Notes under the pieces: model-generated
What the model saw: only the letters and a program-made list of their open reading frames with translations
The model's database searches: none
What the model was told of the DNA's origin: nothing
Position numbers and translations under genes: made by a program
Assembly: GCA_964304625.1 (NCBI GenBank)
Contig: OZ199838.1
Location: 15,848,017-15,912,016 of the forward strand
DNA from: Kudoa neothunni
Lineage: Eukaryota; Animalia; Cnidaria
Direction of reading: 5' to 3'
Length of the DNA: 64,000 nucleotides
In this document: positions 1 to 64,000 of the stretch, in pieces
Layout of the letters: each line of letters starts with the position of its first letter
Position numbering within the stretch: the first letter of the stretch is position 1

Positions 1-916
1 TTCTGAAATCGAACGATGAAATCACACCTAACAAAGTGATCGTCTTAAAGCGAGTGAAGATATGCATTATTCGAATTATCATTAACTTCTCAAAGTCTGT
101 AAACATTTTCCATTCGATAAAGAATTAAATAGCTTGTAATTGTTGCATTCGATGACCTAAAATCAGCCGCTTCCGATTCTACCCCACAAATTGCTGGTCT
201 TCGTTTGGAACCTCAAATAAAATTATTTAGAGTGATTGAAAAAAAAAAATAAAATTCATATATAATCTGTAAATTATAATTAAATAAAGCAAAAAAATTA
301 TATATTCAAATAAAATTAAGGATAGTTTTAAATTCACCGAAAGGTTCTGCGCATATTATAAAATTGTGAAAAATGTCATGATTAAATAAAAAGCTTGTCA
401 AAAAATATTCCAAAGTATAAAATATAATACTTATAGCTTCTAATGTATGTGGATTTTTCAAAAATTTTAGAATATTGAGATGAATTTATAAATTACTTTT
501 CCCCCTTTTTATCGAACCTTGAAGTGAATAATTTTCGAATATAATGGGCATTTAATTTAATAATTTTAAAATACAATGAACTATTGATAGATATCTAATA
601 CTCAAACGTAGTTGTTGAATTTAAATAGAATTAAACATTTAATAAGATTAAACTTTAATTATTTAATTTATAGTGGTGATTATTAAAGAGTAAAATCGTC
701 TTGTTTACTGCTCTAAACTTATTAAAGTACTTGGGATAAAAATATAGTTTAACAACATTAAAGTTTTAAATAAATTAATATGTGAATAAAAATAATTTGA
801 AACATCGATGTCTTAGTATTATTGGATATAGATAACTATAATAAAGTATCTGAGAAATGATTAATCGAGATTAATATAATCGTATTATTATATTCGACTC
901 CCCTCCATTCACGTCG

Positions 917-2739
917 ATGAAAATAATATTGTTATTATTTCGTTTTTTCGTTTTGAATATTGCTTAAGTAAAGAAGTTGATATAGTATTTTTGAGTGCAT
1001 TAAATTATCGTTTGATTTCCGTTGGTAGTATGGAATAATAATACATCGAATGGTAAATACACTGATGGCATATATTTACAAATTTGGTCCTAATGATGAT
1101 GCTCAAAAGATAAACTTGATTGACCATAAAGTTTGTTATAAAGGGAGTATATTCGTTTATATGGATACGTATTAAACAAATTATATTTTTAGATGATTTT
1201 GAGGTCGAGAATTTGGACAATTGGAAATTAATGCTTCGCAGTTGTATTGAAAATATAAAGAAAATAAAAACCATACAAAATATTCCATTATCAAATATCC
1301 GAATTTTGTTTGCTGGTCTACAACTGTGGAGAGAAAAAAAGCTATAAATTTAATTATTATATTTATGAATATAGATATTTAATAGGGTAAGTGATCCGAA
1401 ATTTTTATGATCACTCTATAAAAGAAATAAACAAATATTTCAAGGACTATTTAAAGATTGAGGGCAGAGATTTTTTCGTGGTGGTAGAAACTGTATCTGA
1501 GGTGGCATTTAGATTTCTACAATGGCAAACCCAACCAGTAGAATTGTTTATAGTCAAATTATTGGCTTGGAAATTTAATTTTACTTGATAGAAATTAAAA
1601 ACCCGGTTTGATGGTTTTATATTATACGAAGATACAAATTATCTGATGGGTTATATCCCTCAGAAAGGATACAATTTGTCAAATTTAGTCCATCATAAAG
1701 TGATACATTGGAATGGGAAATATGAGATTATAGCTGGTGGCTATTTCGATAATTTTAGATCTAGTTATCTAAAAAAACCTATAAATTCAAAAGTAATATC
1801 AAATCACTTATCCAGCATAAGTAAAACCATTTTCAGCATCCTGTACTCTTCAATGTGCACTTGAGTTCAACTATAGAATGTGGTTGTGTTTATCTTGGCA
1901 TTTTACTACATGATACTAAGTATCCTGACCGTAAAAAGTTGCCTTTCGCATTTAACCGAAACCATAAGCTTGTATCCGTACCGAATTCATCAGTCGTATA
2001 AAGAAGAACTTTGCAAACAAAACATATCCGATTCCTTATTAAAAATTCCACTTTAAATGCCAAAGTGTGTAATTCGAACACTGGCGTTTTTTATCCTATC
2101 CACCCACCAAACAACAGATTTTTAGTATATATATATATACTTAGTGTCATATTTTTATTACAATTAAGATCTACGCTCCTCCAGATGATGAATATTTTGA
2201 TGTGCTTCCTTCCACCATTGATGGAATCCAGAGAAAGCTCAATCTGAGGTGTGAAGTATATCGATCAAATAACCCTTTAGTAGTTAAGATTTTCGACTTT
2301 TCCAATTAAAATTATTCAAAGTATAAAATTGAAGATTGGCTTTCAAAATGCCTAACCATCCAATATTATTTGTTATTTTCGGAGGTAATCACTAACAAGA
2401 ACAACATGTCGGTTACCTTTACAGTAAATCATAAACAGTGTTTTTTCAGTGTTGTACGTTTTTTAAATTTAGAAATACGATTTCGGGTGGTTGTTTGGAC
2501 TTGCTATGACAGATCCACGTCTAAGAAATCCAGCAACAATTTCTGACGTTGATACACTTCCTCCTAATCTGTGGAAGAGTGGTTCTTTTTCGAGAGCATA
2601 TATCGCTGGAATTGTCATTGGGGTATTATTTGCTGTTTTGGCGGTTGTAGCTGTCTTTTGTCTGATATCAAAAAAATACGATGTGTTCTCAAGGGTGGTA
2701 AATTATTTCGTCAACAAAAAAGAGGTTCGGCTGGATTGA
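917..2739 (+). pseudogene. Paralog 1 of divergent GDA1/CD39-like membrane protein family (multi-exon; apparent frameshifts)
   Basis: ATG 917 opens a hydrophobic leader (MKIILLLF). Exon 2 reads YGIIIHRMVNTLMAYIYKF; later exons give SCIENI..FAGLQLWREK, GRDFFVVVETVSEVAFRFL, NGKYEIIAGGY and IYAPP. The last exon is KYDFGWLFGLAMTDP + TM (AYIAGIVIGVLFAVLAVVAVFCLI), stop at 2739. Introns are short GT-AG (e.g. 1538-1591). The frame breaks in exon 1 and at an A-run (~1933-1937), returning near ~2030. Confidence 0.75.
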
Positions 2740-3962
2740 AACTTATGCGTCAAGATTTCAGAATCCTATGAATTAAATTTGGTTTCCTGACATTCTTCTT
2801 CGCATTGTTTCCGTTATGTTTTAAGCATATTATTTTTTATATTACATATTTGAAAAAGAAATTCTATGATAACTATCTTTCATTAAAGATAGCATTCATT
2901 TATAAAGTGTAGTTATTTAAAGTAAGATCCTGGAATAAAATAGTTTCATGTTATCGAATTACTCTAACTTTTCCATTAATATTTCACTCAATGGTGTGCA
3001 TCTATTTTATGGATTTAGGGAGGTTATTTTGAAAATATTGATGAATTTCTAAAGTTATGTTAATTTTAAGAAATATCGTTGTGTAATACTTGAAACATTA
3101 TTTTAATAATATTGTTAATTTTATAAATAAAAACAATTTATCAATACCTGGAAAATGTCTCTATTGAATTTTAAGAATGAAAATTATTTTTAGTAGTTGT
3201 ATAGAAAATGAAAAAATTATTTAGCAAAACTTTTTTATAGTTTGAACATAATATTGACAAATAAAGACAATACCATGAATATAAATTTTATCAGATTAAC
3301 AGAATCTTATTTCCGATAAGATATCGTTTATCGAATGTGGTTTTTATAAAAATTTTCAAAATTAGATATTAAAATCAATAATATGTTATTTAATATAAAG
3401 GTATCTCCAAAAATAATAAATTAGTTAATTTTTAAAATGTGTTGTAAAACTAAATTATAAACTAATTATATTCCAACGATGAAATAAATTCAGCTTAAAT
3501 AAGCGTTTTTTTGAAAGTTCAAGTCATGTATGTTTTCTTGATTTTACTAGGCGATATTCTATATTTAAGGAACAAATTTCGAAATATTATTTTACCACAC
3601 CACTTTGAATTTATGTTGGCGACTATAAAATATAAGAAGCTCTCAGTAAATAAACGTGTATCATTTTTTAATATCACAAGACATTCTGTAGGGAATTTTC
3701 ATCCCAAATAATATTATTCTTGCTCGTTTCCTTTTTTAAATTTAGATTCTCAGATGAATAATTAATATTATATATACTATAAACAGAAAGTAATATATTT
3801 CATTTAATTTAGAGACATAATATATTATTAAATAATGTGATCAATTGCTTTTTTTTGAGTCCATTATGATAAAAATGTAGAAAACCTGAATTTCAATCTA
3901 GAATTAAAAAATAATAATTATTAGGTAAAACAATATTGCGTAGCATTATTTCGATATAGATA

Positions 3963-5944
3963 CAGTAGTGAAGGGATGCTACGCTTTTTTTGGGACAAAC
4001 CTCTTAGGAGCGTAATATCCCTACAGTACGCAGTATCCATACTCGGGTGTGCAGGTGCGCCTTATGCCAGATGGATAATGGTGACGCGCGGCCGTATTTT
4101 GTACTTTAAAATTACATTTTCTTTCTTATATTAATGATAACTCGTCGATATTCATAAAAAATTGAATGTTAAACAAAAAACAACAAATATCGAATAAATA
4201 CATTATAATTATTCGAAAATATGTAGATTTTTTAAAATAGTCAGCTATTTTATCATTTTTTTACGAACCGTGTTTTATTTTACAAACAGAGAAGTTCAAT
4301 TTTGTCTTATTTTCTATCACAGGTAAAATAATGAGAAAAAAATATTTTCTCTTAATTTATTTAAACGTTCAACGACTTCATAAATGGAACAAATGATGCC
4401 CGTTTTTTCATAATTTTCATCATAAAACGATTCATTCATTGTATCGACTTCATTATTTATAGAGTTAACATACTTACCTTCTGTGACTTTATATGAAGTA
4501 ATTTCTTCCATATTAACCCGAACTTCAGTTTGATTTTCCAGGGATTTACTTCCAATCTAACCGATAATGACTCCAGATCCACAATTATTAACTAGAATGA
4601 TTTTTTAAAACAGTTTTTGATTGTTTGTTCACTCATTAATTTCCACATTTCTTTCATCGTGTACATATATTCAAGAAAATCTGGAGAATCATTATTTAAA
4701 TTGTAATAAAAAATAACTAATGGAATTGACAGTAACATTATTTATCGAATAATTCGTCCGATGATTTTTGTAAATGTATTAAAACCCCTTAATAATTCCT
4801 TGATCTGATTATTACAATACGCTGGTTGTTTTATGTGGGGGAAAACAGAGTTGGATATTTGAAAAATTTAGCGTGGGATGAGTTGGGAAATTTTTACCAA
4901 ATCATATGATTCTTATCTTACATTGAGAAGTTGCAACTTGTATACCGTCGTATATTTGAAAAAATAGTCTTCTTTTTAATGCAATAGGGAAATGGGACGT
5001 CTTTTCTTTTACGGATGCACCAACGCTTTTCATGATTGTGAATTATTAATAAGGGTCTTTTTCGTGCATCTAATAGGTCGCAGCAATTGTTACTCTCTCG
5101 TGTGATTTATTAGCACCGCGCAAGTTTTCCTCCATCTCAAATGCATAACCATACATTAAATTTCACATAGAGATTTAAATTTAGTCGATATTTTAACTTT
5201 TTTTGTTGATAAAATAGTCCGGTTTCATCCAAACCAAAAATATCTTTTGGATTATAATTTCCGATCAACTTTAAAACTTTAACAGTTGATCTTTCCAAGA
5301 GGAAATTATTTCAGGAACATCATTCTTGGATTCACTTATGAATTTGTTATTTTCAACCGAACTCTCGAAGAAAATCCTTAAAACCAAACTCAGAAATTGT
5401 GTTTTTAAATTCATTTGAATAATCGTAGAACTTTTTAATTGTATCCTCCTGAGAGAGTTCGATATTACCTGATCTTATTAGCTCAATCCACTCTTTAACC
5501 TTAGAATCTAAAATTTTGAAATGATCTATTCTTAAGGTTTCCCAGGTGTTATGATCTTCCAGAATACTGTTCTTTTTTAATATTATGCCGTTTAAGGAAA
5601 ATTTCGATTTTAATTCAAATTTCTCAACGGTTTTAGTTTATGAGACACTGAATATTTTTATATCATCATAATAACTTATTATTTTAACTATAACATCTAA
5701 CTATCGATATAAAACTCAGATTTCTCAACAGCGTACTAACCATATCGTTGGGTTTAATTGAGTGATTTTTAGTGCGCGGTAAGCATGTAGCCAAATTTTC
5801 TCTGACTCTGGATCTTATTTTCAAAAATAATTTCGAATGATTATACATATTTAAGTGTTTACTACTACAAATATCAATATTATGTATTTTTTTTGGGAAA
5901 CATTCCCATAATATCATAAAATGCGTAGTATCCCTGCACTACTG
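3963..5944 (-). mobile_element. pogo/Tigger (Tc1/mariner superfamily) DNA transposon, degenerate
   Basis: TA TSDs at 3961-62 and 5945-46. 22-bp TIRs CAGTAGTGAAGGGATGCTACGC / GCGTAGTATCCCTGCACTACTG (20/22). Minus-strand remnants NYNPKDIFGLDETGLF (~5211-5260) and FPPHKTTSVL*SDQGII (~4790-4850), typical DDE_1 motifs. Confidence 0.9.
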
Positions 5945-6931
5945 TACACTGGAACTTCTAATTTGTCTCATTTTATTTATAAGAATAAATATATTATTTA
6001 TAAGAATAAATTAGCGGTTAAAAATTTTTAGTAAATGCATGCCAGTTAATGAATTAATAAACTAATCTATTGAAATATTTGATGCGTAAACCTAAATTTA
6101 TCATATTTAAAGGCATTCGAAATCAAATATCTGTTTTGCGTTAGTTTGAATATGGTGAGGTGATGATATCGATAATGCTTAAAGTAAGTTTTTTATTTAA
6201 AATTAAACTTTTTCAAACCATGTGTTAATTATAGAGGAATTAACTTCTTGAATTTATCTAATTCGACTAAAATTGTTATTTTTGTGGCAATCCATAGTAA
6301 GATAATAAAATAATAATCCTAATATCAATTTACAAGCTTAAGATCATATAGAAACAACAATTTTCTCCCTGTAATATTTTACAGAAAATCATTAGTTTAA
6401 CGTTTTTGTAAAGAGACGTATTATTTTTAACCAACATTAATAAATCTACAAATTCTATTTGGAGCATCATCAAATTACGGTTTTATTTCAATTTTTGTAA
6501 TCTATCGAAAAATAAACCATTTCGTGCTTCCATTTTCCTGATATTTTTATAAATTAATTATCTAAAAATATTATCATACATTTTATTATTGGAAAACCAA
6601 ATTTTTGAAGTAAGGTTAGATAAATTAATATGAAATACGACGGAAATGACAAATTTTACAGTGAATTTTGTTCACTACTTAGTTTTTGACGTTATTTAAC
6701 CAATAAATAATTAAATACGAAAATATTAAAAAATATATTATTGTTCATATAAAAATTAATAAACATAAATTAACAAATATAAGCATATATATAGAATTGT
6801 ATGATAACGGTCCAAATCAAAATACGTCAATTAAAGTTCTACTTTATTACAGAGAAATCTACCTAGCCAACTCTATGTTGAATATTCAATGATATATGAT
6901 TTTTATGGTTAATATCATTTAATGTAGTTTT

Positions 6932-7391
6932 CATAATGGAACATCTACAGTAATGGATCGGCCGTACGTAATCATCCCCTGGGGATGAGTAATTTGCACG
7001 TAATACCTGTATTGTCCTGATAGTACGTATTTTTTGCTCAAGCGCACTAAAAATATTAAAACATCAAACTAGCTATGAATTGAACATTAATGAAAAGACA
7101 ATTATTCTTTCTGTTTAATGTACAATTTAAAAATGAATAAACATGTTTAATAGAAGCAGACATTAACTTTCACTTTTTTGAGTCATGATGTTTAAAATAG
7201 TTGCCAAGCCCTTCTAAATAAAATAAGGCCATCTCTGAAAGGCTTAATTTTTTATCAATAAAATCATTATCCATTCCTGAATTATTGGGAGGGACTGTCA
7301 TTGCGCCATTGATATCTCTATGAATTAGAGGGGACATCATTATAAACCACATTACTATGTATCTATAACATGTGTCTGTGTTATCATTCAT
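6932..7391 (-). CDS. Possible small spliced gene of unknown function
   Basis: 73-aa ORF 7391-7170 ends at a possible GT donor. A second stop-free, GC-richer segment (~7048-6930, RLSKKYVLSGQYRYYVQITHPQGMITYGRSITVDVPL*) follows a TTTTTAG acceptor. No recognisable family. Confidence 0.3.
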
Positions 7392-8285
7392 TTTTCAACT
7401 AGCTACCACTTTGATGTAACTATAAAAACTTACTAATTGTTTAATTGTGGTAAAAAAGGAGAGAAAATGCTTAATTTAATCACGCGACCAAAGCTAAAAG
7501 GTACTACGACCGATTCTCACGTGACTTTGTATTATTCGTTTGTTCGTACTAATTATGTTTATAACCTATTTTAAGCGAGTAATAATAATCTTAAATCATT
7601 TTAAATATAAGAGAATCTTTTAATATGTAAAATAACTAATATACGTATGACCAGTGAATTACCGTAATTCTAGTAAGTCGTTCGGCAAATTTCGTTAAAT
7701 CTTGCTATGAAATATTTGCAATTTTATTTCGACCAGATATTTATTTTATCTTGTATTGGAAAAAATTTAATTGAAAAATCATAATCAGAAAATGTGATTG
7801 AACAGAGACAAATACATGATATCAAATTAAATATGCCGAGGAAATATTTTTGGATTAATTATTTCTATTTATTGAGCTTTTATATTAATTTCACTTGTTA
7901 TTAATTATAAAATAATTTCTATTTTTTATATGGAGTTATAATTTCTAAAATAACCCTACGAAACATTATGGTTCCAATACGATAATGTTTAAGGGGATTA
8001 ATGATAATTATTATTTTACAATAGCACCTATTAACATTTCTTATTATATATAAATATCTAAATTACACCTAAAATAAAAAAAATAAATTATTTAATGATC
8101 TAACTTTATTTTAAAAATGTATATTGAATATTATATGATATATCTAGCCAGCAACCATGTAGAAATAAGTTATAATACTTTTTAATAAAATTATTAAGAT
8201 AAATAGAGTCATTAGTATTTGATTGCGATATATTGAGATGACGAAAGTTTACCTACCCACCACCAGTATTGTGAGAGGTGTATCA

Positions 8286-11200
8286 ATGTTTTTATTATGT
8301 GTTTTGCTAATATCTTGCACAAATGGAAACGATGAAAAGGTGACCATCTGTAGTTTATTCGTAATAAAATTTTCCCGTAAAGTATGGAGTTATCATACAT
8401 CGAATGGAAAACACACTGATGGGTTATATATACAAGTTTAATTCCTCGAACAATTATGCGATGGTGCAGTCGGTTACTCACACGATGTGTCATAACAGTG
8501 GTAATTTATTAGATTATCAAGAAATTTCTGTGGGAATCATATTTTTAGACGATTTCGGTTTAAAAAACCTAATTAATTGGAAATCAATGATTGAGTCATG
8601 TATCGAAATTTTGATGGAATTAACAGTTTTTGAAGGTATTCCCTTATCAGACATTCATATTGAGTTTCTTGGCCAACAATTATGGAGAGATATAAAGTAA
8701 TAATAATTGTGAATAGTTTGAGTAGCTGAATTTATCAGGATATACGATCAAGAGTTTTACAACTACGCTATAAAAAATTTAAACGACCATTTCCAGAGTC
8801 ATTCAAAAATTGAGGGTCGTAAATTTTTCGTTGTCCCGGATATCGCTAGTGAGGTGGCTTACAGATTTTTATATTGGCGCACACAACCAGTATTTTTCGA
8901 CAATTTTTATTCTTATGGACCATATAATCCCTACTTCAGCGCAATCTATTCTTAAAACAAATAATTTCTTTTATATTAAGCGTTTTGTTAAAAAACTCTA
9001 CTCCATTAATGCGTAAAGATATTTTTTATTCCCCAGTTTTGAAAATCACAGAAAGTTATTTGTTCAATAGAGTCACTAATAGATTTGGGTTTAAAATCTT
9101 ACTATAATACTAAAATTCGTTTAAATAGTGTCCTGTTTTTATAAGTGTACTTATTTGGGTTTTTATTTGGTGGTGAAAATACTTATTCGTCGAATTTGAT
9201 ATGCACATGATTTCGACCGCGCGTTTATTAAAATATATCTTTCTGGTTAGTTCAATTATATAATGGAAAACGAAATCAAATATATTATTTTAATTACAAA
9301 TTAATTTTTTTATCTGCACGTGACTAATGTATTTCCTGCATATATATATATATATATATATATAATAATGATACATGTTTATATAATATTATCGAATTTA
9401 CTATTCCAATTAATTTACATTGTAACAGAAACATTTTAAATATAAATATTTATAATATTTATTCTCTTATAACAACTTTAATTAAGTTTATTCTATCATT
9501 TTCTAAAATCTTTCATTTAGATGGATGATTTAAATAAAGGATGTTTAAAAAATATTAATTATGTTTTAAGATTTAATATTTTTCCACTTAATAATGAATT
9601 AATCCATCTTATATTTGACCTTTGAGGATACAAAAATTAATTTAATTTCATATTATTTATGTTATAAATTAGTTTTTTATCTTATTCTAGACTAACAAAA
9701 TATATTATTGATTAATATATTTCCTTTCTGTTAACTCCAATCGTATATGTTAAGAAGGTATATGCCATGTTTTCAACTAATTTATTTTCGTTCCATTGAC
9801 ATTTCATAATATATTTAATAAGTTTGAGATTTTTGTATACAATAATTTAATATGATTATTTAACGCACCTAATTTGACGTTTGATTTCCCATAGTCGGCT
9901 TTCTTTTAGGATTCCGTTCCATTTCACTAAGGATAACACTAATATTTAATGGTAAATATAAAAATTTTATTCTTAATAATATTGCAGAGATAACACTTTT
10001 TAATTTAATTTCTATTTTATCAATTTGATACCACGATCGTCATTGTAGATCATGTTTTTCATCATGAATTAGTGTAATTGTCATAAATAATAAATAGTTC
10101 GCTTGCAACGTCAAAAAGGATCCGTCTAAAGAATGACCTTATTTTATAGTCATAAAAAGTTAAATTAGAACATAGATTTCATTCTCAAGAAATAATAGTT
10201 ATGCTTTCAAATCCAGGATTTAGAAAATATGAACATTCTCCACTAAATTTAATGTTCAGAAAATTTACAAATTAAACGAGAAATCGTTTTTAAATTTCCT
10301 TTAACCCTCATACACACGTCAAAAAAATCACGTTCCGCACGTTGGGGTCCAAATGACCCCAACCTTTTTGAGCAAACTCTTATTTTTGTTATAAATGATT
10401 TTTAGATATAATAAATGTCCATTAATTATTATAGAAAACTTAGAAAATTTTCTAATCAACGCATAATAAAATATGGATATTACCAATTATTTTTGTACAC
10501 GTGATATAATGGATTCTGAATACGATCCCCATTTTGAAGAAGCTAATTTTTAATTTAGTAATTGTATAATTGAGAACTCCACGTCGGATTACTATTATTC
10601 CCATAAAGAAACTGATCTTTTCACCTAAAAAATCTACGCTGTGACCTTTAGGAAGGGAGAAAAATGCTCTGAGCAACCAACACACATTCGAAGATAAACT
10701 GACGTAGAGAACATTTTCAAACATAAAACCTCATTCAAAAATAATGCATTAAAAATCGCGATATTTCATTATTTGTGTTCTTAAAATTTCTGGAAAATGA
10801 AATATTAGATTTAATTGTTGAATATACAAATAAATACATAGAGAATGAATTTCAATTACAAAAGATGACTGAATGAAGTATATTGGTTGTTACCTGCCTT
10901 AAGAATAATGAAGGGGAATAATATGGATATGCGCAATTACTGGTGTTTGCAACCTCAAGTTGAGCGAATTTATACGCATGTATTTAATTTTTAAAAATGA
11001 CTACTAAATAAGTTGGTCTTCGAATGCGAGCTACATGTTGACAGATCTTATGGTACAACCGTGTAAATGGCCGTATTGCTAAAATCAATCTCATCATGGA
11101 AATCTTGATACTCTAGTTGTAATAGGAAATTTAAAATATTCCTCCGTCACATATAAATTATGTATTATTTAAAACAGTTGTGTAGAAATTTTTCTATTTC

Positions 11201-13612
11201 CAAAAGAAGCAAATTTTAGATAAGTTACAATCTACATCACATGTTTGAATAAGAGAACAATTTCTTAATATTTTTTGAGTATATTTTAATAATATTAGTT
11301 TTTCTATTATAACAAACTCCCTGTTTTTAACACACAATGTCTATTGCTTATGTATTAATCAGAGCTATTAAAAAAATGATGGCAGCCAAAATTACCTCCA
11401 CCGTGGCGTGGTTATGAGGGTTAATATCTGTAACAGGGATCGACAGTCTAATAGGGTTCCTGGGCCAGGTAGCCATGCCCAACCAGAAGGCGGGAAAGAA
11501 TATATTTAAATCATTTAGATGTAATAAATTTTTCACAATACAATTAAAAATTAGATTAGTAAATTTATATTTTGAAATTTAAAAGAAAACATTTTTATTT
11601 CAAAGAGAAAAAGAAATATAACAAACGTGAAAGTTTGACATTTTCTATGAAGGCATCACTAAATTTATACAATTTTTTATTTCAAAGTTAACCTGATATT
11701 ATCGATGCTGAATTTAAAGTTTTTATATTTATATAATGGTTTTAAATCGTAATGAACAATAATTAAACGTTTCTATTATTTACAATAAAACTAATATCAT
11801 ACAATCAGTAAAAATAAAAGATTAGTTTGGGGTAAAATTTTAATCTTTTTTTTAACACTTTTATATTTAGAAAAAGGAGATAACAATTAATTAGCTTAAT
11901 TCATGTTGCTATTAAGTATATTTATATGCTGAAGAGATTGACATTAAAAATTGAGAAATTATACAAATACCGTCAACAAAAAATTAACTTTATCATTGAA
12001 ATCCCATGCGGGTTGGCTGTTGCCGACCTCTGATCCGTAGTTTTACATAATTACACTGTAATTTCAACATTTGTAGACCTAGACAAGGCTATTTTTACCG
12101 CCACAAATGTATAAAGCATATGATTCGCGTTTTATAATACAGAAATTATTTTATTATATAAAATTCAAATTATTATTAATATATTATTAAATTACTCATT
12201 AAATTGATGAATAGGACATTTTTAAGTAAATATTAAAATAAAGGATGATTAAATGATAAAATCAATAATTTTTGCATAAAAACAACTCAAGAAAATCTCA
12301 GGTTTTGGAAAAAAGTAGCAGTTCATGTTAGTTAAATCAATTTTATGAAATATTTACTACTTTAAAAGAGATATTTTACCGTTAGAATAGCTTAAAAGGA
12401 AGAATGGATTATAGAGATTAATAAGAATAGATATTGCTTATTTTTTAAGCCCAACATTGCTGTTACATCAATCTCGCCAAATAGCCTCTAAGAGACACAT
12501 ATGATGGTTTCATACAATACGAAGATACACACTATTTGGTTGGGTACATTCTGCCAAAAAAATCTAGTTTACTGGGTGGATTTCAAACGAAAATAATAAA
12601 TTGGAACAACAAGTATCAGGTAATAGGCGCTGGCTGGCACGATAACATGCGACATAAATACATTAAAGAAGGTGTTAATCCAAAGGTAAAAACTAGTTAT
12701 GATTCTGGTGACTGATCAACAGTAATTTTTAAGCATCCCACAAATTTTGCCTTCCACCTCACCCCAATAGAAGAATGCGCTACCGCTTACCTGGGTCTGG
12801 TATTTCGCGATGGAAATTATACTGATCATGAAAGTTGTATTACCAACATCGAACGATTAATATCTATATATCCATACAAAACATACAAATCTTTTAGAGA
12901 GAAACCTTGCATTGAAAAAATAGCAAACATTATTAAAAAAAATGCAACGTTGTCACAAAAATTATGTAATGTCAATGCTGGAGTTTCATTTCCTATTTTT
13001 GAGCCAAATAATAAATTCATTGTAATTACAGCATTCATATAATGGCTATTACGTAAATAATAGATATATTTACCCGCAAAAGATGAATCCTTCGAGAGAC
13101 TTCCATTTACTTTAGAAGAAATTCAAAGAAGAATTAATGTAAAATGTGAAGTGTATCGTTCCACTAGTGCGGTGGTATTTCTCATTCCTCATTAGCACCG
13201 AAATATAACTATTTATAGTATAAACTTGAGCATTTTTTCTCCAAATGTTTAACCACCCAATATTATTTGGCATTCTCCCAAGATTTTATCACAAAATATA
13301 AATTATCAATCACTTTAAAAGTGAATCCAATATTAGTTGTTATTTATAAAATATATTTAGAAGCACGACTTCGACTGGTTGTTTGGATATGCCATGACTG
13401 ATCCCCGTCCTCGATTTCGAGCAACCGTTTCCAATCTTTCCAGAACTATGCCTGAGTTCAAAGACTTTATGAGTGGTGGTCCCTTATCTAAAGAAACGAT
13501 TATTGGAATAGCTGTTGGAGTTACTATGTTTTGGCTAGTGACATTCCTTGCTGTTTTCATATTTCTGAAGAGAAAAAAATTGTTTCGGAATTTGAATACT
13601 GGCGATGCTTGA
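8286..13612 (+). CDS. Paralog 2 of divergent GDA1/CD39-like membrane protein family, with a ~3.6-kb intron (8890-12484)
   Basis: Signal-like MFLLCVLLISCTNGNDEK|GT. Exon from 8383 reads YGVIIHRMENTLMGYIYKF, then SCIEIL..FLGQQLWRDIK and GRKFFVVPDIASEVAYRFLYWRTQP|GT(8890). Coding resumes at 12485 (PLRDTYDGFIQYEDTHYLVGY), collinear with paralog 1. Ends KHDFDWLFGYAMTDP + TM (IIGIAVGVTMFWLVTFLAVFIFL). Confidence 0.75.
10305..11420. mobile_element. Non-autonomous piggyBac-type element (MITE-like) inside the paralog 2 intron
   Basis: TTAA|CCCTCATA...TATGAGGG|TTAA; subterminal palindrome GTTGGGGTCCAAATGACCCCAAC; no transposase ORF. Confidence 0.75.
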
Positions 13613-13809
13613 AATCAAATAGTTGTTTCATCAAAACGTACCTCTAATATACGAACATATTTTATTGAAATTATTTATTTAATTATTCATTTTTTAAATT
13701 TATTTATTTATAATAATTATTCTTTAACTATATAATTAAAGAAATTTTTTTATGTGAATTGTTGATCATTAAATATTTAATTTGCTTGTTGTGCAAAAAT
13801 ATTTAGTCA

Positions 13810-14899
13810 TCTACATATATAAAATCCTTTTTTTGTCAGGGTGTCCACAAGTGCGCGTATGCGGCTAACATTTTTCCCTTATAGAGAGACATTTACAAAA
13901 TTTTTTAGAAATCACCACGTTTTAAAAAATCTTTAAATCGTTTCCGCACTACCAAATGCTCCCAAACGTGTTTAGAAAATAGTGATGTTGTCGATTCAAA
14001 GTTTGTTCAGCGGATTACTTGAGTTCAACAATTGGAGTAACACCTGCTTAAGACTTGCTGATGGTCGATTGAAGTTAATTTTCTCCATTATATGATCTAT
14101 CAAATGTTGATTAACTGATGCCATCTGACTTTGGATATAAATTTAGTGTGTAAATTTAGGTGTTCTCGCAGATACACTCTCTATATCGGGAGTTTAACGT
14201 ATTTGACATGATAAGTATATTTTAAAAGTTATATTAATTTTTTAAAATATGAGAAAAAGCCTATATTTGCGTCATTAAGGGCAAGTTGGTAGAACATGCT
14301 ATAATGAGATAGATTGAAGCTTTATAATAGAAATACTGCGTCGTAGTTTTCATTGAAATTGTCCGCTAAGTTGAACTTTCTGTGATTAAATTCATTTCAG
14401 ATGGTTGTACTTTTACTTTATCTAATTATATAAATTATTTACGTTGATATTGAAGCGATTTGTAGCTATTTGTGAGAAATAGTGCATTAATGTTTATGCC
14501 GGGCCAATCGATGCTAATTTTAGCAATATCATTTAATTTTCATGAGTTTTCTTCTATCTTAATCACTTTTTCTATTCTTTGTCTCTCAAAAACTTGGCGA
14601 TGTACACAGTTTTCGAGCCAGGCTAGAAATCGACTTTCAAAAATACGACGCTGTCCTTAACATATTTAGCGTTGGGGACGGAGCCACGAAATTTTTAAAT
14701 GAACGCCGGAATTGGAAGACTCCTTCAAAGAAATGATTATAATCTAAATTTCATAACCCAAATCGTTTATGTTGCTTAAAACTTTTTTGTTATTTTATTT
14801 CTGTGGGTTAATTCGAAATTTCAATGTATTTTTTTAATTTTATTAAAAAACGTCTCTAGATGAAATCTTCCCCAAGCATCGCTGGGCAGTTCGCGCTAG
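13810..14899 (+). mobile_element. Non-autonomous Helitron
   Basis: 5' A|TCTACATATATAAAA; 3' hairpin CCCAAGCATCGCTGGG followed by GCGCTAG|T. Inserted between A and T with no TSD. Confidence 0.7.
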
Positions 14900-15589
14900 T
14901 TTTACTAAAATTTAATAGTTTAGTCTTATAATTAATAGATTAAAACTTATTCACATTATTTCTGTGTCATGATATATCCAAATTTCAACGATTCCTTGTT
15001 TTATAAAACTATCATGTTATCATTTATGTTAATCGTTTTATTTTTTTAATTCTTAGTATAACTAAACTAGGCCATATCCTTAAAGTTATGTTATAACTGA
15101 TAATTATTGAGACGATTAAAACCATGTTGAAAGAAATAAGCTTTCAACCATATTTATATTCTGGTTAAAAACATTTTCAGTTATAATTCAAATAAATACA
15201 TTTTTACTTATTTAGACTCAACATTATTCTTTATTTCTAAAGATGTGTTGTAAACATATCTTAGTGTAAATCAATTATGGATTATCTAACTTCACCGGAG
15301 TTATCTCCTGTTAGTGCGATGGCCGAGTAGTCTAATATTGATATTAAAAGTGGTGTAGAAGTTTCGATTTTGTTACATTCAGTTAAAAACGAAGCATTTA
15401 TATTTGTTACATCCACCCTTTGAAGTTTTGTTTGGATAAGTTTAATTGGTAGTGTCTCCCGAAATGGTTACGATATTTTTAAAAAATTCGTTTGTCGTTT
15501 GGTTATTTTAAACATATATTCTAATGACAAAAAGATTAATCCATATTTCTACCAAAACTTAGAACCATACTCAATCATTATAGTAGAAA

Positions 15590-15658
15590 ACCACTGGGGT
15601 CGTTGACCGACCCCCAACGGAACACACGTAAGTTTGTTGAGCACGATCCTTTGAGGGT
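15590..15658. mobile_element. Orphan piggyBac-type right end
   Basis: CTGGGGTC..GACCCCC..CGTAAGTTTGTTGAGCACGATCCTTTGAGGG|TTAA, similar to the end at 54730-54793. No matching left end found. Confidence 0.5.
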
Positions 15659-16261
15659 TAAAAGCGTAGAAGAAATGAGAACATTTAGATTCAAAGTCTC
15701 GTTAATAATTGCTAGTGTACAGAAAAATGTTCTATAATGATTTCTTAAGATTTTAAGTTATTTGTTTTTGCTGAATCTTTTCTTTCCATATTTCGATATT
15801 TAACTTGTAAGTTGCAAATTATGATGATTAGTTCAAGTTGGTGATGTATGAGTACAATACATTCTTTCATTACCCATACATTTTCATTAAAATATGATTT
15901 ATGTCAGATGATCACGCAAAATTCGAACGTAATAATAAGTAAAGCGACTAGCAATTATACAATTTATTCGCTTTTTATTCGTAGATATTATAGTTTATAT
16001 TATGCACATAAGATACGGAGCCGCAGGTTGCTTATCCCTGCAAAAAAGGAATATGAGAATTTTTACATTAAATATCAAATAATACATCAATATAGAAACA
16101 AAATAGTCAATTTGAAGCCTTAAAATATCTCAGTCATTACCGGTAGGGTCAATTAATGAACCCATTTTTGTTGTCATTAATTCGTTATTAAGACAACATT
16201 AATTTAAAAATTTCCCATCACAAATATTTCTTTAATAATAATATTTTTGGGAAGTATTATA

Positions 16262-18011
16262 CAGTAAGGCCTCGATATAGGGAGGTTTTTTGTGGGATGC
16301 AAATCATCGTGCAATAGCAAGGCCCTTCGCTCGCTCGCTCGCTCGCTCACACAATATTAATATTAAAATTTTTTAACGAAATAATTATCTTTTTTATTTT
16401 TTTTTGAGTTTTAAATATTTCTTATAAAGATCTATTACAGGGTGAAGAGAGATCATGGCTGAAGACTTCTCTAATGGTGTTGATTGAAACTTTTAGTTGT
16501 TTCGTTGAAATTGTTTTTTTTTTCGAAATCCAAGTCGCCATCTTAATTGTGAACAGGAATTTTTTGGTTTTTTATGTCAGAACTCTCAGATAAATTATCA
16601 TAAACAGTTTCGACCTCTTCCATATCATCAACATCATGGAGACCGTCTAAAATAATCGAAGCAAACAAGACACAATTAGTACCATCAATAATTACATACT
16701 TTTCATAATTAGAACCAATGAATGATTTTTTATTACATATATTAAATATTTTTAATCGAATAAACCATAATTATCGAAAATAGGAGAATTCTGGAAACAA
16801 TTTACGATAACAAACAGAGCTACTGACTGTTTCCTAAACATTTCTTAGAGGATTTTAACATCATTATATAATGTATTTCGAAGTATTTGTGGAATCCACG
16901 TTAAATAAAAGAATTTTGTATGAAATTTATGCATAATTAGCTTTGGGACTATGAATAATGTCGAGTTCAATTGGATGCACGAAGCTGGTTGCAATTTTTG
17001 GGAGAAAAATTCATTTGATATTTTTAAATGAATTATGTATTGGGGTTGAGAAAGGTATTGATCTCGTAGCATAATAATCGTTTCCATGTTGTGTAATAAA
17101 TTTATTATCACATAAGAAATGGATGCAGATATTCGAACATTTTGTTTAAACTTACTAACAACACAAAGCAGTAGCTTTTGGCCGTAAAATGAGGTAGTTG
17201 CCACAATGGAATTTTTTTCCAACCCCTCTCTTAGATTTCCTTTTAAATGTATAAGTAAATTGGGAAAGTTTTTCGCAATAAAGAGTAGATTTATCAGGAT
17301 TGAAATTATTTGGAAGACTGTAAATACTTATTTCCCTTGAAATTTTTTCAATCCATTCATTAACTAGCATATGAGCGCTAGCTGTCTTCATCGATCTTGC
17401 TGCTATTTAAGCTCAACCGCTTTTGAATTTACAAAACCACATATTACTAAAATGAAATTTGTTGTTTGATTCTTGTTTGCTCAGGAATTGCCTTTCTTTA
17501 AATTAAATTTTGACATTTTTTTCTTTTTTGTTCGCACGCTAACGATCCAATTATACAACTCACTCTCAATCTGGGCGCATTTTCCATGAGAAATTCGTAT
17601 TCAGTCAATCAAAATTCTTTCACACACCAGGCAACTTTTTTTGTTAATATCATTCAGAGAGAGGAGAATGACCTATTTTTATTTCTCAAAAACTAAAATC
17701 TAGTCAATACTTGGTCTTGTTAGGTTAAAATGCTTCATTATCATCATATTGACATCCGGTATTGCTTTAATATATTCGTAATATTAAATTATTCGGATTT
17801 TTTCTTCTATGCTTCTCTGAATTATTCCTAACATTATTTTTTTAACACGCAAAATATAGAACTAATCGGATAACTTTACCAAAAATTAAATACAGTATTT
17901 TCAGCTTGTTAAAGGCTAATTAACAGAATATGTAGAACATTTTATTTTAGAAAACAATGAAAAAATCACCAATTATGTTATATCAAGTTACGCAATATCG
18001 AGGCCTCACTG
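16262..18011 (-). mobile_element. pogo/Tigger DNA transposon, degenerate
   Basis: TA TSDs. TIRs CAGTAAGGCCTCGATAT / ATATCGAGGCCTCACTG (16/17). Minus-strand CENP-B HTH-like remnant (AQIESELYNWIVSVR) and fragments 17155-17391 and 16845-17222. Confidence 0.85.
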
Positions 18012-18335
18012 TATTAAATTTTCCAAATTTATGGCCGTTTATAACTTTTCAATGATGCAAGTAGTGCTATTTTTACCTTATTGGAACATGAAAAATTATT
18101 ATTAAGATTAAAATAAAAAAATTTCCATGTCATTGTTCGCTTTATGACTGTAGTTAGGATTCAAAATATCAGTGAAAAGTCAATAATAATGAAACATAAT
18201 TTATTATTATACAAAATATAAGAAAATCAATTAAACACACACAGAAGGAAAGTATCATTAAAAGCAAAAAAATAATTGAATGCAAGGTGACGGTTAGATA
18301 AATAAGTTGATTACCAACTAAGAACTAAGGGAGGA

Positions 18336-19419
18336 TTAATTGAATACTTCACCATCCCAATAGTCGTCCACAGTTTTCCCCTCGATCAAGAACATGTCAA
18401 AGTCGAGGTATCTGCACTGAGTCTTCATGTTTGAAAGGGTCTCCACATCAGCATTAGGGAGAGTGATATTTGCCGCAGCCAAATTCTCAATCATGCGAGC
18501 TTTGCTCGATGATTTCGCCAACACAGGTATTCCACGTTGAATACTCCAAGCAATGAGTGCCTAATTTGGTGATGAATGTGAACCATCCGATTTGATATAG
18601 GAGATTACTTGGGCAGGGGTTATATTGTTTCTGTTGGCAATGTCAACAACAATAGGATCTTTAAGTAGAACAGGAGCAGATGGCTTGCCGAAATCCATAC
18701 TTTGAGAACCCGGCGAGCCCAAAGGGGAATAAGCAATAAGTTGGATTTGGTGATCTCGACAGAATTTAACGAGTTTGTGTTGGGGCAAATAAGGATGTAA
18801 CTCCACTAAATAAGATTATATATCTCATAAAATTGAAAGATTGCAAAAAACCTTGGTTAACATGAGGTACAATAGAAGCCTCATCAAGAAGCCACTGCAG
18901 TTTGGTAGTGGAAAAGTTGCTCACACCAATGGATTTGCATTTTCCACTATCGTAGAGTTTTTCCATGGCACGCCAAGTTTCAACGACCCATTCTCGCTTA
19001 AAATATTGACTTTCAAACAAGCTGGAAGCGTTTGGATCACATCGAATGGGATTATGAACCAAATAAAGGTCAAGGTAGTCAAGGCACAAATCTGACAGGG
19101 TTTGTTGAAGTCCTAAGCCAACTCTGTGTGGTTCGTGGTAGTTGGACCAAAGTTTTGACGTGATAAACAGTTGATCTCTGTTTTTTATGGTGGAAAAATA
19201 CTTATGTCCCAACTCGTATTCATTCCGATAAACCAGTGCACAATCAACGTGTTTGTAGCCTACGTCGACAGCTTTCTCCACAAGACCGACGACAACATCA
19301 GCTGGAATTTGCCAGGTACTAAACAATATTAATCGAATATCGGTATTAAAACACAGTTTATACCCAAATCCAATGCTAGGAATATTCTGACCAGTTCTTG
19401 GAATGGTAAACGGCGTCAT
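18336..19419 (-). CDS. Aldo-keto reductase (AKR1-like), 4 exons
   Basis: Introns 19319-19363, 18806-18851 and 18561-18608 (45/46/48 bp, GT-AG) restore IPSIGFGTWQ, GYKHVDCALVY, LFITSKLW, DYLDLYLVH, CKSIGVSNF, VNQVELHPYLPQ, AYSPLGSP and TPAQALIAWSIQRGIPVLAKS. The catalytic D/Y/K/H tetrad is present. Confidence 0.95.
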
Positions 19420-20376
19420 AACACTCGATAATCCACTCGGAAACGTATTCTGGCTTGAGAGTTATCTCACGTTTGTGATATTTTTGGGGTTTATTTAAAA
19501 AATTTCAGATTTGAATTAAATAATGTTATTATAAAATGTATTTATCGTTTTAAAACTATTTAAAGAAGTATATTCAATGTAAATCTGATAAATGTAAATC
19601 AGTTTGAGATTAGCTATTATTTATTAGAAAATAAGTGGTTATTGATACAGTAAATAATATTAGTGTTTCAATAATTTTTAAGCTATTAAATTATTCATAG
19701 TCAGTCGTTATTCTTTTAGGGGTAGGAGAAAAATAAATATAACGGGTTCTAAAATTTTTAAGCTGTTCATTGCTTAGGAGTAAGAGCTGATGGGATTAAA
19801 AATTCACATTACACAAACCTACGTGTCCATTTGGATTAAAATTTACTCTACCAATTGCGTCCACCAGAAAGAAATTGTTGTTGAGAAAGTTAACATATAA
19901 GTTTCTATGCTAATGACTTATGTTACTGTTAAGATCAAATAACATTCTTATTATTAGCACTATATGTATATCTATAAAGCTGTTTTTATAATGGTCTTTA
20001 AGATTCAGAATATTCTAGATGCATCTAGGCGGATGATAGGTTATTATAAAAGCTTTCAATGTATTCTATGTTAAATTAGAACCATCTGGAAGTCCTAACG
20101 ATTATCTTTTCTTTGATGACCATAAAATATTTTGACATTTTTCTAATATAATCAATATTATATTTTTTTTGTCTTATGATAATTCTATTATCAGGCATAC
20201 TTATTAGTTGGGCATGCAATTTTCGACGTTTATTTTTATTCCAACTCGACGGTTTTAAACGAGCGAAATAATACAACATTTAAATTCGACTTTTATTGAC
20301 TTTTATTTAAAAAAAAAGCAGTAATTTACAATAAATTGATTGCAGAATTTTAATTTTAGTCATAATGGACCATTAA

Positions 20377-22460
20377 CCCTCTAAGGCATCAAAAAGCGAA
20401 CTTCCTCCTAAGATTTATTTGAGGTGAAATTCACCGGTAATGGTAGGGGAGACGGCAACCTGATTTTAACCTCTATACTTCATTTAATTTCCCGATTGTT
20501 TATAATATAATAAATGAATGCCGAGAGGAAGAATTCAGATAATTATGATATCATCTAATTTTGTTACGAAAGTCCGAATACAATGGCGTCGACTCACGCG
20601 AAACCTTCGTTAATTTTCCAATAACCAATGAAAACCCACTTTATTGTGCACACTTTAACTTCTCAATTTATAATACGCCTTAATAACATTTTTGGAATAA
20701 ATTGGTTGATTTAAATAACAAAATATAAAAAATTTAAGCGAGTAATTTATCAAATTTCTCGCGCGCTAGAGAAAATGAGTTCTTTGAGTTTTATTAACGG
20801 TGGCGATTTTTTTATTGATTAATAATCCCATTAAATTGTTTAATATACTTGTAGAGAAATAATACCTGTTTCCTCTTCATTTTAGGTGCAACAATTGTTA
20901 CAAATTCAATTGTTTTTCCCTCATCAAAAGGAATTTGAACGTCCAAAGGCCAATACCTAAAATTAAATCTCATAAAAGGAATGATGTGGATTATTCATTC
21001 AGTTATTATTTTAAAAAGTAATTGTTTTATATCTAAATACTAGCCTCGCATTCGAAGATGTAAAACTAGCGTATCTCCACGAAGTGGAACTTTCTTTTCA
21101 GGTTTGAATTTGTTTCATCCCTCTCCGAACATAACGATGAACAAAATATATAAAGTTATTTTCAAATGGAGAATGGGTAAAACTATTTTATCTGCCTCAG
21201 AAAATATTAATTTGATCGCAAAAATAACCGAGGACGGTATTTAAAAGGAGATTTTCGGAAGACAGTCCAAACCACATAATTTAATAAAAAATTATTGTTA
21301 AATACCTCATAAATATAAAAAAACATCTTTATTTATAAAGTTTCCTCCAAAACTAAGTACATTATAGAATATAAGCCCTATGATGTAATCATTAGTTTTA
21401 TAAATATTAGAAAAGATTGAACATCAAAATTAAAACTGCACATATTTAAAAAAAAGCGGAGAGTGCAATATGTATTTAATATAATATTACTAAATTCCTA
21501 TTTTCGTTGCTTCTTTTATTTTGTATAATTAACTTACGTAAAGAGTGTTTCCTTAAAAAATAATTTCTAAAAGATTTTCTTTAACACATATCAAATGCAA
21601 TGAAGATTGAAGATTCATTGTATTATCGATATAAAAATTTCATGATAAAATGATTATAACTTTTTTTATAATTCAAATAAATTAACCAAAAAAATATACA
21701 AACTACAAAAATTGATAGCTTATTGCAATTTTCTTTTAAATGGTTCATAGTCGATATACCAATTATGATAGAGAAGATAATTTATAATAAGATGCGTAAG
21801 GTTTAATTAAACGTCTGAGTTGTACAATTATGGAACGACCCACCCCAAAAAATGTTATTAAGGCGTATAATAAATTGAGAAGTTAAAGTGTGCACAATAA
21901 AGTGGGTTTTCATTGGTTATTGGAAAATTAACGAAGATTTCGCGTGAGTCGACGCCATTGTATTCGGACTTTCGTAACAAAATTAGATGATATCATAATT
22001 ATCTGAATACTTCCTCCTCTCGGTATTCTTTTATTTTATTATGAACATTCGCGAAGGAATCGGCGAAAAAAAACGATGCGCAGAATGGTGTTTTTTAGGT
22101 GCCACATCCTACATTATTAACCCCGTCTCCTCTACCATTACCAATTCACCCCAGAGTTTCTCCTAAGCCAATTTAAAAAAAATTGTGATAAATTTATTCG
22201 TAAAACATTTTATGATTTGACACATTACAAATCCTCACAAAACATTATACGGCATACGGCATAAGTCGTGAGTCACCAATTCTTCAGTAACGCACAAAAA
22301 TAATAAATGTAACTACGATGTAGTTTATTTTAATTTCTAACTTTATTTTTTTAATATAATGAGTTAAGCGAGAATTCATTTTAAACAATAAACATTTTTT
22401 TGACTAATAATTAAATAAAAATTATGCTGGGGTGAATTTCACTCCAAAACCCTTCGAGGG
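20377..22460. mobile_element. Non-autonomous piggyBac-type element with long internal inverted repeats
   Basis: TTAA|CCCTCTAAGG...CCTTCGAGGG|TTAA. A near-perfect ~175-bp inverted repeat (20521-20695 / 21846-22023) is flanked by more diverged arms. No transposase ORF. Confidence 0.75.
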
Positions 22461-22591
22461 TTAAAATCGATTATTTAGAGCATTGTTAGGCGCCATTCAC
22501 AAACATTAATCCTTTCTTTTCCAAATAGGTTTAGCAATCTTGAGAAACTCCTTTCAACATCAATGGAGGAAACTGATAGATTCAATAAATA

Positions 22592-25473
22592 AGCCGTGGA
22601 CAGATAGCACATCGGTGTGACACTCGGACTCAGAACCTTGAGGTAATAGGTTCGAATCCGCCGGTGGTCAGACTACTGCTCCCGTGTCGGTGGGTGTCTA
22701 TCCCATATTTGGGAGCTGTGGTTAAAGTGTACGCTCGCTATGGAGTGGGATGCATTGGCAGCCAGATTTGCGTGAAGTGGGGTGAGCTAGAATAGGAGTT
22801 TGAATCTCCGGAACCCATCAAAAGGCAAAGTAATTTGCAGTTCCCACAGAGCCAACGTCCTTAAAGGGATATGGTTTGGGGTGGTGGTCGCCCTGAGACG
22901 AGAATGTTTAGTGGGTTAAAGTCCTGCACTACCACACAAAAAGATAAGCGACGGGGTTTCATGTTACGTCCTGCGGTGCCTAAAGCGTTAACCCTTTCAC
23001 GCCGAATGTTGCCATATGGCAACATCGGATTGTTTTTATAATTCCTCAATGAGTATTATGTTTGACAACTGAAAAATTTCAAAAAAAGTTAAATTAGTCT
23101 TTATTCTTTTATCGAATACTAAATTAAATAATTATTAAAATTTCTTAGTTAGTAAAAATACGTCATAAATTGAAATTTTTCAAACAATAAAAAGGTCATT
23201 TTATGGTACTAAATTTACACCCTAATTATTATTTTAACTGTATTTAAAAAATATATATTATAAAATAATACATTATTCCTACAAAAATTTGTATAGATCA
23301 TATAATCTTAAAGAACTCGAGTTTGGAGTAGTAGCTTAATGCTTGTTGCCATATGGCAACATTCGGCGCACATGCCGTTCTTCAGGATCAACATTGTGAT
23401 GGATGCAGATTTAGTGAAAAAGATAAATGTTGATGGTAAAATTGTTGAGGAATTAATATTACTCCCGGATGCTGATAAATCTGACTCCGAGAATATATCT
23501 GATGATGAAGGCAACAACCTACAATGTGATTCGCTTTCAGATGCCAGCTCTGATAAAGAAGAACACAATAGTGATCAGCCTATTTACGTAAAAATCGCAT
23601 CACATATAATCGAAGAAAGTTTATTAACAAGCGCGGAATTTAAAATGGAACCAATTTTGGATCCTTATTTATATTTCAACAGATTCTTTACAGATGAATT
23701 GTTCGAGCTCATATGCAATGAAACTAATAATTATGTCACAGAAAACAATTCAAATTTTAGAACCACAACAAACGAAATAAAATTATATGTTGGGATGCTT
23801 ATACGTGTGTCAATAATCAAATTACTTCGGATAAGAAACTATCGGTGTAGTGAACTCAATTGTAGTTCAATATCAGAAAAAATGCCCAGAGATCGTTTTT
23901 AGTCCATCCAAAGATATATACATTTTTGCGATAATAATAAACTAATGACTTCTAAAACCAGTAAAGACTACGGCCGTTTCTTTAAAGTGAGACCCTTGTT
24001 AAATATGATAAGGGAAGAATGTCTAAAAATTGAACCTGAATACAACCAGTGTGTCGATGAGCAGATGATTCCATTTAAAGGTAAGTCTGGCCTCAAGAGA
24101 TACTTGCCTTCGAAACCTACAAAATGGGGCTTCAAGGTTTTCACTAGAAATAGCTCTGTTGGTATAGTGCACGACTTTTTTTTGAAGATGGGAATTTTAA
24201 ATACGATGGTAAAAGTTCTGGTTTTCGCTCCTCTGACATCGTATTAAAATTAGCAGGATCCATGAAGAACGGAAGCAAGCATCATTTTTATTACGATAAT
24301 TATTTTTCCACATTATCATTACACTCAATTCTGCTGAAGATGGGCCATCATTCGACCGGTACAATAAGATTGAATCGTCTTAGAAATTGTCTAATTGGTG
24401 ATGATAAGACGTTCAGGAAGTTAAAAAAAGGAAGTTATGAATATGCTTTACGTCTTGACGGTTGTCATATAACAAGCATCGTACATAGGTTAGATGGGTC
24501 AGCTGTTACAATGACATCAACGGCTCACTCTATTTTCCCCTTGAGCTCTATTGATAGATATGATCGAAAGGCAAAAAAGGTTATAAAAATTGATTGCCCC
24601 AACATAATTAAAATGTATAACCAAAATATGGGCGGTGTAGACTTTTTCGATATGCTAATGGTTCTGTATAGACTTGACCTCAAGTCCAAAAAGTGGTACA
24701 AGAGAATCTTCTTGTGGGTGATAAACCAATGCATCCTTAACGGATGGCTCTCGTATAAACGTCAATGTTCTTTACATGAAATCCCAACAAAGACAAGCTT
24801 GTGTTTGTTAGATTTCAATGTTTCGGTAAGCGAACGATTGATGCATGAGAATCAAATGGTAAGTGTTGCGAGTAAAAGAGGGAGGCCATCCACATCAGGT
24901 ATCACTACTACTATCTCGATGCATATGTCTAGTAGAATTTATAATCTAACAGAATCAAAAGTAAGTGCTATTGTGCGTTTTAACGAAATTTCCCACTTCC
25001 CTTCATGTACATCCACGAAAGCTAGATGTAAATTGTGCTGAATGCACTCTAGAACTATGTACATGAAATGTAAAGTTCATCTATGCTTAAATATCAACAG
25101 AAATTGTTATTTGAATTTCCACAAACAAAATTAGAAGTATTTTTTTGTTATTAAATGTGTCGAATGTGTGTAATTTTGAGTGCAAAGAGGTCTTCTTACC
25201 AACCACGATTGCACAGTATTGTTTTGGGGATTAAGGCGTCTCCGAATGTTGCCATATGGCAACATTTAATTAGGTATGGTTCCTAATTAAATATTTCCGA
25301 AATTTTTAAATTTGTTTTTATTATTAAAAATACGAATATTTTGCAGCTCTCAAAAAAATAAATTACTACAACGTGATTTTCAGGCATGAAAGGGTTAATG
25401 GAAGAGGTCTGACCAACCAGAATTCCACAAACTAACACATTGCGCCTGGGGTTTTATCTTGTAATAAAAAAAA
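22592..25473 (+). mobile_element. tRNA-headed SINE, copy 1 (22592-22987 plus 25395-25473), split by a piggyBac insertion
   Basis: A-box-like GATAGCACATCGG, B-box GGTTCGAATCC (~22649) and an A-rich tail. Collinear with the uninterrupted copy at 48394-48801 on both sides of the piggyBac. Confidence 0.8.
22992..25394 (+). mobile_element. piggyBac transposon, full length, disrupted transposase (~23399-25133)
   Basis: TTAA TSDs; TIRs CCCTTTCACGCC / GGCATGAAAGGG. DDD motifs CVDEQMIPFKG, YYDNYF and NMGGVD, plus a Cys-rich C-terminus. In-frame TAG at 23900, frameshift at a T-run (~24180) and a stop at 25039. Confidence 0.95.
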
Positions 25474-27819
25474 GGTAACATCAATATATCTTGATAGTCT
25501 CGATAGAGTGAGAACAGCATTCCACACTTTATTTCAGGAATCAATATTTGAGGGTCGATTTGAATCTGTTATCATTTTACCTAGCATGTAACACTCGTTG
25601 TTAATTTCGATCTTCACTTTATCTTCCACCAAAGAATAAAGTAATCAACATTTAATTTGCCAATAGTGATTGGAGTGTATGGATCAATACATTTCATCGG
25701 TTGAAACATTTAAATACCAAATTGTCTCAAGATTCAAATGGAACAAAGCCAATAATACCTTTATGATTTTTGATCAAATTATTTCCCATAATTACAGAAT
25801 CATCCTTTATTGAATCAAAAATCCGTGATGTAAATTCTCGGTTGTTTCTATTAATTTTCAGAAATCATAAAACGCATTAAAAGTATCAATTAAAAAAATT
25901 AATGATAAGTTAAACATATTTAGGCCATCAGATTGTATCTCCAAAAATTCGTTGTCCTTTGCAATATTTACAGACCGGTGGGTCCTTAATGGCTTCAAAA
26001 TCGTTCCATTCAACCAAGTAATTAGTCAATACACGTCTCCTCCTTCCCATTTTCAAACTTTCCTTTTCGGCGGAAACCGATCTTTCGTTATTATGAAAAA
26101 TAAAAACCGGCTATTTTCCTCCAATTCGACGGTTTAAATCGATTTTAATCGAAAATCGCATTCCCTACTTATAAGTAAGAACCAAATATTATAGTTGACA
26201 CATTTGGAAGCTACTTAAATAAATTTTTCTCTATTCCAAACCAGAGAAAACCGAAAAAATAATATTCTTTAAAAAAAACTAGTTATATCTCAATAAATAA
26301 AGTAATTATTTGAATAATTAACTATTCACGTTGAAAATAAACATCGGGATACAATTTCCGAGAATGCTTAAAATTTCCATTGAAGCATATATTGTTTAAA
26401 TTAGTATTACGCTCAGAAACGTCATTTTTTATTAGTATTATTATTATTCAAACATTTATCTTGAAAAAATAAGCAATAAAATGGTGTTATACAAATTCTT
26501 AACGATAACCACGCGAAAATTATTTAGAATATATTCCATTCAAAAATAATATTATTGTTTGACGGTCTATTTCAATATAAACTAAATGTCAGAAAATTAT
26601 TTAATTTCATAATATATAAGTTTGTAACAATCGAACTTAAAGAAAACATTTCTTTGTTGTTACGAGTTTCTGGTTATTGCTTTGACCAGCATTGTTTATT
26701 ACTAGGGGATATCCGGATAAATCAATTTTTTAAAACAAAATTAATAATTGATTTTACAATGAGTAACTAATTTTACATAATCCCTAGGGGACTTGTGAAA
26801 AGGTGTGTCAAATCTGTAGTGACTTAATATCACGTACTAAAGATGCAAACGCGTAAAAAGAGTAAAAATGATTTTAATAAGGTAACGACTATATCTCAGG
26901 TACCAAATAATCTAATTCCGTTAAGCTTATATCTCTGGGAATGAATATCTCTAGAACTACTGCATATATTATATTGAAATTCTGCATAATATCTTATATT
27001 TACTTAACTTAATTTCTTCTAAATTTTAGAAAAATTCGAAAAAGAATAAATTTTCAGTAGTGCAACCATTCTGAGTTGATCAATAATCAAGTATAATTAT
27101 CATATACCTTTAAAAATTTGGATAAATAGGATTGAAAAATTATTGGTGTATAGGGGGTTTCGACATGCTTTGGGTGGTTGAATGCAGAATAAAATTCCTC
27201 AATTTATCCGTCAAAACATATTAGGATTTGATTTCTTCCTTTATAAAAACTTTAAAAATGAAAATAATAGGTCGCAAAATAATAATCTCGAAAATATATT
27301 GTAGTTCACTTTATCAAATGAGTTAAATGTTAATTTATATGTAGATTACATATTTTTTAGATTTTTGTGAAATGTACATTACTAGATAATTCAACATATA
27401 ATATATGGCTTTAATAACAAAAACAGAAAATATTATACGAATCACCTTAAAGAGTGACAAGGATACTAAATACTGCATGGATGTTATGCACTCAAATATC
27501 TGTAATAAAAAATGCGTGGCAATCTTACACTAATATATATTATTAAAATAATTATTTAAAAATATATTCACATCGTAAAAATTTATTGTTCGGGAAGCTA
27601 TAATTAATTCAAAATTCATATAATTTAAAGTTAAAAAATATGTGTCGATAAACTAAGTTATTAGACCATAGATTAATAAAACACGCGTAATTATTTTATT
27701 AATTAACTGGCTAACGTAGTATAGTTTCTAAAAATCTATTATTTATTTGATACGCTTAAATTTTTAATTTCTCTAGGGAAATTCAACAACCAATGATTTA
27801 ATTTTTGATTGTGACATAG

Positions 27820-29856
27820 GAGTTACGATCCCAAAGGTGACGAGTTAAATTGAATAAGTGACGGACTTAGTTAAAAAGACGATGCGGAATTAGTCAGAAT
27901 GAATTCTTGTGATAAAATTGATATGGATAAAATTGGAATTATATCTGATCAACGAAATCTTTTGGCCAAGGTATGTTCTTATTAGTATAAAATTGAGAAA
28001 TTCAATTATAAGCTGTTAACTATATTAACTGGCTTAGAATTTGAAACCTTTGAATTAACACACCAACATAAATAATTCATTCATTTCATAAAAATTTTGT
28101 TTTAGACAGATCGAATATGGACTTCCAATACCTTAGAATTTTATCATTTCAATAGAAAAAAACCTCAAGATTTCAGGTACAGCAAATTTCATCTTGTAGA
28201 CTCAACAATAGAATCCATCCTAAAGTAATTTACTATCTTCTTAGCATCATCATTGTATTCAGTTAAATTATCAACATTTTATATTTTTGAAATAAATATT
28301 AGTGTTGAAAGGGCCATACCGAAAACTATCAGCTATCAATATTTAAAAAGAATATCTAGCTCATCTGATCCTTCATCTAAGGGAACGAAACTAAAAATCG
28401 AACTACAAGAAGATCGACCTCTGACGACCCTTCATCTAAGAGAACAAAAACTAAACATAGTAAACCGAGAGGCTCAAGCTCTGACGACCCTTCATCTAAG
28501 AGAACAAAAACTAAACATAGTAAAACGAGAGGCTCAAGCTCTGACGACCCTTCATCTAAGAGAACAAAAACTGAACATAGTAAAACGAGAGGCTCAAGCT
28601 CTGACGATCCTTCATCTAAGAGAACAAAAACTGAACATAGTAAAACGAGAGGCTCAAGCTCTGACGACCCTTCATCTAAGAGAACAAAAACTGAACATAG
28701 TAAAACGAGAGGCTCAAGCTCATCTGATCCTTCATCTAAGGGAACGAAAACTAAAAATCGAACTACAAGAAGATCGACCTCTGACGACCCTTCATCTAAG
28801 AGAACAAAAACTAAACATAGTAAACCGAGAGGCTCAAGCTCTGACGACCCTTCATCTAAGAGAACAAAAACTAAACATAGTAAAACGAGAGGCTCAAGCT
28901 CTGACGATCCTTCATCTAAGAGAACAAAAACTGAACATAGTAAAACGAGAGGCTCAAGCTCTGACGACCCTTCATCTAAGAGAACAAAAACTAAACATAG
29001 TAAAACGAGAGGCTCAAGCTCTGACGATCCTTCATCTAAGAGAACAAAAACTAAACATAGTAAAACGAGAGGCTCAAGCTCTGACGACCCTTCATCTAAG
29101 AGAACAAAAACTAAACATAGTAAAACGAGAGGCTCAAGCTCTGACGATCCTTCATCTAAGAGAACAAAAACTGAACATAGTAAAACGAGAGGCTCAAGCT
29201 CATCTGATCCTTCATCTAAGGGAACGAAAACTAAAGACAGTACAACGAGAGACTCAAGTTCTGGTGATCGTCCAACGAAAATAACAACCACGAAACATCA
29301 TACAACTTTAACTTCAAGCTCTAAGGAATACGTTACCACAACGGAATCACTAACATATGAAACTATTTCGAGACCTGGAGAAATTACAAAGGAACCAACT
29401 ATGAAACCAGTTTCATCAAGTGAAAAAACCACTTCATCGAATCGATCAAGTATAGGGATTACTAATTCGATGACCGAAACTATAACAGGCACGCCTACTT
29501 TAACGAACGAACCAAGTCCATCTAATACTACTTCAGTCGCCCAAGCATCTACACGGGAAACTACTGTGAAGACAGAAACAACCAGTGATGCCACAACAGG
29601 CACTTCGCTGAAAACAAAAGTCACTAATTTGGAAAGTCAATCAACAATTGATTCATCCACAAATAAGACGTCTGATTCGTCGACAGAATCAATCACCAGT
29701 TCTGCTGCAATAGCAAACGCACATCCCGTTAGAAATGTATCTAGAGGCAAATTAATAGCGATATCGACTAGTTTGGCAGTCGTGGTGGTGATTTTGATTG
29801 GGTACTTAATTGAATACTATTTAAAGACGAATGCTCCATGTAAGATGATCACTTAA
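27820..29856 (+). pseudogene. Mucin-like single-pass membrane protein (S/T/K-rich repeat stalk), frameshifted; 5' end uncertain
   Basis: Spliceable exons ..DQRNLLAK|GT(27971), 28106-28223 (TDRIWTSNTLEF..) and 28303+ (VERAIPKT..). Frame +1 is open from ~28363 to 29856, giving (DDPSSKRTKTKHSKTRGSSS)n, a T/S-rich region and TM LIAISTSLAVVVVILIGYLI. There is a 1-nt deletion at ~28388-90 and in-frame stops near 27850-27875. Confidence 0.7.
28361..29240 (+). repeat. 60-bp coding minisatellite, ~14.5 units
   Basis: Unit AGAACAAAAACTAAACATAGTAAAACGAGAGGCTCAAGCTCTGACGACCCTTCATCTAAG in direct tandem with no spacers. A variant unit occurs at 28381, 28741 and (partly) 29221. Confidence 0.98.
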
Positions 29857-31655
29857 TTAGTAAATAATATAGCGTATATTTATAAATTATGTTTATAATC
29901 TTGATTGGTTTTATTCGCTTGTGACGTCATCACAGATAATTAGTAGTCGTAATACCCTCATTATTGTTGTCCATGAATTCTGCCTCCTCGTTCGCGTCAC
30001 ATCGCTATAAATATTCTGTTGTTTGATTAGATGTGAGGTTTTTGTGTAAGATCATTTATTTAATTTAAGAGGCATTTATGAATTATATTTCCCTGCTAAT
30101 CTACTGTATATATAAGGCTCTTCTGTTTGTCAGTGTGTGTGTGTGTTTGCAGCAGTGCTCATGTGCCACGGAGAAACTTTTTTTAAATACAACTTTTAGT
30201 ATACATTTGAAAAGATGATACTATTATTAAAAATCGTTCATTTACTTAGAATTGTAAATATAATCAATACTCCAGTTAGAATTTTAGGTATTTTCTGGTT
30301 GTTTACTCAACTCAAGTAGCGAATAAAAAAGTACCTGTATAGTATTTAATAGTTGTTTGTTTCAGGGTGATACTCAATCAGAATGAACTTTTTACTCATT
30401 ATATAGAAGAAGAGTCTCTTAATTAAGGTGTAGAATGTTTTTAAAATCTTACATATGCCTGTTAGGAGTTACTTTAAGACAAATGAATCTATTAAGGTCA
30501 CATTTACAAGAGTTATCGCATTTCCCTTTAAATTTGGAGCATAAACAAGTTATTTGGGATGTCTTTTTATTTTTCAAGTGTTATGGATATAGTTAAGCAA
30601 AATAGATTATGATCATTTTAAATAAAACACATTATTTGAGATTACAAGTTGTTGCCACGTTGGATTAATTTGGGTCTCTATACGCATTCTAAAACAATGT
30701 AAGATGTGAGTAGAGTTTTCAAATAATTAAATTTTTGTGATAACTTCTTAAATGAAAATGTCTTTTTATCAAATATATCGATTGAGATTGTAATTATATT
30801 CGTCATTTCGTTAAGTTTTTACTCATTTTTTGGTTTTCCTAAACTTCCTTGCAAAACAGCTGGCATGACTAATTCGATGAGTTTCTATATTTGATGAGAC
30901 AATTTTTCAAATAACGTTTAAGTTCTTAGTAACCTAATTATTCCTTACCTCCAGCCAGACCTTAAGGTTGATATTCAAATCAATATACTGTTTTCTTTAG
31001 GCTCGCATTAATTCATTTTGATATAAAAGCTGCATGAAAATACGCGACATCGCTTTCTATACGTAATTTAAGAATTTATATTCACGATTACTTTTACACA
31101 AAATACTGTCCCCTCTCAATATGTGTCATGTAAGTTAATAAGAAATTATTGTTCTATTTTCGATTTAACCGATATGTTCACAAAATTTTCGTTAATCTAA
31201 AAATAGTTCAATATAAAGAAATTTTTTTGGGGGAAATCAAACAATTCGTTTTTTTTCAAAAGGATGCACTCCTTCGAGAAAGCCGGTTGATATTAAGCAT
31301 TACTGTAATTTTTAAAACCAAGAACACCTTTACATTTTAAATTTAATCTTATTTTGTTAATTAAATTTGTATATTATGAATCAGTGAGTATTTTTGTTAA
31401 AAAATGCTTCATTTATTTAAAAATCGGGAAATTATGTTAATATAGTGAATATGTAAGTTGCCACTCACAGATTATTAAAACCTCATTAACAGCCTTTAAA
31501 AGTTGTGAAATGGGAGTAAAAATTAATATTTATATTTCGGAGGTATCTTAGGTTGATTTTGTTTTTTTAGCATTTGTAAACTAATAATAAATTTTATAAT
31601 TAGAAGGATTAATTTTTATCGTAAGATTTTGAAAATAACTGAAAGTCCTATTTAA

Positions 31656-33997
31656 CCCTTTCGTGCCCAAAGGTCATCCTAGGGAACAGTTGATTATTTT
31701 GTTCATGGCTTCTTAGTAATAGAGAGTTTACAATGGTTTATTACGTTTTCTAAAATTTGGGAATTTCTTTTGTGTTAAAATGAGATAAAACATAATTTCA
31801 TGAAAAAGCATTATATTTATATTACAGCTTACTTTTCTAAAATAATGATTGGCAAAGTCATATTATTTATTGACTTATTACACTATCATTATTAGAGATA
31901 TTGAAACATAAAAAAATTATATTTATATAACAGCGTAAATATTTATTTTTCAACCATTAAATTAAAGTTTCAATACGCATCAAATAAATACATAAAAAAA
32001 ATATACGTGTTCCCCAGGATGACCTTTGGGAACATACGCTGATTTTTTTTAACCAGGATGGATCACGACTTCAACGTTACCAAGCTGAATGATGGCCACA
32101 CTCTAACCGAAGTGATCGTTCTTCCGGATGCTGATTTGTCAGATCCTGACACGGTTTCTGATGATGAGATTAGGTGTTCAACAAACTTAAATGATGTTGA
32201 TTTATGTATTTCATCATCAGATGATTTTGAGTGTGATGATGATAACGCAAACATTAAATGGACACGTGAAGGACCCTGGCCCTCTGTTCCATGCGATATC
32301 GTTACGGCTGATGAATTTGAAGATGTGGAGGAGTTGTTCTCTCCAATCGATTATTTCAAATTCTTTTTTAGCGAAGCGTTGATCGAAATGATTACAAACA
32401 AAACTAATGTTTATGCAGTTCAATGTGGTATCAATTTTCTAACAGATATGGATGAAATTCAAAAGTTTCCTGGCGTAATTATCTTGGCGGGAATTGTTAG
32501 AATGCCGCGTTACCGCTGCTATCGGAGCAGATCATTTGATTACCCACATGTTTCGAACGTCTTCCCAAGAAATCGTTTTGATAAAATTTCAAGATTAATT
32601 CATTTTAACAACAATAACATGATATCAAATGATCAATCATCACCCAATTATGATCGTTTCGCCAAAATCCGACCCTTCCTGGAATATCTAAAGTCTGCGT
32701 TTTTGAAAGTTAAACCCGAAGTTTATCATTCAGTTGATGAGCAAATGATACCTTTCAAAGGGAAGTGTAAAGCTAAACAATACCTTCCCAAGAAATCAAC
32801 TAAATGGGGGGTTTAAAGTATTTGCGAGATGCGGGACTAGTGGCATAGTGTATGATTTCCTCTTGTATGATGGAAAAGCCCCAGAAGTTGATAATTCATG
32901 TGGTCAGGTTTCTGGTGATTTTGTGATCAAATTGTGCGAGACTCTTCCAGGTCATAGAACATTTTTCGTGTACTTCGATAATTTTTTCACCTCTATTCCC
33001 TTGCAAAAAATTTTAAAAGGGCGCAATATCTACTCTGTCATAACGATAAGAAGAAATCGTATTAAAAATTTCCCATTAACATCTCCATATCAATTTGGCA
33101 AGAATGGTCGTGGGTCACACGAAAGTTTCCAAGATAAAACAAACGGGATAGTGGTAACCCAATGGTGTGATGGCTCTGTGGTTACATTTTCTTCCACACA
33201 TTCTTCTTCAGAGCCAGTTGGAACAATAAAGAGATTTGATAGGCGTACAAAAAGAATGATCACTATTGAATGCTCTAATGTTGTGTCGGAGTACAACACA
33301 AATATGGGTGGGGTATACCTATCAGATATGTTGATGGCGTTATATAAACTAAACCACAAATGTCGTAAATTTTATATGACGATATTCTTTTGGGGGTTGA
33401 ATACAACCATAACTAATGCATGGTTGTTATATCGCCGTAATTCCAAAATCAGAAAAATTCCCAACAACGAATTAATGGATCTGTTATCTTTTACACAGTC
33501 AATCAGTGAACATTTAATTCACTATAAAAAATCAAATGTAGCAGCAAAACGCGGACGTCCTTCCCATGACACATCAACAAATACAGATTCGGTTAGTTAC
33601 TCTACTCAGAATAGAATTAACAACTTATCTGAATCGTTCATATCTGACAATGTCGGTCATTACCCCAAAATGGTGGACAAAAAAAGCAAATGTCGATTAT
33701 ATAAAAGAAATATCTAGTTCGTTTGTTTAAGTGCATTATCCCATGTTGCATAGTAAAAGAAAGGAATTGTTTCTATTCTTATCACCATAAATAAAACTAT
33801 ATAATTGCGTAAAAATCTATTTTGAGCCACGATTATCGTTGAAATTTTTTTTGCGCAGGTGCCCATGATGGAAAATGTAAAAAAGTCGCGTTTAAACATT
33901 TTATTTAAATTTATAATTTTTACAGGTAAGATGAAAAAAGTAAATCTTATTAAATGTATTTTTTTAAGCTCGAAATAAAAATTTGGGCTCGAAAGGG
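31656..33997 (+). mobile_element. piggyBac transposon, full length, disrupted transposase (32058-~33790)
   Basis: TTAA TSDs; TIRs CCCTTTCGTGCCCAAA / TTTGGGCTCGAAAGGG. Motifs SVDEQMIPFKG and YFDNFF are present; the third Asp is mutated (NMGGVY). Frameshift at a G-run (~32805). Confidence 0.95.
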
Positions 33998-34136
33998 TTA
34001 AGTTACATCATGATTTTGTTTCACAAATAACTGAACTTTAATAGCTAATTACATTTCCCTTAAAATTAAGGTTATTATAGTTTTCTTCAATAATTTGTAA
34101 AATAAACTTTAAATTACTCATTAATTTCTTTCCATA

Positions 34137-34138
<2 letters not shown>

Positions 34139-34174
<36 letters not shown>
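34139..34174. repeat. (TA)n microsatellite
   Basis: About 18 TA units. Shorter runs lie at ~9340, ~35117, ~47179 and ~49953, and (TAT)n at 48181-48218. Confidence 0.9.
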
Positions 34175-34179
<5 letters not shown>

Positions 34180-34897
34180 TTGAACGGAAACTGTGCACAT
34201 AATTTTGTTTATCTGAATCATCACATTGCAAAAATAATGACTAGCTTTAAATGAAACAATTAAATTGTATAAATGAAATTTATATTGTGTAACGTGCTAA
34301 ATAAATAACTTAATCGTAGGCTTTCTCCATTCAGAAATAAAACTAAAAGTTAAAATTTCCCATCACACAGTACCTGGAAAAGCTGGGCATTAGCGCTAAA
34401 TATACATAAAAACGTAAAAATAATTAAGACAGTATTTCAAGATTATAATTTAACATTATTTAAGATAATCTAACTATCTAATTATTTATAATATCATAGT
34501 TAACAGGGAGTAAAATATGACTTCGAGTGATTGTAATAATTTTGATATTTTAGGAGAGTACTTTCTTGAGGTCCTCATATAATAGCTGTAAACCAGGAGT
34601 AAATTTAAATGAAAAGGGATAAATTAAATAACATAGAATTTAGATGGGGAGAATTTTTGCATTATGGATTTGTGATGTACTTCCGAATTTCTAAGGAAAT
34701 ATATATTATTCAAGGATGTTAACCTCATTAAGAATTGGGGAAAAATTCCTAAAATATTCTTAGGAATAAGTTTTTAACGGCTATTTATAAAATTACTATC
34801 AGTCTCCTTTATATGCCATGTTTATCTTTTAGTGGTGAAGCTTAATAATAATAAATAATTAGAATAACTATTTTCATGGGAAATAATATTCATATGT

Positions 34898-37800
34898 CAC
34901 AGTGGCTATTGACATGCTAGCGTATAATCCCTCGCTAGGACTGTCTATTGACACGACAATTAATTTATCCCAAATTACTAATAGTTCACGTCTGAAATTT
35001 TATATATTGTTTTATATTAAATAATGGAATTTGGTCAAAAAAGTTATTCATATAATTTGGGTTTATATGACAACATTTTCACTAAATTCAACTAATAAAT
35101 GATATATAAATTATTTATATATATATATATAATTACATTAAGTTATAATGTATATTTTAAAGTAAAACTCGAAAGAATATCTTCTTTATAACATTAGAAA
35201 TGAGTGGATTAAATTTAAGTCGTGATATCGACAAAGTTGAATTCTGGCGTTGTAAAGTTAGCAATAAATATAACAAAACATTCGTAATCAATGTGAAAGT
35301 TAACAATCGACTTTAATATAATTAAATTAATTAGAATTTTTATTTAATTTGGCGGAGACTTGTCCTTTTTCGTTGTCTCTTAATTGCTGTCAAGCCATAA
35401 CCTTTAGGCTTCCCAACTACCTTAACTTTCCTAGGAAGTGTAAGATCTAAAACGTAATAATATTTTCTACATTAAGTTATATATCTTTTAATTCTGGAGG
35501 GTTTATTGATTCTCTGTTTTCGACATCAGTTATGTCCGGATTAGGAACGGTTCCAATTACATCCTTCTCAAGTGGCTCAGGTGGAGGTGTATCCTTTATT
35601 GGCTGAATTACAACAAGACTACTTTCTAATTAAACAAATTTGTTATGTTTTCATAACTTAAATTTATGCTATACCTGAGGAAGTTGATGCATTGAAGTCA
35701 ACGTCACTATCATACCCACCAATACCTGCCTCTAAGAGTGTGCCAAACTCTAAATTAAATCATATTTTTCAAAAATAGAAACGTTCTACCTATAGATTTC
35801 TTCAAAGCCGCCAGATTATGATTTTTAATAATGTTTTCACACACTTTGAATAATTTGATGCAGTGACCGAAATATTCCCCGCAATACTCAGCAGAAGACG
35901 AGGATAATTTATTGGTATATACATTAGCCAACTTCATGCGTTTGGAAAAAGTGGTTATAATATCATGCTGCTTTTTTTATAACAATACCATATGTGATGA
36001 TGTTTTGAGTTGAGTCATTTTTAGTTTTGACAAAATTTGATATATGTTCTTTTTTCTATCTGGGATGATATATATGTGGATCAAACTTACATGTACAAAA
36101 ATTGATAGTCGAATTATAATTTAATCCACAATCAAATTTTGTTTGCATCTTTCCCAATTCTTTAATTACAAATTTACAGGAGAATGAAGTTAAGTGATCC
36201 CAATACTTTTTTTCAACCTCACTTTCAATATTCCTGTAGGATGTCTTAGATAATTCGGTCACTATACGGCAAGTTTTTTTTGTTCTGAATGAATGCGAAA
36301 GAATCAAGAATTTATTTATCACGCTCTTCAGTTTTGAATTAAGCGCTTCTAGTCGATTATTTGTTAAATTATTGTAAAAGTGTCGAGCTTTACTGAATGA
36401 TATGATCCATTGTGATTTAATTGGATCCCAATTTTTCTTGAAATAGATATTGAAATCCAAAATATTATAACTATAGAGCTCATCACATAAGTTTTCATAT
36501 TCCATTACATTTTTAGCATGCATCATTTTTTTAAGGGTGAATTACATGGATTCTTTTGTTTCATTATTAATATTATATTCCGTAAGTTTTAACTATTGTT
36601 GAAAAATCTGTATAACGTGAAATTTAAAAATAAACATTTCGGCATTGGAAAAATGAATCTTCATAACTTTTCGAAGCTTTAAATCCTTATCAGTAACAAT
36701 CGAGAGGATTTTTTCTTGTATCTAAGGAACAATTGAAATCAGTTCATTAATGTACCATTCAACTACTATTTCAGGCTCCTCAAATATTATACTGGCACTA
36801 TTTAGATGTGTCAAACCCCCAGAATCTTCAGAAACCGTCAGGAATAAGGGAGCCCTAAAATTAGAATAGATAGATAACTTTAATATTTTAAAATGATAAA
36901 AATAACCGCGAATCAAGTAATTTGTAGGTTGCGTCAATTGATAGATGTTCTGGAAAAAATGAAAAAACATCCTTCATTTTTTCATCCACGAATAGAATTG
37001 CATTAAGTTGGTTTGTTTCACCTGCTAGTATTCTAACACCACAATTATAATCTTCCTTTACTAATTTATAAAGGAAGTTCATATCAATCTTTTGCGTGGA
37101 TAGACTTTTTTAATATTATGTATTAACTTCAATGTTATCATTTTACCGGTTTCTTGTTGGATTTTGGATTGAATCAATTTTTTGTTGGCGCACAAGGAAA
37201 CTGGTTCCGATACCCTTTGATCATTACGATCCAATTTTTGTTGTGGAGGCAAAAAGTTAAAAAAAGTTGGATTGGTTTCATGATTGTGGCTTAAATTGAG
37301 TGATTTTACCTCGAGCGTTTGTTCGTCTGAACTTACCCTTAGTGATACATGAACAGGACAGGTGCCTTTCATGGTTTGTTTTTCTCGAATGCCTTGTGAC
37401 CTGTCTCGATGTTGGTCACTAAAATATCAAACCTATTTGAAGGAGTAGTAATTTAAGTTTTAGTTGAATTTTGTGGTGAGGACTCGCTTTAGGTTTGATA
37501 TTTTTTTTGAGTCACACTTAATCAAGACACAGCGTGACTGCTATTCGAACTTATGTATAAACTCTTCTTCTAATTGCATAAAAGAGTCAAATTTTTTACC
37601 TACTTCAAATAAATCAATATCGGTTCTATTTGCCATTTTCCGTACAAGCGCCGCAAATATTTTCTTCAATTTTACAAATTTTTTTATTAAAATTATTATT
37701 AATAAATATTTACTTAATATATGTTTATATGAGGCAGGTGTAACAATTTTAACTTTCTAATTTTCTTCAAACTAAACTTAGTTTTTCCAATATTAACCCA

Positions 37801-40319
37801 TTCCGGGTTTTCGTTCACCTCTTGTTGCCTCTCTAAGAACTGTAATAATTCGTCGATGAATATTATTTCAATATATATCACGTATTTGTTCATTTGGAAT
37901 GTAATTAAAAATTCAAATCTAATGATTAATGTATATCTTTTGAGATTACATACTAGGCAGTAATTATGGTATACTAGGGTAGAAATAGAACAGTAATTTC
38001 GTAAAAATAGCAAATTTAGAATTTTTAAGCCAACTTATAATTTAAAAAAGATTAGATAAATTATATAATTTCAAATTAGGTCAAATCATCATTGGGGGAA
38101 AGAAATATAAGCAATATAATGCGGTGCCGAAAAGGGAAAGCAAACCCACCGACGTGCTAAATTCCAATTAATCTATTACTTGACCTCGTGCCTACAACGT
38201 TATAATGAGGTACACAAATTTAATTGACGCCGTCTATGATAATGAAAATGACGATGATATTCTAAACTCCATTGATTTTTTGACATTACCTCCAAACAAT
38301 GTTAATATTTTGACTGATGAAGAAAGTCCCTTTGTTTCAAGAGATTGTGATAACATTGACATTGGAAACGTCCCATAAATATGTGGTACAATAGAAACTT
38401 TCTCATTTGCTGATAGTGAATCATTAAATGATAAAGTTTGTGCTAAATGGTATAAAATATCTCAATCTAACGACTCATCTGTAATTGCCACTGAATGCCA
38501 AACAGTTTCTCAAAATAAATATACTAATGTGCGCAATGACTCAGCCACTAGATATGAATCCTATGAAATGTTCTTAGAATTTTTCGATGAAAATTTGCTC
38601 TTACATATTGTTAAAGAAATAAATATTTATGCACAACAAAAGAATGATCACGCGTTTCACTTAACCGTAAAAGAACTAAAGTCTTTTATCAGTATTTTAT
38701 TATTATCGGGCTACAATCGATTATCTCAGCCACATATGTACTGGGAAACTTCAATGAATTCTGGGGTTGACATCGTAAAAAAGTCGATGACCTATAAAAG
38801 ATTCAAGTTGATTAAACGCCACCTTCATTTTAACAACAATGCGAAACTCGATAAAGACGATAAACTTTTCAAGATAAGACCAATAATTCGAAAATTGAAC
38901 GAAAACTTCAAAAAATATGGATACTTCCACGACAACTTGTCTGTCGATGAACAAATGATTCCATATACTGGTCACCACTCCTGCAAAATGTATATGAAGG
39001 GAAAACCCGTCCGTTTCGGTTTCAAGAAGTGGTTTTTGGCGTCTTCTGATGGATATGTATACAGTTTTAGTGTATATACAGGTAAGGCAAAAATACACAA
39101 CAAGAATTTTGGCCTAGGTGGATGTATCGTGCTAAATTTTGTCGACGAGCTAAAGGATAGAGATAAGTTCCATGTTTATTTCGATAATTTCTTCACCCCC
39201 TACAAATTATTGGTTGAATTGAAAAGAAGAGGTGTTAATGCTACTGGAACAGTGAGGACGAACCGAACTTCGAACTGTCCTCTGACGACTCCGAAATTAA
39301 TGAACAACAACCACCGAGGCTACCATGAATATTTTAAAGATTCTATAACTGAAATCAACTGTATTCATTGGAATGATACGAAGCCTGCTACTTTTCTTAG
39401 TAGTTCGCTCACTGTTGAACCAATACAACATGTAAAACGTTACTGCAGAACAAAAAAGCGCTATGTATATATCGAACAACCTCAAATTTGTCATATGTAC
39501 AACAAGTACATGGGCGGTGTTGATACCAAAGACAATTCTATATCATGCTACAGAATAAGAATTCGTTCTAAAAAATGGTATGTGCCTTTTTTTCTAACAT
39601 GATATCGCTCGCAGCAGTTAATTCATAGAGAATGTTTAATTATAGAAGCAAAGAAAAAATCAGCTTATTAAATCACATTAGATACATTGTAGCCAATTTG
39701 ATCAGTATAAATAATTCTGAAAAACAAACCAGTCGATCATCCATCTCAAATATTCATGCTACGTCTTTATGTAGCCGACCTATGATGATTACTAATGCTG
39801 AGAAAAGGAGACGGAGATGTGTTGTGTGTAAAAAAAAGACTATCTACAATTGTCAAAATTATATTCATGTTAAATGTTCAATAGATTTTCATAATCAACA
39901 ATAGTTTGCTCTCTTATCGATATAAAACCGTTTATTTTTCGCATGCACTGTGACATAACGTTTAATTAAGAAATCGCACGTCGGTGGGTTTTCGTTCCCG
40001 TTTTTGCCCCTTGATAATTCTTACATTTTCATATGAAAATATAATTTTTAATTAATAATAATTTAACTACGTTATTGAAATATTATTTTCAGCATATTTT
40101 TTAAATTTTAAGAAAATTTAAATATTGGACCCGGAATGGGTTAATGGAAAAGTCAATAAAAAAATTTTGTAACATAAATAGATATTTTAGGAAATCAATA
40201 TATGTTAAAACAATATAGAAAATTTCAGACCTGAATTATTAGTAATTTTGGATAAATTAATTGTGTCAATGGACAGTCCCAGCAAGTGATTATACGCTAG
40301 CGAGTCAATAGCCACTGTC
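34898..40319 (-). mobile_element. Mutator-like (MULE/SWIM) transposon with degenerate transposase ~37636-35340; hosts a nested piggyBac
   Basis: ~100-bp TIRs (CACAGTGGCTATTGAC..GCTAGCGTATAATC.. / ..GATTATACGCTAGCGAGTCAATAGCCACTGTC). Imperfect 9-bp TSD TTCATATGT / TTCATTTGC. Motifs CPVHVSL..LSHNH, FPEHLSIDATYKL, TNNRLEALNSKLK and CTCKF. Confidence 0.85.
37797..40140 (+). mobile_element. piggyBac transposon (PGBD3-like transposase, 38529-39904) nested in the MULE
   Basis: TTAA TSDs; TIRs CCCATTCCGGGT / ACCCGGAATGGG. The 357-aa ORF has all three Asp motifs (SVDEQMIP, YFDNFF, YMGGVD); stops break the N- and C-terminal parts. Confidence 0.95.
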
Positions 40320-41074
40320 TTCATTTGCCGTTAGTTTTAACTATTTTTAATTATTTCTAGTATATAAGAGTGAAAGATTTGGGAAATAAATAATTTGATT
40401 GAGCAACATCTACAAAATAAAATCTGTACACAGCTCGTGCGTGAGAGTTGGTGGGATTAAAAATTGTTATTATGCAAGCGTACGTGCTTTTTAAGACCAT
40501 AATCTACCCCTCAAATAGCCTCTGCAAAAGTGAAATCAGTATAAAGTCTTAAGATAAATGTGAATTTTGTTTCCAAGTTAGAGGAGTAAATTTGAAAAAA
40601 ACGGCAGAGAACCCCTGCCGTAAACAGTTCTTTTTGATTTAAAATTTCGATTGAATGATAATTTAGTTTAATTGATTAATAAATTCATCTAAGGAATATA
40701 GAAAGGGAGTGAATTGTGGTAGGAACATTATTTTGTGACCGCTTCATCACTTTGTCGTTTGGTCAAGTTGGTTATATAGAATCATACGTTATACATTCTT
40801 AAAAGTGGATTTTGATCTTGAAAATATTAATTAGATATTAGAATGTAGCGAATGTTTAACGTTACTACAAAAAGTAATTTATTAGAGAGCATATCGACAA
40901 TTCAACCAAAAAAGATTCAATAAATATCACAATATTCTAATTAATAAATTTAGAATTAACGTCCGGTTAAACCATAATATTTAAGGGGTAAATGCGGTTA
41001 ATAATTCAGAAGTTTTATCTTGAAGGTTATTGATGGTTGAGAATAGTTGAACAAATTTATTTTTCCTTAATTAA

Positions 41075-42842
41075 CCCTCCCCGGACGGAGCGATGTCCGC
41101 GTGGACCCCATGACACACATTTTTACGTTTTACTTTCTATTGACTTTAAGTGACTAATTCAGATTTCTGTTACTCTTAGGTGAAGAGATACTATTTAATC
41201 ACGTTTAAAAATCAAAAGGAAATTTTCTCAAGAAAGAAATGAAATGTTTAGTTTTAAACGAAAATCTAAAAAAATTAATCGTAACTATTAATTTATATAA
41301 TATATAAATTCTAATAATTACATAGAAATGAATAAGCATGAATAAACTATCCTGGAGTTATTAATTTAAGAGAATATTGACATAATTAAGTTTTTTCATC
41401 CATCTCAGCGATAGTCACCGATATTTGATAGGGACGTCCTTTGTTGGTGGGTAAACTTAATTTTGTTGAAAACATTCGAGTGTTCATAATTTGTTAATTT
41501 TAACTTTTGTTATAGTTTGGGATTAAGGCCGCGCAAAAGAAAGAGAACTGGAATAAAATAGACTAAAGGTAGTGATGGTATTCTTCCCAGTTTAGTCGTG
41601 TCTATGTATATCTCCGTGTAGCGTGGGCCTCGCCTCGGTCTCCACCGGGTCGCCCACCCGGGAATGACTTCCCTCTTTATTGTGAGGGATCGTGATTCTC
41701 GGATTATGACAACTTTAATTATGTTTATTTTGATTTAGTAATGTATAGTATAAGTTCAGAATATTTATTGGATATCCATGTTGATGATAAACAAATTACG
41801 GATAACGATATGGAGTTCAAAGGAAATTTGTCAGATGCTTCTAGCTGTGAGAATTTATTGGAATGTATTGATTCTCAGAGTGATGTTGAGATTGATCGTA
41901 TTGATTGCACCCCAAATTCAAGTCCTGTTACAACATCAAAATCTGATTTTGATTGGTATTGTAAACCACGAGAAAAAGGGTGGACTCGAGCACACAACAT
42001 GATTAATGCTACTCCGGGTCTTATTGGAAAAGCGAGAAACATTGAATCTGTTATCGATTCTTTCAAAATTTTCTTCTCGGATATAGTCATTTAAAAGATA
42101 TCATTCTACACGAATAAGTTATGTTTGAACATTTTTTCAATTTTCTTACTGTTTGTTACTCACCAAGCAAGTAAACAAAATAAAATTTCTCTGTTGCCGT
42201 TCTATTATCACAAGCTTTAATGACAAAAATAAATACTGGAATATTTTAATAAGTTTTGAACTGATTGATTTACAACTTAATGTAACTTATAACATTAAAA
42301 CGTAACCAATGTGAGATATTAACATCCAATTATTATTAGAAGAATAATTATTGAAATAACATCGTTAGAAACATTGTAATTTCATTTTTACGATCATTAA
42401 AGAGTGTAATGAAAAGATTAATTTTGGCGCGAATTTAATCTACTTTATTAGAGTAAGATTATGGGTTATTCGTGGTATCGTGCATCAGAATCGACCGATA
42501 TGATGTCATTGTTTTCATAACGAATGCTGTTCCTATACTTATATTATCATCACGTTTTATAACACCCTGAAATTAAAATCTACCAGAACATACATTACAT
42601 ATTCATTCAAAATCCTCATTACATATTGAAGATCTGTAATAGTTATACACTAGATTTATTTGAATTTTTTCAAATTTATAAAAGTTATATATTTTTTGAC
42701 TTCATATAATAAAATTTCGACATGTATTGGTTATGAACGCGTGATTTGGTAAACAAATTAAAAAAAGCAACTAAAATTGCTGGGTCCGTTTGGACTCCAC
42801 TCCGTCCCCTACGTGATTTTCAGGCGCATCGTCCTTCTACTG
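41075..42842 (+). mobile_element. Internally deleted piggyBac (PGBD4-like N-terminal fragment 41741-42115)
   Basis: TTAA|CCCTCCCCGGACG left end. Subterminal GTCCGCGTGGACCCCA / GGGTCCGTTTGGAC; the right TIR is degenerate. ORF HNMINATPG..SFKIFFSD followed by IILYTN. Confidence 0.7.
41508..41711. mobile_element. Candidate solo LTR (204 bp)
   Basis: TGTTATA...TATGACA termini, perfect 5-bp TSD ACTTT, internal AATAAA, GC-rich relative to flanks. Confidence 0.7.
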
Positions 42843-45027
42843 TTAATTATATTATATGATTGTAAAATAATGACGATTAAAAAATGAAAATGAAATCAAC
42901 ATAAATGTATAAAATGATATAATGTAAGGCTCAAGTTGTGTAATCTTTACCATATAACCTCCAAAGTGCGCAACATAAATTAAATTATGATTTGTCACCT
43001 CAAAACTCCTCTTATGCGAATAAAGTATATGATTATTCAATAATCTTATAAATTTAAAATAAATAGACTTTCAACGAGCAAGTTTTTAATATAAATATTC
43101 TTCGATTTTTTATTCATTCCTAGATTTTGATTTTTATATTGAATCATTATTATCACACTCAATAATACGCCCTCTCGAATAAATTTTGTATTTTAATAAA
43201 TATTCACATTAATTAAAATATTACAAATAACATTAATATTTTTATTGGATAAAAATGTACCACTTAAATTTTCACCATATATACTAGTTAAACTATAAAA
43301 TAAATTATGATTTATAATATAATGACTCTCAAAGCGAAACCGACATGAATTATAACGATGCAGTAATTAGTTGGTTTACCGAACTAATTGAGAGAAATGA
43401 CCATATTTGCCTAGGATAAATAATATTTTGGGTTGAATAGTCTCTCAAGAACAATTTAAAAAAAATTAATTAATACTTTAAATTAATCTACGGAATGTCT
43501 TCAATTAAAAATTGTTAAAAATATTATATTTTTACCAAATTTGATTATTCTTGATTATAATTAGGATTATTTTAGGTATATCATAAAAATAGCAACAATG
43601 AAACATGTATACAATCCAGGAACGGAATTTTACTCGTAATATTTCCTTGTCTGTAATCGACAATAAAAATTTAAAAATAAGCCCCACACATGATTAAATC
43701 ATGATGATTATACAAAATCGAGCACAGTAGGAACTATCATGTCACTTGGATGCATCCTTAGAACGCAAGCGTAGCAACGCTTCAAGCGATACCTGCCAGC
43801 AGCCTCAAACCTAATCCGCAAAATTAGTATATCAGCAATTGAGCCAAAAATATATTCGTTTAACGTTGAGTAAATCATTTTTTATATACCCTAAAAATTA
43901 TTACCATAGAATCAATATTTTTGTCATAGATTTTAATTTTTTATTTCACCATATTTAAGATATCATTAAATGAGTGTTCTAAGAATTTTTAACTTTACGG
44001 ATGATGTCACATAATTAACTCAACGGTTATTATATCAACAACAACTACAACAAATCTGTTACAAATTCATTTGATTTGAAAATAGAAAATTAATTGGAAG
44101 TTTTGTTTATTATATTACTAACTAAAAACTTGTAATACACAAGGTTTCCCATTTATGAATAATTTTTCATCCATACTAAAGTCATCTAATGTGAATAATT
44201 ATTATTTTGTAATAGTGATAATTAAATTTAATACAACAGCTAATAAAAGTGGTATTACTCCCGTAATATCTTATTAGTATTATAACTACGGTGAACACCG
44301 GTATCGAGGGGCACATCACTAAGATAAAATCGTTAGTATTGTTGTTCAATAGAGTTTCTATCCTTAATGTTATTAATTACATTGATTTTCGCGATTGATC
44401 ATCGTTTAATTATCAATGATAAATAGCCCAAAATTACATTATAATGGTATTTTGGGACAAAATAAAGCAAACAAACATAATCCAGGTGAATAATTATTTT
44501 AAATTAGATACTTAAAAAATTTTAATGAATAATACTTAACTATAACTAATATTGATTATTTAATGTTTATTATTATAAATTTAAAAAAAATGAGACAAAA
44601 TAATTAACCAAGAATGTTTATTGATAAAATATTCATTTATGATTTATTATTATGTTCAAATTGGACCAAATTAAAATGTTAGTAATTATAGACAATAACA
44701 TTTTAATATTTAGAATTTTTTAATTCAGAAATACAAATGTTATTTTTAGTTGGATTATAAACGTCATCTCTATAAGAGTAATCAATGCTTTTTAAATGAA
44801 TAAATAAGTATATTAAAGTGTAAAAAATAGTTGGACTAGGAATAAATAATTATTCATTATATTTTATAAACAAAAAAATTAAATAATATTGTGAAAAAAA
44901 TCTCAATAAAAATATTATGTTTAAAAAAGTTATATTTTAAACATATTTAATTAATTAAGAAGATTAAAGAGTAAATGAATCAGTTATTTCTGAGTATAAT
45001 AATAAATCGGATTAACTTCAAATAAAA

Positions 45028-46812
45028 ATGAAATTACTGGTGTTGTTGATTTTGGTGTCTTGTTTTTGGGAATATTCCCATAGCGAAACAGAAGACGAAG
45101 TAAAAATATAAAATATACGTAATATAAAGTTGTTATAAAACTCAAGATTGGTGTTATAATTTACAATGTGGGAAACCATTTCAAGTCTTACGGATACAAC
45201 ATTACAACTATAGACGGAGATCCTACAATTATCAAAATATTTGACGACAGTTGTTTTTTAAGTTAAATACTTAAAATATAAAATAATTATATTCCGGCTA
45301 TAATAAATACTATTTTAGAATTTGTCTCTTTGGATTCAGTTGACAAATGGAATGAATCAATTTATGGCTGTATATCTCATGTTACACAAAACAAGAATCT
45401 GGAAAATGTGAAAAGTGATAATATTCGGTTTGAATACGTTGGGCGGCAAGATTGGAGATATAATAGGTAATAAATCACATGAATGATTTTGATTTTATGT
45501 AAATATGAAGGAGACTTGATCCTACTAGCTATTTCGAATCGTTAAACGAAATAAATACCGAATTCAATAACTATTTTAATCTCAGCGACAGGGATTTCAT
45601 GAAAGTTATTGAATCCTCGACCGAAATGGCCAACAGGCTCCTTTCCATCCGAATAAATGACGTATCTTACACTAGAATTATTTTATTTTTGTCTTCATTA
45701 AAACACTAGATGTTAACCGAGGAATATGACTCCGCAATATCATATGAACAATATAACATATTGATTGGGTTTGCTGCAAATAGAGACGAAAATTGTTCAG
45801 TTGGGATCGAAAAATTATTAATGAGTAGTGAGGAAATCAACGAGATTATATTAACAGGGTCGATTGATACGATGCATGTTAATTATTATATGAAAGAAAA
45901 TCGAATGATCGTAATGTCATCCTTTCACACCCTTTTGATTGTTATGTTTTAAGCATCCTCATCATTTTGGACTTACTCGGCTAGAAGACGGAGTGTGTGG
46001 ATGCATCACGTTGGGAATGGCAATCCACAACCAATTCAACAGCATCAATAAAGAATGTGAGTTGATATCCGAAAATCAATTCTCGATATACCCATATGGA
46101 ATAAAAGATGACTTCAATGAAATTTTGTGTAAACAAAAAATTATTGATTATTTCAAATCAAACCAAACATTCCAAAATCACGTATGCAATAGTGAACATC
46201 ATGCTCTGTTCTCCAATGTTGCAACCAATAAAAAGTTTCTTGTATTTAATCTAAATAATAGTCTTCAAGTTTAATCCAAGTTTCAGATTTATTTACCACC
46301 AGATTATGATTTTTTGGGAGAAACCACTCTGGAGAATTTTCAATCACATGCTGATTATACATGCGCATCTTACAGGGAAAAGAGTGAAATTGTAAGCAGA
46401 AATGCTTTTTTTTTTCTATTACGATTTTGTTCTCAGGCTCAAGTATTTGTTTGGGTCAAAAGGTGTATAGTAATTCAGGAATATTTGAATTTTATTTCCC
46501 GGTTTATACAAACACACCAACTCAATTACACATTGGTGGTAGGTTTTATTAGATATTAAATTAAATTGTTAGTGTTTTCATCAATGCTTTTAGAAGTATG
46601 ATACGGAATGGTTGTATGGACGTGCTTTTACTGACCCTAGATACTCGAAAAGAGTTCGGATATACAATCTTTGTAAAACCAATAAAGAAAAACTTCCCAA
46701 GGGAGCCATTGCAGGAATAATCCTATTAATTATCTTTCTTATAATAGTTTGCGCTGCTATTATTGCAGCAGAAATAAGAAGAAAACAATTTAGAGGTATC
46801 TGGAGGCCATAG
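45028..46812 (+). CDS. Paralog 3 of divergent GDA1/CD39-like membrane protein family
   Basis: Signal peptide MKLLVLLILVSCFWEYSHS; intron 45100-45146. Then IGVIIYNVGNHFKSYGYNI, GCISHV..FEYVGRQDWR, STEMANRLL, LCKQKIIDYFKSN..VCN, IYLPPDYDF and KYDTEWLYGRAFTDP + TM (GAIAGIILLIIFLIIVCAAII). Confidence 0.85.
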
Positions 46813-48393
46813 ACAAGAGACAAGACGCAAAAGTTACTATACTGTTGACTTCTAGATATAGCTAAAATAAATATTATTTTTGTTTAAATCTTTTATTTCA
46901 ATATATTATATATAAGTGATTCGTCATTACAATAATATTTATTAAATTATAAACCGCAATTACAATATGACATAATAATGATTCAATTATAATATTTTAT
47001 TTTTAAATCTTCTCAGTTATATTTAACTGAGAAATGGACGACCCTCTTGTGGTGCTTACGATTTCGACCACCTGGGGCTTTTGGATACAAGGAATTAAAA
47101 AATATCGAACATATGATTATGGGTTTCAGAAATAACATTCTGATTATTTAATTCGTCAGCTGAACGTTAAAATAATGCATATATATATATATATATATAT
47201 ATTAAGAAATCTTCAGTTTAAGCGGACGTTCTACATCGCAATCTAATGACATTTTAATCTCTTCAAACGAATCAACGACAAATCAAGCCGAGGCAACAAT
47301 AATTCATATTTCTAATATGAGAGTACCCCAGATTCTTAACATTGGATTTAAATTAATCAAAATTAAATGTCACAATCATAAAAAATTTAATCAAACTAAA
47401 GAAAGATAAAATTATATGAATATAAATAAAACTTGGGCCCTAAAATTCGAATTTTAACAAATGAAAAGCGGTAATTAATACAGAAATGGGCCCATAGAGG
47501 CTAAGATGTTCCATAAAGGGTTAAAAGGCTATTATCTAGATTCTAGAAGGTGTTGGTCGCTATTGCTAAATACTAAAATTTGTTAATCTCCAGTTTCTAT
47601 CAACGGGTGCTAATAAAATTGATTGGATATAGTTTAAAAATTTATAATTTACAAAAATAATAGAATAATATTGGTAAAACAACCATTAAATATTGATTTA
47701 AAATTCATAGTTTAATTAAATATTAAGTAAAAATTCTTTCACAAGTAATTTTATGTAATAAATTATCGTAATATTACATAATTTCCGTATTTAATTTAAG
47801 TATTTATAGTTAACTTCTAAAAAAACATATGAACATATTTAAAATTTATATATTTAAAAAGTCCTAAAATATATTGATATATGTAAACATAGTATTTCCT
47901 ATATAAGATATTCAACTCAAACGGTAATATATTATTATTAAATAATATTTCTAATAAAACTATGTTCAAAAATATCAATATTTTATGTTGTGAGTTCTTG
48001 CCCTAAAAATTCTTAAACTTATTATATAACATAAATTTTTGTTTCTAAAATAATATGGACATGTAAGAATGAAAAAATTTTTAAATTAATATTTTATACA
48101 TCTACAATCAAAAATAATTATTGCACTCTATTTTTTTGGCAACAAAGTAAGCAACACATATTCTATACGAAATACCCTCCTATTATTATTATTATTATTA
48201 TTTATTATTATTATTATTGCGTAGGCATTAAAAATAAAGTTTAAAGATTATCATTCAAATAAACTACTTAATAATGATTTTCTCTGTAATACTTGTTAGA
48301 AATCCGAATTTCTCAATGTTTTCTATAATTAGAAATATCACATTAATCATTGCTTCTCTACATATTGTGTAGTATCGCTTCCATGCTAATATC

Positions 48394-48801
48394 TTTTTTT
48401 TTGTTTACAAGATCAAACCCCTGGCTCAACTTGTTGGGTTGTGAAATTTGGTTTTTCTCCATTTACGCTTTAGGTAGCGTAACACGAAACCCTTCCCTTT
48501 ATCTTTATACGAGAGTGTGAGGCTTTAACCTACTTAATATCTTCGTCTCAGGGCGACCACTATCCCAAATCCTATCACTATCACTATAAGGACGTTGGCT
48601 CTGTGAGTGTTGCAAATTACTTGCCTTTCCTTGGGTTCCGGAGATTCAAATTCCTATTCATGCTCATCCCCCTTTTAACAACTAACGTACACTTTAACCA
48701 CCACTCCCAAATATGGGATAGAGACCCACCGACGGATTCGAACCCATTACCTCAAGGTTCTGCGTCCGAGTGTCATACCGATGTGCTATCTGTCCTCGGC
48801 T
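48394..48801 (-). mobile_element. tRNA-headed SINE, copy 2 (uninterrupted)
   Basis: The reverse complement starts GCCGAGGACAGATAGCACATCGG..GGTTCGAATCC, shares its body with 22592-22987 and ends TCTTGTAAAC(A)9. Confidence 0.8.
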
Positions 48802-50343
48802 AAGGTAAGCATTGATTTACGCCTGGAATCCAATTCACATCTAAGAAGAGATCGAAAATGATTTATGAGCCAATTTTTTACGTCCATTTCTAGGTGTTGT
48901 TTAGATCGTCATTTGATTTTTCATCATAAGTATTAACGATTTTTTTATAACAATACAAATTTACTCATTACATTAGAGAAAAATGAGAAAGCGAGGATGA
49001 TGCTGATGATGAAACACTTAAAATATACCAAATTTTTTATAATAATAATAATTTCAAAAGTATAGTTAACAATTTTTACGTATATTTCTGTAGCCCAACT
49101 TTTCATTATGAAAATAAATTATATAACATCATTTTCGCATCATTAAAAAATTCAGCAAGTTATCTACTTTCTCTCAATAAACGAATAACTCATTTTTCAA
49201 AGTCCAACTACAAATGTATTTCTTTTATAACCCTCATTATTTCATATGTTAACGATCTAAATACATAGTCGCTAGATTTTTTTTTCAACTTGTTTTAATA
49301 AAATATTTCAAAAAATTAATAATTGTGAATTTTATTAAATTACTTAAATATAAAATATATTTAATTGTGCGCGCACGCATCAAAAGTGCATAAAATTGGC
49401 CAATGAAGCATTTTCAGCAACTTCTCTAGTCCCAAGAGAATTACGAAAATTCGATTATCTACTGTATAAACATCTGTTACAATTTAAATGAAAAAAACCT
49501 AAAAGTCATCAATTAATGGGCGCATAAAACTCGGCAACATTCGGACGGGTGAATGTGAAGTAATAAAAAATATTAATGAGAAAACAAAAACATAATCTAT
49601 ACTTATGTTTTTATAAAAAAATATTAATAACATATTATTTATATTTTTATGTATCATTTTCGAGGATTATGTATTATAGTAGAGAAACCACCCAAAACAG
49701 CAATGAAAATTATTTTAATAAACCAATTCTTTAATAGTTCTAAAATTAAGACAAATGTAGTAGTAGATTTACAAATTACTCGAGAAACTATTCTGATATT
49801 ATGCTATTTAATTGAATTATTTACTAAGTCGTTTTAAATAGAATCGTCGTAGGATTGATTCTTATCATGTAGCACACGTTGATTGGATATTATTTTATTG
49901 TGGATTTAAATTATTTAAAGTTTTTTAAATATTTATTTAGCACTATAAGATCATATATATATATATATATATGAATAATATTGATTGTTAAAAAATATTA
50001 AAGATAATTGCTAATATTTAAATGAATAACGGAATAAAGTTCTACATTGAAAATAACTTTATTTTTTTTAATTTATTAAAGTCATTTTTTAAGTGATTAT
50101 TTAGAATTTTTGTAGATACATATGATAACCAACTAAACGGATTAATTTTTATCATAATTATTTTTATATAAATAAAAGAATTGAAAAATACTATTGATAC
50201 ATTTCGTTCAATTTAAAAAATTTTAGACAGTAGAAAAATCATAGATTTATCGACATAACTGGTGCGAAAATTAGAAATTACAATATAAAGTTAACTATAA
50301 TCTCTTTATTACAAAAATCAATCCATCTGAAGGGATCAACTAG

Positions 50344-52095
50344 ATGAAATTTATTGGGCTAGTTTGTTTGCTTTATTTTTATGTATTTTCTGATAATCCA
50401 CCAGAATACAAAGTAACAACTCTCAACATGAACATATCTTATTAGTGTGTCATAGTTTCGTGCTATCATATACAGAGTTGGAAGGGAATTCAGGGTGTAC
50501 GTATATAAATTTCGTCCCGATGCTGATGATTCTAAAATAGTAAAAATATTTGAGGAAGAATGTTTTTCAAGTTGAATCGAGTTTATTCAATTCATAAATA
50601 CAGCTACAAATATTTAGGATATATTTATTTGGAGACTACAGAGAAATGGAAAACCTCACTACATAACTGTATAGAACATGTTCAACAGCATCATCTAATT
50701 GTTGAATCTAATCCTTCGGAAATTCATTTTGAGTATGTAGGCCGTCAATTCTTAAGAAATAAAAAGTAAACAATAGAAATATTTGTAATAATTCATTCGT
50801 TACAACTGAATAGATATGAAGATCCAGCTGGCTTTGAAACAACGCTGAAAGAGATAAATGATGAATTTAATTCATACTCAAAAATTGAAGGACGTCCGTT
50901 TATGAAAATATTAGATGAATGGATTGAGGCGGCTTGTTGGCAACTGTATATTCGATCAGACGAAGTCTTTATATTCAATAGAATTTAATGGGTAATCTTT
51001 ATTTAAATAATAGGCCCTAAAGTCACATTACGATGGCTTTATGTCATATGAAGATCACAATATATTGGTGGGTTATGATACCAATGATACCTTCAAATCA
51101 TCTAAAGGGATACATAAAATATTGATATCCATGAAAAATGAAAACCTCACCATGGCAGTTGGTGTGTTGGGTACTGTAACTAGGCACTCTTTAAGAATGA
51201 TCAATCCCAAGCTAGTATAATTAGTATTAATTTTTGTTTAAAAATTAAACATTTCCAAGAACCGATATCAGCACCGTGTGGATTATTTAAAGGCGGATGA
51301 ATGCAGTAGCGGTTATTTGCTTATAATGCTGGATTTATGGGATCCTGAGAGTGCCAGTTATACTCTCAAATCGGCTGATAATTTACGTTTATACCCATGT
51401 GATAAGCATCCAAAATATAATGAAAGTAGCTGCAAAAACATAATTTTCAAAGAATATAAAAAAGAAACAAGCTTTAAAAAAAATATGTTAAGTTCTAAAA
51501 ATCAGCTTCGGTTCCCAGGAAGATTATCAGAGAAAAAATTAATCGTGTCTTCTCATAATTGTGTCTCAAATTAATCTATTTTTAGGTGTTTACACCCCCA
51601 AATTATAAATATCTGGATGCATTCACAAATTTACAATCAATCCAAGATAATGCTGATTCAAGGTGTTCACAATATATTGATTATAAAAAAGTATCTAAAT
51701 TTATTACATTGATTGTTATATAAGTAATAAGGAAGATTGCTATTTTTGGGTAAAAAACTGTGTATCAATTCAAGAATACTTGAACATGGTTAAAACATTG
51801 ACCAACGCCCTGAAAATCAATTACGATTTAAAAGTACTATAGATTGTGAATAAACCATATCTAAATTGGAATTTCCAAGAAATACGACCATGGATTGATG
51901 TATGGGTATGCTCTCACAGATCCTCTTTATCCCGATAAAGTACACATCTACGATCTTTGCACCAAACCTGGATCACTCTCAAAAGGAGCTATCGCTGGTA
52001 TATCAATTTCAGTTATTTTAGTTATATCAGTAATCACTGGGGTTATTGTGGCAAAAATCTATAAATGGGCTTGTTTTGCTCTTCCAGAGGCGTAA
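50344..52095 (+). CDS. Paralog 4 of divergent GDA1/CD39-like membrane protein family
   Basis: MKFIGLVCLLYFYVFSDNPPEYK|GT, then FRAIIYRVGREFRVYVYKF, NCIEHV..FEYVGRQFLR, GRPFMKILDEWIEAACWQL, SCKNIIFKEY, VFTPPNY and KYDHGLMYGYALTDP + TM (GAIAGISISVILVISVITGVIV). Confidence 0.85.
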
Positions 52096-53712
52096 ATGAA
52101 ACTGTCAGTGCGTTTCGAAAATTTCCAAAAGGATGATTCACTAAACAATATATTATCTGGTAAAAAACATTAATTTAGTTATTTTTTCTTTATAAAGTTA
52201 AAATCTCAATTTTTCTAGTTCATTTGTGTAACCTATTTACTTAATTGAATATTTTGATTTACTTTCATCAATGTTTTCTGCTTTCATTATTTAGTTAAGT
52301 CGTTTGTTACATAATTATGTAGCAATTTATTTTTTAAACTTTTTAGTTTTATTACAAAAGATAAAATAAAATATCGTTTAAAAATTAAAACACATTTCAT
52401 TAATGAGTAATAAGAAATATGAAGGATTTGGAATCAAATGCAATCATAATAAGTTGGTTGTCTTTTGGGAATTTCTTAAAGTATTTCCGGTTTTTATAAT
52501 AATTAATTTGTCAACTTCCGGGTAATTTAAAATTTTAGTTAATGACTTCAGTAGACTCAATAATTTGTTTGATAATTCATAAAAAATTTTTGTTTAAGAG
52601 AAGTTAATTATATTTATATGTGAGGAATGAAATATTAATGATATATATGAATTAAAATTTATTGTCCAGTTATAATTTCTCAAATTCAATAAAATTGTAT
52701 AAAACAAATGTGTTGAAGATAAATCATTGAAAAAATGTATTTAAAAAATCAGAAAGAAAAGAATTTTAAAGTGATTATGATATAAAAATGATACGTCGCT
52801 CTAGGGTTTCGTTCCTTTGATTATATTGAAAGAAAAAATGAGCTTGCAATAAATCATTCTTTACAATTTAATGGATAAATTTTATTCTTTTATTATTCTA
52901 TAAATTATAGAGGACCAATATCTAATGTAATAAATAGGTAGTAAGAAAATATTCTCATCAATCAATATTCTTCAAAAACTATGAAATATTTAAATTTCTC
53001 TTATCCAGATCTTTTTCTATTTATAAACATCATATAAATTCAAACTTTTTATTCTTGACTTATGAGTGGTTCGCGAGCTATTTTCTCAGAAGCATTAACC
53101 AAATAACACCGGTCCAAAAATATTTTGTTTTATATATTTTTACACAACAAGCTTGAAAGCTAAGGTAATTGACAGTGACTATTGCAACGGATGGGAATAT
53201 CTACTAAATCAGCGCTTGTATCAAGATTTTAATTGCATAAATACATATAACAATAAATGAGTTATTATTAAAGAAATTCTTAAAAGAAAATAAATTAGTT
53301 GATTTTTTACCTCTAAGTTGGCCAACTATGTCGACTGTGTTTAATAGTTGTCTTCAATAAACTCATATTTTAGTTAATGTATAAGGGATTTTCAAATCTT
53401 TGTTATGTTGATTTTATAAAACAAGAATTTTCTATAAACCACATACATTAATTAGGAACGCATGAACTTGTGTTAATGTGGGTTTGCAACAATGATTATA
53501 AATAAACTGCGTTACGATATGATTTCAATTAAATTAATTAATTTTCCATTTAATTGCTGGTTTAAATTTTTATAATGGGCCTTATCGATAAGATCTCCAT
53601 TTATTGCTTAAATATAAATGTCAACTATACGTAACATTACCACTTAATTTGTTTTGAAAAGATATTTCCTGTCCTTGAATATATATATTCGGAGTAATTT
53701 TCCATTTAATAA

Positions 53713-54793
53713 CCTTTCAGAGACCCCATTTTTCTGAAATCTGTGTTTTGGCCTATCAAAACTCTAAATTCTAGCTTATATGTTTATTTAATCTCCTATA
53801 ATTATTCAATTTTTTTTACATTCATTTTTTTTAAAAGAAACCTCATATGTTCTCGTAAAAATGTGTTCAACGGGCCGTCGGTTTATTGATTCGCCTTAGA
53901 AATCATTTTTTAAGCGTAATATCAAATGTTTTCTTATTATACAGAAATAAAGTAATTACAACGTCAAAAATCAATAAACAATGTAAGGTGGACGTTATAG
54001 TTATTATTTCTCTCACGTTGCATAATATGATTCTGATGATGTAAAAGGATAGGATAGTTTTAGTGATTCACGTTAATACTTACAAAAACGTGTTAATTCC
54101 CAATAATTAAAGGAGGTATCATATTTTTGAAATATTTTTATAACATTCATTAATGTTTTTCATTTATTAAAATATCACGCTTCAATTTTTCCTAGAATGT
54201 CCTTACATATTTTCTTTCCATGTACTGTATTATCAAAATGGATTAAATTATGCAATTTCAATTTCAATATTTAATTAGTGTGGCGCAAAAGTAATTGAAT
54301 GTAGAAATGAACAAACTAATTTTGAGAAAGTATAAATTAATACGAAAACCTGAAAGTAAATATTAATTAAAACTTGAATCATAACATACATTTTTATTGC
54401 TTTCAGTGAATTAGATCAAATATAAGCCATCAATCAATGTAGAGACTACCGAGATCAACTGTGTGTCTGTGTGTATAACCCAGGGGATGCATTGCCGTTT
54501 GTGTAATTATTTGCGAAAAGAATTTGAAGTATTTTTGTCTATCTTATAACTTAGCAATAAGATAAATTTTAAGAGCTTATATTGGTAACGCTTAGTAAAA
54601 TGTTCTTGAAATTTCCTATTGATTGATTTATTAATTTTATTATTCGAATAACATTTTTAATAGTCATAAATATACTATTTGCAAATTTAAAAAGTTAAAA
54701 GAAAATAAAATCGCTATCATAGAAAACTTCTGGGGTATCTGAGGTACCTCCATGGTTACTCGCGTAAGTTTATTGAGCGCGGTCCTTCGAGGG
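53713..54793. mobile_element. Degenerate non-autonomous piggyBac-type element
   Basis: Clear right end GGTCCTTCGAGGG|TTAA, related to 15590-15658. The left end (CCTTTCAGAGACC) matches only weakly. Confidence 0.4.
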
Positions 54794-55409
54794 TTAACCC
54801 AAAATTTTATAAAGAGGTTTGCTTCGTTGATCCAATACCTCAAATTAATTAAAAAATAATGGCAATTATTCACAAGATATACTGTCGATCGAATCTACAA
54901 AACTAATTATTTAGTTTTTAAATTAGCTAATAAGCGGTATAAAGTTAAAAAGGCAGTGGTTATTCTTACAGTATGGAATATCATCTAAAATAGCTAAGAT
55001 ATTACAACACTGATTTTAATGATGTGTAAAGCTATTTTTTATTTTCACGAAAGTAAAATTTCATAAAAATATCTTTTTATTAAAATTCGTTGGTGAGATT
55101 AAGCGTTATATCGTAGATTTTTCTTAGATTTTGACTATATATACAAATATTTGTCAACATAACACTTAGTGAGGGCCTTTATTTTATGGAAAAAAATGCT
55201 TTATTCATACTTTACGTGTTCGTTGAATTTGAGTCACGCACGATTTCGTCTGCACCCACGTAGCCGGTACCAGGGCTACCAGCGAAGTTTTCATAATACC
55301 CAAGGTCGAGAAAAACATTAGTATAAAGTACAAGAAAATAGAATCGGATTTATCAAATTTTTAAACATTCTTACAATTCAATTATTACGTCTTCAGACAT
55401 TAAATTTAA

Positions 55410-57825
55410 GGCAGTATCTATTGGTTAGTACAAATTTGGTTTACCGCTGTCAAGCAATCTATTTTAATTTACGATCACATAAAAAAATTACCTAGTATAT
55501 TATATATTAATATATAATAAATGATAGATATTGGTCCGCAGGAACATGCGTCGAATTACTTTACTTAGGATAAGTAAAAAAATATTATTCTTGTAATTTA
55601 ACACAATAAATGATCTAGTTTACTAGTAGATTCAATTTTAAATTTTTAATGACTTATTTTTAAAATTTTATCTTCAGAATATCTATTACCTCTACATATA
55701 AAACAATAAGAAGTTGTTGATATAATAAACTCGTGATAAGTTTATGATGTAATAAATTCACTAATAAAATCAAATTATTTATAGTTATAAACTTTTTTAT
55801 GTGGATCCAAGTCATTGTGATGATTATAATTAACTCAAAACTTTAAAGAACGCTGATTGTCTAATGTTGATTTTTTGGCGTTGATCTCTATATAGAATAA
55901 TTCAATTTTAGTATGTAATGAAAATTTATTATTTTATTAATATCAACTATAATTATGTAATTTATACCTTAATTTAACTCAAACAAATTATGATTATTTT
56001 TATACTCACTTATTTAGAGTTTGTATTTAAAGTGTAATTTTGACAATACTAATTGAAATGTTACGTTCTGAATAAACACGTTAGTATATGATTATCCATC
56101 ATTTAACTTTAATCCATAATTAAAATATTGTTCAACAAATCTTGATATATAACTACTTATTGGCAATTTAATTTAAAAAATGTTGACTTGTGATCTTTAT
56201 ATTATGTATCAAAAAGTTGTTGCCATGACTGATGTTGCATATAATTTGAACTATTAAAATAAGGCTAACATATTTCAGAACGTGATAAAAACATAGTTGC
56301 GAATCTGCGGTTGGAAAAATTTATTCTATGACTTATCGTTCCACTATGTCTTTGTCCTTAAGAAAGACTTTCGTGTTAATTTCCATTATTCAGTTATATT
56401 GTTTTAATAAGTCAAGAGAAAACTTCTTCGGTCACTTATACAAGTGTTCCGGTCGCCCCTATCTCAGTTGGTCCCCTAGGGTTGGTGATTGCAACAAAAT
56501 ACACAGGAGCTTTGAAATCTAGGAGCTTGTAGTAGCATCGATAAAAATAATTTCAGGGTATGTTTCAAGGATTTTTTCATGCTAAAATCTTGAATAAATA
56601 AAACTTTAAAGTTTTTTCTGTTTTCCAAGATTTCTACATGTTAGTATCGCGCGAAGATAGAAACCCAATATAATAAATAACAATGTAATTGACATGGTAG
56701 TGATAGAGACCGTATTAGTTAGAATAACGATAACTAATTAATGATGATGGAAATTAGTACGTTCAGCTGTTTGGATGTGATAATGTAGGTCCATAGTAAT
56801 AGTTTCCTTTGTGATCATAACACTAGAAATTTAACATGTTTCTTTTTTAGAGTCTGTACAAATTCTACATTCTTTGAGTGGGCTTTCACTTAATATGTCA
56901 TGTTGGTTTAATTTTTTAGAGAAATAAACTTCCTTTTTCTCGAACAAATTTTATGGGATAACCTTTGAACTTCAATAAATTAAAAAAGTTGTGAAATAAA
57001 ATCAACTACATCATTAGTTAATCTTTTTTATTTAATTACAATTTTGATGAAAAATTGGAGGGATCATGATTATGGGGAATGCCGAGGGATTTTGACACAA
57101 ACTTTTCTTCGCCCCCACTTATTGATAATTTTAAAAACGTAGGACTTACTCTAAAATTAGAATTTTTATTTTTTGACCGGAAGATCGCTTTCACTAAAAT
57201 AATAGACAATATTACAATAAATATTCATACATAAATTCAGTTTTTTGAGAAATTTACATTTTTTCAACCATGAATACAACAGTATTTTATCTGGTAGTGT
57301 TGAATAGTTAGATTTATTACTCTACCACATCGCTTCTTCGTAGTTTCAATGGTTTTAGAATCTATGAATAAACTTCTCGCGCCATTTTATCCGAATTCCT
57401 CAATTTTCAATTTTAGTTCTACAAAACTGTTAAATGAAACTTCAGTGTAAAATGAATTATTTTCAGAAATAATATTATTGGGGCTTGTTTTATTCCTTCA
57501 GTATTCATTCCACGCAAACACGTTACGAATTAAATTCACATGTTTTCTTCCATTAAAATCAGATGTTTTGAGATAGAAGAATTCCATTTTTTCTATTATT
57601 AGTGTTCACATTGAAATATCTCTCTTTTATACAATTATTTTAAGTTATATCATCAAGTGATGAATACACTATTTTTATTTTATAATAAAATGAAGTAATT
57701 ATTTTATCAATATGAGCTTTAAATAAACTTTGAAATGTTCATTTAAATCCGAAAATACACATTTTGAATAATGGGAAATTCGAAAATACAATAAACCGAA
57801 TTTGTACGGGCCAATAGACACTGCC
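55410..57825 (-). mobile_element. Deleted Mutator-like (MULE) element
   Basis: Perfect 9-bp TSD TAAATTTAA (55401-09, 57826-34). TIRs GGCAGTATCTATTGGTTAGTACAAATTTGGTTTA / TAAACCGAATTTGTACGGGCCAATAGACACTGCC. Minus-strand remnant ETYPEIIFIDAT-YKLLDFKAPVYF (~56580-56430). Confidence 0.85.
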
Positions 57826-58229
57826 TAAATTTAAATTTATCGAAGTATGATTGCAGCGTTTTGCCACGAACACTCACTCATACTTAACGTCTAGTGAAGA
57901 TCATTACACTCACAATTTATTACTTCGTTGTCCAAAATATATTTTGAAATAACGTTTAAATTTCCTAATAATTTTTGACAATGTTTACTGAGTAATTATG
58001 TAATCATACCATGTTAAACAATCTAAAGTGTTGCCGTTTAGTAACGCAAATGTTTAAAATATGCACGACAGTGGTTCCTGCGCCTCTAAGAGTGTGAACT
58101 ATGGGCTTGGGGTTGCGAGATTCGATCACAATAGAAAACGATTTTTGAGAAATTTTGAGTCAGTTACACCTTATCGTATGCAAGCGGATGCGAATTTGGT
58201 TTTGTCATCTAATGGGGGTGTGAGTCCAA

Positions 58230-59509
58230 TTTTAGTTAGGAAGCGCTGAAATACATGGTATTTGCGTAAGCGCGTTATGTACAGAAAACAAAAATTTGTT
58301 GAGATTAAAATAACTAGTAATTTCAAATTGTTTGCACCATTTCCGGATTATTTCAGATATGAATTCCAAAACTTTGTGCCTTGAAAATAATGCCGTTAAG
58401 TTTTCTAACAAAAGTTTTCTGATTAAATTAATTGATTGTTTGAGTCCCGCAGTTGACACAAACGCTTCATCTTTTTAAAAAGTTTGATCGATATTTTCTC
58501 GAATTTTATCAGCTGCCTACGTTTTAGGTAAAACCATTGATTCCTCATGTATTTTTCCCTTTTCTTCAATATTGATCGTTTCATCATATTTTTATTTAGA
58601 GATTAAAGTTGATAAACAATTAAATAATATAACGAAATTTTCAACATTATTTTCAGAAAAATCTTGAGATAAGTTTTCATTATCTATTAATTAATCTTTA
58701 CTTTGGTATATTGTGGTATCAATGTACAATGCTCAAAAAGTCTAGATATTCTAAATGAGTTCTGAATTATAGTCGATGATACGTTTTTCAACGCATGATT
58801 TAAAGTTTTAATAAAACCAAAATGATATACTTAATTAAATTTGAATTAACCACACTTATTATGTTGTACCCTTGGTATCGTAGTGAATTTTTTTTTAAAT
58901 TAATTCCAAATCTATTTTTGTATTCGACTAACCAACGGTTACTACCGGTAAATTTGTCAATACCTATGGATTTAGCGATACTTTTTGTCATTTCAACGCT
59001 TAAGTAAGTAGGAACAAATTTTTTTTCATTTCGCATCATAGTTATTCATGTATACAATAAATTAACTAACTCCGTATAATTGTCTTCTTTTAAATATTCT
59101 CTTTTTAAAAGCCGAAACAATTAAATTAATGATATCATTTTGAGAAGCTAAAATTCTATTAATAGTGGAATGCCTTGCAAATATGTTATGTTGGGATTAG
59201 ATAATTTTATATTATTCGATTATTTCAATGCTTTCAGCCAGTGTTCGTTGATTCCTTACCATTTTTATTTCGCAAAATTCCAAAAAAAGATTAATTGAGG
59301 ATTAAACTGAACAAAATGTTACGCAGTGACGAGATTTTAGTTTTAGCATACTAGATAAAATTTATACATCCTTAATAAAAACTTGTTATTTTCGCTTGTT
59401 CAATTAACATTAATTTAAATAATATAAAAACAATGTTTGAATAAAAAATTTTAAATATCCTTTATATTTCAATGAATTTGTGAAATTACGCAATATGCAG
59501 GTTCGACTG
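58230..59509 (-). mobile_element. pogo/Tigger remnant (left boundary not found)
   Basis: End GCAATATGCAGGTTCGACTG|TA resembles the end at 18011. ORF 58800-59039 (KSIAKSIGIDKFTGSNRWLVEYKNRFGI) matches the CENP-B/Tc5 HTH pattern. Confidence 0.7.
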
Positions 59510-59518
59510 TAGTTTTAA

Positions 59519-62067
59519 CCTTCCGAGTGATTCTGGGGTCTATTAGACCCCATAGCCTGATGGAATGATATTTTGGTGCATTTCCTGATATAGAGAACTT
59601 TAGATATACTGTCTATTCTTCCAAAAATATTACTTTTCTATAATGCTTAATTAAATTAAAAAATTTTTATCTGGATGATTAAAAAAACTGTTTTTATTCA
59701 CTTAATATTTTTGAGGTCTATTAGACCCCATCATTTTATTTCACCAAAAAGTGAAGAAAACCGTTTTTTAATTAATCTTAAAATTTAAAAAAATTCTACC
59801 GATTAATTAAATAGAAATTAAAGGATCAAATATATGGACATTTGCGAGAAGTGCCGAACACTGCCCGATTCTAAGACATTAGTGATTACGGTTATATCTT
59901 TTCGAGTGAAAATGATGGCGATTGCAATTAAAATCGTTGACACTGAAGAATATAGTGATTTAGAATATTATCCTCCAATTCTTATCATAATGTATGTGTC
60001 AATACACCTTCTGTGTATTTAAATAAAAATAACGAGTCATAGTTTACCGAAATACCCACATCTTCAAAAACACGAAATGAGAATATAATGAATAAGGCTC
60101 CGGGCATTACCGCCGATGCAGCGAACAGAATAATAGCGTTAGTTGACTGCCTGCGTATATTTTTAGACGTCATTTTCTGCGATATTATTGTCAGAAATAC
60201 AAATAAATTTGGATTTCAACATTATCTCGAATCATGGAATGAGTTATAATATTTATAATATCGTGCTTACATTGGGATTCTTGTAAACATGGCGATTTAT
60301 AAATCTAAACTAGAATCTATTAAATCCTTATGGAGTGTAAACAAAGGTGGACCGATATTTCGTACAATAGTACCTTTACGTAGATTTGTTAAAATAACAA
60401 GGGCTCTACATTTTGGTGACTTTGAAACGAGACTTCAGCGAAGAGAAGAGAAGGCGATAAGTTTTTCCTGATTCAATAAATTTTTGAGAATTGGAAAGGG
60501 GTACTGTCAAATGCCTGATTCCTCATGCAGACCTAACTGTCGATGAGCAATTAGTAGCTTTTAGGAGTAAATATACATTTACGTAGTACATGCGTTCAAA
60601 GTCGGCGGTTTATGGCATAAAATTTTGCTGTTGATTGATCCTGCAACCAATTGTTGTCATAATATATCCATTTTCGTAGGTAAAGTCAATAATCAAAGGG
60701 AAGAATGCTTAGGAGAGAGTGTTGTATTGGATCTCGTTTCTTATTTAGAATCTAATGGCAGAAATATTGTTTTCGACAATTTTTTTACCTCAATACCCCC
60801 CTCCCCTTTTCCGATAAGTTATTACAGCTTCGACTCACAATGCTCGGTATCATTAGATGTAGTAAACGAGATATTTATTCCTGAGTTAATGAAAGCGAAT
60901 AGACACTGGGATTTATACAGTTCACGTTTTCTTTTGAATGACAAGAAAATGTTGCTATCATATGAACCCAAAAAAATAAGGCGGTTTTAATGTTGGCAAC
61001 GTCAACAAAGAATACCAGTTTATCTAATGATATATACAGAAAGTGAGATGTCATTAACTGTTACAACAAAACAAAAGGTGGGGTTGACACCATCGATAGA
61101 ATACTCACGTCAATTAGCGTTGAGAGATATTCAAATCGATAGCCAACAATGGTTTTCTTCAATATCTTAGATATAAGTATAATTAATGCATTTTTCATAT
61201 ATGAGATCGTATTCAATTGAAATAGCGCAAATAGATAAACGATCTGACAAGTTTACTACTGTTATGTTGGTAGATTAATACAGAAGATTAACAAACCATT
61301 AGCTAGGGGCGCAATTATTATTATTGTTGTTATTGTTGCTTTGTGGTGTCTCTCTCTCTCTCTCTCTCTTGCGTTTACAACAACTACAACAACTATCGAT
61401 CAAGTTCGTGACCGCCATTAATACTAAGCAGATTCTTGCGGCCGTGATGGATATCACGATCTCACTTATTACATCAATGACAATAAAATTACAAGATCCA
61501 AGTTCCTCGAGAATTTAGCAGATGAGCTTGTCAAACCAATTTTGAACATTAAACGACCTAATATTCCAGCAGAAACTTTTAATAGAACCAACGAAAACTT
61601 ATCAAAATTCAGACAAAGATGCTAATTATGTTCGGGAGGTGGTGACAGAAAATCATGAAAAATCTGTTCGGTACGCTTACAGTGTTGTTGTGAGCAACAT
61701 TTACATGTTTTAATAGTTCATTAGAGATCAATAAATAACTCAATTTATTTAGTAGAGTACACATTTATGTGATTTAAACATTCCATAATTTTTTATTTGC
61801 GCTAAAATAGGAATTATTATGGATTTTAACAATCCATAAGACCCAGAGTTTAATGATTGGTAATATTATTTTTGTTCTCGGCGAAACTCGTGTTGCTTCG
61901 CAAGAAAAGTTTATTATGCTAACTTTTAAACTCTTCGATAGATTTTTTAATAAATATTGAAAATAAGTTTATCACAATTTTTACAGCAAATAGAACCAAT
62001 AAAAACGTGGGGTCAAATAATCCCCAGAAGCGGCAAGTGTATAGTGTTTTTCGAGGCGCTCGGAAGG
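59519..62067 (+). mobile_element. piggyBac transposon (PGBD4-like), heavily decayed
   Basis: TTAA TSDs; TIRs CCTTCCGAG / CTCGGAAGG. Palindromes GGTCTATTAGACC occur twice. Motifs LTVDEQLVAFR, GRNIVFDNFFTS and YNKTKGGVD; many stops. Confidence 0.92.
61245..61493. mobile_element. Candidate solo LTR inside the piggyBac transposase
   Basis: TG...CA ends with TSD-like CGATC / AGATC. Contains (CT)n and an AATAAA near the end. The transposase resumes directly after it as RSKFLENLADEL. Confidence 0.5.
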
Positions 62068-62814
62068 TTAATTAAGTAATCAAATATTTAAAAATAAAAT
62101 AGAAAGCTATATGAACATTATTTGTGTAAGTATAATCAATTTGAATTAGATAAATTAGAATTATTAATTAAATGTCATTATTGTAGCGATAAATACTATG
62201 ATAAAAAATTTCTTCATCATTTCAGATATAAATATACTTTTATAATATTTTATTTAATAATATATAAAGTTAAATATTTAAATTATTAATAGTTGAAGTG
62301 TCAAAGTATGACTATTGGTTTCACAGTTATAAATATGAGATAAGATTAAATTTTGCCAATTCATAATCTTAGTGCATTTAAAATTAATTATATGTATTAC
62401 ATTTTTAATTAATTATTTATTAATTTTATCCGATTGACATAAAACATATTAACATTTGAATGAACGTATAGTTCACGATAACTACGGATGTCGTCGAGAT
62501 ATTACTATCGGGATTATTTTTAGGAATTAATTTTTAATTTCTAAACAATAAAAAGATAATTGTTTGTTATAATATTATAATATTGTATTAAATAAACAAT
62601 TAATTATAAAAAAAGTTTTCATTACAAAATTATTTAAAATATGAATTATTTTTCGAATAAAAAAATTTAAAAGAAAATCAATTATTTAAAAATACAATCA
62701 ATTAAATACTTGTATACATATTATATATTAAGTAAAATCAATTTTAAAATAATGATAATATTAATCAGACTATTATTTTTTAAGACAAATAAGCCGATCT
62801 AACTGACATTGAAA

Positions 62815-64000
62815 ATGAGGCCATGGCGATTATTGTTGATGAACTTTTTCTTTATATGCTGTTTGAATCAACTTGATTATGAAGTAAAAGATTAACATTT
62901 ATCTATCACTAATCTATATACTATAGTATGGGGTGTTAATGTATGAGGGGGATCACAGAGTTAGGGCTTTTGGCTATAAATTCGATATATCAAAGGCAGA
63001 TTCCAAGATAATTGAAGAATTTGACGAAAATTGTCCTCCAAGTGACTTAACCACAAATAATTTGATTCACTTTACGATAAAATCATTATAGATCTATTGT
63101 ATCTTTATAAACTAGAAAGGTGGAAAGATTCTATCAACCAATGTGTTAATTATGTGAACACTGAGAAACTTCCTAACAAGGAGATTCGTTTCGAATATGT
63201 GGGTAGAGAATTTTTAAGAGAATTAAGGTAGTAAACAATAAAACTATTTAACTTGATTATTTTAAAGGGAAAAAGATAAAAGTTCTTTTAAGGCGACTGT
63301 GAATACGTTTAAAAATCTATTTCAATCTAAAAATAAAATCAGTGAAGCCAACTTTGTAACTGTGGTCAGCCCAGGAGTGGTAGTAGCATCTAGAATAATT
63401 TATATTCGTTCAAATGAGGTGGGCTTTTTAATTGTTGCCTTAACTGCATAAATTACATCGATGTAGTTGTTGGCGGCCGAATATGACGGGTTTTTATCTT
63501 TTGAAAATCAACACACTTTGTTGGGTTATGGAATTAGAAATTTTTCCGAACAATCCGCTGGAATACATCAAATGTCAATAGTGTCCGATAATGGAGTAGA
63601 CTATATAGTTGCTGGTCTGGTTGGTACAATGTCAGAAAATTATTTCCTAAGAGGGCATGAACCACACGTAAAATTTCTCAATAACAACAATAAATAGATT
63701 TTTATATTTTTTAGTATCCGTACCACTTCCGACTGGATCATTTAAATGAAGGCGATTGCCTTTGCATTAAAATGGGTGTTATATTTGATGTGTGGATACA
63801 TTCTAAAGAAGGTTCTGAATGCAAGTTTGACTCATCTGATCAAATAAATCTGTATGTGTTTGGAAAAGGTGATACCTTTAAGGAGGCCGATTGCAAAACA
63901 AAAATTTTCAATGCCTACAAAAATGATAAGATGTTAAAAGCAAAGGTGTGTGGCAGTAACAATCTTATTACCTACCCACGTGCGATGAACGATAAAAAGC
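62815..64000 (+). CDS. Paralog 5 of divergent GDA1/CD39-like membrane protein family (runs off the window)
   Basis: MRPWRLLLMNFFFICCLNQLDYE|GT, then YGVLMYEGDHRVRAFGYKF, QCVNYV..FEYVGREFLR, AEYDGFLSFENQHTLLGY and DCKTKIFNAYKND..VCG. Intron positions match the other paralogs. Confidence 0.85.

What the first reader, a model, noticed from the sequence alone, without database searches (positions are those of the whole stretch)
917..64000. Expanded family of CD39/apyrase-fold surface proteins that have lost the catalytic motifs
Seen: five same-strand, ~1.8-kb multi-exon paralogs share intron positions and a signal peptide, with a C-terminal TM in the four complete copies; the ORF track misses them. 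Known: CD39/NTPDase1 starts its ectodomain with YGIVLDAGSSHTSLYIYKW (ACR1) and ends it with GWTLGYM (ACR5) before a TM. The paralogs align without gaps to ACR1 (YGIIIHRMVNTLMAYIYKF, YGVIIHRMENTLMGYIYKF, IGVIIYNVGNHFKSYGYNI, FRAIIYRVGREFRVYVYKF, YGVLMYEGDHRVRAFGYKF). In the right order they then show the first Cys pair, an ACR2-like segment (FAGLQLWR / YVGRQFLR vs ATAGMRLLR), an ACR3-like Glu, NGKYEI (vs GKDYNV), CKQKIIDYF..C (vs CHQSILELF..C), IYLPP (vs IFLPP) and an ACR5-like GWLFGLAM / DWLFGYAM / EWLYGRAF. The ACR1 Asp is H or Y in all five, and no ACR4 DLGG is visible. Inference: an NTPDase scaffold reused as a non-catalytic, diversified surface-protein family (antigen, adhesin or nucleotide decoy), plausibly at a host-parasite interface.
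Basis: partly seen in the sequence, partly recalled or inferred. Interest (0 to 1): 0.92.

Follow-up and report, generated by a model that had tools for sequence, protein, structure and literature searches.

The report
Dead apyrase-like surface protein gene array
A fish-muscle parasite (a myxozoan, by earlier scan notes Kudoa neothunni) carries a head-to-tail row of fast-diverging genes for membrane-anchored surface proteins that descend from an ATP-degrading enzyme (CD39/apyrase type) and have lost its phosphate-binding loops, so they are probably non-enzymatic host-facing proteins whose role is still unknown.

Summary
All quoted motifs are at the stated places. The window holds five same-strand paralogs with nine exons and identical intron phases (0,1,2,0,0,0,0,0). 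P2, P3 and P4 are intact (463-474 aa: signal peptide, ectodomain, one TM helix). P5 is intact once read past the window end. P1 carries four lesions and is probably a pseudogene.

The array runs to ten copies, with eight more on two other contigs.

Tested exon by exon against 38 real NTPDases:
- Exon 2 matches ACR1 (P=5e-5).
- Exons 4 and 6 fall weakly on ACR3 and the GNFxxC region.
- The collinear chain scores 99.6, against 41.6±9.4 for shuffled controls.

An AlphaFold model of exon 2 + in-frame intron + exon 3 (pLDDT 83) is beta-beta-beta-alpha-beta-alpha. The first 29 of 48,161 PDB representatives are all ASKHA proteins, NTPDases among them.

The ACR1 Asp is H, Y or N in 18 of 18 copies, and no copy has a GSS or DLGG loop.

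Not done: folding or searching a joined full-length model, and RNA evidence.

The scan found this family before on other DNA of this genome. It looks like an undescribed pseudoenzyme branch of GDA1/CD39, function unknown.

The parts
917..2739 (+). Paralog P1, probably a pseudogene. All nine exon equivalents are present. Lesions: an in-frame TAA at 965-967 before the ancestral donor GTAAAG (968), the intron-3 donor reads GCT at 1341, and exon 6 has two frameshifts in A5 runs (about 1935 and 2040).
   Evidence: Read directly from the sequence; open frames and tblastn; donor comparison among paralogs; intron solutions.
8286..13612 (+). Paralog P2, intact, 474 aa. Exons: 8286-8339, 8383-8500, 8549-8696, 8739-8889, 12485-12685, 12734-13021, 13064-13174, 13219-13320, 13361-13612.
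   Evidence: The model translates without an internal stop and all introns are GT-AG. TM helix at residues 436-461.
8890..12484 (+). P2 intron 4, 3,595 nt, against 48-49 nt in the other copies. It has no ORF above 90 aa and no repeat elsewhere in 110 kb.
45028..46812 (+). Paralog P3, intact, 466 aa. Exons: 45028-45099, 45147-45261, 45319-45466, 45511-45661, 45710-45910, 45954-46241, 46287-46391, 46437-46538, 46594-46812.
50344..52095 (+). Paralog P4, intact, 463 aa. Exons: 50344-50412, 50456-50570, 50618-50765, 50814-50964, 51014-51214, 51260-51544, 51586-51690, 51732-51833, 51880-52095.
62815..64000 (+). Paralog P5, cut by the window end inside exon 6. Read on in L014 it is intact (about 470 aa, ending at window-equivalent 64603). 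Exons in the window: 62815-62883, 62927-63041, 63092-63227, 63268-63418, 63467-63667, and 63715 onward.
8383..8697 (+). P2 open frame covering exon 2, the in-frame 48-nt intron 2 and exon 3. It was used by reference for the AlphaFold model. The predicted topology is beta-beta-beta-alpha-beta-alpha (ASKHA N-terminal subdomain).
45147..45203 (+). ACR1-equivalent beta-hairpin of P3. The same element lies at 1029-1085, 8383-8439, 50456-50512 and 62927-62983. The Asp position holds His or Tyr and there is no G-S-S/T loop.
46594..46812 (+). Last exon of P3: W-L-x-G-Y-A-x-T-D-P-R motif, stalk, TM helix and a short basic tail. The same exon lies at 2473-2739, 13361-13612 and 51880-52095.

Best explanation
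The window holds the first five genes (one probably dead) of a ten-gene head-to-tail array. Eight more copies lie on two other contigs.

Each intact gene encodes a type I membrane protein of about 465 aa:
- a signal peptide;
- an ectodomain of about 400 aa with conserved cysteines and a few N-glycosylation sequons;
- one transmembrane helix;
- a short basic tail.

The ectodomain is a very diverged descendant of the GDA1/CD39 nucleoside triphosphate diphosphohydrolase domain (ASKHA fold).

Shown:
- family membership of the copies;
- shared exon structure;
- sequence-profile similarity to NTPDases at ACR1, with weaker collinear similarity at ACR3 and in the Cys-rich C-lobe;
- ASKHA topology of the N-terminal subdomain;
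- absence of the ACR1 Asp and of both glycine/serine phosphate-binding loops in every copy;
- relaxed purifying selection (dN/dS 0.33-0.53 where dS is not saturated).

Inferred:
- The proteins no longer hydrolyse nucleotides by the NTPDase mechanism.
- They act as non-catalytic proteins on the parasite surface.
- Tandem expansion and 25-33% identity between neighbours point to a host-facing binding, coat or antigen-diversity role.
For: Motifs and copies.

Gene models and identical intron phases.

Homology to NTPDases:
- Exon 2 against ACR1 by hhalign: P=5.1e-5, probability 67%. The hit recurs with two disjoint template halves and is absent with a reversed template.
- Exon 4 falls on the ACR3 region with the Glu aligned (P=0.087).
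- Exon 6 falls on GNFxxC...C (P=0.034).
- Exon 7 falls on the next conserved Cys.
- Collinear chain 99.6 against 120 column-shuffle nulls of 41.6±9.4, maximum 66.2. Exon 2 alone scores 30.8 against a null maximum of 16.4.

Fold:
- The AlphaFold model of window:8383-8697 has pLDDT 83 and pTM 0.72.
- The top Foldseek rows are PPX, rat NTPDase1/2 and Legionella NTPDase (3zx2_A: probability 0.91, TMq 0.50, rmsd 3.8 over 99 columns).
- In an exhaustive VIA-align scan, ranks 1-29 of 48,161 representatives are all ASKHA proteins, by my reading of the entry titles. ENTPD4 is rank 3 (Z 5.5, rmsd 3.6, 84 aligned), and the alignment starts at ACR1.
- The ESM Atlas rows are also ASKHA families, plus one RNase H-like domain.

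Loss of catalytic loops: the Asp position is H13/Y4/N1 of 18.

Selection.

The genome's one clear real NTPDase keeps ACR1-ACR5. Its first intron is phase 1 in the Gly of PG|LS. That is within 1-2 codons of the family's phase-1 intron 2.
Against: - No single exon reaches any Pfam threshold. The PF01150 six-frame search of the genome does not hit the family.
- Profile searches of PDB sequences find no NTPDase.
- Only exon 2 is individually significant. Exons 3, 5, 7b and 8 give nothing, even when the template is restricted to the expected region.
- Structural Z-scores are middling (at most 6.4) and do not separate NTPDases from sugar kinases or Hsp70.
- Exon 6 folded alone (pLDDT 73) has no structural match.
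- The full-length fold was not tested, and neither expression nor surface location was observed.
- dN/dS of 0.3-0.5 shows constraint, not function.
Confidence: 0.68

Rival explanations
1. A lineage-specific surface-protein family unrelated to NTPDases. The ACR1-like hairpin and the other resemblances would be chance or convergence on a common beta-hairpin.
For: There are no Pfam or PDB sequence hits. Five of eight exons are individually non-significant. Structural Z-scores are at most 6.4.
Against: - Exon 2 scores 30.8 against a null maximum of 16.4, and the hit reproduces with independent template halves.
- The collinear chain lies about 6 SD above the null.
- The independent fold prediction gives ASKHA only.
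- The architecture (signal peptide, ectodomain of about 400 aa, C-terminal TM) fits surface NTPDases.
Confidence: 0.14
2. Still-active nucleotidases or phosphatases with migrated or substituted catalytic residues, for example His or Tyr taking over from Asp in ACR1.
For: The ACR3-position Glu is kept in 12 of 17 copies. A D-G-F-x-S motif is conserved where ACR4 would lie, and W-L-x-G-Y-A where ACR5 would lie. His at the ACR1 Asp position is conserved in 13 of 18 copies.
Against: Both phosphate-binding loops (DxGSxxT/S and DLGGxS) are gone in every copy, and the intervening residues are variable. The genome keeps a canonical NTPDase with all five ACRs. That these loops are needed for catalysis rests on established knowledge of NTPDase structures.
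Confidence: 0.07
3. Descent from a different ASKHA family (Ppx/GppA, a sugar kinase, actin/Hsp70-like) rather than GDA1/CD39.
For: The best structural rows include MurK, AnmK, glucokinase and PPX at Z equal to or above the NTPDases.
Against: - The sequence-profile signal was obtained against NTPDases specifically. It extends to the NTPDase-specific Cys-rich C-lobe region.
- The proteins are extracellular, with conserved cysteines and a C-terminal TM, as in surface NTPDases and unlike cytosolic ASKHA kinases.
- Profiles of other ASKHA families were not available for a head-to-head test.
Confidence: 0.05
4. A decaying array of unexpressed pseudogenes.
For: P1 has four lesions. piggyBac-type transposon remnants fill the spaces between copies. 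No RNA evidence could be obtained.
Against: - Four of the five window copies keep nine open exons and sixteen canonical splice sites each.
- The cysteines and motifs stay near-invariant across copies that are 25-33% identical overall.
- dN/dS is 0.33-0.53.
Confidence: 0.06

Closest known systems
GDA1/CD39 nucleoside triphosphate diphosphohydrolases (Pfam PF01150), in particular the cell-surface type NTPDase1/2/3/8
   Same: - An N-terminal beta-hairpin aligned to ACR1 (Y-G-[VI]-[IL]-I ... Y-I-Y-x-F).
- A helix plus beta-4, then a helix carrying a Glu at the ACR3 position.
- A Cys-rich second half with a G-x-x-F-x-x-x-C-K-like element aligned to GNFxxC.
- An ectodomain of about 400 aa followed by a C-terminal TM helix.
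- An invariant Cys pair in the N-lobe spaced about 20 residues apart. From memory, surface NTPDases have a pair about 24 apart.
   Different: - No Pfam match.
- The ACR1 Asp is replaced by His, Tyr or Asn, and no G-S-S/T or D-L-G-G-x-S loop remains.
- A cleavable signal peptide stands in place of an N-terminal TM.
- There is a new, highly conserved T-D-P-R motif before the stalk.
- Eighteen or more fast-diverging copies lie in tandem arrays.
The genome's own canonical NTPDase (L001, contig 2 at 7.2785 Mb)
   Same: Same organism. It has a phase-1 intron at PG|LS, within 1-2 codons of the family's phase-1 intron 2, which follows C-x-x-G.
   Different: It keeps ACR1 to ACR5 and scores 119 bits on PF01150. 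It has few introns, and the family exon HMMs do not hit it.
Other ASKHA-fold proteins (Ppx/GppA exopolyphosphatase, sugar kinases, Hsp70/actin, FtsA)
   Same: The beta-beta-beta-alpha-beta-alpha N-terminal subdomain (Z 4.7-6.4).
   Different: These are cytosolic, have no conserved disulfide cysteines and no TM anchor. No sequence-profile signal was tested or seen.
Pseudoenzyme families in general (e.g. pseudokinases, pseudophosphatases; reviews PMC5106787, PMC10211241)
   Same: An enzyme fold is kept while the catalytic motifs are lost.
   Different: I found no GDA1/CD39-derived pseudoenzyme family, and no myxozoan one, in the searched literature.

Membership tests
GDA1/CD39 (PF01150) | Match to the Pfam model above its gathering score | tested here: not met
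   Exon-by-exon hmmscan gave no hit even at E up to 10. The six-frame PF01150 search of the whole genome hit only L001/L002 and weakly L003. The joined protein was not searched.
GDA1/CD39 (PF01150) | Remote homology by profile-profile comparison | tested here: met
   Exon 2 against ACR1: P=5.1e-5. The hit reproduces with split templates. The collinear chain lies about 6 SD above the shuffled null.
GDA1/CD39 (PF01150) | ACR1 phosphate loop D-x-G-S-[ST]-x-[ST]-R | tested here: not met
   The Asp position is H13/Y4/N1 in 18 copies and the loop residues are variable.
GDA1/CD39 (PF01150) | ACR2 A-T-A-G-M-R | tested here: inconclusive
   An E-[YF]-x-G-x-x-x-W segment lies at beta-4 and the helix start in the model. 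hhalign gives no significant alignment there.
GDA1/CD39 (PF01150) | ACR3 G-x-x-E-G with the catalytic Glu | tested here: inconclusive
   Glu is aligned by hhalign (P=0.087) and kept in 12 of 17 copies. The flanking glycines are absent.
GDA1/CD39 (PF01150) | ACR4 phosphate loop D-L-G-G-[AG]-S-x-Q | tested here: not met
   There is no D-L-G-G. The conserved [YF]-D-G-F-I-S-[FY]-[DE] at the start of exon 5 is not placed on ACR4 by hhalign.
GDA1/CD39 (PF01150) | ACR5 W-x-x-G before the C-terminal end of the domain | tested here: inconclusive
   W-L-x-G-Y-A is conserved (W 14 of 18, G 16 of 18) just before the stalk and TM. hhalign pairs only the Trp column, E=0.22.
GDA1/CD39 (PF01150) | Two-lobe ASKHA fold | tested here: inconclusive
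   Only the N-terminal half-lobe could be folded by reference. It is ASKHA-like. Exon 6 alone gave no match. The full length was not folded.
GDA1/CD39 (PF01150) | Ca/Mg-dependent NTP/NDP hydrolysis | not testable with these tools
   This needs recombinant protein.
Pseudoenzyme (homolog of an enzyme lacking catalytic residues) | Homology to an enzyme family together with loss of residues required for catalysis | tested here: met
   Homology. Loss of both phosphate-binding loops. Lack of activity itself is inferred.
Type I membrane surface protein | N-terminal signal peptide, a single C-terminal TM helix and a short cytoplasmic tail | tested here: met
   Hydropathy and sequence inspection only. 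No dedicated predictor was used and no localisation data exist.

The most novel reading that the evidence does not exclude
Myxozoans turned an ancestral surface ecto-apyrase into a tandemly expanding, fast-diverging family of catalytically dead surface proteins. These would serve at the host-parasite interface as variant coat proteins, adhesins or ligand traps. It would be the first non-catalytic branch of the GDA1/CD39 family and a candidate antigen set for a commercially important fish parasite.
Probability: 0.35. Interest if true: 0.75.

Novelty: new variant of a known kind. Interest (0 to 1): 0.6.

Why it matters
Little is known about the molecules myxozoans show to their hosts, and most of their genes are orphans. 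This work gives an orphan multigene family an ancestry: the ecto-apyrase fold that many parasites use to damp host ATP danger signals. Here the family has lost the chemistry and multiplied.

If the proteins sit on the plasmodium or spore surface, they are candidate diagnostic or vaccine antigens for Kudoa. They would also be a clean case of an enzyme scaffold recycled into a binding or coat protein.

I found no GDA1/CD39-derived pseudoenzyme in the searched literature.

Tried and rejected
- Pfam hmmscan of single exons and of the four 105-111-aa open frames found nothing relevant.
- hmmsearch of the exon profiles against PDB sequences gave only chance hits.
- The search of protein representatives with the exon-6 profile returned only exon-sized ORFs from metagenome or Logan contigs and no full-length protein. 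No database protein could therefore stand in for the spliced model.
- The ESM Atlas feature search with exon 6 gave chance-level glycosyltransferase rows.
- AlphaFold of exon 6 alone had no structural match by Foldseek or VIA-align.
- Template-restricted hhalign for exons 3, 5, 7b and 8 found nothing.
- I considered nested 'stwintron' splicing, which earlier notes report for another surface family of this genome, as an explanation for P1's missing intron-3 donor. I rejected it. All other copies have plain GT-AG solutions at every intron, and P1 has other lesions.
- I looked for an intermediate that keeps the ACRs. The family HMMs hit neither the real NTPDase (L001) nor the weak second locus (L003).
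- The two divergent contig-2 copies also lack the ACR1 loop.
- My first two homologous-protein runs were nearly wasted by word-filter limits and a too-strict E-value.


Full report
**What is in the window**

The window is contig 1, 15,848,017-15,912,016 (+), of a 40-Mb, four-contig, AT-rich assembly (26-32% GC). Earlier notes of this scan call the organism the myxozoan Kudoa neothunni. A preprint mentions a PacBio + Arima chromosome-scale assembly of that species. I did not verify the identity.

tblastn and exon HMMs show five paralogs in the window, all on the + strand. The same array continues for five more copies downstream, to window-equivalent 94,700. Six further copies lie on contig 3 (8.515-8.547 Mb) and two on contig 2 (11.459 and 11.466 Mb). 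That makes about 18 clear members.

**Gene structure**

For every pair of neighbouring exon blocks I listed all GT/GC..AG introns that keep the frame open. Each copy has a canonical solution at the same place and phase. There are nine exons and eight introns of 40-57 nt, with phases 0,1,2,0,0,0,0,0. The exceptions in length are P2 intron 4 (3,595 nt, no ORF, no repeat) and one 842-nt intron in a copy outside the window.

- P2, P3 and P4 give open models of 474, 466 and 463 aa.
- P5 is cut by the window end inside exon 6. Read on in L014 it is intact (about 470 aa).
- Exon 1 encodes a signal-peptide-like start.
- The last exon encodes one hydrophobic helix (about residues 425-460) and a short basic tail.
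- Neighbouring copies are only 25-33% identical. Six cysteines are invariant in the four window models, two more are nearly so in the exon-6 alignment, and there are 2-6 N-x-S/T sequons.

P1 is different. It has an in-frame TAA directly before the ancestral exon-1 donor. Its intron-3 donor reads GCT instead of GT. Exon 6 has two frameshifts in A5 runs. With a long-read assembly I read P1 as a young pseudogene. Assembly error cannot be excluded.

**What I left out**

I joined exons only inside scripts, to check frames, lengths, hydropathy and pairwise identity. The full-length Pfam/HHpred search and the full-length fold are therefore left out. All homology tests below were done exon by exon, by reference.

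**Is it an NTPDase derivative? Sequence evidence**

No exon hits Pfam. The PF01150 six-frame scan of the genome finds only one canonical NTPDase and a weak second locus. That NTPDase (L001) scores 119 bits and has ACR1-ACR5 intact.

I built an alignment of 38 real NTPDases (A5) and compared each exon alignment with it by hhalign:

- Exon 2 (18 copies) aligns from its first residue to ACR1: family Y-G-V-x-I-H...Y-I-Y-x-F on Y-G-V-I-I-D-a-G-S-S-G-S-R-x-h-I-Y-x-W. P=5.1e-5, probability 67%.
- The exon-2 hit recurs with two disjoint halves of the template (P=1.7e-5 and 6.7e-4) and vanishes with a reversed template.
- Exon 4 falls on the stretch ending in ACR3, with the Glu aligned (P=0.087).
- Exon 6 falls on GNFxxC...C (P=0.034).
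- Exon 7 falls on the next conserved Cys.
- Exon 3 falls between ACR1 and ACR2.
- Exon 8 pairs its Trp or its TM helix with the C-terminal end.
- Exons 5 and 7b are misplaced.

Six of eight top hits are collinear. The summed score of the best collinear chain is 99.6. In 120 replicates with shuffled alignment columns it was 41.6±9.4, with a maximum of 66.2. Exon 2 alone scores 30.8 against a null maximum of 16.4. Restricting the template to the expected interval did not rescue exons 3, 5, 7b or 8.

**Fold evidence**

In P2 the 48-nt intron 2 is in frame and free of stops. So window:8383-8697 can be translated by reference as exon 2 + 16 spurious residues + exon 3.

AlphaFold2 with a 31-row family alignment gave pLDDT 83 and pTM 0.72. 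The order of elements is beta(2-8), beta(11-19), beta(28-38), a low-confidence loop (the intron), helix(57-77), beta(92-96), helix(98-104). This is the N-terminal subdomain topology of ASKHA proteins.

- Foldseek's best rows are exopolyphosphatase, rat NTPDase1 and NTPDase2, Legionella NTPDase, FtsA, DnaK and glucokinase. The E-values are weak (0.05-0.4). 3zx2_A has probability 0.91, TMq 0.50, rmsd 3.8 over 99 columns.
- An exhaustive VIA-align scan of 48,161 PDB representatives puts only ASKHA proteins in ranks 1-29, by my reading of the entry titles. Human ENTPD4 is rank 3 (Z 5.5, rmsd 3.6, 84 aligned). Trifolium and Toxoplasma NTPDases are also listed. In each NTPDase the match begins at ACR1.
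- The ESM Atlas search returns AnmK, FtsA, Ppx-GppA, TsaD, acetate kinase and glucokinase clusters, plus one RNase H-like domain cluster.

The Z values are middling and do not single out NTPDases within ASKHA. The family-level assignment rests on the sequence profiles. Exon 6 folded alone (pLDDT 73) matched nothing.

**Catalytic motifs**

- The ACR1 Asp position is His in 13, Tyr in 4 and Asn in 1 of 18 copies. The loop that should read G-S-S/T-x-S/T is variable.
- The ACR3-position Glu is kept in 12 of 17 copies, without its flanking glycines.
- There is no D-L-G-G-x-S. The start of exon 5 carries a strongly conserved [YF]-D-G-F-I-S-[FY]-[DE] (D 15, G 16, F 15 of 17). It may be an ACR4 relic but is not confirmed.
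- The last exon starts with W-L-x-G-Y-A-x-T-D-P-R. The T-D-P-R part is the most conserved motif of the family and has no NTPDase counterpart that I know of.

By established knowledge of NTPDase structures, both phosphate-binding loops are required for catalysis. NTPDase-type hydrolysis is therefore very unlikely. This is an inference, not a measurement.

- NGKYEI is not conserved.
- IYLPP does not align with IFLPP in the profile alignment. Exon 7 follows the F-x-G-x-S-x-F-x-Y strand.
- The ACR2 and ACR5 equivalences are topologically plausible but not significant.

**Constraint**

dN/dS is 0.53 for the youngest pair (dS 0.17). It is 0.33-0.39 for the other pairs, whose dS of 1.1-1.7 is already high. 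The P1-P2 value (0.16 at dS 2.7) is saturated and not informative. Together with the kept splice sites and cysteines, this argues for functional but fast-evolving genes.

**A further hint of common descent**

The real NTPDase has a phase-1 intron inside the Gly codon of P-G|L-S. The family's intron 2 is phase 1, one codon after C-x-x-G at the equivalent place. This is suggestive only.

**Relatives elsewhere**

Exon-6-sized ORFs of the family occur in two ENA metagenome assemblies and a Logan run. The family is therefore not confined to this assembly. No full-length database protein exists.

**Literature**

I found nothing on myxozoan NTPDases or on GDA1/CD39 pseudoenzymes in the searched library.

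**Earlier scan findings**

The scan flagged the same family at eight or more other places in this genome. One follow-up reached the same reading. My evidence is independent of it.

**Verdict**

The NTPDase-derived pseudoenzyme reading is supported at about 0.7-0.8 for homology. Surface display and a host-facing role are inferred.

Noticed in passing
window 23339-25041, 32058-33717, 38529-39602, 60625-60990 (+): Four piggyBac-type transposase remnants (Pfam DDE_Tnp_1_7, E 5e-4 to 3e-78) lie between the paralogs. The copy at 38529-39602 covers almost the whole domain in one ORF.
   Followed up: partly
window 18766-19419 (-): An ORF with an aldo/keto reductase domain (PF00248, E 1e-27). It covers only profile positions 13-162 of 291, so it is an exon of a split gene or a fragment.
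   Followed up: no
window 28370-29263 and 29401-29856 (+): A 60-bp unit repeated 14.9 times (90% matches) is open in both strands. A 151-aa Ser/Thr-rich ORF ending in a hydrophobic helix follows. This is possibly a mucin-like membrane protein gene.
   Followed up: no
L003 (contig 1, 884130-887228, - strand): A second, weak GDA1/CD39-like locus (PF01150 positions 8-40, E 0.02). Small exons read V-V-D-I-G-G-S-S-L-Q (ACR4-like) and an E-x-E-A-x-Y stretch. The family exon HMMs do not hit it.
   Followed up: partly
window 8890-12484: P2's intron 4 is 3.6 kb instead of about 48 nt. It has no long ORF and no similarity to anything else in 110 kb. The origin of the insert is unknown.
   Followed up: partly
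L021, L022, L029 (ENA ERZ28624939, ERZ4740346): Short metagenome contigs encode exon-6 homologs of the family (E 1e-9 to 3e-20). They presumably come from other myxozoans in fish samples.
   Followed up: partly
L001 about 2960-3160: A run of N (withheld sequence) lies just downstream of the canonical NTPDase gene. I worked beside it.
   Followed up: no
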